From positions 14,208 to 78,207 of the forward strand of contig JAUCBJ010000764.1 of the NCBI GenBank assembly GCA_032718475.1: a stretch of 64,000 nt of DNA. Direction: 5' to 3'. A model generated the notes under the pieces. The model worked only from the letters and a program-made list of their open reading frames with translations, was not told the origin of the DNA and searched no databases. This DNA comes from Nemertoderma westbladi (lineage: Eukaryota; Animalia; Xenacoelomorpha). Positions 1 through 64,000 of the stretch are shown piece by piece; the first letter of the stretch is position 1, and each line of letters starts with the position of its first letter. Both the position numbers and the translations under genes were made by a program.

Positions 1-304
1 ACTTGTTTATTGGCATGCATGATAAATTGCCTGATTTCCAAAAATATTAACAATTCCAATTAACGATTAAAGGTACAATCATTTCTGGAGTAAATAACAC
101 TAAATCCTCTATTCTTATTGCTATAACGTTTTTGACTCCTCTTTTTAGGCAATGCACCAACAACCCCACCTGAGCAATGGCATGAAAAGTAGTACAATTG
201 AGGAGGCACCATTGATAAACTTCCTACTGACCCTGTGACTTGTTTGACATTCTGATCCATACCTACTACTTACCATTGTCGACCAATGTAGTGATCTGAG
301 TCAA

Positions 305-1475
305 GTGGCATGAAAAAAATCTACCCCTGCCTATTAATTGCAATTGCACTGTAATGCGCCTTCTCTGACTGCATGTTATTCCAAAATATAATCAATGGAG
401 TCGAATTGTAATTAATTTATTATTGCACTTTCGCAATTAATTATGCCTTTGTCATAATTATTGGTTGTAAAGGTGGGGTGGTTTAGTTGGTTAAGAGCCA
501 CCAGGCCTGCAAACTATTGGTTGTAGGTTCGAGCCCCACCAGGGTCCACTCAGCCTTTTTTTTTTTTTTTTTAATAATCCTTTAATAATAATAATAATTA
601 TGGAAAAATGTAGAACATACTGCAGAAATGCAAAAACTAAGTAAGTTGTAACCACCCCCCCCCCATTTGCCCATTGCCAATACCAATTACTTTTTAGGCA
701 ATCTGTTGGATTGGAAGCAAGCTTATTTAATCCATCAGATGCTAATGAGTTTCAAAATTTGTTGGTTTGAAATTATAGAAATTATAATTTGATCTCAAAT
801 AGTTTTGATAAATAGTTTTGATAGTTTTGATAAGTGTACTCAACTAAATAAATCTTGAAAAATGATTCATAATGTGATTTACCAATACAAGGTTAAGTTT
901 GTGTTTGTTGTTGCGAAAATAAGATATATTCTTTAAGTTTTAATTTAAATTTAGCAAGTATTGGGATTTTTCTAATTTCTGAGGGTAGTTCATTCCAATA
1001 TAGTGGAGGTTGATATGTTATAGAACTCTGGCCAAAATTTGTTTTGAAAAGTGGCAGATGATAGTTGTAACTAGTACGCGTGTTGTGAGTATGTATAGAT
1101 TTATTTAATACAAGGAGGTCTGAACCCTGAAGGCCAGCGCCATAGCAGAACCCAAGATGTATCTAGGGTTTGAGCAAACAGAGTGAATTGGAACAAAGAA
1201 ACGCAAACTGGAGGCGCCTGCATACTCCATTACCCATTAGAACTGCAACTCGTGGGAACACATCCCCTTGCAACTGGCTACCAAGGTCGCAGAAAGGTGC
1301 TGAAGGAATAGCCCTCTCTCATTGCTCAAAACCCCATCTGTGGGGCCAACCAGTGGCATGAAAAAAATCTACCCCTGCCTATTAATTGCAATTGCACTGT
1401 AATGCGCCTTCTCTGACTGCATATGTTATTCCAAAATATAATCAATGGAGTCGAATTGTAATTAATTTATTATTG
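305..1475 (+). repeat. About 120-bp direct repeat (305-425 and 1353-1475)
   Basis: GTGGCATGAAAAAAATCTACCCCTGCC...TTAATTTATTATTG present twice, nearly identical. Confidence 0.85.
474..555 (+). mobile_element. tRNA-derived SINE head (truncated)
   Basis: A-box-like TGGTTTAGTTGG and B-box-like GGTTCGAGCCC followed by CTCAGCC; related copy near 57029. Confidence 0.6.
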
Positions 1476-1960
1476 TTTCAAGGTTTGTGGGATATCTAAG
1501 TATCCCATCCTATACTTATACATAAAGAGCAGGCATTGGTATCTATATAAATTTGATAACGTTAGTTCTTTGGTAATGTTAAAAAGATCATAAGTGGGAT
1601 AATTGTATGGTTTTAGATGGATATAATGCATGACTCTCTTTTGTAGAAGAACTATGGGTTTCAGTACAGTTGCACATGATGGGTTTCCCCATATTTAAAG
1701 CGAAAAGATGAAATATGGTCGAACTAACGTATTATAGAGCATTAAGCGAATGTGAAACGGCATGAGGTTTTTGAGTTTGCCAATGATTCCGACGTTCTTT
1801 GCAATTTTTAGTTGTATCTGACTTATGTGTTTTTTCCATTTTAAATCGCTTGATAAAATGATACCTAAAAATTTTGTTTCGTTTACTTTTTTTATTTCTT
1901 TACCTCCCATCATAAGTGAAACATTTGTTTTGTGTGTGCTTGGACGACGCAATGAGAAAA
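556..1960 (-). mobile_element. Decayed 3' portion of a CR1/L2-group LINE, interrupted
   Basis: Poly-T at 556-572 is a poly(A) tail on the minus strand; RT C-terminal motifs KFLGIIL...LKWKKHI...LYNTLVRPY at 1695-1952. Confidence 0.65.
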
Positions 1961-2094
1961 TAGAAAATACTGTTTTATCTAATATTTGTCAAACTTGTTA
2001 ACGAACTTGACAAAAAAAGTGACTTACAACAAAACATAGTAGATTAATAGGCAAACTACCTAATCTCACAGAATTTAACACTTTCACAACAACA

Positions 2095-3703
2095 ATGATG
2101 TATACCATGAGCAAAGTGAGAAGTATGGCTTTGATTGCTGCTACTCTTACCATTATAATGGGACCGATTCTTTGGAGAGTTGGATATTTATCAATGCTAA
2201 ATGGACTTGGTGGTATGAACCACTATAGACTACGTAACCCGTTATACTACGAAAATGAAGCGAAACTTGAATATAAAAGATGTAATGAACGAGTAATGAA
2301 TATATTTTGGTTGAAGACACACAAAACAGGCACTTCCTCCACTGTCTCAATGTTTACCAAACACGCATATATGAATAAGTTGACGCCAGCAATGCCCAAC
2401 AAAGGAGTTAAACTCAACACCACTCCACGTGTCTGGACATACTGGTGGGAGAAAAACCTAAACGTTTACACCCAACATCCAAATGTATCTTTCCTCCATG
2501 TGAGATACAACAAAAAGATTAAAAGGATTATGCCATCTGGAACAAAGTATATATCTAACATTAGGGACCCAGGTACCCTAATGACATCTTACATAGAATA
2601 CCCTCACTTTAAGAAGGAGTGCGTGACATTTAAATTCGCTATTATATTAATGATAGTAATGTTAAGATTAACAAAATACAGGTTTGGTTAGGATAAAGGG
2701 GCCTAGAAGATGGCTGAATGAAAACACCACGGTGTAGTTAGTAAACGTTTTCGGCCTCCGGCTACTTCAGACTGTAATACTGTTTGCAGTATAAAAAATT
2801 ACTTTTTATATTTAATCTTAATTTACTATTTATATTTTTTACTATGTAATCAAACCAAAAATTTGAATAAACTAAAGAAAAATCTAATGTATAAAGTAAG
2901 TAAATTATTGTTTTCTTGCGAGGACAGTGTTATTAATATTTAAAAGCAAAAACAATACAGGCAATAACAACAGTTGTGATAAAGTTACTTTACATTAGAT
3001 AAAGTTACTTTTACTGTTATGCTAATTTGTGTGTCATTCACTCCAACACCATAATAATAGTTTTGTGATAACAGCCAATGGACCCAAGGAATCCTTAATC
3101 GATACCTATTTGAAACACCCCGAGGAAGTTTGGTTCAACAACCGACTCTTTGTGAACCCAATGCTACACGAGTTTGGATATATTCTAGATAATGAAAACA
3201 ACGTTTCTGAAATACAGAATATAATTCGCGAAATAGACAATGATTTTGATCATATAATCCTCTTGGAATATTATGAAGAGTCGCTAATTCTTTTGAAAGA
3301 TTTACTGTGTTGGGATGTTGGCGATATTGTTTATATTGCAAAGAATATCGGAGATGTAAGAAAAATGACAGTTGTACACAAATATGTAAACAACACAGTT
3401 AGAGAGAGAATTCGACAAAACAATTTAGGAGACTGGCTCCTCTATCAGCACTTCAATAAAACATTGTGTAATAAAATACATGAATATGGCGACGAAAGAA
3501 TGGCAAATGATGTTAAAGATTTAAGACTCGCAAACGAGGTTATACGTTCTAAATGCTTAAAATCAGCCAACAATAAATCGGACACAGAACAGAAAATATG
3601 TTTCTTCTTAAAGCAAACCGAATTAATTGAACAAATCGTTAATGGTATAGAATTGTATGAGGGAAATATTAAGAAAACTTGGAACAATTTTATTTATTTT
3701 TAA
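2095..3703 (+). CDS. Galactose-3-O-sulfotransferase family protein (GAL3ST-like), two coding exons (probably 2095-2618 and 3061-3703, about 388 aa)
   Basis: N-terminal type II TM segment (ALIAATLTIIMGPILW), 5'-PSB-like WLKTHKTGTSST, IRDP, FDHIILLEYYEESLILLKDLLCW and NLGDWLLYQHFNKT. The phase-2 intron GA|gtgcgt...aatag|T is inferred, so exact junctions are uncertain. Confidence 0.85.
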
Positions 3704-3883
3704 ATTATATCATTTATGTATGAAATCACAAGAAATTTAATTAGAATTTAGCCAATAATTATGTTACAAATGCTCACGGCGGCAGTGTGCCGCACATGGT
3801 GTTCAAAGGTAAAATATTTAAAAATTTAGAAAATTATTAAATGCGGCAGTGTGCCGCCTTTGGGGGTAGGATAAGTAGTAATA

Positions 3884-3985
3884 TAGTTTCTTATAGTTAT
3901 ACTGTATCTGTATAGTTTCTTATAGTTATACTGTATCTATATAGTTTCTTATAGTTATACTGTATCTATATAGTTATCTATAGTT
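3884..3985 (+). repeat. 29-bp tandem repeat, about 3.5 copies
   Basis: TATAGTTTCTTATAGTTATACTGTATCT(A/G). Confidence 0.8.
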
Positions 3986-4339
3986 AATCTTTGTATAAAA
4001 ATCTTGCGTTGTTCGCATACTAAAGCAGATAAATCACTTAATCATAATATGATAATCATAAAAATTCTTAAACCATAAAATACGAAAAAAACAAATGTAA
4101 CTGCTACACTTTAGGGAGAAACTAAATTAGATAAGGTGTGACTGTTGACACATGAATTCTTAAACATGATCCTGTACTGTTTGTGTAATAACCATCAATT
4201 CGGTGTTCAAGTGACTTCGTCAGTGTCCAAGTCTTACGCCGTAATTGTAAATATTTTTTGCTTAGCTTAATGTGTTTTGTGGGTATAATTAATTTTTGAT
4301 ATTGGGGGTAGCGATTTCTAGTTACCGAAATATAATCTA

Positions 4340-4675
4340 AATTCAGTGATAGTTTATTTGTAGCTAGCCAAATATAAATTTTATCTAGCTCTTCATTTAT
4401 TGATTTAAGGATTTTGTTTAAGTCTGTTCCAGATTGAAATACATTTGTGTCATCGGCAAAGATTTTAAACCGCACCAAATTTGAACTCTCGGCAATATCG
4501 TTTATGTATAACAAAAAAAGAACTGGCCCAAGAATTGATCCCTGTGGGACACCACATGTTGTAGGCATATAGTCAGAAAGGGTTGTTTCAAATTGAACAC
4601 GTTGTTGTCTGTTCGTGAGGTAATTTCTGAACCACTCAAGCGGCGTTCCGCGGACACCGTAATGTTCCAATTTCT
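4340..4675 (-). mobile_element. LINE reverse transcriptase core fragment
   Basis: YGVRG..LEWFRNYLTNRQQRV, GVPQGSILGPVLFLLYIND, FADDT, WLATNKLSLN. Confidence 0.9.
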
Positions 4676-7600
4676 TGTGGTTAGTGTCAAAATAGTGGTC
4701 AAAATTCTGCTGTACATCTGCTGTACTGCTGTACAGCTGTTAGGTATTAGCTGACAGCTCTACTACAACTGTGCATGACTGCTATGATTTAAACTCTAAA
4801 CTATTAAAAGGCGCTGGGCCTAGCATTGAATGTGGTGAATGTAAATTTAAACTTAACAGTTTACATCGTATATGCCTGAACAAGCATCACAACCATACAT
4901 ACACCAACGTAAATATTTCCCAGGCATTCAAGGGCACCAAATTGTTCAACCTGCCGCAGTAGCCAGTAGATAAATAAACCGCTGAAAGGACGGAAAATGG
5001 CAAAGGGAAGAAAATCATCAACTAATAACTCAGGTTTAAATTTAAATAAATCCCTATCACAACAAAAGGAACGTCTGGATGATTTCGAAGAGAACCTGGC
5101 GGGTTTGGAAGGTCGAATATCTGACATAGTCAACCGAGCAATTAGCGCTGGTGTTACTGATTCCGGTACGGGTCCCGATACCGTTAGGCCTACTAAGAAA
5201 AAAAGTGGAAATGGAAATTGTGACATTCAAACAGGTGGAACTGTTGTAGGGAGTTCAGATGGTTCGGAATCGCTCACTGAATCAATAAAATCGATTGTCG
5301 ACTTCGAATTAGAAACGACCCGTAACACTCTCTCTGATATCCGATCTGAGTTTCTCGAAATTCACCGGAGATCAAGTGACCAACTTGATGACTTGGAGCA
5401 GTATTCTAGGCGAAACTGCTTGCTCATCCACGGAGTAAAAATGAATCCATCCGAGATTAATGAAGATGACACTCTAATTGTTTCTCTGTCATTTCTGCGG
5501 GATAATCTGAAGCTCAAAATACATGAAGATGATGTTGATCGATGTCACCGTGTAACTAAACGACGGGTCTTTCAACATGGGAAACCAACAACATCTGATA
5601 GCTCAGCTAGAGACGACAGTTGACCTCCCTGCATAATAGTGAAGTTCGTCCGTTATCGATCACGTGCACTAGTGTTTAAGCAATTACACCTGCTTAAAGC
5701 CACGTCGTTTTATGTGACGGAAAGCCTCACAAGTACCCGTCTAAATCGGCTCAGAAAGGTTCGCGAAGTAGGTGTTGGTTGGTCGCGCGATGGTCAAATA
5801 TATGCGATCGGTGCCTCTGGAAAACCGATTCCGATTACTTCAAATTCAGACATGAGGTCGGTGAAAATCTTCACAGAGGATGAAAGGAAAGTCCGCAGGG
5901 AACAGCGGCGAAAGGATGCTAAAAGTGCTAAACCTTTCCTCGGATTTAAATAGGAAGTCATCGACTACTGATTAGGTTTAACATACATTTCTTCTAATTT
6001 TATCATTATACATATATTATATACATTGCATGCAAGCTAGGCCCAATAGCCATAACATCCATATTAGCTTATTTAGTCTTAGTTAGTTATAAACTGTAAT
6101 AAACTTTGTTTGTGTGAGATCTAAAATTGGATCGTAACGGGGTTGCGATTCAAGGTGTGGGGTAAATTACTGCTTTATATTTGCTAGTGTAGTTGTAGTT
6201 AGGTGGGTTTGCCAAAGACTAATTACTTTTTCATGACATCACCTTTATGCGGCACATGTTCCAAAATTATTCACACGAATGATAAGTGTACCCTTACTTG
6301 TACCATCTGTTTTGCAAAATACCATGTAAAATGTATATCAACAATCAAAAAAGATATTTCCTACCTCAAGTCTTTACCAAATTGGATATGTATCCATTGC
6401 ATAGAATCAAATATTCCATTCCAAAGTATTGTTGATAATATTGAATATATTCTCACTCACTATAAACGATTACAGACTTATTATAAACATTGAACAGCTA
6501 AGTTCAACTTTGATTAATTTTAACCAAATTCCAGATCCAGATCGACCATCCTTTGACTGTGAACTTGACCCAGATGGAAACTTCTTTTATGAAAAAAAGT
6601 GTAATTACTACTCAGATTTTCAACATTTTAACAATATGAAATTTTCCATGCTACACTGTAACATTCGTAGTTTAAACAAAAATTTAGTAAACCTAGAGCA
6701 ATTGCTACATTGTATTGACACACCTCCTGCCATCATTGGTGTCTCTGAAACATGGCAAACGTCACACAATCATGACCAATTCAACCTTAAAAATTATAAT
6801 TTTTCTTACAACTATAGAGAAAAACAAACTGGTGGTGGAAGTGGTATATTTGTGCATAGCTCAATAGATTTTACCAGGCGTGATGATTTATCGGTATTTA
6901 AATCCGGTTTATTTGAATCAACTTTCATTGAGTGGCAACGCGACTCAGATAAAAATGTTATTTTCGGATGTATCTACAGACCACCTGACTCTGATATTAA
7001 TGAATTTCTTGATACCCTTGCTCCTATACTAAACAAAATAAATAACGAAGCTAAGTTAAGCTACGTAATGGGCGATTTCAATATAAATCTACTTCATACT
7101 GAAATTGCACCACAACCGCTCAAATTTATAGAAACTGTATCGGCTAACTGCTTCACTCCTTTAATTAATAAACCTACTCGTATCACTGACACCACTGCAA
7201 CTGCTATTGATAATATTCTCACTAATGATTTTTCGACTATTCATTTATCAGGCATTATAGTTGCAGATATTTCAGATCACCTTCCAATCTTTACACAAGT
7301 TGACATCCCAGTGAATTGTAAACCACCTCCACCAAAATATTTCTTTAGAAGGGACACATCCGAAAAAAATATTAAGGAATTTTCGAAAACATTAAGTGAA
7401 AAAATGAAATCTGGCATATGGGACAATATTATGGAAAACACTGATCCTGAAACCGCTTATAACAAATTTATTTTAATTTACCAATCTCTTTTTGAAATCC
7501 ACTGTCCATTAAAGAAGTTTACAATGGTCAATCCCGATAAACCATGGATTACCAATGCTATTTTTAAGTGTATTAAATCAAAACAAGCTTTATTTTCAAA

Positions 7601-8110
7601 TTATATGAAACATAGAACCGAAACAAATAAAATAGGTTATACGAAATACAAAAATTTATTAACTTCTGCACTACGAAATGCAAAGAAGTTATACTTTGAA
7701 AAGTTATTTGAAAGGTATAAATACAACATAAACAAAACCTGGAATACTGTGAAATCTCTTATCAATAGGAAAAAATCAGAGAACTATCCCAAATCTTTTC
7801 TCATAAATAAACGCCTTGAAAAAGATGTAACAAATATAGCTAATGAATTTAATCGACATTATGCCTCTGTAGGCACAAATCTATCTGAAAAACTACCTAA
7901 CACCGAAATCCCAGTGTCACAATATCTGAAAAATTCACCAGCGAACTCGATGTTTTTCCACGCCATTTCCGAAAATGAATTGATAAAAACTGTCATGTCA
8001 ATGAACAATAAAAAGTCTTTAGGGCTTGATCTTGTGGATCCATCAGTTGCTAGAAAGGTGATCCATTTAATTTCTTCCCCCCTTATGAGCATTATTAATG
8101 TCATTATCCA
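4676..8110 (+). mobile_element. CR1/L2-group LINE 5' part: ORF1 (4997-5953, in-frame TGA at 5621) and ORF2 with PHD finger and APE endonuclease, truncated before RT
   Basis: ORF1 LEQYSRRNCLLIHGV, RCHRV, IIVKFVRY; PHD C-x2-C...H-x2-C...WIC-x2-C at 6203-6430; APE motifs CNIRSL, VSETW, GGG, IYRPP, MGDFNI, IDNI, SDHLPIF. Confidence 0.9.
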
Positions 8111-8326
8111 CAGGTATTATGCCAGACCAGCATTTTTTCATCCCCTGTGGTCAATAAAATGAGGACCAGTTCAATTGAATTACTAGGAGTAGCACTCAAT
8201 TCTACTTTCAGATAGCAGCTATCGAAAGAGGAGCCTTCAGGATGCCTACAGCTTCAGCTAACTGTTTACTTGCTTGCTTCATAATTAAATATTGCATTGT
8301 GTTTAATTGTTTATATTGTAACTAAC

Positions 8327-8446
8327 ATTGTGTTGCCTGTGCATCATATGATATTAGAGAAGTTAGATCTTCCCAGTCTCCAGTTCCTGTCGGGTTGTCT
8401 CTGTCAAACCATTGACTCATCAGTCCAGGACATTGGTAATTGGTAT
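8327..8446 (-). CDS. WxxW-repeat gene exon A13 (no partner B exon seen in window)
   Basis: tag|ATACC...ACACAAT|gttagt, 120 nt. Confidence 0.87.
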
Positions 8447-11400
8447 CTATAAAAATCAAAATCAAAAATACATAAAAATACAAATATACATCCTGGCAAC
8501 TATCATCTGACATCTTAACTGCATTTAATCATCTAAATTCTTCATTTAATTATTAATTAATAATACTATTTCAACAACACTCCAGACATACCGGGACAAC
8601 AGAAACGAATCTCATAATCCTGACACTGACGTCCACTACTCTGTTCAATGTTTTTACAAATAAGACCATCTGCTGAATACATTGAAAGATTATCTCCAGT
8701 AGACCAGGCATCAATATGAGTCTGAATGGTTCTAGCCTCAGATGATGTTGGTTCCAGGCAATTGTGTTGAGAAAACCCTGTACAATATATTAATAATATG
8801 TTATGAACATATATTAACTCATTCATAACCCACATATTGTAATTTATGAATAATTGATGAATTACATAAATTGTAACATGGATATCTATTATAATTGGAT
8901 CGGAAATTGTATGTAATTGTATGGTGGATCATTATTCTAGTTATTAGCATTAACATTTGGGAGAATTAACATGTATGTTCAGGTAGATAATAAAATTATA
9001 GTAAAATAGATAATTAGTAGTATTAAATATATTAAATTTATTAAATAGTTGTGAATATATTTCTCACATTGTTCAGCTTGGGCACTCGTGGACATTAGTG
9101 AATTGAGATCCTCCCAGTCACCAGTTCCTGAAGGATTGTCTCTGTCATACCATTGACTAATAGGTCCGTCGCAATCATCATGTTGGGTCTCTCCTATTAT
9201 TTATAGAAAAATAATATGGATGAAATAGAAAAGGAAATGAAATATGTAAAGGTCGGTGATGATGATATATGTTTATTATGCCAATTGACAACAGCACATA
9301 CCCAGTCATGTTTGACATATAAGATATTAATTTAAATAAATGATTGTTTAAAGTTCGATACTAAAGGAATTATTTAAATGTATATACATTTAAATTATAC
9401 CTTATTAATAAGTTATTATACCTATATAATAAACTGACTTAACTAAGAGTAATTATATTCATTCAAACTATCCAATCAATCTATTTTTCAATTAGAGTTC
9501 TTTATTCTCCATGATTCATCTGTATGGAAGGTTTGAACTTTGAAGACAATTATCTCTGAATGACATTTCCCGTCTCTCTTCCGCCATTTCTTAACCGTTT
9601 TTTGCAATTTTTGATTTATATGAAAGGTAATTTCTAAGTTTAGAAGCTTGGTAAGCTTCAAGAAATTTCGACCAGATTTCTTGTTTTCCTAATATTTCCC
9701 AATTTTTTTAATGAAAAATTAGAAAAAAACATGGCTTTTTCATTTTTTTTTAATTTTTAATTTTTGTTTACAAAATTGCCAATTATTAGAGAATGGTTGA
9801 AAAATATGACGAAAGTTAACATGCTGGTTCCAAAAAATGTGGTATTAAATAATAAAATTGGAAAATAACGGAGGGGGTTGCATCCTATATACTGGTGAAA
9901 TGCCAACTGACATGATATCCAGGGTACCTGTTACCCTGTATACGTGGCCCAAATTGTTAATACATACCGGGACAACAGAAACGAATCTCATAATCCTGAC
10001 ACTGACGTCCGCTACTCTGGGCGCTGTTCTTGCAAATAAGACCATCTGCTGAATACATTGATATACTATCTCCAGTAGCCCAGGCATCGATATGTGTTTG
10101 TATTGTTCGAGCTTCAGATAATATTGGTTCCAAACAATTGTGTTGAGAAAACCCTGTAGAAATAATATATTAAATGAAATGTAAAATATAAAACGTAAAT
10201 AATAGGTTTTCTCACGTTCAGTGTGACAGACAACATAATTCCACAACTCGTAGTCACCTCTTTGAACTTTTAGGACCCCATTTTAGAACCACTTTAGGCG
10301 CCCATGTGAAGAATACCAGGATTTCACTTTTCGGTCGACTTGTTATTGAAATGTTATATATGAAGATTTTTTATTTTTTTAAATTTATCTTTATTAAGTG
10401 TTATATAGCACTTATTTCTATCTTATAACCAGTACATATACTAATTCGTTTATTGTTTTGGTTAGATTCATCCCTTCTGTAACCTGTGTTTTTGGTGAAA
10501 ACCTGGTGTTCTTCACATGGGGGTAACTGCAAAGTGAAATATAACGGCAGAAAGTCTGGTATTCTTCACGTGGGCCACTTAGGGCACATGTATGTAATAC
10601 ATTGGACTATTGGGCTTATGTACCATACCATTTCTGGGGAATTGGTTCAATAGAATGGTTTGAAATTTTAATCGGAATTAATTTAGCCCTTATCTCAGAC
10701 GTAAAAAATCCAAAAGGTTATATTGATCACCAGAAATTTTAAAATGAAAAAATTTTATTTTTAAAAATTGAAAAAACACATATTTTGGCAGAATTTTGTG
10801 ATGTAACTTTTTGCAATTTCTAACCTACTTGTCTAACTGTGGTTCCATCTATAAAGGATTAGTAAATGATGAACATATACTGAAAATTTCATGAAATTTG
10901 GTCCAATAGTTCCTGAGAAACAGGTAGATGAGTAAAGAAAATGTAAAATATAATTCTGAGATAATTGCATTTAAATAAACTATCTAATTTAGCTTACCAC
11001 GTACTAAATATTAGATGTAGTTTGTAAATCGTCAGATTTACTTACTGTAAGAAAATATGTCTGTTTGTTTGTCACACGAAAGGCTCCGAAACTATCTGGT
11101 CAATTATGTTGTTTTTAATACCCTCCTGTAGTGTATGGTCTGAATGGGTGTATAAAGCAATTTTCAGAAAAATACAGTAATTAGTTTTTGCAAAAAAATT
11201 AAATAAACGAAAAGTGCCATAGACGCAATGGTAAAATAACACCAATAACAGCGTAGTGTTCAACGTAGTAACAACATAGTGTTCATGATGAAAAATGGCT
11301 GATGTAATGTATGTATAAATCGATGAGGTTGCCAAGAATATTGCACTTAGTACACCCACACTGTTTGCTTAGGCCCTACTTCCATAAACTCCACTCCCTT

Positions 11401-14400
11401 ATAACCTTGAAATTCTTCAAAGGGTAGCACTACTAGGATCGGCATGCTGCATTGCAGCTGCATTTTTAAGAATGCTGTGTCGGCTTATCGACAAAATAGA
11501 AAGGGTAGCACTAGTGTGTGTTAAATATTTTATACAGCTGATAGCCTTCTCAGTCAAGGTATGGGCGAATGTGAATTTATTACTAATTTCGGGTGAATGA
11601 ATTTTAGTAAAAATGTAGGCATTCAACTGTAGTACTAATAATTGGTGTAATTAGAATCATGAGAGGGAAACGTAGGTATTTTCGTTTCAGCTGATGGTAT
11701 CTGTCTCCTGTCTGTATGGTGTAGTAATGGTGATGGTGAAGATTTACATCCCGCGAGCTTGCACGCCAATAGTTCTAATGAAGATTAATTACCAAACAAT
11801 CTTTTAGGTTTATATACATACAGTAGCGTGCATATTTGTAAAATGCCTTATTAATCAAAAAATTATAAACTGGAAACCTATCTATCTATCTGTAATTGTT
11901 ATATTTTGAGGCACAGAAGATCTAGGATAAACCAACTGTTAAAACAAACAACGATAAATATAATGCCTTTGTGTTTATCTGTATACCTGTCGGTTCATTC
12001 GTCAATAACAGACAGACAGACAGCCGGATATAACATTCTTTTAGAATCCTTTAAGTCAAATTAAGTTTTAAAATCAAGTTTTGACTGACAGACAGACAGG
12101 CGAAAAGACAGACAGAGAGACAGGCCGACAGACAGATAGATATGCAGGCAGACAGACAGACAATCTAGAATACATGAAATATTAAAACTGACATTAGAAA
12201 TTACCTCACTAAGCAGGAAAAATACTAAAGCAAAAATTGTACAATGCGGGTGTATTTATTTTATATTATAATATAAACGATATATACATATTTATTTATA
12301 TTTATATTATCTAACATTGTTCAGCTTGTGCATTTGTTGACAGGAGTGAATTAAGATCCTCCCAGTCTCCAGTTCCTGACGGATTGTCTCTGTCATACCA
12401 CTGACTCATAGGTCCATTGCATTCATCGTGTTGTTGCTCTTCTATATTTTGTGCATAAAAAAATATAAATTTCAAAAAGTTAAAGTTTAACAGTTATCAA
12501 CAACTTGTAAAATATTCCGTATGCATTAATGAGAGTAAACGCATGCAAGAGAGTAAACGGTAAATAGAACACATATCAATAAATGAACCTACAACTTTAT
12601 TGCTAGAATACTACTGAGAAAACACCACTGGTAATGTAATTTAAGTAATGTAATCGTAAATAACAAACCAAAACACTATACTACTACACTATAGAAAACC
12701 AAAATTATGGACCATGTGCGCACTAACACAGGCCGATGGCCCCAGACATTGTGGGGTGTGAATTAGGGTTGTCATTATTTCAGGTTGGAAGAGGAAGGTG
12801 ACGTTTAACGATATAATTTAATAAATGGGAAAAAAGAATAAGAAACAAAAAACAACTTATGCTAAATTGTATTCAAGAACGTACCATATAAAAAATACAA
12901 ATTTCAACATATAGTACATCGCACCAGTTGGGTACAGAAAATAAAACTAATAGAATATAATGAATAATGTTTATGGAATTTTATTTTATGAGACATTCTA
13001 AATGCACCGACTCAAATAGTTGTGCAAAAGGACCCGCAAAAGGACCCGCAAAAGGACCCAAAAAAGGACCCAAAAAGGGACCCAAAAAGGGACCCAAAAA
13101 GGAACCCAAAAAAGGACGTGGAAAACGACAAGCTAAAACGCTACTTAATTTAATTAACACCTATCATTGAATAATGACTGAATTTGATCTCCAAAACATT
13201 AATGCAATCTGATGTTGTATTTCTGATGTTTGTCCGTCTGTTGGTAGGTCGGTTTGTCGCTCTGTTTGTCAGTTGTTAGTCCGTTATTTAATAAGTCAGT
13301 CTGTCTGCTTTTTCTGTGGTTGGTCTGCTGGTCTGTCGATCGGACAAACAATTGGATATAAGTAGGAATACACTTGAAAAGAACAAGCACAAACATAATT
13401 CGTAAAATTTAGTGACTGTTACAAAATGTTCAAAGTTCAAAAGGAAATGTGTCAAAATTGTTACTGTAGCGACCAAAGCTACTGGAGAGTTTTAAGCAAT
13501 AATCAAAGCGGCCAAAGGAAGGGAAGCCAACCCAGATTGGCAACCCAAAACAACTGTGGTAGATTTAGTCAGCACTAAAACTATTACGCAAGTAAGGGGA
13601 ACAATTTCACTACTAAACCACATAGGGAGTATAGGTGCAGTATAGTGTAGGTAATAATGTATAACAAATGTATGTATATCTATGTAACTACAGAGAAAGT
13701 CAGATTTGTTAGTTGGACATTAATCAGCTGATGCAAACGCTGGGCCAATCAGAGCCACAGGATTGGAAAGGCCGGTAGTATGAATATTAGTTGTGAGTAT
13801 ATAATATGCTGTAACCTCATTATTAAGCAGTTGTATGAGCATTTAGATAGGAAGTAGCGAACTAATTTGTACCGATCAGTTAACAACCATTAAGAATCAA
13901 TTAGTACTGTTATTATCCACCATCAGTTTAATATTCAGTTGCGATTACTACTTTATTATTATCAATGATCAATATACATATTATATATAGTCTATAGAAA
14001 CATCAAACTCGTTATTCAACCATATGAACCATCCACACCTGGCTGGCTGCATAGTCGCGCAAGTTCACGTTTACGGTACGGTGTGTGTGCATTCACACAA
14101 CTCCGCTACTGTAACAGTACAAATTAGTTATAATCTATGGACAGTAGTGAAGACGAGAGCGGGCAAGTAAAGATTGAAACTCAAAGATCGGTAGGTACTA
14201 CTGACAGTGTAGGCCTACAATATCGGTAGAGAAGGAAGTGATGAGCGAGAGACAGTCGATCAGTGAGCGGGAAGAAGGGGACCAGATGGCCAGTATTGGG
14301 CCTATGGAGGGACCCCTGCAGGACGAGATCACGGTAATTGGGCCGGGGTAGGACTGGGACCAACCACAGTGTGATGGAACGATGGGTGAGGGTGTTGGTA

Positions 14401-17400
14401 GGGGCCCAGCTGAGGATGCTGGGAACCCGACAGTGGATGCGGGTGGAGCGAGCGAGTCAGGATGAGCGCACAGTGGGGTGGGAGCTGCTGGTGTGCCACG
14501 GACTGGGATCCCAGCCAGTGAATGGGGACCGACTGGACGAGGAGGTTCCAGAAACCCCGAGCCTGTTCGTCGCACCTGAATGACAAGGACATAGATAGAT
14601 AGTTAGATTTATTTATACATTATGTAAAAACAATAACAAATACACCAAACAATGTACCGGTATAAATGTATTGTCCAACATAACATATAGGATTACCCTT
14701 AACAGATTATTTCCAAGGGGGTCCTTACAGGACGACAGCTGGATCACCCACAAGTGAAGATACAGCTATAGTAGATTGGTTGGCCATGAACTATAGCGCC
14801 ATGAGGAGACAGCTGGCCGATGTGAAGGACACAGGTAACTTCGACGGCAACATGATGAGCAGGATTACTGAGGTAAATAACTCTTTAGATCACCTTGTGA
14901 GATCACTCTCTAACCAACAGGCATTCATTATAGCGAGTGATTTGCACAGACTACTGTGTAGTGGTGTATTATATTTTAATATTTTAGTAGTAGGGCCTTA
15001 TAGAGTGACCCATGTGGGGGTGAGAGGAGATACAAGGGAGGGTGGGGGGGAGCAAAACAGCTCCCAAGAACACAGTATAGCGGGGTCAACACCCTCTAAA
15101 ATATTAAGAAGGGTGGCGGCCATTGATGTGGCGAGCCAAAAGCAGGCAATAGAATTAGAGCAAGAAAAAATAGATAGTGAAAATAGGGATATAGAGAGAG
15201 TAAAAAGAGAGAGAGTGGAGCGAGATAGAGATCTAGAAAAGTTGAGAGTGGACCAAGAGGAGGAGGAAGAAGCAGATCAAGATCAACAGGCGGAGTGGGT
15301 GAGAAGGGAAGAGGAATGGGTGAGAAGGGAAGATGAATGGGTGAGAAAGGAAGAGGAACGGGTGAGAAGGGAAGTGGATCAGGAAGACGAACGGGTGAGA
15401 ATATTAGAGGAATGAGTGGAAAGAGTGAGAAAACGAGAAAATAGGGCGAGAGAGGTAAAAAAGAGATTAAATAGGACAGCCATAGAGCAAGAGGAGAGTA
15501 GAAAAATAAGAGAAAGGTTAGCCAAACAGAGTAGAAAGTTACAAGAATGGTGTATAGAGCAGGATAAACTAAATGAATTGGCGAAGGTGGGATTTTCGGT
15601 GAGTGGAAGGAGAGAAAGTAGTATGCGGAGCGGGCGGGGTGAAAGTATTACAGGTAATAAAAGTTTGACATTCAGTAACAATACTACTGTTCTTCATAAG
15701 AAAGTGCAGCAGATGATGATAGACATGATACTTCCTACACCAGTACTATTTTAGGACCCAGCCAGATAATTTCCTACAGCTTTACCAAATAATCAAATTA
15801 AAGACTTCATCAGCATGTTCAAAAAATCAAAAGTGAAGCCTACAGAGCAAAAACAATCATTTAAATAATCAAATAAAAATATATAAATATATCCCACAGA
15901 TCATATTGCCCCCCCCCCCCCTTTAAGTCTCACAATAAACCTAATTTACAGAATGATATAGGATGAATAAAACATTGCTGTTTTATCTGCCCTCAAGTCA
16001 CACTACCTTGAAATATTATTATTGTTATTTGAAATTATTTTGGAGTTGATTAAATAAATAATATAATTTTAATCAACTTTTTTCATAAACTGAAATTACA
16101 TAATAAACTAAACATAGGAGTTGCATACCAGGACAACAGAATCGTATCTCGTAGTCGTTGCAAAAATCCCCATTACCCTGATCGTCGTTCCTACAAACAA
16201 GTCCATCAGCATTATAAATATAGAGACTATCGCCAGTTGTTGATGCGTCAATATGTGTGAAGGTGGTCCTAGCATGAGCAGATGTAGGATACAAGCAGTT
16301 GTTTTCTGTAAACCCTATAAATTAATAATAAATTTGTAATTTATATATATTAATTTATTTTGTAGTGCCACAATAAAATGTTAATAATATAATATAGACT
16401 AATATAGACTATATAAGAATTTTACAATAAATTACAAATGTCATGCACTTTTATTGGGACAACTGGGTAAAATGCTGGGGACTAGGGTGAGACTGGGCTC
16501 CGACTTTTTCAGAATGGGCCTACCTTTTTTTTCTGGTGGACTAGGAGTACCGGTACAGTTACAGAGTTAGGCCTAGAGCAGTAAAGTGGTACGGGTAGGT
16601 AGCTAGTGGCAGACTACTTATGTTGGTATATAACTATATATATAATCGGACAGTATAATTAATATAGATGTTGGTATCAGAAGATTATCTATTATTTATC
16701 ATATCTGCCTGGCCTAAGGCAGTAAGGCCCAACACAGCAGTACTGATGACACAAACATTTTCGTAATTATTTATTTAGCCATATTTATATTATTTCATTA
16801 ATATAATTACCAGTTCATGAATTATATATTTATAATTTATTGATACTGTTTTGGTACTCACATCGCTCAGCCTCTGAATTAGAGGATAATAGTGAACTGA
16901 GTGTTTCCCAATCTCCAGTTCCTCCTGGATTGTCTCTGTCATACCACTGGCTCATTCGACCATCACATTTTTCAGGTGGAGTTGTTATAAAAACTAAGGA
17001 AAATATATTAATCATTATTATCTAATTTTTATTAATATAACTGGGTTAATACTATATGAATAATATATATTATATATTATTTCGCTCGGCCAATGGTTAA
17101 AATTGCACAATATGCACAAATTAAAAATTACAAGTAGTATTAGGGAGAAGACCAACTAGGCTACAAACAGCACTTACAGGAGGCTCGAAAATATTGTACG
17201 CGAGGCGTTCAACACATAAATAAGGTTTTCTAAATTAAAAAGTATATTGAAGTAAAAAGAGTAAATAAATAATTTAAATAAAAACGTACCTAAAAGAAAT
17301 TACATAAATATGTTAAAGTTGCACCATTTTAATAGGTCAAATTCACGTAATTTATTTGTAAAAGTTGCTAAGGTACGGGCCTCAACAATATTTACAGGTA

Positions 17401-20400
17401 ATGAATTCCATATGGGCACCACACGGTTTGAAAAAGAATACTTTGTTATTTGAAGTCTAGAGTAGTTTGTAAACAGTTTAACAGTCAAAATCAAGATCGA
17501 CCAACTGTCTTTCAATTGAATATACCATCTTCAGATCAAAGATTAATCGTCGGACTTCTAGAGGTTGCAGCTTGAGGTACTCTGAACGTTGCAAGTAACT
17601 AGTATTGTGATTACCTAGATGACATCGGGCAAAAAGTCTTCTTGTGAAGTACCTTTGCACCCGTTCAATGAGGTCAATGCTACCTTTCTGGAATGGAGAC
17701 CAGATCAGCGTACAATATTCCAGCAAAGGTCTGACATACGATTTGTATGCAGTTAACATAGCTTTCTGGTTGGATGTATAAAAACAACGAAAAATCATAT
17801 TAATTATTTTAAAAGATTTCACGGCTTGTTCTCAGCAATATTTATCGAACTTGAGATCCGAACAAACGGTAATCCCAAGGTCTCTGCAATTAGTTTCAGA
17901 TAAAAGTAAATTACCATTTAAAAAATAACTAGTTTTACTATTATTTGCACCAATATATATTACTGTACATTTATGGGCAGCAACCTTTAATTGCCACTCA
18001 CTAGCCCACCACTCAAGAGACTCAAGTGCCGTTATCAACGGCACTTAATTGGCTATCAACGGTTGGTGCATACAACATCGTCGGCAAAGAGTTTACTTTT
18101 GCAAGTTCCTAGTACCTCCGGTAGATCATTGATAAAAAGTACAAATAGTATAGGTCCTAACACGCTCCCCTGGATAGTTCCAGAACGGACTGAGCACACA
18201 TCTGAAAAATAATTACCAACAAGTACACGTTGGGTTCTGTTCGATAAAAAAGCCGTTAGCCAAGCTAAAAGATCACCAGTGATACCATAACTAGATAATT
18301 TACAAATAAGCTTAGAATGCACCACAGAATCAAACGCCTTGGCAAAATCTATGTAAATTATATCAATATTGTTCCGTTTATCTACTAAATTGTACCATTG
18401 TGTTACACATTCCAACAACTGAGTAAAGGTTGACCTACGTTTTAAAAATCCATATTGTGCCCCTGTAATTATTTTATTAGTTTGTAAGTACTCGGTAAGT
18501 TCCAGCTTAATGCATGCTTCCATGATTTTGCATGTTACACAAGTAAGGGAAACTGGTCTATAATTGTACGGGTCGGATGGATCACCCTTATTAAATATTG
18601 GTATTATGTTGGCTGTTAACCAAATCGAAGGAAGAGCATGTGTTTCGAATGAAACTATAAATAATGCAGCCAGCGGCGTTGCAAGGCAACGAGCTAGCTT
18701 CACAAATAAGATACTGGGTAACCCATCAGGTGTACGCCCAGTTTTACATGGTAAACGCCGTAAAATAGAAAACACCTTAGGTGCACTAAATCCACAGTTG
18801 ATTTATTTACATTAATAGGGACCCTGCGAGAGAATGCGGGACAAGATCCGTTATCATTTGTAAAATCCTCAGATAAAACCTGAGATAAAAGTTTAGCTTT
18901 AGAAGCGTCGTCAACAATTAAATTACCATTACATTGTAAAGGGGCAATACCCGACTTATTACTGCGTTTCGAGTTTACATACTCGAATGTTGCATCCGGG
19001 TTACCCGAACTTAATATTTTATTTTCCCTAGTGCAGGCCGCTCTAAATGCTGCCTGTGAAACAGCCTTGGCCGCTCTTTTATATGCGGCTTGGCCGCCTT
19101 CCGTGTGTCTACGCCTCCAAAGGCATTTCTTGCTCCTTTGCAGTTGTTTTACATAAGTCGGATAATGAGTTTTATTATTCCCCTTAATGGTTTTAAAAGG
19201 CACAAACTGATCAATTCCTGCTTTTAACACCATACAAAAATTACCCCAAAAATCATTTATGGTAGTAAGTACACGAGCTATATAAATGATGCCAATCAGT
19301 ATTATCCAGATAGGCAGAAAAATTTGTAAAATCTCCTTTGGCAAAATCGTAAAACCCCAATGGTTTACATTGGGCAAATTGCCCGGGCGCTAAAATATTA
19401 AAATACACCGAATCATGGTCACTCGTAGAAAACGGTTCGTCAACTGACACACTAGATACAACTAATAATAACCGATAACCGATAAACAGAAACGATCCGT
19501 AATGGATCATTTCCTATAAGGTCAACTGCTACTATTTCCGCTTCATCATACAGCTGAGATAAACGAACCTTTATACATTTAATATAATTGCGGACAAGGA
19601 TAGCCACCCCACCACCTCTACTTGGGCGGTCATTTCTAAATACTTGAAATTGTTTATCCCCAGAGATCGCTGCGTCTGGTAGACTATCGTCAGTCCAAGT
19701 TTCGTTTATCCCTATTATATCTGAATCCGTGTTGTTTAAAAACAGATTTAAATCCGCTAGTTTGTTATTTAGAGAAAACTAACGCGCGTTAAAAAAACAG
19801 CAATTAATCAGAGGTTTCTCATTCTGATCTTCTCCCCCAGTTAGTTTTCCTGTGCCTGTGGACGATGGCGCCAGTCCCGTTCCTGTTTCCATCTGCCATC
19901 AGTTTGTTTAGCGAACTTCCAAATTGTTCCATCTTGTCTGAGACTGTAGCTTTCTGTAACGTTGGTTCCTTGTGCTTGCTTCGTATCCTTGTTTAAGTTG
20001 AAAACTATCTTTGAGCGATCTTTATATATCTTCCGCTGTTCGAGCGATTGACTCGCTCGAACTCGAATCTCAGAGTTGATAGAAGACACTTCTTCTTTCC
20101 TCGCCTTTTCGATGTTGGTTCGGAATAGTCGGGAATCTTGTTCCGTTTTAAAGGATACCTTGACTAACCTATCCGAGTCTGGATTCTTCCGTCCTAGACG
20201 TGTTACTTCGGTAACCAATGTCGGTTCTACACCCGCATGGGTGCAAAGACTGGTTACCTCGGTTTTATCGAAATCGTTGTCGTCTGAGTCCTTTAATCTC
20301 GCAATTATCGCTTCTTTTTTCAACTGTTCGCCGCGGAATACTTCCCGAATGGAGGACTCTACCACTTTGGCTAGCGGAGCGGACGAGCCCGGGTTCAGAC

Positions 20401-23400
20401 CTCATCCTCCGCTTCCAGGCATGTTTCCACCCTTATCATTGGCAGGATTTTTCATCATTTTCAGTTCCTCAGAGACCGATTTGAGTAATTCCGTTTGTGA
20501 TGCGACGAGTTTACTCAAACTAGTGACTTGGTTGTCCAACCCCATAGTGGGTGGGTTGGGCTTTACCGTCCCTTTTTTATGTAAGCTACCATGACAAGCG
20601 CGACATAGATAAACCCAGGGAGTGTACTCCTCGGGATGATGTAATGTTGCGTCATCGTAAAATTTTACGGCACCATTTAATTGCCTTGAGGGCAAGGCAT
20701 TAAATGCGCATTGGTAACATACCCAATGTGTACAGCCGGCACATCCTACCCAGCGATCGTGGAAGGAGGATGGTGGTCGGGAACACACCTCGCAGTGGGT
20801 TGGATCCTCAAACTCGTCGACTTTCTTTTTACGACCCCCCTTCCGCTGTTTCGCTGGATTAATGTTCTGACTGGGACTGGGACTTTTGTAGTTATCCGTG
20901 CCTTGGCCGTCATCTTCTACATTACCATGGCATTGCTGAAAATGGTCGTTGAGACTAACAGTATTCGCGAAAAACCCGTTACATTCCTCACACTCCTTCA
21001 GAGTGGAAAAGTTTGGGATTTTTTTCCCTGGCCCTGATTTATTGCTCGACCTCGTCTTCATTGTGGTTGTAGTGTTCTGTAATAAGTTCAGAAGTTCCCT
21101 GTATCGTATCTTGTAATTCCGTATTCCTGTATTCAAACTAATTCAATTCCAAAATTCAAACTAGTACCGGTATTATGGTAAAGCAGGTACAGCAGATTAC
21201 ACTTTTAAAGAATTGCGGAACCTATAGTTATGCTGTAGGCCTACTACAATAACAAGAAATAACCTATAAGAACCTACTAACCTACTACTATAATAAGAAA
21301 TATAAATAAAATAAATAATATAATATGAATATAGCTATTGATAATGATATTCAATTAATATCGAAATATATTTAGGTAGCTAATTATTTTATAAAGAAAT
21401 AAACATTATTTCATCTCCGACAATTAACAACTGCTTATAATATAATATGATATATTTCTACACAGTCTAGTCAACCATCAGTCAGTATCTTATCTTGTTT
21501 TCAGCTAAAAACAACTATATGCCATATTGGCCTATATACTGCAAAGTGGTACTTCTCACTCAGCTTGGAGTAATTCACCATCAAAGCACTGATAAGTTGA
21601 TCTTATGGCAAAATAGTCATTTAACCAAGGTTAAATTACTTATCAGCAATGGAGATTATTAAATGCTGAGGTCAAACAGAGATCCTAGTCAACCATGAGT
21701 AGTAAATTCTTTGATATTATAGAAGTGTATGAGCCGATTGTTCAAAGCTCCCTTAAAGTTAAGGGATCCCTTAACTTTAAGGTTTCATCGCTAAATGTCC
21801 ATTTAACTTTAATTTCGGTTGCTCAAAAGTTAAATGTACATTTAACTTTTATAAGTTAAGGGAAAACTCCATGGTTTCTAGAAAGAAAATTCATTTTAGC
21901 TATAAATTTACAAAGGATAACTTGTTTTTTAATAGTTAATTTTAATGGTTATTTATTTGCATTATACTACCATTATGGCATTCGTTCCTCTCTTGATTAA
22001 TCTCAGTACAAGAAAGAAAGTTAGAAAAAATAGAACTAAAATAAATCCAATGAATTACTATAATAGCACTGAATTCTTCCAGCGCTACCGTTTTACAAAG
22101 CCAACATTTGCCTACACGATCTAAAACGTCAAACTAAGCGCAACGAAGCTTTGAGTGTTGAGTTACAGCTAGCAGTTACTCTGAGGTTTTACGCATCGGG
22201 TTCCTTCCAGAATGTGGTTGGTGACACATTTCCAATATTGAATCAGTCTTGTGTTAGCAGGACAATTTTTCGAGTAACGAATGCTCTCCTGAAACATTTA
22301 AATATATTCATATGTTTGCCAACCGGCGAAGCTAATTTGCAGAAACTTAAGGACTTCTTTGCAGTTGCTGGTGTCCCTGGCGTAGTTGGCGCGATCGATT
22401 GTTCTCATGTGAAGATAATACCACCGCCTGGGGACCAGAGTGTCTACTACGTCAACCGCAAAGGTTACTATAGTGTCAATTTTCAAGCCATCTGTGATGC
22501 AAATTGCATATTTCTGAACATTGTTACCGATTGGCCTGGCAGTGTGCACGACTCGCGTGTTTTAAAGAATAGTAAAGTTGGAATTGATTTCGCAACCGGC
22601 AAACGTAACGGAATTCTGTTGGGAGACAGCAGGTATCCTTGTCAGCGTTGGCTACTCACCCCACTCCTAGAGCCAGAGATAGAAGCGAGGGCGGAAAGGC
22701 GTTATAATACAGCCCATAAGAAAACCAGGAATGTGGTAGAACACCCATTTGGTATCCTCAAACGTCAGTTTCACTGCCTCCATGGTGAAATGAGAATGCG
22801 ACCCAAGAAAGTATGTTGCATTATTGTAGCATGCGCGATACTACATAACATTGCTATGATGCGGGACTATGACGAGGCTATGACGCCTCAGAGGCAAGAG
22901 CCTCATACCTGTTGCCCAGCTGTAGTGTGAAGCTGGATCTCACACTTGGCTGTTGCAACAGAGAGGACCACTCATTCCGCGGCAAGGCAAATTTCGTTGT
23001 TCTGCTAGCACGCAGACATGACGACAAGAGGAAGCCATTGTGGAGAGAAACATTATTATATTAATTTATACAGGTACAGTACTGTTAATATACCAAATAT
23101 ATACAAAGTAAATAATATACATTGTCGCTGAACTATGGCCAGCGGACACGGTAGGCTACGAATTGGTACCGGTACCTACAACCCAGTACAGAATAGGAAA
23201 CACGGAAATTTACTTTCACTTTACAGAGTTTTCCCTTAAATGTACATTTAAATATCTTAAATGTACATTTAGTTAAATGTACATTTAAAATCATTTCAAT
23301 AACCCGATTTTGATTGGTTGAAATGTCCATTTAACTAAATGTGCATTTAAGATATTTAAATGTACATTTAAAGTTAAATGTACATTTAGTTTGAACAACC

Positions 23401-26400
23401 GGGCCTATGACTAATACAGTGATCATTATTGTTAATATCCATCCAGTCAGTTATAGAGCTGAAATTTTGTTAAGAGTTTTCGAAAGATACTAATCCCCTA
23501 CACCCTTTTTTAATGGTCTAAGTATATAGTTATGATCATTTCTACCTGGGATATACTGGTACTTTTCACTATATATATGAATGTTAGAAATCAATCGTGT
23601 CTTTGTTCAATAGACAAAAACTATAATGATCTAAGAGACAACAACTATAATGATCTAAGCTAAGACTCACATCTGTTTAATGATACTAATATTCAGCATT
23701 TAATAATTAGAACGTAGGAAATTATTATTGTACTGTGTTGTTTATAGTACCTACCTGGACAACAGTAACGTATCTCGTAATCGCTACACTGATGTCCATC
23801 ACTCTGATCATTGTTTTTACAAACTAGACCATCAGCTGAATACATTGATAGAGTGTCTCCAGTTGTCCAGGGGTCAATATGAGTGTTAACTGTCCTTCCT
23901 TCGGAAGATGTTGGCTCCAAGCAGTGGTGTTCAAAAAACCCTGTTAATATTTATTATTATTTTTTATGTGGGGTAAGTTACAGAATGATTAAGTTGATAT
24001 TGTAACAGTAAATAAAGACATACGAAATAAAATTCCAATTAACAGAGTCACATATCAATCTGAAATAAATAGTAAAATGTTTGAAGAAAGAACTTCGGTT
24101 GGCAGAAGAGGCCTTGTATGTATTGTATTGTATATGTATTGTATAATTTCCACAGAAGTGTAAGGGAACAACATAGATATAACAAAAATATAGATTACTT
24201 AAATATAATAAGTACCAGTAGGTAGTGGTATGGGAATTCTGGCAAAGTAGAGGCAGACAGTTTGTGCAGATCAGTTGTCTCACTACAAGAAGGGAGGCTG
24301 GCTTAAAGCCATCAATCAGCGCTAGACAATACTAACCCAAGCCAAGAGGAGTTCTCTGGCATATCTGCAAGTGAATTGTGATGTATGTGGATGAGCCCTG
24401 AGCAGGGCATGACATGCCCTGAGTCAACACCAGTTGGCATTCGAGAGCTGATGGCCTTCTGAAGTTGGGCCTTCTTCAATTAATAGGTGAAGTCCGAGAA
24501 GATCTGTAGCTTGTGGACCTGTAGATTGTTGGTGTGGGGTCTGGGCTAATCAAAGGTAGTGTTGTTCTATATGCATTAATTAATGCAGATGCTATCTTGT
24601 ATGCCTGTACCAACTGACCAAAGTATCTCATCATTAGGGAATAATTTGACAATGCTGCAGTTGTCTCAACTTCTTGATTTTACACAAGTGCCACAGTTTG
24701 TCAGGGTACTAGTAGCATGTGTATTTTTATTGTCAATTTTTATTGATTTTTTATGTTGTATTTTATGACCAATTTACAATTATATTTATATAATATGGTT
24801 GATTGTATCAATTTTTTTGTTTGCTTCTGTTTTTTATGATAGCTAGTGGTATTTTAATGGTAGCTAGTCTTTGTTTAAACCATAGGTAATTTAGGATAAA
24901 ATAGTATAAATATATATAAAAATTCATTTAATCATTGTTTTGTTACATCTTACAGAAACAAATAATGGTAAATGTATTACTATAAAAACAGTTTTATTAG
25001 TTGAATTTTTTTCACAGTGGGTAGTTTGTCCTTCATCTTCAAGAGGTCTGTAAATGGAGACTCTTCATGAAGTAATCTCCAATGATACTCTGCAAGGGGA
25101 TTTTCTAGCAAGGTCGTGTTGTTCCATTCTGTTTCCTCATCATGATTAGCTTTGCGTGCTTCCAAAGACACCATATCTTTTACGAACCCAAGGTTGTGCA
25201 GTGTAGGAGCTACCATCGTGTTGGCATTGAGACTCACTTGATCTTGCGGGCAAAAGTCACAAGATTGTCCAAACTCTATTGCACTTTCCCCGTTCTTAAT
25301 TTTTTCAGCAATTTAAATTATATTTAAATCTTTTGAATATCTGGCATTGAAATGGTGGTTAGAATCGGTCAGAGTTAGCCATGAGTAGTGCACCGTTGAA
25401 AAACAGTTAAACGTTTGCTCAACTAAAACTAAAAATATGTTCTAGAATAGAGTTGTTATAGTTAAACAAGTTTTTATAACATATTTCATTGAAAAGATGT
25501 CCAAAAATTAATTTACAAATGCATAAAAAATCAATAAAAATTTGGGACACATGCTACTAGTACCTTTGTCAGTGCATATTGACTAAAGCAGGCATCACAT
25601 AAATGATGTATAGATTAATATGCAATGTTTGTATTAGAGCAAATCAAGCATTAGGCCTAACATAATGTGTAGTATTTCTATATGGTACATACAAGTAAGT
25701 TTGGTATTGGAGGTTGTGGGTTCGATCCCAACATGGGGAGGGGGAGAGGGCAGGGCAGCTTTCGTTATGGCATGAATGCATTATGGACTAGACAGGGCGC
25801 AACTCAGCCTTGCCTTAAATGGTAGCTAAATGATTACTGGAGTTTCCTCTGGTGAGTATAGTTATGGAGGGACTGCACTGTAAATGAAATTGTCAGAATA
25901 TGCTGGAATACTTATACAAATAACATGCACCACAATAATGGTCTGTTTCATTAACAACATGAATATGATATTATTTAAAATTAATTATAAAAGCTACTAA
26001 CATTGTTCAGCTTGTGCATTTGATGACATTAGTGAATTTAGATCCTCCCAGTCACCAGTTCCTGATGGATTATCTCTATCATACCAGTGACTCATTAGTC
26101 CAGGACATTGCTGATTGATTTCTACAGAAAAGTAGTACAATAGTGCAGTGTTACATGGGATTGATCTAGGGAGATATTAAGTACAGATTACAATTTTTGT
26201 TTTTAAATATATGCAGTTGGTGAAGTGTTGCTCTATTATTAATCTATAGCATTGACAGTGAGTTGCTATATGATTTTCCATATGTGTATAGGCGCGATAT
26301 AAATATATGTTATTATTATTTATTAATAAAAAAAATATAGAATTTTATTATTATATATCTGCCACCCAGGAGCCCCAATCTCACTGCTTCCTCCTACATA

Positions 26401-29400
26401 GGCTTGCCATCAACATCCTGGTCGGCAATGCGGCCTCCATCATGGGGACCGTGGACCCCTCTCTCACCAACAGCGAGAGACTCTACGAGGTGGTCCACGG
26501 CCCACAGTAGACCGATCAGCATATTGCAGAGTGCTACTAATACATGCAAGTATGTAAATACTTAATACCATATTGCATTACTATCACAGTGAAAATGAAG
26601 TTGTCTGGTAGTGTCAAAATGTTTAATCAGGAAATGATTACTTTATTCTACTGATAACAGAATAATTGTAATAACTTGTTTATTTAATACACAATAGCTT
26701 TCATTATAAATGTTTGTCACAGTATAAAAACATTCCAGGACAGCAGTATTTATTGTACTACATACCAGGACAGCAGTATCGTACTACATAGGGGCCTACC
26801 AGGACAGCAGTATCATACTACATACCAGGACAGCAGTATCGTACTACATACCAGGACAGCAGTATCGTACTACATACCAGGACAGCAGTATCATAATATA
26901 TACCAGGACAGCAGTATCGTACTACATACCAGGACAGCAGTATCATAATATATACCAGGACAACAGTATCGTACTACATACCAGGACAGCAGTATCATAC
27001 TACATAGGGGCCTACCAGGACAGCAGTATCATACTACATACCAGGACAGCAGTTTTGTACTACATACCAGGACAACAGTATCGTACTACATACCAGGACA
27101 GCAGTATCATACTACATAGGGGCCTACCAGGACAGCAGTATCGTACTACATACCAGGACAACAGTACCGCAATACATACCAGGACAACAGTATCATAATA
27201 CTTACCAGGACAGCAGTATCGTACTACATACCAGGACAGCAGTACCGTACTACATACCAGGACAGCAGTATTGTACTACATACCAGGACAGCAGTATCGT
27301 ACTACATACAAGGACAGCAGTATCGTACTACATACCAGGACAGCAGTATCGTACAACATACCAGGACAGCAGTATCGTACTACATACCAGGACAGCAGTA
27401 TCGTACAACATACCAGGACAGCAGTATCATACTACATACAAGGACAGCGGTATCGTACTACATACCAGGACAGCAGTATCGTACGACATACCAAGACAGC
27501 AGTATCATACTACATACCAGGACAGCAGTATCGTACGACATACCAGGACAGCAGTATCGTACTACATACCAGGACAGCAGTATCGTACAACATACCAGGA
27601 CAGCAGTATTGTACAACATACCAGGACAGCAGTATCGTACTACATACCAGGACAGCAGTATCGTACAACATACCAGGACAGCAGGCAGCGAGCAGATTGC
27701 TGAAATTAGCATGTGCCGATCTTTCCCTATTTATGGCACTTTCTTAGGCTTACTTCCTTATGCTTATCCTGGCTTATGGCCGGGATTCAGCAATGTAATA
27801 AAATGTCTTTTTGGAATTTTTATCTTGTAGTTGCCAAGGTAACCGGGTGCAAAGTTCAAATTTCGAGCGCCTGTAATTCAAGACGACAAGGGCTTCTGTT
27901 CTTGAGATTTGGTATATGAGTAAAGGGAATAAAAGTCTATCAAAATATTTTAAATTTAAATTTTTTTTTCAATCCCGTTTCCATGGTGACGGAAATTACG
28001 ATAATTTCCGAATATGACCACCAGATAGAAATTGGGTTACCATTTACGACGTATATAATTTTCAACAAACATGCCTGGTGGCTGTTGGACAGTTTAGTTT
28101 ATTGGCAAATATTGAATTTTACAAATATGATTCATAATTGACGAATTATAAAATAAAATGTAGGCAATTTTAACTTATTATTTAGACTGACAAACCGAAT
28201 AAAAATTGTGTTTTATAGAATTGGTAGACAATTTTTCAAATTTTTCATTATACTTATGTCCATGCCAACGGGAATGTAAACAAATTCAAATGTAAAATAT
28301 TTTCATAGTCTTTTATTTCCTTACCTACCAAATCTCAAGGAAAGAATCCATTGTCGCCTTGAAATACAGGTGCGCAAAGTTTGATAATTGCACATTGATG
28401 ATGTACATTGATCTTGGCAACTACAAGATAAAAATTCCAGAAAGTCATTTTATTACATTTCTATGAACCCTAGTCATCATATCCACCTAACAAAAGTAGC
28501 ATAAAATATGTTTCTAAGGAAATATTATGAAAAATGGTGCCATAAATAGGGAAAAGATCGGCCCACGCTAATTTCAGCAATCTGCTCGCTGCATGACCGG
28601 TTATTTACACTACATACCAGGACAACAGTATCGTAATACATACCAGGACAGCAGTATCGTAATACATACCAGGACAGCAGTATCATACGACATACCAGGA
28701 CAGCAGTATCGTAATACATACCAGGACAGCAGTAACGAATCTCATAATCCTGACACTGATGACCATCACTCTGATCATCGTTTTTACAAACTAAACCATC
28801 AGCTGAATACATTGATAGAGTGTCTCCAGTTGCCCAGGGGTCAATATGTGTTAGTATTGTCCTCCCTTCTGAAGCAGTGGGTTCCAAGCAATTATGTTCC
28901 TTAAACCCTAAAAAATTATTGTAGCACAATTATTGTCAAAAAGTAGTCCTTGATAAAGCAAAACTATATAAAGTAGTTTATAAAATGTAAAAATTATTAG
29001 GGATGTTGCAAATGTCATATTTTTTACATCCACGGATCCGTGGGGGGGGGGGGGGGGGGGGATAATTGTTTTTGGGGGATGAATAATTGTTTTTAGGGAA
29101 TGAATAATTGATTTTGGGGGATGAATAATTGTTTTTGGTTGGGGAATGAATAATTGATTTTGGGGGATGAATAATTGTTTTTGGGGGGTGAATAATTGTT
29201 TTTGGTGATATAGATATTCAAAATTGAGGGATGCACATTAGTGCAACAAAAAAGATATTTGGTGCTAAATATTTTTTTTGGTGTGAAATCATCTCATTTG
29301 GGCATTCTATTAGATTACTTCGGATCTTCTCCCCCCCCCCCCCCCCCCCCCCACCCCAAAAAAAAACAATCATTCATCCCTCAAAAACAATTATTCATTC

Positions 29401-32400
29401 CCCCAAAATAATTATTCAAACCCTAAAAACAATTATTCAATTTCCCTAAAATAGTTACCAGAAATTAGTCAACCAAAAACAATTCTTCCAGCACCAAATA
29501 TTTTATAGAAAATTTATTTATCCATATTCATTCATTATTTATTTCCATAAATCAAACAAAATGTTTCTGTAACTGAGAGTCTGTAACAAAGAGTCTGTTC
29601 ATTTTGGTAGAATATTTGATTATTTTGGGGGAATTATTCGAACTAATGTACTGATGGCGTTGTACTCAATTACCCATAATGAAGAAACAATATGTAGAGT
29701 TTAAAACGCTCAGCTAAATAATAAATATTTTAATTAATACTTTATAAATAAAATAAAATGAATTTGTTCATTAACTTAATACAGATAGAAATTGGTGTAA
29801 AGAAGATTTTGGGGGATTATGTATTTATTTTGGGTAAAATATGTATTTATTTTGGGGGAATAAGCATTTATTTTGAGGGATTATGTATTTATTTTGGGGG
29901 TTAGTATTTATTGTGGGGGATTATGGATTATGTATTTATTTTGGGAAAATTTGTATTTATTTTAGGGGTTTTGTCATTTATTTTGGTGTGAATAATTAGT
30001 TTTGAGGTGCATTTAATTATTTTGGAGTTGAATAATTGTTTTAGGTGTTGAAAAATTTATTTTGGTGTTTGAATATTTTATTTGGGGTGATTTTATTTTC
30101 TTCTTTATTATTTGGTGTTGAATATTTTTTTTGGGGTAACATTATTTCAATTGGTGTAAAATAATTTTTTTTCAATTTTGGTGTGACTTTAATTGGGATC
30201 CATTTTAAAATTCTAATGTTGTATTAATATCCATTCCCAATAATTTAACAATAATATAACAAACAAAGTTATTGCTACCAGTGCTTATCCTTAATTCATC
30301 AGGACCTAATGCATTTACTTCTAGAAATAGTTGAAGTCCCAGCGGGGTATCTCAGTCTAATAAGGAATAGTATAATGAGTGCAAACTGGAAAAAAGCCAT
30401 ATAGTTATAGTTCGAACGTTTCGATTTAATCAATAAACCAACTTTAGCGAGATAAAGGCAGTAAGATAAACTTCTGTCCAAGTTGTTATAGTAAGAAATA
30501 GTTTTTAGGCCAAGAAAGAAATAGTTTTGATTATTTTATATATCGACAATTTAAGATAAAAGCAAAAAAGTTTAAGATCGGCATTATTTAAATTTTTAAA
30601 TTTAAATATTTATTTTATTTATTTAATATTTATTATATTTATTTAATATTTATTTAAATTTTTAAATTATTTAAATTTAAATTTTTATAATTGAGTGGTT
30701 ATTGTTGGATATGCTTAAATAATGCATGTAACATCCGTATGTCACAACTACCTGCCAGGGATGCGGATGCGAATGCGGATGCCAAAAATCATGTGGATAT
30801 CCACGGATGCGGATGCGGACATTTGCCACATAATAATAATAATATTAATTATTTTTGTTGTTCGAACCTGGGATGCAACTCCCAGCAAAAGTTATTCCCA
30901 GCAAAATCAAAGTTCTGTCTTCTGTTTTGCCTATATTATCATAGTGAAAGCCAAATTTAACATTTTTAACAATGTTACTCTGGTGAGTGAGCTCAACATA
31001 GGCCAAGACCAGGGGCGTGTGCTACCATAAACATTGTGTCTATATTATTCTACTTGAAGTGATGTATAACATTTAAGTATCTGGGGTTCTGGTCCAGCTT
31101 GCTATCAACAATAACAACAAACACCAGCTTAATTAGTTTCATTTCATTATCCTACAAAGTGCTCAAAGTCTGAGAAGTTGTTAAATACATGCGACATCCA
31201 GCAGGTGAGAATAAGCAGTTGATGAATAATGTTTGCAAAGTGGACTGTCAATGGCTTTCATAATGTCAATGTCAAAGACACCTCTTCAAGGACACTGGCC
31301 TTGAAGATATGGATAATCTCGTCATGTGGGATAGAAAATCGTGGTAGCGCAATTTTGTTGAGCAGCAGAGTTCTTAATGCACACTGCATTACAGCATGTA
31401 AATGGTGGATTGCTTGGTGGATATATATATATCGCTTATACTCTACATGCATTGAAAGTATTGCATAGAAAGTGGTGCCATATTGTTGGCATCTCGTAAA
31501 CCAAGGGGTATGCTTGATTTGTCATCTTGTCTATTGAAGAAAACCGCAGTTGGACCTAAGCTGAGCTCATCTATGTTATTGATAGGTACAGTGCAGAATG
31601 GAATGTCTCTGCGATCTATGTTTATAATTCTGGACAAGAATTAAATGGACTGGCGCAGTCATATGTCTCTCCCCCTCTGTACATGAACTACGTTTTGGCA
31701 ATAAACAAACATATATATAGTATATACTCCATTTTTAGAAATATAACATCCATCTATGTTCTGTTCTGAGGGAGCTACAGCACTCATGGGGCAAGCCCTA
31801 TTCTACAGTAATTAGCTTATGTTCACTCCCGAATGCTGTTTGTGGTTTTTCTGGTTTTTTTTCAAGGTTCTTGCAACAAGGTCTGATCAGATCATACTTA
31901 CGTAAATCACACCGGTCCAGTACATTACTGCATAAATTGGCAAACCAAATGAAATCATATTAATTCAAAATTACAGCTCTTTTTTTGCCTTTTTAGTTTT
32001 TATAGACAGTTTTGGTGATGGGCTTAAAAGTTGAATGATATATGGAAATAATGATAATTGGTGTAAATATTAGATCATAATATAGTACTGAATTATTTTA
32101 AATAAATTTTTTAACAACATTTTTACATGTTTTACTAACATTGTTCAGCTTGTGCATTCGTAGTTATTAATGAATTAAGATTTTCCCAGTCACCAGTAGC
32201 TGTAGGATCATCTCTATCATACCACTGACTCATTGGACCAACACACTCATCTTGTATCTCTTCTGTAAATATTTAACAGAACAATTTAAAGAAACAATAT
32301 ATCAAAAAGCTACTGGCCTAAATAGAAAAATCTAATAGATAAATCATAATAAAATATATATGGTGAGCAGTTAATATCATATGTTATGGTGTTGACATTA

Positions 32401-35400
32401 TATCTTCATTTTCTTTAACCACAACAATCAGTATACTTTTTCAGCTTTGTATCCCATCCTATGTTGTTTTTATTGGTGATCATCAGACTTGCTTTGAATC
32501 GTTGTTGCAAGTAATCTTTGTAAATCAATCGATTATATGTCTTTAGATTATGTCTTTGTATGTCTTTTTTCAGTGTAAATATATTTTTAATTGAGATCGT
32601 TCTGCTGAAGCATTCTGCACACCAGGAGAGCAGTATCATACTACATGCCAGGACAGCAGTAACATACTATACACCAGGGTTGTACTTCATACCAGGACAG
32701 CAATATCATACTACATACCAGGACAGCATTAACATACTACATACCAGGACAGCAGTATCGTACTACATACCAGGACAGCAGTATCATACTACATACCAGG
32801 ACAGCAGTATTGTACTACATACCTGGACAGCAGTATCGTACTACATACCAGGACAGCAGTATCGTACTACATACCAGGACAGCAGTATTGTACTACATAC
32901 CTGGACAGCAGTATCGTACTACATACCAGGACAGCAGTATCATAATACTTACCAGGACAGCAGTATTGTACTACATACCAGGACAGCAGTATCGTACTAC
33001 ATACCAGGACAGCAGAATCATACTACATACCAGGACAGCAGTATCGTGCAACATACCAGGACAACAGTATCGTACAACATAACAGGACAGCAGTAGCATG
33101 ATATATACCAGGACAGCAGTATCGTACTACATACCAGGACAGCAGTATCGTACTACATACCAGGACAGCAGTATCGTAATACATACCAGGACAGCAGTAT
33201 CGTACTACATACCAGGACAGCAGTATCGTACTACATACCAGGACAGCTAGGGACATGGTGGCATTAGTGTCTGTCAGTGGATTGAAAAATGAGACTCCAG
33301 GAACATATTCTGGAACTGATTGCCCCAGAAATCGCTCACTGAGACCTCTAATCTCGCCAGCTGGTCTGTGGATGTGCTGTGATGATTTAACTGCTCACCC
33401 TTTAGTGGTTAGAGAACTTGCTCCACCACCATATTGTGTCATACCTCCATCAATTCATCAGTGATATCATTAGAAATCCTAGATCTTGTTGTACCTGATG
33501 GAAGGTAATCCTCCAGTGGGGCACAACATATCATGTGTAAGATAAAATCGTTCCCACTGAGATGGTACAGACATTGGGATCCCTGAACTCACATGTACCA
33601 TGTGGATGTGGATGTCCTGGAGGTAGAGCTTGGTGTTGAGGCACATAGAGGCACCTTTCTCAGTCTTCAGTCGGTGAAGCCACAGCTGGGTAAGAGATAG
33701 CTCTCCCACCATCTCTTCTCTCTTTTCCACAGAGTGGAGCAGCACCTCTACCTTCAACCTGTCCACCAACTCATTTGGTTTTCCCTGACATGTGTCATTG
33801 TTTCCTGGAGTGGCGTTGATGGCTCACAGACCTGGAGCGAATTAGTGAACTGATATGACAAGTCAGAGGTGGGCATTGGGATGCAAATACCCCTATAACG
33901 GATTAGCAGGGATAGCAACTGGCGCTCCTCTGTACACATTCCAGTACAGCAGTATCGTAATACATAACAGGACTGCAGTATCATACTACATACCAGGACA
34001 GCAGTATTGTACTACTTTCCAGGACAGCAGTATTGTACTATATACAAACACAGCAGTATCATACTACATAGTACATACCAGGACAACAGTATCGTACTAC
34101 ATACCAGGACAGCAATATCATACTATATTCCAACATTCCAGGACAGCAATATACTACATACCAGGACAGCAGTATTGTACTACATTCCAGGACAGCAGTA
34201 TCATACTACATACAAGGACAGCAGTGTCATACTACATACCAGGACAGCAGTATCATACAACATACCAGGACAGCAGTATCATAATACATACCAGGACATC
34301 AGTATCATACACTACATACCAGGACAGCAGTATTGTACTACATACCAGGACAGCAGTGTCGTACAACATACCAGGACAGCAATATCATACTATATTCCAA
34401 CATTCCAGGACAGCAATATACTACATACCAGGACAACAGTATTGTACTACATACAAGGACAGCAGTATCATACTACATACCAGGACAGCAGTATCATACA
34501 ACATACCAGGACAGCAGTATTGACTACATACCAGAGCAGCAGTATCATACTACATACCAGGACAGCAGTATCATACCCTACATACCAGGACAGCAGTATC
34601 GTACTACATACCAGGACAGCAGTATCGTACTACATACCAGGACAGCAGTATCGTAATACATACCAGGACAGCAGTATCGTACTACATACCAGGACAACAG
34701 TATCGTACTACATACCAGGACAGCTAGGGCCATGGTGGCATTAGTGTCTGTCAGTGGATTGAAAAATGAGACTCCAGGAACATATTCTGGAACTGATTGC
34801 CCCAGAAATCGCTCACTGAGACCTCTAATCTCGCCAGCTGGTCTGTGGATGTGCTGTGATGATTTAACTGCTCACCCTTTAGTGGTTAGAGAACTTGCTC
34901 CACCACAATATTGTGTCATACCTCCATCAATTCATCAGTGATATCATTAGAAATCCTAGATCTTGTTGTACCTGATGGAAGGTAATCCTCCAGTGGGGCA
35001 CAACATATCATGTGTAAGAGAAAATCGTTCCCACTGAGATGGTACAGACATTGGGATCCCTGAACTCACATGTGCCATGTGGATGTGGATGTCCTGGAGG
35101 TAGAGCTTGGTGTTGAGGCACATAGAGGCACCTTTCTCAGTCTTCAGTCCGTGAAGCCACAGCTGGGTAAGAGATAGCTCTCCCACCATATCTTCTCTCT
35201 TTTCCACAGAGTGGAGCAGCACCTCTACTTTCAACCTGTCCACCAACTCATTTGGTTTTCCCTGACATGTGTCATTGTTTCCTGGAGTGGCGCTGATGGC
35301 TCACAGACCTGGAGCGAATTAGTGAACTGATATGACAAGTCAGAGGTGGGCATTGGGATGCAAATACCCCTATAACGGATTAGCAGGGATAGCAACTGGC

Positions 35401-38400
35401 GCTCCTCTGTACACATTCCAGTACAGCAGTATCGTAATACATAACAGGACCGCAGTATCATACTACATACCAGGACAGCAGTATTGTACTACTTTCCAGG
35501 ACAGCAGTTATTGTACTATATACAAACACAGCAGTATCATACTACATAGTACATACCAGGACAACAGTATCGTACTACATACCAGGACAGCAATATCATA
35601 CTATATTCCAACATTCCAGGACAGCAATATACTACATACCAGGACAGCAGTATTGTACTACATTCCAGGACAGCAGTATCATACTACATACAAGGACAGC
35701 AGTATCATACTACATACCAGGACAGCAGTATCATACAACATACCAGGACAGCAGTATCGTAATACATACCAGGACAGCAGTATCATACCCTACATACCAG
35801 GACAGCAGTATTGTACTACATACCAGGACAGCAGTGTCGTACAACATACCAGGACAGCAATATCATACTATATTCCAACATTCCAGGACAGCAATATACT
35901 ACATACCAGGACAACAGTATTGTACTACATACCAGGACAGCAGTATCATACTACATACAAGGACAGCAGTATCATACTACATACCAGGACAGCAGTATCA
36001 TACAACATACCAGGACAGCAGTATTGACTACATACCAGGGCAGCAGTATCATACTACATACCAGGACAGCAGTATCATACCCTACATACCAGGACAGCAG
36101 TATCATACAACATACCAGGACAGCAGTATCGTACTACATACCAGGACAGCAGTATCGTACTACATACCAGGACAGCAGTATCATACAACATACCAGGACA
36201 GCAGTATCGTACTACATACCAGGACAGCAGTATCGTACTACATACCAGGACAGCAGTATCGTACTACATACCAGGACAGCAGTATTGTACTACATACCAG
36301 GACAGCAGTATCATACAACATACCAGGACAGCAGTATCGTACTACATACCAGGACAGCATTATCGTACTACATACCAGGACAGCAGTATCATACAACATA
36401 CCAGGACAGCAGTATTGACTACATACCAGGGCAGCAGTATCATGCTACATACCAGGACAGCAGTATCATACCCTACATACCAGGACAGCAGTATCATAAT
36501 ATATACCAGGACTGCAGTATCGTACTACATACCAGGACAGCAGTATCGTACTACATACCAGGACAACAGTATCGTACTACATACCAGGACAGCAGTATCA
36601 TACAACATACCAGGACAGCAGTATTGACTACATACCAGGGCAGCAGTATCGTATCTCATAATCCTGACATTGATGCCCATCACTCTGATCATCGTTTTTA
36701 CAAACTAGACCATCAGCTGAATACATAGATAGAGTGTCTCCAGTTGCCCAGGGGTCAATATGAGTTAGTATTGTCCTCCCTTCAGCAGATATTGGTTCCA
36801 AACAATTGTGTTGCATAAGCCCTGTAAAATAATAAAATTATTATAGATGAAGTGACTGCCTGAAGGAAACCAAGTCGAGATAAATTTTGATTTTTCAGTA
36901 CAGATGTGTTGAGTTTGAGTTTTTGAACTTTGAGGTTAAAGTAGCGCTAGATTGGACGTCGGGGAATGGGGATGAGCAGTACCACATTAATGAATAATAA
37001 ATTAATTTATATGATGATCTTATAATATGTGGCGTGAGGGCGTGACACCTAGAAAAGGGGTTAACTGGTCAAAATCACAATTCGAGAAAAACGCAGTTAA
37101 AGATTTAGAAGTTTAACTGAAGCTAAGCTTGAGTGAAGGTGCCGAATTTGTTGCCCCTCTTAGACTAAAATTGTATCCTCTTTCAGAATCCGAAAATACA
37201 ATTTCGCTAACACCAGCGGTTTTCGAGTTATAAGGATATCCTGTCACCCATGTTGGTACTTTTGGACTGGAAAATACCAACTTTTAGGATCACCTTCGTT
37301 CAGTGACCTTATAGAAGCTGATTTTTGGATTTTTAGAGTGCTGATATCATTATTAACACTTCCCAATGAATTTCCATCATGAAATATATAATTTTTATGA
37401 AAATTTTTATATATTTTTTTTGGTCCCCAAAAGGGGACCAAATGTGCAGGTAGCTCGAAATTTTCGCCATTTTCAAAGTCGATATATTAGCCATATCTTC
37501 GACCCTACTAAGGTTTTCGCATGCGCTGATTCCATTGGTAACATTCATAATTTGGTTAGATTGTCCAAATGGGCGCAAAAATGAAAAGACCCACTTACTT
37601 GCACTTTTCAAAAATCGAAGGTTCAAAAATGCAATTTGGATTGTTCCAATCAATTTTATTTTGTTCCCATCGTGATCAGCACCCCAAAAAACCCCATTGG
37701 AGTGAAATTTCAATCGGATAAACGATCTGGCAATGTTGCAATTTTTTGGACTACTTAAAAGTAAAAGTAAAGTAAATTTTCTTCGGCCGCTAGGCCAGGG
37801 ATTACGCACAAAGTCTGACGACTTATTTCCAGTGCGGTCCCCCCAGAACTTTACTCCCCAGAGGAAACTCCAGTACTCATTTAGCTACCACTTAAGGATG
37901 CAAGGCAGAGATGCGCCCTGGCTGGTCCCTTTAAAGCATTCGTGCCGAAACGAAAACTGCCCTGGCCCGTGTGAGGATCGAACCCACGACCTACGGGAGA
38001 TGTGAATTCAATGCAACCACTACACCAAGGTGGAACCTACTTGCACTTTTCGTTCCAAAATTTGGCCAAAAACATAAAAATTATCTTGATCAGACAAAAT
38101 TTTTTTAATTTCCAGTGGAATTAGAACCCCAAAACACCCAACTACACATAGAATTGACATCAGAAAATAAATTAAACTACTTCATTTATAGTTAGTTAGT
38201 TAGTTATTTATAATTAGCGTGATTTCACTTTCACCTCTGGAAATGGGGTCTCGGAAATGGATTTTTGATGGACATGAATACTTCAATTTCATTTTTCGAA
38301 TACTTAAAATAACGTTCAAGGCAAGTATTATAGCGCATTATAAAGGTAAATAAATTTTCTATTCACTTTTATGAATAACTCAAAATCTTCCAGATGACCA

Positions 38401-41400
38401 GTTAACCCCTTTTCTAGGTGTCACGCCACATATTTATTTTAATATATTACTGGCAGATGGGAGGGTGAAAAGTTACACCATAATAATTAAACTTCAGCAA
38501 CTTGCTTGGGCAGCCACCAAACATCGAGGTCAGCCCTACAAGGAAAATATATGACAATACACTACCAGAAACAGGGGACTTCACACCTGCCGAACTCCAA
38601 AGAAGCATTAAAAGCATGTCCAATAATAAAGCGAGTAGATTAGATGAAATCCCAGCGGAGGTATGGAAAATAGGAGTGCTAAACAGACCATTATTGAATG
38701 TTTGCAACCGGATGTTAAAAGGGGAAAAGCCACCACCAATTTGGACTAAAGGTCAACTAAAACCTCTCCCCAGTATACCTCGGTATACCAACAAACTACC
38801 ATGGGATCTGTCTGCTTGTGGTAGCTGCCAAAATATACAATAAAATGATTCTATAAGATTAGGCCTCACATAGAGAAACTACTGCGTAAGAGCCAAAACG
38901 GATTTCGACCAAATAGATCAACAACAGCTCAGATACTTGCACTACAGAGACTGATTGAAGAAATTAAGTCAAAGAATCTCCCCACAGTCATGACTTTTGT
39001 GGACTTCAAGAAGGCATTCGACTCCATCTATAGAGGTAAAATGCTTGAAAACCTAATAGCTTATGGATTTCCAGAAGTAAATTGTTGCTGGCTTTGGATT
39101 GTTATATTGTGACACAGAAGCGCAGGTACTCTCACCAGATGGTGAAACTGAGTTTTTCTCACTCCTGGCTGGCGTACTGCAAGGTGACACTAGCACCATT
39201 ACTATTTGTAATTGTGCTGGATTAGGCAATTAGGACGGCCTACTACTAGGATCGGCATGCTGCATTGCAGTTGCATTTTTAAGAATGCTGTGCTGGCTTA
39301 TCGACAAAATTGCACCGCCACAACTCCCTATCACCCATGACACCCATCCGCATCTTCAAGGCCAGTGTCCTTTAAGATACGTCTCAAGAAAGTCATGGGC
39401 TGTCCACCATGCTTATTCACTCCATGAGGCTGCCAAAGTACAAGATTATGCACTGGCTGGTCCTCATGGCGAAATCAATGTCCTGAAGCATGAGGACGGC
39501 CATAAAGGGTGAAGATCTGGGATTCACACTTCAAGAACGCAGAAGTAGTAGATATCCGGCAACTACAGTCACAGACACCGACTTTGCAGATGACATCGCC
39601 CTGCTCTCTAACACGCTAGCAGATGCACAGCTTCTACTAAATAAAGTGGAGAGGGCTGCTATGGAGGTTGGATTGCATATAAATGCTACCAAGACCGAAT
39701 TCATGACCTTTAATGTTGATGGAAACTTGACAACCATTGATAATAATCAACTAAGGAAGGTCAACGACTTCCAATACCTTTGATCATGGATAGAGAGTAG
39801 CAAATAGGACATAGAAGTTAGGAAAGCAAAGGCTTGGGTAGCTCTATCAAAAATGGATACCATCTGGATATCAGATCTCTCCAGGCACCTGAAGACTAAG
39901 TTCTTTCGAGCCACAGTGGAAAGTGTATTTTATACGGGGGTGAGACCTCGACACTGACTAAATCACTTGAACAACGAATTGATGGTTGCTACACAAGATT
40001 ACTAAGGGCAGCCCGAAACATCAGCTGGAGACCACACATGACAAACGCCGAGCTTTATGGTACAATACCACCTGTATCAACCACCCTCCGTGAAAGCAGA
40101 TTAAGATTCAGTGGGCACTGCTGGCGAAGTAAAGACGAGGTCATACCATATCTACTTTTCTGGCAACCAACTCATGGAAAGCGTAGTCATGGATGACCAG
40201 CCATAATATATATAGATCAACTTGAAAGGGATACTGAACTTGGGAGAATCGAAATTGTGACAACTATGGAGAATCGGGAAGCCTGGAAGGATCTCATTTC
40301 CACTGTCCGAGTTTAGTAGTATAATAATTTAAAACGGACTAGCTAGATATTGACTGTACATACAACAATGTACAGGCATACACTGCATATACTGAATAAT
40401 GTTAAATGATGACGTTACATACAGTTCCTTACTCAATTACAATCCTCGCTTTTCATACTATAATCTTTCAAAGTAGTAGATAATAAGCGTGAAGTAAATA
40501 GATATGGTGATTTTAAAACAGCAGGCAAAGGTGTATGTATTTCTGACCAGTTATCGGAATTCACCAACAATATTCTCAAATTTATATACTCACATTGTTT
40601 GGCTGGAATATTTGTTGTTAATAACGAATTAAGATCCTCCCAATCACCAGTTGCTGTGGGATCATCTCTATCATACCATTGGCTCATAGGTCCAATGCAT
40701 TCATCATGGGATGTTTCTGTAAATAGTGTTCCAAAACAAAATATATGAAATAGAAATTAATAATTACTTGAACTGTACTTCCACACAATTATTCAAATAT
40801 TTCATTCATACATATTATTAAAATTTTATACTTTTATTTTTGAAAAAATGTCTTACAAAAACCGACACTTTAGTTTATATATCACCTGATCTAAGGCAGA
40901 TTACTGAATCATGATTCAGTAGTTTATTTAATGGAACAATGCATTTTGAGGCATACGTATACTGAACTGAAATGTTAATTATTCATGATGAGTAGTGGTT
41001 TTGAGCCTCATCTATCATCATGGTATAGATTTGGTATATATTTTTCTTTATAAAAACATAAAGCGTTTACACCAGATGAGGATTAATTTCGCCTAAGATT
41101 GCTGTGCGTTGCATTCCGAGCATATATTTAGTTTCACTGTTATCAGCCTGACACCCCTCCGAAAACATTGGAGCATGGTTGGGACATTATGAATGATAGT
41201 ATGTTCCAGTATGCCACACTCCATATGCCCTGTCAACAGAATTATAAAATATAAATTCAATTGAATTTGACAATTTAGTTATGAAGAAAGTGAAAACAAA
41301 GAAGGTAGTGATACTGCGGAAGACTATGATATAGATTATAGGTTGACCTGAGTCCCAATAATATAATATGAACTCTACATTCAACAGGCCATTTGTGAAT

Positions 41401-44400
41401 TTATAATCATCATTATCATGAATTTTCCCAACTTTCTTCCATGTAGAGATACAGTTCAATACATGTCTCTCTACATATGGAAAATCGTATACTTCTGAAG
41501 ATTTTATCATACAAACTCTAAACTTATAACTTTTTAACTTCTAATTTGACTTTAACCATTTACTGTTTCAACTAACCAAATAATTAATCAAAATATATAC
41601 GTATCTGTAATGTTAAAACAACAGTTCTTGAATCTGTAGGGGAAACAAATATCTACATAACGATTATCTACATACCAGGACAGCAGTATTATACTACATA
41701 CCAGGACAGCAGTATAATACTACAAACCAAGACAGCAGTATCATACTACATACCAGGACAGCAGTATCATATACTACATACCAGGACAGCAGTATCATAT
41801 ACTACATACCAGGACAGCAGTATCATACTACATACCAGGACAGCAGTATCGTACAACATACCAGGACAGCAGTATCGTACAACATACCAGGACAACAGTA
41901 ACGAATCTCATAATCCTGACACTGATGTCCATCATTCTGATCATCGTTTTTACAAACTAGACCATCAGCTGAATACATAGATAAGTTATCTCCAGTTGCC
42001 CAGGGGTCAATATGAGTTAGTATTGTCCTTCCTTCAGCAGATATTGGTTCCAAACAATTGTGTTGCATAAACCCTGTAAGATGGACATTATCCAGAATAA
42101 TTATATAGTTAAATTGTCTTGTCTGCAATTAATATAGTTTAAGAGTTTCAACATATTACTGTGATTAGAATAGTATATATCTGCTTGAGTTGAATGGTAG
42201 ATACAATGATTTGAATAAGTCGATAAGTTTTTGTTATCCTTATTGACATTCAGAAAATTAACACTTTCATTACTGGTTTCTGTAATGAATTTGATCCCTG
42301 GCACCAAATATTTCAAAATTGTTAATAGTTCCTTTGGTTTTATTATTACATCCTCAGTTACAACGTGCCCATCATCTAGGGAACGTACACCACCCAACAG
42401 CTTTATATAAACATACTAAGTTTTAAGTAAGTTTTTTGAAACATTATCTATCATTCAATATAATGAATGGGAGAATCTTCTGGGCTCATTAAGCCAAAGA
42501 TCAACCAGTCTACAGGTCAATCCAGGACCTCCTGATTGGAAGCCAGGAAATGTCACCAATAGACAACCTGCAATATATTCGAAGTATGTTATTATTGTAT
42601 ATTTTAAGGAGTTCTATCCAATATATTATTGAGATATAATCAAAATGAATATTAAGGTGGATGGATAGATAGCACTACTGGTGAAAGTTAGATAGTACCA
42701 CTAAGAACGAGGTATTTGGGGAGCTGTTGTCATCAAAAATGATTCTCTCACACACTACATTAGTTTGATTGTTTGTCTGAGAACAAAATCCATGCTGTTA
42801 AGGATTATGTATGTTTATGTCGAGGATTTGGGGGCATTTATGTTTTTGCATTGTGTTTCTAGCAGTGGAAAAATAAATGTTAATTATCTTCTATTATTCA
42901 TTGTCAACAAAATAGTATATAAAACGTACATTTAAAATAGTAAGACAGGTAGGACGGTATTATAGGGAATATGGGTTTTCTTTATGGAGTTATTACAGCC
43001 CTGGTGACTAACTGAGAAAACAAAACAGGTTCTTTATTATCAATTAATTTCTGCCACTAGGGCCATCTTCAGGATATAATCAAAACAAAACGGACAGAAA
43101 CCACACCGACTACATACAGTTACTTATATTTACATACATGTTACAATAAAAAAGTACAAAAATAGGCCTAGGTAAGTACTGAAGGTAGGACGGTATATCA
43201 GACAGACAGACATCATCAATTAGATGTAATACATGTTACCTTTTATGATACATGGATACAGTAAAAATTTTCAAGGCATATTTAACCAAAATCAATATTC
43301 TGTTTAATCTGTTTAATCTTAAATCTTGTTAAATCCTGTTATCTTAAATCAAATAGTAACTTTGTTCTCTGAAAAAAGAGCTTTCGAATGAGTCTAAAAT
43401 GAACTTCGTAGGACCACTAGAACTGGAGATTATACAATTTGAAGATCCCCGATGAGCGATAAGTCTATTCAGTGTAATCCCATATAGTCGCATAATGGAG
43501 TCCCGTCATTGTTCTGGAGACTTAGAGTTGTCTTATAAACTGACCAGTAGGTCCTATAATTATAAAAAAAATACCTTCTCAATTAAAATTGTATGCTCTT
43601 TCTCGTGAAGACATCCAATAAGCACCACTGAGCACAGAAATTTGCAGAAATTGAATGCAAACCCCAAACTTCATCTCCTTTACCAATATCGCGATATATC
43701 GGAGCCAGTATCTTCTTATTATATCATTATATTATTAATATATTGTTGTTTTATACTAACATTGTTCAGCATTATATTATTAATATATATTTATATATAT
43801 TATTATATCATTGTATTATTAATATATTGTTGTTTTATACTAACATTGTTCAGCTTGGCTGTTGAGGGATATTAGTGAATTCAGATCCTCCCAATCACCA
43901 GTAGCTGTAGGGTCATCTCTGTCATACCATTGGCTCATAGGCCCTTCACATTCTTGAGGATGTATGATGAAATCTAACAAATGAATTTAAATTAAATAAA
44001 TATTAATATATTAAATATTAATATTAAAATATTAATAAACAATAAATATTACAAAATTTCCTTTTATTTTATTTTTATTATAGTTTTTGTTTAACTATAT
44101 TTAACATTTTAGTAATTTTAGTGTTATGACATGAGGGTATTAATGTACCAAGCGAATACATCAAAGGAGGTTTACATAAATAAATGTGGGTATTTAAGGT
44201 GGAGGTGGAATAATGCCTTTTACCATACAATGATATATATGTAATTTTGTTACATTATGTCAACTTATCCGCATTCAGGAGTGGGTTGCTGGATGCACTA
44301 TTAGTGGAATTTCATGCAATATATGACACATACTAGAATGTTGTTTATTTATTAAATAGCATAAATGACCTTCAGCAAACAATAATGCAAACTTGCAATC

Positions 44401-47400
44401 TTTGAACCCTTCCTATATATAACTGAGTTGTTTCTCAACGACATTCAGACATTGTTAGATAAGTAGATTCCTTGTAATGAAAGCTTTCTAATATATATAT
44501 ATATAGCCGTCAATGTGGAAATCACCACATCATCTGAGGATGAGTCATGGTGGTTCTACCACACACAAATACCCGTTAGTGGTTAGTAGTAGATGTAGTG
44601 ATGGAGGGTGGGGGGGGTTCTGGGTGGAGGGGGTGGGTTGTGGAGGATGGCTTAGGGGGGTGTATGGCAGCTGTAATTACGGCTGTAATTGCATCCTCGG
44701 GCGAATGTGTGAGTCACCTGGGCCATGGCACTCGCTTAATAGCACTCGATCCATGTAAAACAAAACCCTATACCCTTGTGTAGTCAGATATGCACACTCT
44801 CTTGTCAGCGCATACCAAGTGGTCAGTCTCTGCGAGGTCTAATTGATCTTTGAGAGCTTGTGAGTGGGTGTCTTGTCCCATAGCCGCGCGTATAGCTGCT
44901 TCATGGACTATGTTGACAGGAATCCATCCTGCTATAGGGGGACTAAGAAGTACACCGATTAAAGTTCCTACCCTGCCCAGCCTCGAGCAGGTAGTCAGCT
45001 GTGGTATGACCGCATGTGTTTCGAATGGCCGCCTCAGCTTGTTGGGCCCGAGCACGAAAAGGTGCATTGGCTGATAGGCCAACACTATGTTCCAAGCTTC
45101 TCTCGTATTGGCATGAAAAGCCATGCTCACATCAGCTAATGACTTGAGCTGTCCAGAAGTAACCACGCGCATGATATCCCATATCACGCCTGTGTTGCCA
45201 CTATATTCACAGGCGCGGCGCAGCATCTGGCCACGGTCGTTGATAGGTGAAGCCGTTGGAAGCCCAAGGTGAGTATGTTGTACCGCCAAAGTAGGCCGAG
45301 AGGCTGTCTATCAGGTATATCCCAGTATGTCCGTGTTTATCTCCAAAGGACACGAGGCGTATGCGCAAATGCAGGCTGCGCACCGTGTGATTGACCTTTG
45401 TCGCCTTAAGCCACTTATTTATGGCTAGGCAATTGCCATTATGTGCCCGGTTTCGATCCTCCATTGTAAGGCTGTTGCTCAGGCTGCGCAGCAATGCCTG
45501 ATCTGAAACCTTCACACTGTCCCACCTGCAGTTCATCTTACTTGATGCATGCTGCACCCATACTGTGGTGGAGTTGCGCTTGCTGAAGCTGATTAGAATA
45601 TCAGGTGTGGCCATCACAGATGGGATAGGGTGTATTTGTCGTGTGGTTGGCATGGCGACAGTGGTCAGCATGGCGAAAGTGGTCAGCATGACGACAGTGG
45701 TCGGCATGGCGACAGTGGTCGGCATGGCGACAGTGGTCGGCACCTATGAATTGATGCCCTGGAGATGTGCTTGAATGTTGTAGCTCTCCTCATTCTGTAG
45801 CGGACGTAAGATGAGGCTGGCAACCGCACGAGCAAAGTAGCCGTACGTACCATCCTTGTCGTAGAGTATGCGTAGAAACTCCCCCATCTGAACACCATAC
45901 ATTTGCTTGGGGTCTGTGAACAGGAAGCCAACAGAACAGTCTTCCCAGTCTTAGGATTGGTTATCTTCCGCCCACTGCTGCTTCAAGGGGTGAGCCACTC
46001 GTGACACCAACAGACGAAGTCACTGTAGCTCTCATGAGGAGGGGGTCCAGAGAGCACTTCGGTTATAATGTTGGACATTACTCGGCGGAGTCGGATGTTG
46101 AAGGGTGTTGTACCATCAAGTTCAAATAGCGGAATAGTACCTTCGCAGCAGGTTCTTGTGTTCCTGGGCCCAGTCGCTAGTATGAATGGACCTGCCAGTG
46201 GCCATCTCAGTATAAGAGGCATGGGCTATGAATGAGGCTGGTATGTCTACTACTAGGATCGGCATGCTGCATTGCAGATGCATTTTTAAGAATGCTGTGC
46301 CGGCTTATCGACAAAATTGCACTGCCACAACTCCCTATCACCCATGACATTTGCTAGATCATCCGCATCTTCAAGGCCAGTGTCCTTTAAGATGCATCTC
46401 AAGAAAGTCATGGGCTGTCATGTCCACCATGATTATTCACTCCATGAGGCTGACAAAGTACAAGATTATGCACTGGCTGGTCCTCACGGCGAAAGCAATG
46501 TCCTGCAAAACGGAGGCGATTTTGTTCAAGTGTCAAGCTTGTGGGAACCAATGAGACACCTCCAATGTTATATAGTGTCTGGTTGGAGATGTGTGCATTG
46601 TACTTGATACAATGAACCCGGTGTAGCATTCTTGTGAATGTGCCATCCAGAGATTTGGTGTCCTCAGCAGTTAGAGCCCAGCATGGACTCCCATAGAGGA
46701 GTACTGGAACTACTGCTGCTCTAAATAATTGTACCTTAAGTGTCCGATTAATTCTCGGTGACTTCCAAATCCTGGAAAGCCTATACAAGGCTGCCCATGC
46801 CTTTCCCTTACATATTCGAAGGTCCTCACCTGACTTCCGGATCCATGATCCCAGGTAACAAAAGTCATCCACATGCTCAAGCATACAATCTGTTGAGCTT
46901 ATGCTCATCCGATCAGAGACTTGCTGAGGACTTTCAAAGTTAACTGTCAAAATTGTGGTTTTTCTGGAGTTAATAAAAAGACCCATACTAGAAGCCGCCT
47001 GTTCTAATGAGCTGAGGAGCCGTTGGGCTCCCTCTAGTGATTCTGAGAGTACTCCTAAGTCATCAGCAAAGTCTAGATCAGTTAGGTACTTGGCAGGATT
47101 TCCTCGACTTCTGGAGCCAGTAAGTGGAGTTATCATCACCCCATCATCATTATGATGATCTAAGGACATGCGTAGAACATAGTCAACAACAATTATGAAC
47201 AAGAATGGTGCAAGTGTGTCTCCCTGGAGGACGCCCCATAGCACTTCAAATGGTTCTGTGTCACCATCAACAGTAGACCAGTTGCCTGCTGTCGTCAGCA
47301 TCATTGATGACATCAACCTGTTGGTTTATTAGCTCCTGTAAATTAACAGAGTACTGCCTGTTCAGAGACCTAGATGCAGCCTTAACTGCATTCTTGGCCG

Positions 47401-50400
47401 CTGTAGTCTGTTTGAGTCGGGACTCTTTCTGCGCCTTGTAGATGTCATTTCGGCACTTCTGAATTTTGTTGTCAGTCCAGGGGGCCCGTTTCCTGTTTCA
47501 AGGGTATACAGGAACTGTTTCTGCAGCTGCTAACTTATCTGCCTCTATGAAGGCAGTATAGCCCTCACAGTGATCTGCCGCCTCAGAGGCAAGAACCTCA
47601 TACCTGTTGCTCAGCTGTAGTGTGAAGCTGGATCTCACACTTGGCTGTTGCAACAGAGAGGACCAGTCATGCCCCGGCAAGGCAGATTTCGTTGTTCTGC
47701 TAGCACGCAGACTAAGTCTTACCTTGGCCACAATAAGGTGGTGATCACTGGAGAAGGGTCGTAGTGTAAATGTATAGAGCTCCTGTATTTCCTACGAAAC
47801 AGGATATGGTCTATCTGGGACTTGTGACCTCCTGAAGATGGACGGAATTTCGGTTAACACTATTGCTATAGACCCAGGGCTATGTAGGTGATTGATGCAG
47901 ACTTGCATTAAAGTCTCCCAGGAATGTTAAGAATGCATGCTGATCCACTCCATCAGTAGCTGCTTATAGATTCTGGTAGAAATTTTCCACCTCCTCTACA
48001 GGAGCAACACTAGTTGGAGAGTAGCACACAATCAGAAAACCACCTTAGGAAACTTCTTAGCCAGTCTTCCAGAACATGAGAAGTGGCAACTGATGATGCG
48101 GTTAGAGATTTGGTCTATTTTGCCCAATGCTGCATGTACAGTTGGATTCCTCAATAGACCAATTCCACCATTGCCACTATCATCTGCTGAAGCGAGGGTG
48201 AGTCGCCAACCGCCCCCCATGTCCTTAATCAGAACCTCATCAGTCTGTCCAGTCTGCATTCGGTGCTCTTGAACACCCACTGCACTAAGAGAAAGCTTAT
48301 CTGCTAAGGCAGTCAGCTCACCTTGTCGCATTGTGGACCCGAGTGTTAGGGTGTTTACTGGTGGCTTGCCTCAGATTCACCAATGGCTTTGTTGGTCGGG
48401 GTGGAACATGAGAGTAGCCTCCAACTCCAGAATCCCTCTCCCCCTCACAATCTGGCCTCCCTGGTGACCCAGGGTTTGGGCCAGAAATGTCATCAGGAAA
48501 GGGACTCAAAGAATTGTTTGCCGCTCTCTCTCCAGTAGGGGGTGAGACAGGCAGCCGGTCAGGAGATAACTGACGGCTGTGAGGCCGATTGTGTCCAGTC
48601 ATTCCACTGGTCTATAGTGGCTGGACCTCCGCATTACTAATGTAATCCATAGTGGGGAGTGGATATTCAAAAACTACTGTGGAACAAAAACAGTTCAATA
48701 TGTTCTGTACTATATTAAATTGGATATTCAAAATCTACTGTGGAACAAAAACAGTTCAATATGTTCCATACTATATTAAAGTGGATATTCAAAAACTACT
48801 GTGGAACAAAAACAGTTCAATATGATCCATACTATCTTAATGCAGATATTCAATAACTACAGCGAACTAAAATCCGTGCACAAGTTCAAAATTGAAAGAA
48901 ACATTCATTACTGTGCATGAGAATAGGTTTAAATCTTCATAATCCTAATCCTATTTTAGAGTTCTTTTCATAAACATAATACATCGCCTGATTTCTGGTG
49001 AAGTTTTAGTTACAAAATTCACTCGCAATTCTTTAAAAACTTGTTTTGTGATTCTTTGCCCATCCAATTGCAAATATTACTTTCTAACATGTTATTCTCT
49101 TAGTCGCATTCATCACCTTCGTATTCTTGGTTACAACAGCTAAATTGCATGTCTAATGGAGGTGGTACCAACTTTATGTATAGATTTTGGGTAAACATGT
49201 TTCTACAATCTTTGCATCTGTTGAGTGATGATTGAGTACTTTTCTCCAGCCTTTGTTAGGAAAACGAATGGACCCTCCCTTTTATAGGAATAGAGCTCAT
49301 ATCAATTAATATCTTATATATATATATATATATTAATATCGACATAATTAATATCTGCGACATTGCAGCATTCAGTATTAATCCTGTAATATATTTTACT
49401 GCTACTGCTATTAAATAAGTACTGGTACTAAAGTGCTGGTAATCAGACAATAGACTGATTGAATAAACTTATTAGGAAACATGCCGGAGATGGTTAAGGT
49501 ACCACCATACTGGTATTAATTAATGAATTGTGGATGATTATTTTGATGAGTGTACTGTACTCTGACAATCCTGTAAAATTTACAGGACCTTTGAAAAGTG
49601 TTAGGCCTTTTGCTGTAAAAAAAATTTCATCGAGGGCACAATCTCGATATCATTCACTACCTATGCACACCATCTACACCTGTACCCCAGTAGCACGCGT
49701 CCTAATCACTGAAACATGGTAACTGAAACAGAAGGTCGTGCTACGGGCCTTCGGGGGCTTCGAACAATTAAAATAGGCAAGCTATTTACTCTTCTGCTAT
49801 ATCTCTTCTAGCACCTATAAATGAACATGCTGACGTCCGATTTTGGCTGACCCCCTCCCCTCATCAGCACGTCATCAGATTTTCCCAACCCCCCTCGCCC
49901 CCTAAAGTGCTGACGTCATACTTGGACGGCCCCTAGTAGTAGGATGTAGGAGGATGTAGGGGATGTAGTAGTAGGAATAGGACTGTTACTAAAATGAACT
50001 AACTAGCAGACAATCGAAGTACAGCAGTATCACACGGCTCTGGGCTCTCGCTGTGGTGATTTTAACCTGATGAAACCAAATTTCCACCATGGCCTCTTGG
50101 CTACATGTTGTCAGATTGCCATTAAATCCACCAAAGCCCCTATGTTTTAAATCGAGGGGTACTGAAAACACCACTTTTTATATTTTTAAAAGGTGCTTTG
50201 CCTCCATTATATATACATATATAACATTTATGTAATATTTGATCAAAGTAACTAACTGTATTGTCCTTGAAAAGAAGACAAGTTCTCGAAAACGATGAGA
50301 AGCAAATATTAATTTAGAAACAAGGGGAGTCCCCAGTGTTGAACCTATCTTTCCTAGCATGTACCGAAATACCCTTAAGAAGACATGTTCTATTAGTAAT

Positions 50401-53400
50401 ATAGAATGGCTATGAATTAATCACACTTAATTTTAAATTAGTTCACAAATAAACTTGAGGTGATGTTTTGAAATGAAAGATCAAAACCGTTATACATGGT
50501 CTATATGCATGATCAATAGGATTCCTCCCTTTTTGGAGAGTTATGCATGTAGTTGTTTATTAACAATTGGTAATAAATAGTTTTAATATCTGTTAAATAA
50601 TATACGTTGTTAAAATATTGTGCTTTACTGTATATATTAAAATATTGTGCTTTACTATATATATCCAACCGGTATACAATTTAACGTAGTTTGTTAAATT
50701 TGTCCAGTATTCATCATTAATTCATCATTGAGTATTTCACCAAAGTACTGTGATAAGTTAAGATAATCGATAATGTAACAAAATATTTATTGTTTTGTAT
50801 TTATAGTGCCTACCTGGACAACAGTATCGTATCTCATAATCGCTACACTGATGTCCATCACTCTGATCATCGTTTTTACAAACTAGACCATCAGCTGAAT
50901 ACATAGATAGAGTGTCTCCAGTTGTCCAGGGGTCAATATGTGTGTTAACTGTCCTTCCTTCAGAAGATGTTGGCTCCAAGCAGTGGTGTTGAGACAACCC
51001 TGTAAAATAATTGGAAGCTTTCGCTATAAGAAACACCAGAAGGCTTAAATAATGGGAGAATAAATAATTAAACTTCAACATCAGGATGAGACTCATCTTC
51101 AGGATATAATTAAATATAATATAAATGGGTACCCGACCTACCAGATCAGGAGGGGGGTTGGACCTCGAAATGTAAGTGGTTCGAACTTGGCCTTAACTTT
51201 TAGGGAATTATAGCTCTGCTGCCCATTCCTGCCAGCCCACGTTACTAAAATCTATCTGGGGTTTGGCTGGAAACTCAATCAGACTCTAGAGGTCATGATA
51301 CCTTGGATCTTTTCATGCAGCATTTAGGCATAGCAATCGAGATATTTTTATTTTATATCTTAGAAATTTTTAGATATATTAGTCAATAATAACAACCTAA
51401 GCAAGGAAACCAGCCATTACTTAGCATTAGTTGTTCACCCATGGACAAGATGATTATTAGATCTTCCAGCTGTTCGTGGGGGACTATTATCTGATTAAGA
51501 ACTACTTTTCCCTCGGGAACCAAAGTAAGATCATTTCGGTTTGGACTTAACAGGAAAGGAGCAGGTTACATTGACAGTGGTTTTTAATCAAACAATAAAT
51601 TAAACAAGATTTCGTTTTTTTTTTGCCAATTTACACCAAAGATTACTTCTTTTAATTGTGACCAACTTGCGTAACTATCCGGCCCAAATATTGCTCAGCA
51701 TTCTAGAACAGGAAGGAGTAGTCTGCTATCATTTTGCAGAAGCAGTTGGTAATACAATCATAATGGTATCTATGAATATAATATACGCAGTTTATAGCAC
51801 TTTTATAACAAGGGAACAAATAGAGTCAATTATTTCTTTGATTCAGTCATGATTGCCCATAAAAATAAGAAACCGGAACATGAACTCTGACAGGTTCAGC
51901 ACAAAACTGAAAATTGTAATCAGTGATACAGTCATTATGTGTAAACATTCTATTTGATGCTTCCCATTACAAGTCCTATCATTCCCTTGCATATGGTACA
52001 TAATATCCTGCAACCATGACAATAGCTCAAACATCCACCTATCTTACATATCTATAGAGACCACTCTGTATCTGATTTTGTATTCAAAAATTATATATCA
52101 TACTCAACTTATAGTCAGATGCAACTATTATAAACAATGAAAATTTAAACAAAAAAAAAAGTTTAAATTCAGTAAAAATTATGTTGTTGGAAGAAGCATT
52201 TTTTGTTACTTGAAATTCAACTATTCCATACAATTCTAGTTAATTTAATATTTCACTTAAGGCCCGTTCACATCCAACGGAATGGTACACGGCGTGGTGT
52301 ACCGCAGGGCCAGCGGTACACCGCTGACTGTGAACGACACAACAGGTAGATGTGCGCTAAACCGCGCGGTTTACTGCAGCCCATTTAAACAATGTTAAAA
52401 CAATTAATGTAATTTCCTGTTGAATTCACAGTCTACAGATAGACAATCAGTTACCGCAAGGGTACCGTTGGGTGTGAACGGGCTCTGGGTAGTGTACTGC
52501 TGGCTTACCGCTTCAATACCGCCAGACTACTTTACCACTCACGCACCGTTGGATGTGAACGGGGCTTTACGCAATTAATTTGGCCTTTAGTCATCATACT
52601 TAAATATAGCATTACATTGTGTTTAATTGTTTATATTGTAACTAACATTGTGTTGCCTGTGCATCATATAATATTAGAGATGAGAGATCTTCCCAGTCTC
52701 CAGTTCCTGTTGGGTTGTCTCTGTCAAACCATTGACTCATCAGTCCAGGACATTGGTAATTGGTCCCTACAAAATAAAATCATAAACATATAAATACAAA
52801 TTTAATTATAAATAAAGTTTAGTAATGTCACTTTATTAACCATCTGGTTATGCATTTCGCATAACTCTTTAGACATTAGGTTGAGTAATTCTACTGTACT
52901 AACTCTCCAGACAGACGTTAGGTTGAGTAATTCTAATGTACTAAATATATGCATTTACAAGAATGTGCTAATCTATAAGAAAATTCATGAGTGTCAACAT
53001 TTTACAGTGTTCTTTATTTAAGCCCCATAACCAATAAAGGTTGTATTAATGCTACAAATATGACAAAATCTATGTACATAGTCATTGCATATTAGTCCAT
53101 TGTTTGCTGTGTAGTTGTGTGTCACAGTTCTCTTGAGGATCTGCCCTTGCCTTAGTAGGAGGCCAGGCATTGTTCGGACGGAACCGTCCTTGTCCGCAGT
53201 TGAATACATGTTTACTACATTGTAACGATCGGAGATGGGCTATGCTTATTTTATTGTTGATGTAAATTGATTGTAAATTGGTTATTAAAGATAGATTAGT
53301 AGATTAAGATTAGATTACTAGATAAAATAGTTTGCTGTTGCAGTTGTAAAAGTTAGTATAAAATAAACTTGCAATAAATTACTTTTAAAAAATACAGCTT

Positions 53401-56400
53401 TTCTTAAAAGTGGATGAAAGTTAAAGTTAAATATGTGCCAGAAATTTGATTAAATTATTAACCAATATACTCCTCCATCCCCTAACAAGGGCCACCACAT
53501 ATTAAAAATATAGTACATTCATACTTTCACAAGATGGATGCACGAATTATATATGGTTTCACAAAGTCCTCCGTGCCTTTCTATGATGATATCACACATT
53601 TTGCATCCGGGTTTCCTACCTTTTTTCACACAAAAAGAATTAGGATCTAATTGATTTCTAGTTAATATTTTTGAAGTGATTTCGGTTGTTTTTGTGCTAT
53701 AACAAGGCGTTTGTTTCTACGATTTAATTTGAGTTTGGGATCATCCTGTAGTAAATTATAAGCTGGTTTGACATGAGTTTCTATTTACATCGAACCTGTC
53801 TTTACACTGGATAGATTTAATTAAAGCTGAGGCCGGCAAAAACATGATCGATGGATGTATGTTTGTTTGTATGTATCGGGTATCCACCAATATATAAATA
53901 TAACCAATATATAATATAACCACCAAATGGCTTCAAACCACTTGCATGTATTGGAAAATTGTAAACACGACTATTTATTAATTACTATCTAGTTGTTGAA
54001 TAAAAAATGTTCGGAATGATTAAATGTGCTATATTCGAAATATGAGCATATTATCAACTTTATGGAACGCGAAATTAAATACTCACAACTACACTTTTAC
54101 AGCTGAACAACATTTCACGAAATGTTGTCAATTGGAGACGTACTTTAATTATATCGTTAATTATTGTTCTATCTGTATTCAGTGTAATGTCACGCAGTAC
54201 ATCATTTATATGTCGTATCTGTAGGGCCTATTGTCATCATTATAATACTGTCATCAACTCAGGCTAAGCTCAATTGTAATGTAAATGCTTATATTATTCA
54301 GTTTTGTATAACTGAAACGTTTACAACAGCTGTCGATTAAACTAGTAAAACCAGAAAACTGAACCAGGATGCCAGCCGCTAAAATCAAATGGATTGCACA
54401 AATTTTCTGCAAACACAACTTTCAAGTCTTGGTTTCAAAATCTTCGAGAGATTTTCGAAGAACACGTACCAATGAAGGAAAGATTAAGGAGGGCTAATCC
54501 GAAACATAAGTGCATAAGCAACAGTGATTACGAGCACATCCAGTTATTGCATAACAGAAACGCTGTAAAGAAGCTGTTTATAAGAAACGCAAGACTGAAG
54601 CAAATAGGGAATCACTTAATGTGGCACGTCTAGCATTGTTAAATGGTCTGAAAGAATCTGGAAGGAAATATTATCGGGAATTTATTGAGGAGAACTCAAC
54701 AAACTCGAGGCGACTCTGGAAACAATTTAAACAGTTATTGGGTCAGTGTGGAAGAACTATTCTACCTACAACTGTTGAAAATGATTCAGAGCTTGCTGAA
54801 AAATTTTCTAATTTTTTCCAGACCAAGGTTTGTGATATTGTGGCTACCTTTAACCCAATCTCAATATTAGTCACTGATCTACCTAAACTTTATCGCAAAA
54901 CGTTCAGTGCCTTTAAACCACTGACACAAACAGACGTGCTCAAGATTATAAGAGGGATTTCAAATGCAACTACTAACTTAGACTGTATGCCGACAACTCT
55001 ATTTAAATCGATTGCTCCAACTGTGCTATAGCCTTTAACTGCTTATATAAATGATGTGCTACAAACTGGTAATTTTCCCCAATTCCTCAAACTCGCTGTG
55101 GTTAGACCCATTCTCAAAAAGCCGAACCTGTCCAGTGAAGTTTTAAAAAATTACCGCCCTGTCACCAATATTCCTTTCATGGCCAAAATTATAGAAAAGG
55201 CTATCCTAATTCAAATTGAAAAGCAACTCTGTTTGAACAATAACCAATCTGGTTATAGACAACATTTTTCAACAGAAATGGTAAATGTGTTCGTACAGAA
55301 CACAATATTGCAAGCTATGGATAAGCAGGATATCATTCTTTGCTCTTTTTGGACTTGAGCGCTGCTTTTGACACGGTGAATCATATTTTGTTGGCTAAAA
55401 ACTTCAGTACTGCTTCGGCATAGAGGGTAATGCTCTGTCCTTATTCATTATGCACAATTATAAGTAATAAATTACGGATTATTTAAAATTAATTAATCTA
55501 CTGTAAATGTTTATATTAATGTATAATATTATGTAATTGTATGTAATATGTTAATGTAATTGTAAATGTAAATGTTATCTGAATTGGGGCTGTCTAAAAA
55601 AAGGAAACGGAATGGGGTTAAAAGGTTGGGCATTAAGTATAATATAGAGCAAAGTAGAGGCCATCAGAATGGCCGGTCAATCAGTTCTTGGTACTTCCGG
55701 ATCTTAAGGGATTCGGCCTCCTCAACCACACAGCCTCCAGTCACTGTACTCATGGTGATGTGGATGGGCATGAACAGGTCCGTGATGGTGGAGTCCCATA
55801 TATGAGTGTGTTTGGGGCTCCATGGAATGAGAGTGACTCCATCGACACGCTTCCCGTCTCCCTGGAACATCCCTGCTGGTTCGAGAGCACACGGCGCAGG
55901 TGAGCAACCAGCACACAATGTCGTTAACCATCAAGTGGCGTGTATGGTGGCTGGCCCTCCTCATGAAAGCCAGGCCATCACGCGCATCTACTTAGATGTC
56001 TTTTCCACAATGTGCACAGCTGTGGAGTTCGGTGATTTTACAACCAGGGTGGGTGGCTACAGATATCCGGAACTGAGCGTCAGTCAGTTTCAGGCCAAGT
56101 GACCTAACAGGCATGGAATCCAGATGGCCTCCAAATAAATTGAATGCGTTTCGTTATTTGCCTCGACTTATATTATTCACTCCATGGACGAGTTATTCTT
56201 TTATTAGCTGCAGTAGACCAATTCCCCACAGGTCATACCTTCTCAAAAAGGCAGTTGTACCAGAGGTCAGATTATTTGATGTTCGCAAACCCACAGCAAC
56301 CCTTCATATCAAGGGCAGATTGGAGGGGCTGGTGTATTTGTGGATAATTATAAAATCGAGTAAATTAAAGAATAAAGTGGATAATTTGTGGTACAATGGG

Positions 56401-59400
56401 GTTCAGGATTACAGGACAAAGGAGATTTAGTCTGTACATATCATTCTTCGTAATTCGTATTACCAAAACTCATGTATATAACCATATGTAGCTGGTCAGC
56501 TTGTGTAGTAGATAAAGTTGGTCGAATAGGAAAAACATAAAAAGAACAATAGGAAACTATATTGGAATCATTTTGTGGTTTAATAAGATACATATCTATC
56601 TATCCATGTATTTTAAATGTCCAAAACTATTTGATTCTCTTATATTCTTCTTATTATATTCTTATTCTATTTTAATTACTAAGTAATATTACTATTTCAA
56701 CTACATTCCAGACATACCAGGGCAGCAGAAACGAATCTCATAATCCTGACACTGACGTCCACTACTCTGGGCGCTGTTTTTACAAATAAGACCATCTGCT
56801 GAATACATTGAAAGATTATCTCCAGTAGACCAGGCGTCAATATGTGTCTGAATGGTTCTAGCCTCAGATGATATTGGTTCCAAGCAATTGTGTTGAGAAA
56901 ACCCTGTACAATATATATTATTAACATGAGATAATATTCAAAACCTACATATTTATAAATATGAACAAACAATTAAAACACATATATATGTATATATTTA
57001 ATAAATATTAAATGATGGACGAATAAAAGGCGTGATAGCTTAGTTGGTTGAGCGCTGGGCCTGCAATCTATTGGTTGTAGGTTCAGCCCCGCTCAGCCTA
57101 TCGGGATCGATAAAATGAGTACCAGTTAAATAACTGGGAGCAAATCTTGGATAAATAATAATTTATAGTAATAATAATAGATAAGTAGTAGTATTAAATA
57201 GTTAGTTGTTAATATTTTTCTCACATTGGTCAGCTTGGGCATTTGTGGACATGAGTGAATTGAGATCCTCCCAGTCACCAGTTCCTGAAGGATTGTCTCT
57301 GTCATACCATTGACTAATAGGTCCGTCGCAATCATCATGTTGTTGCTCTTCTATATTTTTTACATAAAAAATAAAATTAGTAATTATATAAAATTAGAAT
57401 TAGAATTTTCTATATTTTTATTTATTATATATATATGACTCGAATAAGCGACTCTGCGGTTTTTACACGGAATAGACTTATCAGTCATCGTAGATCTTCA
57501 AGATGTATAATCTCCAGTTCTAGTGGTCGTATGAAGTTCATTTTAGGCTCATTCGAAAGCTCTTTTCTCAGAGAACAAAGTTACCATTGATTTAAGATAA
57601 AATGGTTGTGAAGCAACATAACATGAATTTGGGTTATGATTGCTCAGGCAGCTTTCAAGAGCTTGCCAAACCAAATGCTAACTAGATCCCTTCTTATAAC
57701 AAATGGTAACTTGGTTCTCTGAGAAAAGAGCTTTCGAATGAGCATAAAACGAACTTTGTACGACCACTACAACTGGAGATTATACATTTTGAAGATCTCC
57801 AATGACCGATAAGTATATTCCGTGTAATCCCGCAAAGACCACAGAGTCGCTTATTTGGAGACTTGAAGTTGTCTTATAATCTGATCAGTAGGTCCAGTAA
57901 TCATATTTTATTTAATATCGTGGCACATTTTTTAAGCGTTTAAGCCCAGGTACTTGTTGTATTATTTTTAGGTATCAGTTACCTTAAGAATTGCAGTAAA
58001 ATTTTGATAAATTTAAAAATTGGATGCGACTATACCTAGATATTATAATGAATTTATTTCCCATTTAGTTTCCATTCGAATTAGTTTCCCATTGTTCATT
58101 TTGTTTGGTTTGTTTTTCGCAAATTTATGTAGAATTTCTATGAATAAATATATGATCTGCAAAATAAAGTTTTATTTACTTTATTTAGTATAAATAAGGC
58201 AACATAGAATCCAAAAAATGTGGTTCAGATTGATTGGCAATTCATTTTGGGTTTTATCCTAGATTGAATGCTTTTCAACACTAAGTATCTATTAACATGA
58301 AAAGCACCATTGGAAATGTACTGTTTTGTTTGCTACACAATTTGTTTGTCATGGCCATCCATAGTAAGGGTCTGAAATTAACCAACACTTCCAATTCCGA
58401 ATATACCAATTGTAATTCTGATGTTTATCTTTAAACCTGGGTTTCCTTTCTTCAGGACCTCGCGGAAGTGCATCTCCTAATGTATCAGTAAGTTTTTTAT
58501 TACTTTAAAGTTGTGAATAGTGTTATCACAGTCCTCATTATACCTAATTTCGAAATGGTACATGCAGCAACTAAGGCCCGCCTCATGCAGAGCAACTTGT
58601 TGCTGGACCCCCTCATACACAGAAAATTATTTTCTCTCCCTTGTGATTGCATCTTTGTGAAAACAATTGATATCATTCCAAAATATGCAACAGAGTAATT
58701 TCAGAGCAACTACCAGGCTGTCAGGGGACCAAATCATCTGGCATTGGTGGACTGTTCCCGTGCCTGTTCCCCTGGTGAGGGTGCGGTACCTGTACTGTAC
58801 CAGCACCGATTACAGACAGTGTGGTACAGTCTAATAATTTAGTCCCATAAATTAGCCACACCTAGCCAAGACAGGATTGGTACCACTGCACCACACACAT
58901 ATCAATGAGAGCACAAGGTCAGCAACCGGTTCCACCAACATCCCTACTAACCCCTTAGCGTTGTGTTAACTGCTTAGAGCACCAGAGGGACCGATTTTTA
59001 TTGCGATTACCAACATTTTTTGCCAGTTTTCATTAAAATAATAACACTCACAATAACAAATCAAAATAAATAAAGAATCCAGACGTACCGGGACAACAGA
59101 AACGAATCTCGTAATCGTGACACTGACGTCCACTACTCTGTTCAATGTTTTTACAAATAAGACCATCAGCTGAATACATAGAAATACTATCTCCAGTAGC
59201 CCAGGCATCGATTTGTGTTTGTATTGTTCGAGCCTCGGATGATATTGGTTCCAAGCAATTGTTTTGAGAAAACCCTGTAGAAATAATGTAATGTAAATAA
59301 TGTGAAAGTATTATTATTATTAAATTATGTAAATAATAATATAAATATAATGTATGTTCAGTTTCAGTGTGTCAGATACTGCTGTGCCCAACAAAAAGTT

Positions 59401-62400
59401 ATAAAGATACTGAATTCCACACCATTTTTATGACCAATTTAGGTATCATGTTCCAGAACATTTTTAAAGAACAAACAATATCACACCTAGAAAACAATGT
59501 TATAGAATGAACAATAAATTAGCATTCAAGAACATTACCTTTTATTTAAATTAATAGCTAACATGTTCAAGATCATTAAAAAATTACATTAAACAAGCTA
59601 AAAAAATTTTAACATTATGGCTAGTGGTGTGCAACAAATAGGGTATTCCCTATATTTAACCTTTATCGAGATTTGATAAAATTTGTTACAATCATATTAT
59701 CATAATATTATCTAACATTGTTCAGCTTGTGCATTTGTTGACAGGAGTGAATTAAGATCCTCCCAGTCTCCAGTTCCTGACGGATTGTCTCTGTCATACC
59801 ACTGACTCATAGGTCCACTGCATTCATCGTGTTGTTGCTCTTCTATATTTTTTGCATAAAAAATAAAATAGTAATTATATAAAATTAGAATTAAACAGAC
59901 AATAGTTATGCAGAGTAAAGTTTCTCAAAGATATTGGTTTATATGTTCCTTTATGGAGATTCTTGGGATAGTATTCCCACACAAATCTTCTCTTAAAACT
60001 GTGTCAGTAGCTCGTTCTTTTTGGCGGATGTGTGTGTAGGCCGACATATGTTGAAGAAGATCATCAATATGGGATAATCGATGCGTTTAAAGAAAACCTC
60101 CACACCAGCAAATGGAATCATGTACTACTATTAAATGTTTAATGTAATAATTTGACTACAAATATATATGAATATTCCTAAGTATGTATATCACTACAAT
60201 ATGTACTACACTATTACTACGGACAAGTGTTTGTCAATTCCTTCAATCAAATCCAAACATACATGTCATATAATTTCAGAGAAATTTGAACAGAAAAAGA
60301 TAGGGTGCAAAGACACTCTTATCTTTAGTAATATAGATGATTAATGTTATAAAATATATGGTACTCTACTACATGATTTGACCTTGAATTGAAAAACGGT
60401 GACTTGAACCTAAGGCTAACTTGAACCGAAACTCAAATATTTCTATAATGTTTGATCCCACAGAGAGTAGATAGGAAGGATTTAATATAATTCCTATTGC
60501 ATAGGGTAAGAGTACATACCAGGACAGCAGTATAGTAATACATACCAGGACAACAGTATCGTATTTCATAATCATGACAGTAAGCTCCACTACTCTGATC
60601 ACTGTTTTTGCAAATGAGACCATCGCCTGAATACATAGCTAAAATGTCGCCAGTTGCTGTGGCATCAATATTAGATTGTGTAGTTCTTGCTTCAGAAGAT
60701 TCTGGATCCAAGCATTTATGGCTCGTAAACCCTGCAAGTAAAATATCCATGTTCTTTTTCAACATGCTTGAATATTAAGTCAGTAAGACATTAACCAAGA
60801 AAGTAATGATAACTAAGTCAGGGTCGCATAATATTTATGGGACAAAATTTATGAATAAAGTCGTAAAATAATTAAAGACAATTTACTTGTGGGACGCAAT
60901 GATGATAATAGTCATTACTAAATATATTATTATAATAATTTAAAACCAAAACTGTAGTATGCAGATACTCACATTGTTCCGCTTGGCTATTATATAGCAA
61001 CAGCGAATTAAGATCCTCCCAGTCTCCAGTGCCTGATGGATTGTCCCTGTCGTACCATTGACTTATTGGGCCATCACATTGATCTACACCCCTCTCTGTT
61101 AAATTAAATAATCGAGTTTACCACATTATCAATTTATAACATAATCAAAATATATATTATTCCTCAAACAGCGGAGAATTTGATTCCACTCAAAGGATCC
61201 TGTTCCATCTAGATGGAACTGCACTCACAGGATCCTATGCTATCTATGTGGGACTCCACTCACAAGATCCTATGCTATCTATGTGGGATTCCACTCACAG
61301 AATCCTATGCTATCTATGTGGGACTCCACTCACAGGATGCTATGCTATCTATGTGGGACTCCACTCACAGGATCCTATGCTATCTATGTGGGACTCCACT
61401 CACAGGATCCTATGCTATCTGTGTGGGACTCCACTCACCGGATCCTATCCTATCTATGTGGGACTCCACTCACAGGATCCTATGCTATCTATGTGGGACT
61501 CCACTCACAGGATCCTATGCTATCTATGCGGGACTCCACTCACAGGATCCTATGCTATCTATGTGGGACTCCACTCACAGCATCCTATGCTATCTATGTG
61601 GGTCTCCACTCACAGGTTCCTATGATATCTATGTCAGACTCCACTCACAGGATCATATGCTATCTATGTGGGACTCCACTTAGAGGTTCCTATGCCATCT
61701 ATATGGGACTCCGCTAACAGGATCCTATGCTATCTGAGTGGGACACAACTCACAGGATCATATGCTATCTGTGTGAGACTCCACTCACAGGATCCTATGC
61801 TATCTATGTGGGACTCCACTCACAGGATCCTATGATATCTATGTGGGACTCCACTCACAGGATCATATGATATCTATGTGGGATTCCACTCACAGGATCC
61901 TATGCTATCTATGTGGGACTCCACTCACAGGATCCTATGCTATCTATGTGGGACTCCACTCACAGGATCATATGATATCTATGTGGGATTCCACTCACAG
62001 GATCCTATGCTATCTATGTGGGACTCCACTCACAGGATCCTATGCTATCTATGTGGGACTCCACTCACAGGATCCTATGCTATATATGTAGGACTCCACT
62101 CACAGGATCCTATGCTATCTATGTGGGACTCCACTCACAGGATCCTATGCTATATATGTGGGACTCCACTCACAGGATCCTATGCTATCTATGTGGGACT
62201 CCACTCACAGGATCCTATGCTATCTATGTGGGACTCCACTCACAGGATCCTATGCTATCTATGTGGGACTCCACTCACAGGATCATATGATATCTATGTG
62301 GGATTCCACTCACAGGATCCTATGCTATCTATGTGGGACTCCACTCACAGGATCCTATGCTATCTATGTGGGACTCCACTCACAGGATCCTATGCTATCT

Positions 62401-63698
62401 ATGTGGGACTCCACTCACAGGATCCTATGTTATCTATGTGGGACTCCACTCACAGGGTTCTATGCTATCTATGTGGGACTCCACTCACAGGATCCTATGC
62501 TATCTATGTGGGACTTCACTCATATGATCCTACGCTATATAGGTGGGACTCATTTATTGTGACTCTCAATTGACATTCCACTAGTTTTACAATGTAATAT
62601 TCTGATAATTTATTTACTAAATTAGTAATAGTTATAATTATTAGTTAGGTTATTATCACTCTGTATGTATTACACCATATTTCCCAAACTTTAGATTTTG
62701 AAATTAAAATTACACTAATAATAGTAAATTCCTGTCGTATCCATTTATGCAAAATAGTTAAATTAAATTTATTATAATATATATAATATTATAATAATAT
62801 TAAATATATATATAATATTATAATATTTATTATAATATCCATTTAAATATTAATAATATGATAGTTTTTATTTAAGGACCCCCTTGGAAATAAGCTGCAA
62901 AGCTTTAGGGGTAATCCTGTATGTTATGTTGGACAATACCTTTATACCGGTACATTGTTTGGTGTATTTGTTATTGTTTTTACATAATGTATAAATAAAT
63001 CTATCTATAACTCGATCATATAAATTATGTGACATACTGGGGCAGCAGAAACGTATTTCATAATCCTGACACTGATCATTGTTCTGATCGCTGTTCTTAC
63101 AAACAAGACCATCAGCGGAATACATTGCTAATATATCCCCAGTTGACAATGCATCAATGTGGTAGGCGGTAGTTCTTCCTTCAGAGAATATTGGTTCCAA
63201 GCAGTTGTGGTTTGAAAACCCTGAAAAATAGGCGATTATATTTATATATTAGGCCTACACGACTACATGGTACAACGCATCCTCAATTGTTCTCCAAAAC
63301 CCAGGTTAGTTTCTGGCTTGAATTCTTAATTTATTTTACTTAAACTTAATTAATATTTGTATTGTAGGTGTGTTGTTTTTTTAGAAGTAATAGATGTATA
63401 TGTCTTGCTATTGTCCCGAACTAAAGATTCCGTCCATATAATTTTCTTTCAAAAACTAAATTTCGACAACACAACACACACATACAACATATTATATAGT
63501 TTCCCATGACCGAGCTGACACATGTATTTCTATATGTATATGACATAACATACCGTGATTGTTATATTTACTCACATTGCTCCGCTTGACTATTTGTTGA
63601 TAGTAGAGTAGCTAGATCTTCCCAGTCTCCTGTAGCTGTTGGGTTGTCTCTGTCGTACCATTGGCTCATTGGTCCTTCACAATCTCGCTGACTTTCTT
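8327..63698 (-). CDS. Multi-exon gene (partial at both ends) encoding tandem WxxW/CysD-like domains (mucin-2/CILP-type); 25 exons, about 1282 aa in window
   Basis: Alternating A exons (CxGxMSQWYDRDNPxGTGDWEDL) and B exons (WFSQHNCLEP...YSADGLxCKN..Q....CxDYEIR[FY]CCP). All have AG/GT boundaries and lengths divisible by 3, and all introns are phase 1; the A|B junction T|GG makes Trp. Confidence 0.9.
8592..8777 (-). CDS. WxxW-repeat gene exon B12
   Basis: cag|GGTTTTCT...TGTCCCG|gtatgt, 186 nt. Confidence 0.88.
9068..9193 (-). CDS. WxxW-repeat gene exon A12
   Basis: tag|GAGAGACC...GAACAAT|gtgaga, 126 nt. Confidence 0.88.
9968..10153 (-). CDS. WxxW-repeat gene exon B11
   Basis: cag|GGTTTTCT...TGTCCCG|gtatgt, 186 nt. 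Confidence 0.88.
10296..10582. mobile_element. Small inverted-repeat element (MITE-like)
   Basis: CCCATGTGAAGAATACCAG near 10300 versus CTGGTATTCTTCACGTGGG near 10556, with another copy near 10503. Confidence 0.45.
11433..11499 (-). mobile_element. Ultra-short 5'-truncated RTE LINE 3' end with 14-bp TSD
   Basis: Matches 46252-46318; flanked by AAAGGGTAGCACTA at 11419-11432 and 11500-11513. Confidence 0.85.
12316..12441 (-). CDS. WxxW-repeat gene exon A11
   Basis: tag|AAGAGC...GAACAAT|gttaga, 126 nt. Confidence 0.88.
13025..13120 (+). repeat. 12-bp tandem repeat
   Basis: AAAAGGACCC(G/A)(C/A), about 8 copies. Confidence 0.8.
13660..15760 (+). mobile_element. Possible degenerate LTR-retrotransposon remnant (LTR-like region plus gag-like E/R-rich broken ORF)
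   Basis: CCAAT/TATA-bearing segment, TGG-starting PBS-like stretch near 14040, purine-rich coiled-coil ORF pieces 14137-15754; no pol motif seen. Confidence 0.3.
16129..16314 (-). CDS. WxxW-repeat gene exon B10
   Basis: tag|GGTTTACA...TGTCCTG|gtatgc, 186 nt; a divergent B copy. Confidence 0.87.
16862..16993 (-). CDS. WxxW-repeat gene exon A10
   Basis: tag|TTTTTATA...GAGCGAT|gtgagt, 132 nt, VFITTPPEKCDGRMSQWYDRDNPGGTGDWETL. Confidence 0.87.
17100..21200 (-). mobile_element. Near full-length decayed CR1/L2-group LINE
   Basis: ORF1 with C2H2 (CEECNGFF...NDHFQQCH) and PHD-like fingers and an in-frame TGA at 20402; APE remnants 19250-19800; RT motifs YRPVSLT, IDFAKAFDSV, QGSVLGP, FADD, RDLGI, FSNRVVPIWNSLP; several frameshifts. 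Confidence 0.92.
21731..23405 (+). mobile_element. PIF/Harbinger DNA transposon with HARBI1-like DDE transposase pseudogene (about 21976-22930)
   Basis: Imperfect 16-bp TIRs GAGCCGATTGTTCAAA / TTTGAACAACCGGGCC with TAT on both flanks; subterminal TAAATGTACATTTA palindromes; LRFYASG, GAIDCSHV, WPGSVHDSRV, LLGDSRYP, RNVVE motifs; 5' frameshift. Confidence 0.92.
23755..23940 (-). CDS. WxxW-repeat gene exon B9
   Basis: cag|GGTTTTTT...TGTCCAG|gtaggt, 186 nt. Confidence 0.88.
26002..26121 (-). CDS. WxxW-repeat gene exon A9
   Basis: tag|AAATCAAT...GAACAAT|gttagt, 120 nt. Confidence 0.88.
26360..26530 (+). mobile_element. 3' fragment of CRE-like (RLE) non-LTR retrotransposon
   Basis: FLLHRLAINILVGNAASIMGT resembles the C-terminal QRxSIAxQRGNAAS motif. 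Confidence 0.55.
26730..27684 (-). repeat. 26-bp splice-donor-derived minisatellite (about 36 units)
   Basis: Plus-strand unit CCAGGACAGCAGTATCGTACTACATA. Confidence 0.95.
27682..28595. mobile_element. Non-autonomous foldback/MITE (about 0.9 kb) inserted in the minisatellite
   Basis: About 55-bp TIR GCAGCGAGCAGATTGCTGAAATTAGC...TTTCCCTATTTATGGCAC and its reverse complement ending at 28592; further inverted blocks 27792-27915 versus 28325-28460. Confidence 0.85.
28608..28721 (-). repeat. 26-bp minisatellite abutting exon B8 (about 4 units)
   Basis: Same unit, contiguous with the exon end. Confidence 0.95.
28722..28907 (-). CDS. WxxW-repeat gene exon B8
   Basis: tag|GGTTTAAG...TGTCCTG|gtatgt, 186 nt. 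Confidence 0.88.
29042..29450. repeat. Inverted repeat of poly-G/poly-C plus GAATAATTGTTTTTGGGG tandem units
   Basis: G run followed by GAATAATTG(T/A)TTTTGGGG units; C run followed by AAAAACAATTATTC units; related units at 29810-30190. Confidence 0.7.
32140..32262 (-). CDS. WxxW-repeat gene exon A8
   Basis: cag|AAGAGATA...GAACAAT|gttagt, 123 nt, CVGPMSQWYDRDDPTATGDWENL. Confidence 0.88.
33248..33934 (-). mobile_element. Degenerate CRE-like (RLE) non-LTR fragment, copy 1
   Basis: ERQLLSLLIRYRGICIP, EKGAS, EFRD, CPTGGLPSIRYNKI, ARLEVSVSDFWG, FNP remnants. Confidence 0.7.
34725..35411 (-). mobile_element. Degenerate CRE-like fragment, copy 2 (1477-bp tandem duplication)
   Basis: Near-identical to 33248-33934 with the same junctions. 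Confidence 0.75.
36636..36821 (-). CDS. WxxW-repeat gene exon B7
   Basis: cag|GGCTTATG...TGCCCTG|gtatgt, 186 nt. Confidence 0.88.
37028..38430. mobile_element. Non-autonomous TIR DNA transposon with TA flanks, containing a nested SINE
   Basis: TIR TGTGGCGTGA(..)CACCTAGAAAAGGGGTTAACTGGTCA / TGACCAGTTAACCCCTTTTCTAGGTGTCACGCCACA. Confidence 0.85.
37757..38035 (-). mobile_element. tRNA-derived SINE
   Basis: Minus strand A-box TGGTGTAGTGG and B-box GGTTCGATCC; (TACTTT)n-like tail. Confidence 0.7.
38490..40320 (+). mobile_element. 5'-truncated decayed RTE-clade LINE
   Basis: QNGFRPNRST, FVDFKKAFDS, GVLQGDT, DTDFADDIALL, FQYL, RLRFSGHCWR; many frameshifts; TAG-repeat tail. Confidence 0.9.
39241..39490 (-). 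mobile_element. 3' end of a second RTE family inserted antisense into the RTE above
   Basis: Similar to 46247-46506; AGGACGGCC duplicated on both sides. Confidence 0.85.
40594..40716 (-). CDS. WxxW-repeat gene exon A7
   Basis: cag|AAACATCC...AAACAAT|gtgagt, 123 nt. Confidence 0.88.
41669..41887 (-). repeat. 26-bp minisatellite abutting exon B6 (about 8 units)
   Basis: Same unit, contiguous with the exon end. Confidence 0.95.
41888..42073 (-). CDS. WxxW-repeat gene exon B6
   Basis: cag|GGTTTATG...TGTCCTG|gtatgt, 186 nt. Confidence 0.88.
42200..42345 (-). mobile_element. Possible Penelope-like RT fragment
   Basis: PGIKFITETSNESVNFLNV resembles IKFTxExSxxxxxFLD. Confidence 0.45.
43350..43560. 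mobile_element. Single arm of the foldback family seen at 57443-57855
   Basis: GTAACTTTGTTCTCTGAAAAAAGAGCTTTCGAATGAG...ACTGGAGATTATACA shared. Confidence 0.7.
43845..43973 (-). CDS. WxxW-repeat gene exon A6
   Basis: tag|ATTTCATC...GAACAAT|gttagt, 129 nt. Confidence 0.87.
45650..45742 (+). repeat. 18-bp tandem repeat, about 5 copies
   Basis: GCATGGCGACAGTGGTC(A/G). Confidence 0.85.
46247..48650 (-). mobile_element. RTE-clade LINE with a large internal deletion
   Basis: APE remnants (VGVQEHR, GGIG, RIISC, SDHHL); RT GVLQGDTLAPFLF, LDFADD, FCYLGS, LLYGS..W, RLRFAGHCFR; abrupt join near 47300; (TAG)n tail. Confidence 0.92.
48659..48870 (+). repeat. 61-bp tandem repeat, about 3.5 copies
   Basis: GGATATTCAAAAACTACTGTGGAACAAAAACAGTTCAATATG... 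Confidence 0.85.
50814..50999 (-). CDS. WxxW-repeat gene exon B5
   Basis: cag|GGTTGTCT...TGTCCAG|gtaggc, 186 nt; similar to B9. Confidence 0.88.
52259..52567. mobile_element. MITE of about 300 bp
   Basis: TIR CCCGTTCACATCCAACGG / CCGTTGGATGTGAACGGG; internal TGTGAACG repeats. Confidence 0.8.
52647..52766 (-). CDS. WxxW-repeat gene exon A5
   Basis: tag|GGACC...ACACAAT|gttagt, 120 nt, CPGLMSQWFDRDNPTGTGDWEDL; near-identical to A13. Confidence 0.88.
54380..55450 (+). mobile_element. CR1/L2-group LINE ORF2 fragment
   Basis: KLAVVRPILKKPNL...NYRPVTNIPFMAKIIEK, QSGYR..FSTE, LDLSAAFDTVNH. Confidence 0.88.
55655..56430 (-). mobile_element. CRE-like (RLE) non-LTR retrotransposon fragment
   Basis: RHLMVNDIV, LEPAGMFQGDGKRVDGVTLIPW...WDST, AESLKIRKY. 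Confidence 0.75.
56718..56903 (-). CDS. WxxW-repeat gene exon B4
   Basis: cag|GGTTTTCT...TGCCCTG|gtatgt, 186 nt. Confidence 0.88.
57029..57135 (+). mobile_element. tRNA-derived SINE (partial)
   Basis: TAGCTTAGTTGG...GGCCTGCAATCTATTGGTTGTAGGTTC...CTCAGCC...GATAAAATGAGTACCAG. Confidence 0.6.
57225..57350 (-). CDS. WxxW-repeat gene exon A4
   Basis: tag|AAGAGC...GACCAAT|gtgaga, 126 nt. Confidence 0.88.
57443..57855. mobile_element. Foldback element with about 145-bp inverted arms
   Basis: AATAAGCGACTCTG...AGAGAACAAAGTTACCATT versus AATGGTAACTTGGTTCTCT...CAGAGTCGCTTATT. Confidence 0.8.
59089..59274 (-). CDS. WxxW-repeat gene exon B3
   Basis: cag|GGTTTTCT...TGTCCCG|gtacgt, 186 nt. Confidence 0.88.
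59717..59842 (-). CDS. WxxW-repeat gene exon A3
   Basis: tag|AAGAGC...GAACAAT|gttaga, 126 nt; near-identical to A11. Confidence 0.88.
60546..60731 (-). CDS. WxxW-repeat gene exon B2
   Basis: cag|GGTTTACG...TGTCCTG|gtatgt, 186 nt, ends CHDYEIRYCCP. Confidence 0.88.
60973..61095 (-). CDS. WxxW-repeat gene exon A2
   Basis: cag|AGAGGG...GAACAAT|gtgagt, 123 nt, CDGPISQWYDRDNPSGTGDWEDL. Confidence 0.88.
61185..62555 (+). repeat. 35-bp minisatellite (about 39 units)
   Basis: GGACTCCACTCACAGGATCCTATGCTATCTATGTG. Confidence 0.95.
63038..63220 (-). CDS. WxxW-repeat gene exon B1
   Basis: cag|GGTTTTCA...TGCCCCA|gtatgt, 183 nt, ends CQDYEIRFCCP. Confidence 0.88.
63576..63698 (-). CDS. WxxW-repeat gene exon A1
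   Basis: cag|AAGAAAGT...GAGCAAT|gtgagt, 123 nt, EESQRDCEGPMSQWYDRDNPTATGDWEDLATLLSTNSQAEQ. Confidence 0.88.
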
Positions 63699-64000
63699 CT
63701 GTTTATTTATTGATGAAAAAAAAACACTATAACTATTTATAAAGTTGTTTATAACATAGTAGAACTTGACTCAGTGAGGCTAATCTTTTCGTTACACAGA
63801 CTATTAAGGTAGTTAGTGAGTAAGATAAGTACTATGCAACAATAAGCTTCTGTGTCGTTTATCACAAAATGATAACATTACGAAACAGTTTTTATGAAAC
63901 TTGTTTTGTTTTAACATTACTCACTAAGTAGGTATGAGTGAGTAATTATGCCGACTACGACTGCTGTTATGCCTACTTACATCTTCTATATTGTAATACA

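Follow-up and report, generated by a model that had tools for sequence, protein, structure and literature searches.

Junction-spanning 26-bp minisatellites at four splice donors of a tandem WxxW-domain gene in Nemertoderma westbladi

Minisatellites that reiterate an exon-intron boundary form a known and usually harmless class. In lancelets, 'mirage' minisatellites with units of 10-160 bp occur in Adh3, the globin genes BflGb6 and BflGb9, TnC and PGBD5, as reported in PMC3087553 and PMC3902484. In humans, splicing at the 37-bp VNTR of F7 intron 7 uses the most upstream donor exclusively, as established with 50 constructs in mammalian cells, and the donor is reiterated 10-25 times in 6-16 (IFI6), CBS intron 13, LMNB2 and PDGF intron 4; in LMNB2 and PDGF splicing is confined to the authentic donor, and 6-16 and CBS draw on two donors further downstream as well (PMC1557585). 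The CBS minisatellite is written c.1444_1467+7(16_21) in PMC2630376, and the passages of PMC10078293 consulted mention no junction-spanning repeats.

The window, the whole stretch of 64,000 nucleotides analysed here, contains an animal mucin-domain gene in which one WxxW domain (Mucin2_WxxW, PF13330) corresponds to one pair of A and B exons. The gene and the four exons relevant to the repeat are as follows.

8327..63698, minus strand: host gene, in which 13 A exons and 12 B exons alternate, every exon open
60546..60731, minus strand: exon B2, 186 nt long with phase 1-1, encoding the second part of a WxxW domain, 47.3 bits against PF13330, donor at the 3' end
41888..42073, minus strand: exon B6, exon end with three synonymous differences from the 26-bp unit
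36636..36821, minus strand: exon B7, junction equal to the 26-bp unit at 25/26 bases, likely source of the unit
28722..28907, minus strand: exon B8, exon end with two synonymous differences from the 26-bp unit

Both B exons tested exceed the PF13330 gathering cut-off of 22.4 bits (42 and 47.3 bits), and both A exons tested match the start of the model, with scores below the cut-off when taken alone. The first Trp of the WxxW motif is Met or Ile in the host gene. Comparison of B6, B7 and B8 gives a dN/dS of 0.06-0.09, indicating purifying selection on the host exons, with a dS of 0.34-0.54 based on 10-14 synonymous differences per pair; B1, which carries a 3-nt gap, was left out. Repeated WxxW domains are likewise present in tandem Mucin2_WxxW proteins, among them si:dkey-205h13.2 and mucin-like proteins. 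A profile search returned 777 proteins at E≤0.001, and the named relatives among ten looked up of the 150 matches listed belong to sharks, rays, bony fish, lancelet and acorn worm. Proteins with many repeats are favoured by the ranking, which therefore does not identify an orthologue. A word-indexed protein search with exon B7 against longer proteins gave no match at E≤0.001.

Downstream of the B-exon ends lie 149 extra copies of a 26-bp unit (B2 1, B6 8, B7 100, B8 40), every array beginning at a B-exon donor.

60512..60537, minus strand: single extra unit after B2, with 2 mismatches to the consensus and 3 to B2's own junction
41668..41879, minus strand: B6 array of 8 extra units, which lie 1.3% from the consensus
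35411..36628, minus strand: B7 array block a, of 46 units, including two with the B7 exon allele at -5
34724..35410, minus strand: first copy of a ~690-bp insert, decayed, interrupting the B7 array
33934..34733, minus strand: B7 array block b, 30 units, within a 1477-bp tandem duplication
33247..33933, minus strand: second copy of the ~690-bp insert, 679/687 identical to the first
32615..33256, minus strand: B7 array block c, 24 units, distal end decaying
28610..28713, minus strand: B8 array block a, 4 units
27685..28609, no strand assigned: 925-bp MITE-like element that interrupts the B8 array and has nested terminal inverted repeats
26728..27691, minus strand: B8 array block b, 36 units

The B7 array is thus split into three blocks (46+30+24) by the two copies of the insert, which we take to be retroelement-like, and the B8 array into two blocks (4+36) by the inverted-repeat element. 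Searching the window with the exact 26-mer yields 128 matches at ≤3 mismatches, all on the minus strand, and none in 100 shuffles. An anchored scan (18-nt core, ≤4 mismatches) gives 161 matches, comprising the 12 authentic B donors and the 149 extra units, with none on the plus strand. The initial annotation had placed arrays of 1, about 8, about 100 and about 40 units at the donors of B2, B6, B7 and B8, with the unit absent from the rest of the window, no array at the remaining eight B exons and GTAGG donors at B5 and B9; our counts reproduce each of these points. A search of metagenomes with 23 nt of the unit returned 0 matches and is uninformative for an animal repeat.

The arrays fit the known class of junction-spanning 'mirage' minisatellites. 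They are head-to-tail repeats whose first unit lies across the exon-intron boundary at the B2, B6, B7 and B8 donors, the 26-bp unit falls within the 10-160 bp of the reported cases, and the splice signal is kept by many, not all, units (GT in 134/149). Units lie 1.3-4.7% from the consensus, consistent with concerted evolution inside the cluster that excludes the boundary units. The lancelet mirages and the B arrays both combine tandem copies over an exon-intron boundary, partial retention of the splice signal, a homogenised interior and divergent boundary units. They differ in scale (3-6 units in BflGb6, 100 at the single B7 donor), in that the B arrays have one unit common to three or four paralogous exons and carry insertions, and in that regular splicing, demonstrated for lancelet mirages, is a prediction for the B arrays. 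The F7 VNTR similarly places its first unit across the boundary, with the authentic donor followed by identical pseudo-donors; it has 5-9 units at one junction with 4 exonic bases each, and the mammalian result may not carry over. The unit nearest in make-up is that of CBS, with 24 exonic and 7 intronic bases against 18 + 8 in the B unit, although 6-16, CBS, LMNB2 and PDGF are all single-junction arrays and the B unit occurs at four junctions.

The consensus unit still reads R-Y-C-C-P followed by a donor, and the array-bearing junctions are the nearest to it (1, 1, 2 and 3 mismatches, the remaining eight having 3-6; p=0.005), which bears out the proposal that the unit came from a B exon-intron junction. 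None of the authentic junctions is identical to the unit: over its 26 nt, B7 has 1 mismatch, B2 2, B8 3 and B6 4, so the unit cannot be taken for a plain copy of the junction that it follows. At 9/12 junctions the Tyr-Glu codons and the donor share a 4-nt match, spaced 26 nt apart, which does not fall exactly at the unit boundary. As the sole cause of the arrays this microhomology was rejected, because five of the nine junctions carry no array and arrays occur at only four; it is permissive at best. The lone B2 unit may represent an independent duplication.

The B6, B7 and B8 arrays have one consensus, with block consensuses identical over -14..+6, and at the exon dS of 0.34-0.54, 20 neutral sites would show no difference with a probability of 0.002 to 0.00006. 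The flanking introns of these exons gave no alignment in 6/6 comparisons, poor intron alignment being general in the host gene, and B6 or B8 exon alleles are found in 0/149 array units, B7's own allele in two B7 units. A single array consensus beside diverged exons, unalignable introns and missing B6/B8 exon alleles makes exchange likely, and we conclude that the arrays were probably exchanged non-allelically between paralogous junctions. Two rare compound variants are common to the B7 and B8 arrays, each with the same neighbour; overall allele sharing between these arrays is borderline (6/8, p=0.056, mutation bias ignored, five units dropped), as is a test for mosaic exon ends (p=0.059). That the minisatellite spreads between junctions via exon-end homology, rewriting synonymous sites of the exon as it does so, is favoured with some reserve.

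Neutral arrays could also have arisen in place, or a single array could predate the duplication of B6, B7 and B8 and have persisted. These exons do form one group in the exon tree, weakly (bootstrap 50-58), the 26-nt-spaced match is built into most junctions, and an origin in place is plausible for B2. However, an origin in place predicts own-exon alleles in the B6 and B8 arrays, seen in 0/48, and an old single origin predicts consensus drift or units ~15-25% diverged rather than the 1.3-4.7% observed, so that a history lacking exchange appears improbable. The chance that the assembler inflated or misplaced the arrays is negligible: minisatellites and tandem-domain genes are error-prone, but 37 distinct unit haplotypes are present among 145 units, some variants are array-specific, and the duplicated insert copies differ at 8/687 sites.

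The donor 9-mer of the unit fits the MAG/GURAGU consensus at 7/9 positions, as do the four authentic donors. The extra units had been proposed to act as competing donors or U1 decoys, a role for which donor and U1-pairing positions conserved above the rest of the unit would speak; instead, mismatches per site amount to 5.5 at +1..+6 and to 4.6 at -11..-4. One-sided p values are 0.54-0.94 in four counts (over all units, over distinct haplotypes, over distinct alleles, and with the duplicate block removed), with 145/149 units taken in (four truncated by insertions or indels were dropped; 116 units excluding the duplicated block) and little power against weak selection. GT-dead and divergent units are concentrated distally. 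In B7 block a and B8, donor changes number 1 in the proximal and 16 in the distal half, against 6 and 14 non-donor changes (p=0.097; two units dropped), a hint of proximal donor retention that weakens to p=0.49 once B7 block c is added, the units not being independent.

This hint would suit a regulated ladder of donors, in which distal units compete with the authentic one and copy number sets the share of frameshifted, degraded or domain-boundary-truncated transcripts. The authentic donor 9-mer is identical in 111/149 units, read-through at B7 gives P-G-M-stop, ending two codons past the domain, and the secondary account of 6-16 and CBS reports use of two extra donors (PMC1557585). We nevertheless regard the ladder as unlikely: donor-specific conservation is missing, copy number spans 1 to 100 with insertions tolerated, and in F7 identical or even stronger pseudo-sites do not compete. 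Predicted opening energy is ~5 kcal/mol for extra units and authentic donors alike, arguing against a difference in accessibility. RNA structure was also rejected as a cause of silencing or origin, with five units gaining no stability over arrays of shuffled units (32% of 300 shuffles reach as low an energy); the fold that a single unit forms over its donor is weak (-3.6 kcal/mol as RNA, -0.3 as DNA). A frameshift or stop is predicted for 133 of the 134 GT-intact extra donors, the sole in-frame, stop-free one being the third after B8 (last exonic base 28644), with a +78 product that alone is predicted to withstand NMD, so that protein-diversifying exon extension of the 6-16 type is open to 1/134. 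A junction-homing minisatellite whose copy number serves as a heritable dial on transcripts truncated or degraded at domain boundaries of a tandem-domain secreted protein seems rather improbable.

Alternatively, the units could load U1 snRNP without taking part in splicing, reducing premature polyadenylation or altering exon skipping in long, insertion-rich introns. Densely packed 7/9 U1 matches, AATAAA/ATTAAA hexamers downstream in all four array introns and an unrelated 35-bp minisatellite with 35 occurrences of sense-strand GTGAGT are compatible with such loading, which is nonetheless very unlikely given that U1-pairing positions are not more conserved, that arrays are missing from the longest introns, the 6.8-kb ones that follow B5 and B9, and that these hexamers are expected in AT-rich introns. 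Many units could also be read as AG, 18 nt and GT, the layout of a symmetric phase-1 micro-exon whose inclusion would place V-R-Y-C-C-P, with an extra cysteine pair, between domains. This layout is present in 83/149 units and VRYCCP is encoded by 37, yet 29 of the 83 contain a stop, a frequency on which coding use was rejected, and the units have none of the AT- or pyrimidine-rich acceptor context of real exons; a cassette function is highly improbable. Most of the stops come from decay of CpG to TpG, a change seen more often than the harmless one to CpA: among 136 units, positions -16/-15 read CG in 61, TG in 56 and CA in 16, in a window with a CpG o/e of 0.57.

We therefore consider it probable, though well short of certain, that the 26-bp junction copies are neutral, bypassed because splicing takes the first donor, and spread from one paralogous junction to another through non-allelic exchange. 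The neutral slippage offered as a null in the initial annotation agrees best with the data, namely even decay, GT lost in 15/149 units and insertions within arrays. A 26-bp duplication across a donor, most likely at B7 and possibly aided by the 4-nt match, would have grown by slippage or unequal exchange and later taken in two insertions and the 1477-bp duplication. An already diversified stretch would then have been exchanged, in either direction, with the B8 and B6 exon ends (89-93% identical); alternatively, continuing conversion may keep the arrays alike. Splicing likely skips the arrays and prefers the first donor: the exon-proximal donor would be used as in F7, and distal products, frameshifted or stopped, would likely be removed by NMD, which would explain why the arrays are tolerated.

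What sets the locus apart is the single consensus at B6, B7 and B8 despite an exon dS of 0.34-0.54 and unalignable introns. If exchange is correct, it provides a route for a junction repeat to colonise a tandem-domain gene, a spread for which we found no description in the open-licence literature, itself weak evidence of absence. Within one transcript, near-identical exons with 0, 1, 8, 40 or 100 donor copies behind them form a natural dose series suited to asking whether 'first donor wins' extends beyond mammals and lancelets, and to 100 copies. Elsewhere in the host gene, an unrelated 84-bp duplication spans the A6 donor, and the unrelated 35-bp minisatellite, with GTGAGT in its sense-strand consensus, reaches 39 copies; such repeats thus arise readily in this gene.

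Tandem copies of a 26-bp unit, composed of the last 18 nt of a B exon and the first 8 intron bases including the 5′ splice donor, follow the authentic donors of B2, B6, B7, and B8 in one gene:

63698 to 8327, minus strand: host gene, in which 13 A exons and 12 B exons alternate (A1–A13 and B1–B12 in gene order).

These arrays are a real, large, further case of a known junction-spanning repeat type, quite probably neutral, and stand out by their size, with 100 units behind a single donor, and by a likely exchange among paralogous junctions. The 26-mer matches the window 128 times at ≤3 mismatches, versus 0 in 100 shuffles. An anchored scan yielded 161 matches, all on the minus strand, comprising 149 extra units (B2, 1; B6, 8; B7, 100; B8, 40) besides the 12 authentic donors. 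The copy numbers in the initial annotation were correct; inserts break the B7 and B8 arrays into blocks. The B7 array consists of 46-, 30-, and 24-unit blocks (B7a, B7b, and B7c) parted by a decayed ~690-bp insert present twice, the copies being identical at 679/687 positions and lying in a 1477-bp duplication that copied 30 units as well. A 925-bp element bearing terminal inverted repeats divides the B8 array into 4 and 36 units.

All A/B exon junctions are in phase 1 with every frame open, and each Mucin2_WxxW domain (PF13330) is encoded by one A+B pair; scores for the two tested B exons are 42 and 47.3 bits (cut-off 22.4). Relatives (10 named of 150 listed) are mucin-like or uncharacterised proteins in sharks, rays, bony fish, lancelet, and acorn worm. 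The dN/dS values of 0.06–0.09 in comparisons of B6, B7, and B8 indicate past purifying selection on these array-bearing exons. A profile search in all six frames found no further B exons in the window. The end of the B-exon profile matches weakly (E 0.01) in the B4–A5 intron at 53060–53125 (minus strand), probably by chance, possibly as a very decayed exon remnant. No B exon lies within 8.3 kb 3′ of A13 (window 1–8326); the gene either extends past the window or has a different end.

The proposed origin from a B exon–intron junction stands, in that the unit consensus still codes for the exon end and donor, with the correction that the unit equals no authentic junction (mismatches of 26: B7, 1; B2, 2; B8, 3; B6, 4). 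Junctions with arrays are those nearest to the unit consensus (p=0.005). A 4-nt match 26 nt upstream of the donor, present at 9/12 junctions and absent from B5, B9, and B10, may have seeded duplication; it does not determine which junctions have arrays.

Unexpectedly, the B6, B7, and B8 arrays have one consensus over −14 to +6 (negative positions exonic, positive intronic), from which units lie 1.3–4.7% away, and the exons themselves diverged at dS 0.34–0.54, at which the chance of 0 differences in 20 neutral sites is ≤0.002. Flanking introns aligned in 0/6 comparisons among B6, B7, and B8 (introns align poorly gene-wide). The B6 and B8 exon alleles at −17 and −14 occur in 0/149 units, B7's own exon allele at −5 is present in two B7 units, and B7 and B8 have two rare compound variants in common, each beside the same neighbouring unit; overall B7/B8 allele sharing is borderline (6/8, p=0.056). 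In the simplest account, the array is young and probably arose at B7, whose array is the largest and whose junction matches the unit at 25/26 positions, and was then exchanged with the exon ends of B8 and B6. Ongoing conversion between older arrays would be expected to leave the same picture, as would later conversion of the B6 and B8 exon ends; all three require non-allelic exchange. Exon ends of B6, B7, and B8 are 89–93% identical to one another, versus 73–75% for B2 against B6–B8, and the extra B2 unit may be of independent origin.

GT is intact in 134/149 extra units and the full donor 9-mer in 111/149; the unit 9-mer fits the consensus at 7/9 positions, as good as authentic donors. The suggestion that the units act as competing donors or U1 decoys finds no support on sequence grounds. 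The conservation test suggested in the initial annotation was negative. Mismatches in 145 untruncated units number 33 over six sites (+1 to +6) versus 37 over eight (−11 to −4), 21 versus 21 by distinct haplotype, and 25 versus 24 without the duplicated block; under no counting scheme did donor sites have fewer changes (one-sided p 0.54–0.94). The most variable unit site is a CpG (CG 61, TG 56, CA 16 of 136), a pattern typically left by neutral methylation decay; CpG observed/expected for the window is 0.57. Counting against neutrality, donor changes in B7a and B8 split 1 in the proximal halves versus 16 in the distal halves (non-donor changes, 6 versus 14). With units non-independent, proximal donor retention gives p=0.097, and 0.49 once B7c is added; weak selection on donors may exist.

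The unit length is not divisible by three, and intron read-through meets stops at +6 (B7), +63 (B6), +111 (B2), and +195 (B8). Only 1/134 GT-intact extra donors (B8, +78) joins the next A exon in frame and stop-free, so the arrays cannot add protein diversity; if they have a function, it must lie in unproductive splicing, truncation, or U1 loading. Interpretation of units as micro-exons was rejected (83 units are flanked by AG and GT, but 29/83 contain stops), as was a hairpin over the donor, weak and not stronger than in shuffled controls.

Comparable repeats are known. A 37-bp VNTR spans the human F7 exon 7 donor, and its pseudo-sites are functional, yet the most upstream site alone is used (PMC1557585). 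That paper's introduction describes two additional sites used in 6-16 (25 pseudo-sites) and CBS (15–20 units), and the authentic donor alone in LMNB2 and PDGF. Lancelet junction repeats termed "mirages" have units of 10–160 bp, of which many, not all, keep splice signals, with regular splicing undisturbed and concerted evolution within clusters (PMC3087553, PMC3902484). The B2, B6, B7, and B8 arrays share four defining features of this class: tandem units starting across an exon–intron boundary, minisatellite unit size, a splice signal kept in many but not all copies, and concerted evolution inside the array. We found no description of exchange of a junction repeat between paralogous junctions in the open-licence literature searched.

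A separate 84-bp tandem duplication across the A6 donor (43720–43860, minus strand) forms a two-copy junction repeat with 21/22 junction bases matching and an immediate stop on read-through, evidence of recurrent junction duplication in this gene. A11, A12, and A13 are 99, 96, and 95% identical to A3, A4, and A5 over the compared 111 nt (8327–12441 versus 52647–59842), forming a higher-order repeat whose homology stops within tens of bases into introns, which suggests exon-limited homogenisation. Eight of 13 A donors, including those at 59717, 52647, and 43845 (minus strand), have GTTAG, with T at +3, a less frequent class of donor retained among paralogues. Long introns contain decayed stretches judged by eye to be retroelement-like at 17500–21100, 46300–48400, and 55700–56200 (minus strand) and at 4400–7700. 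A 39-copy, 35-bp minisatellite in the B1–A2 intron (61185–62551) spans no junction and carries the consensus donor hexamer GTGAGT 35 times on the sense strand, which may be due to chance.
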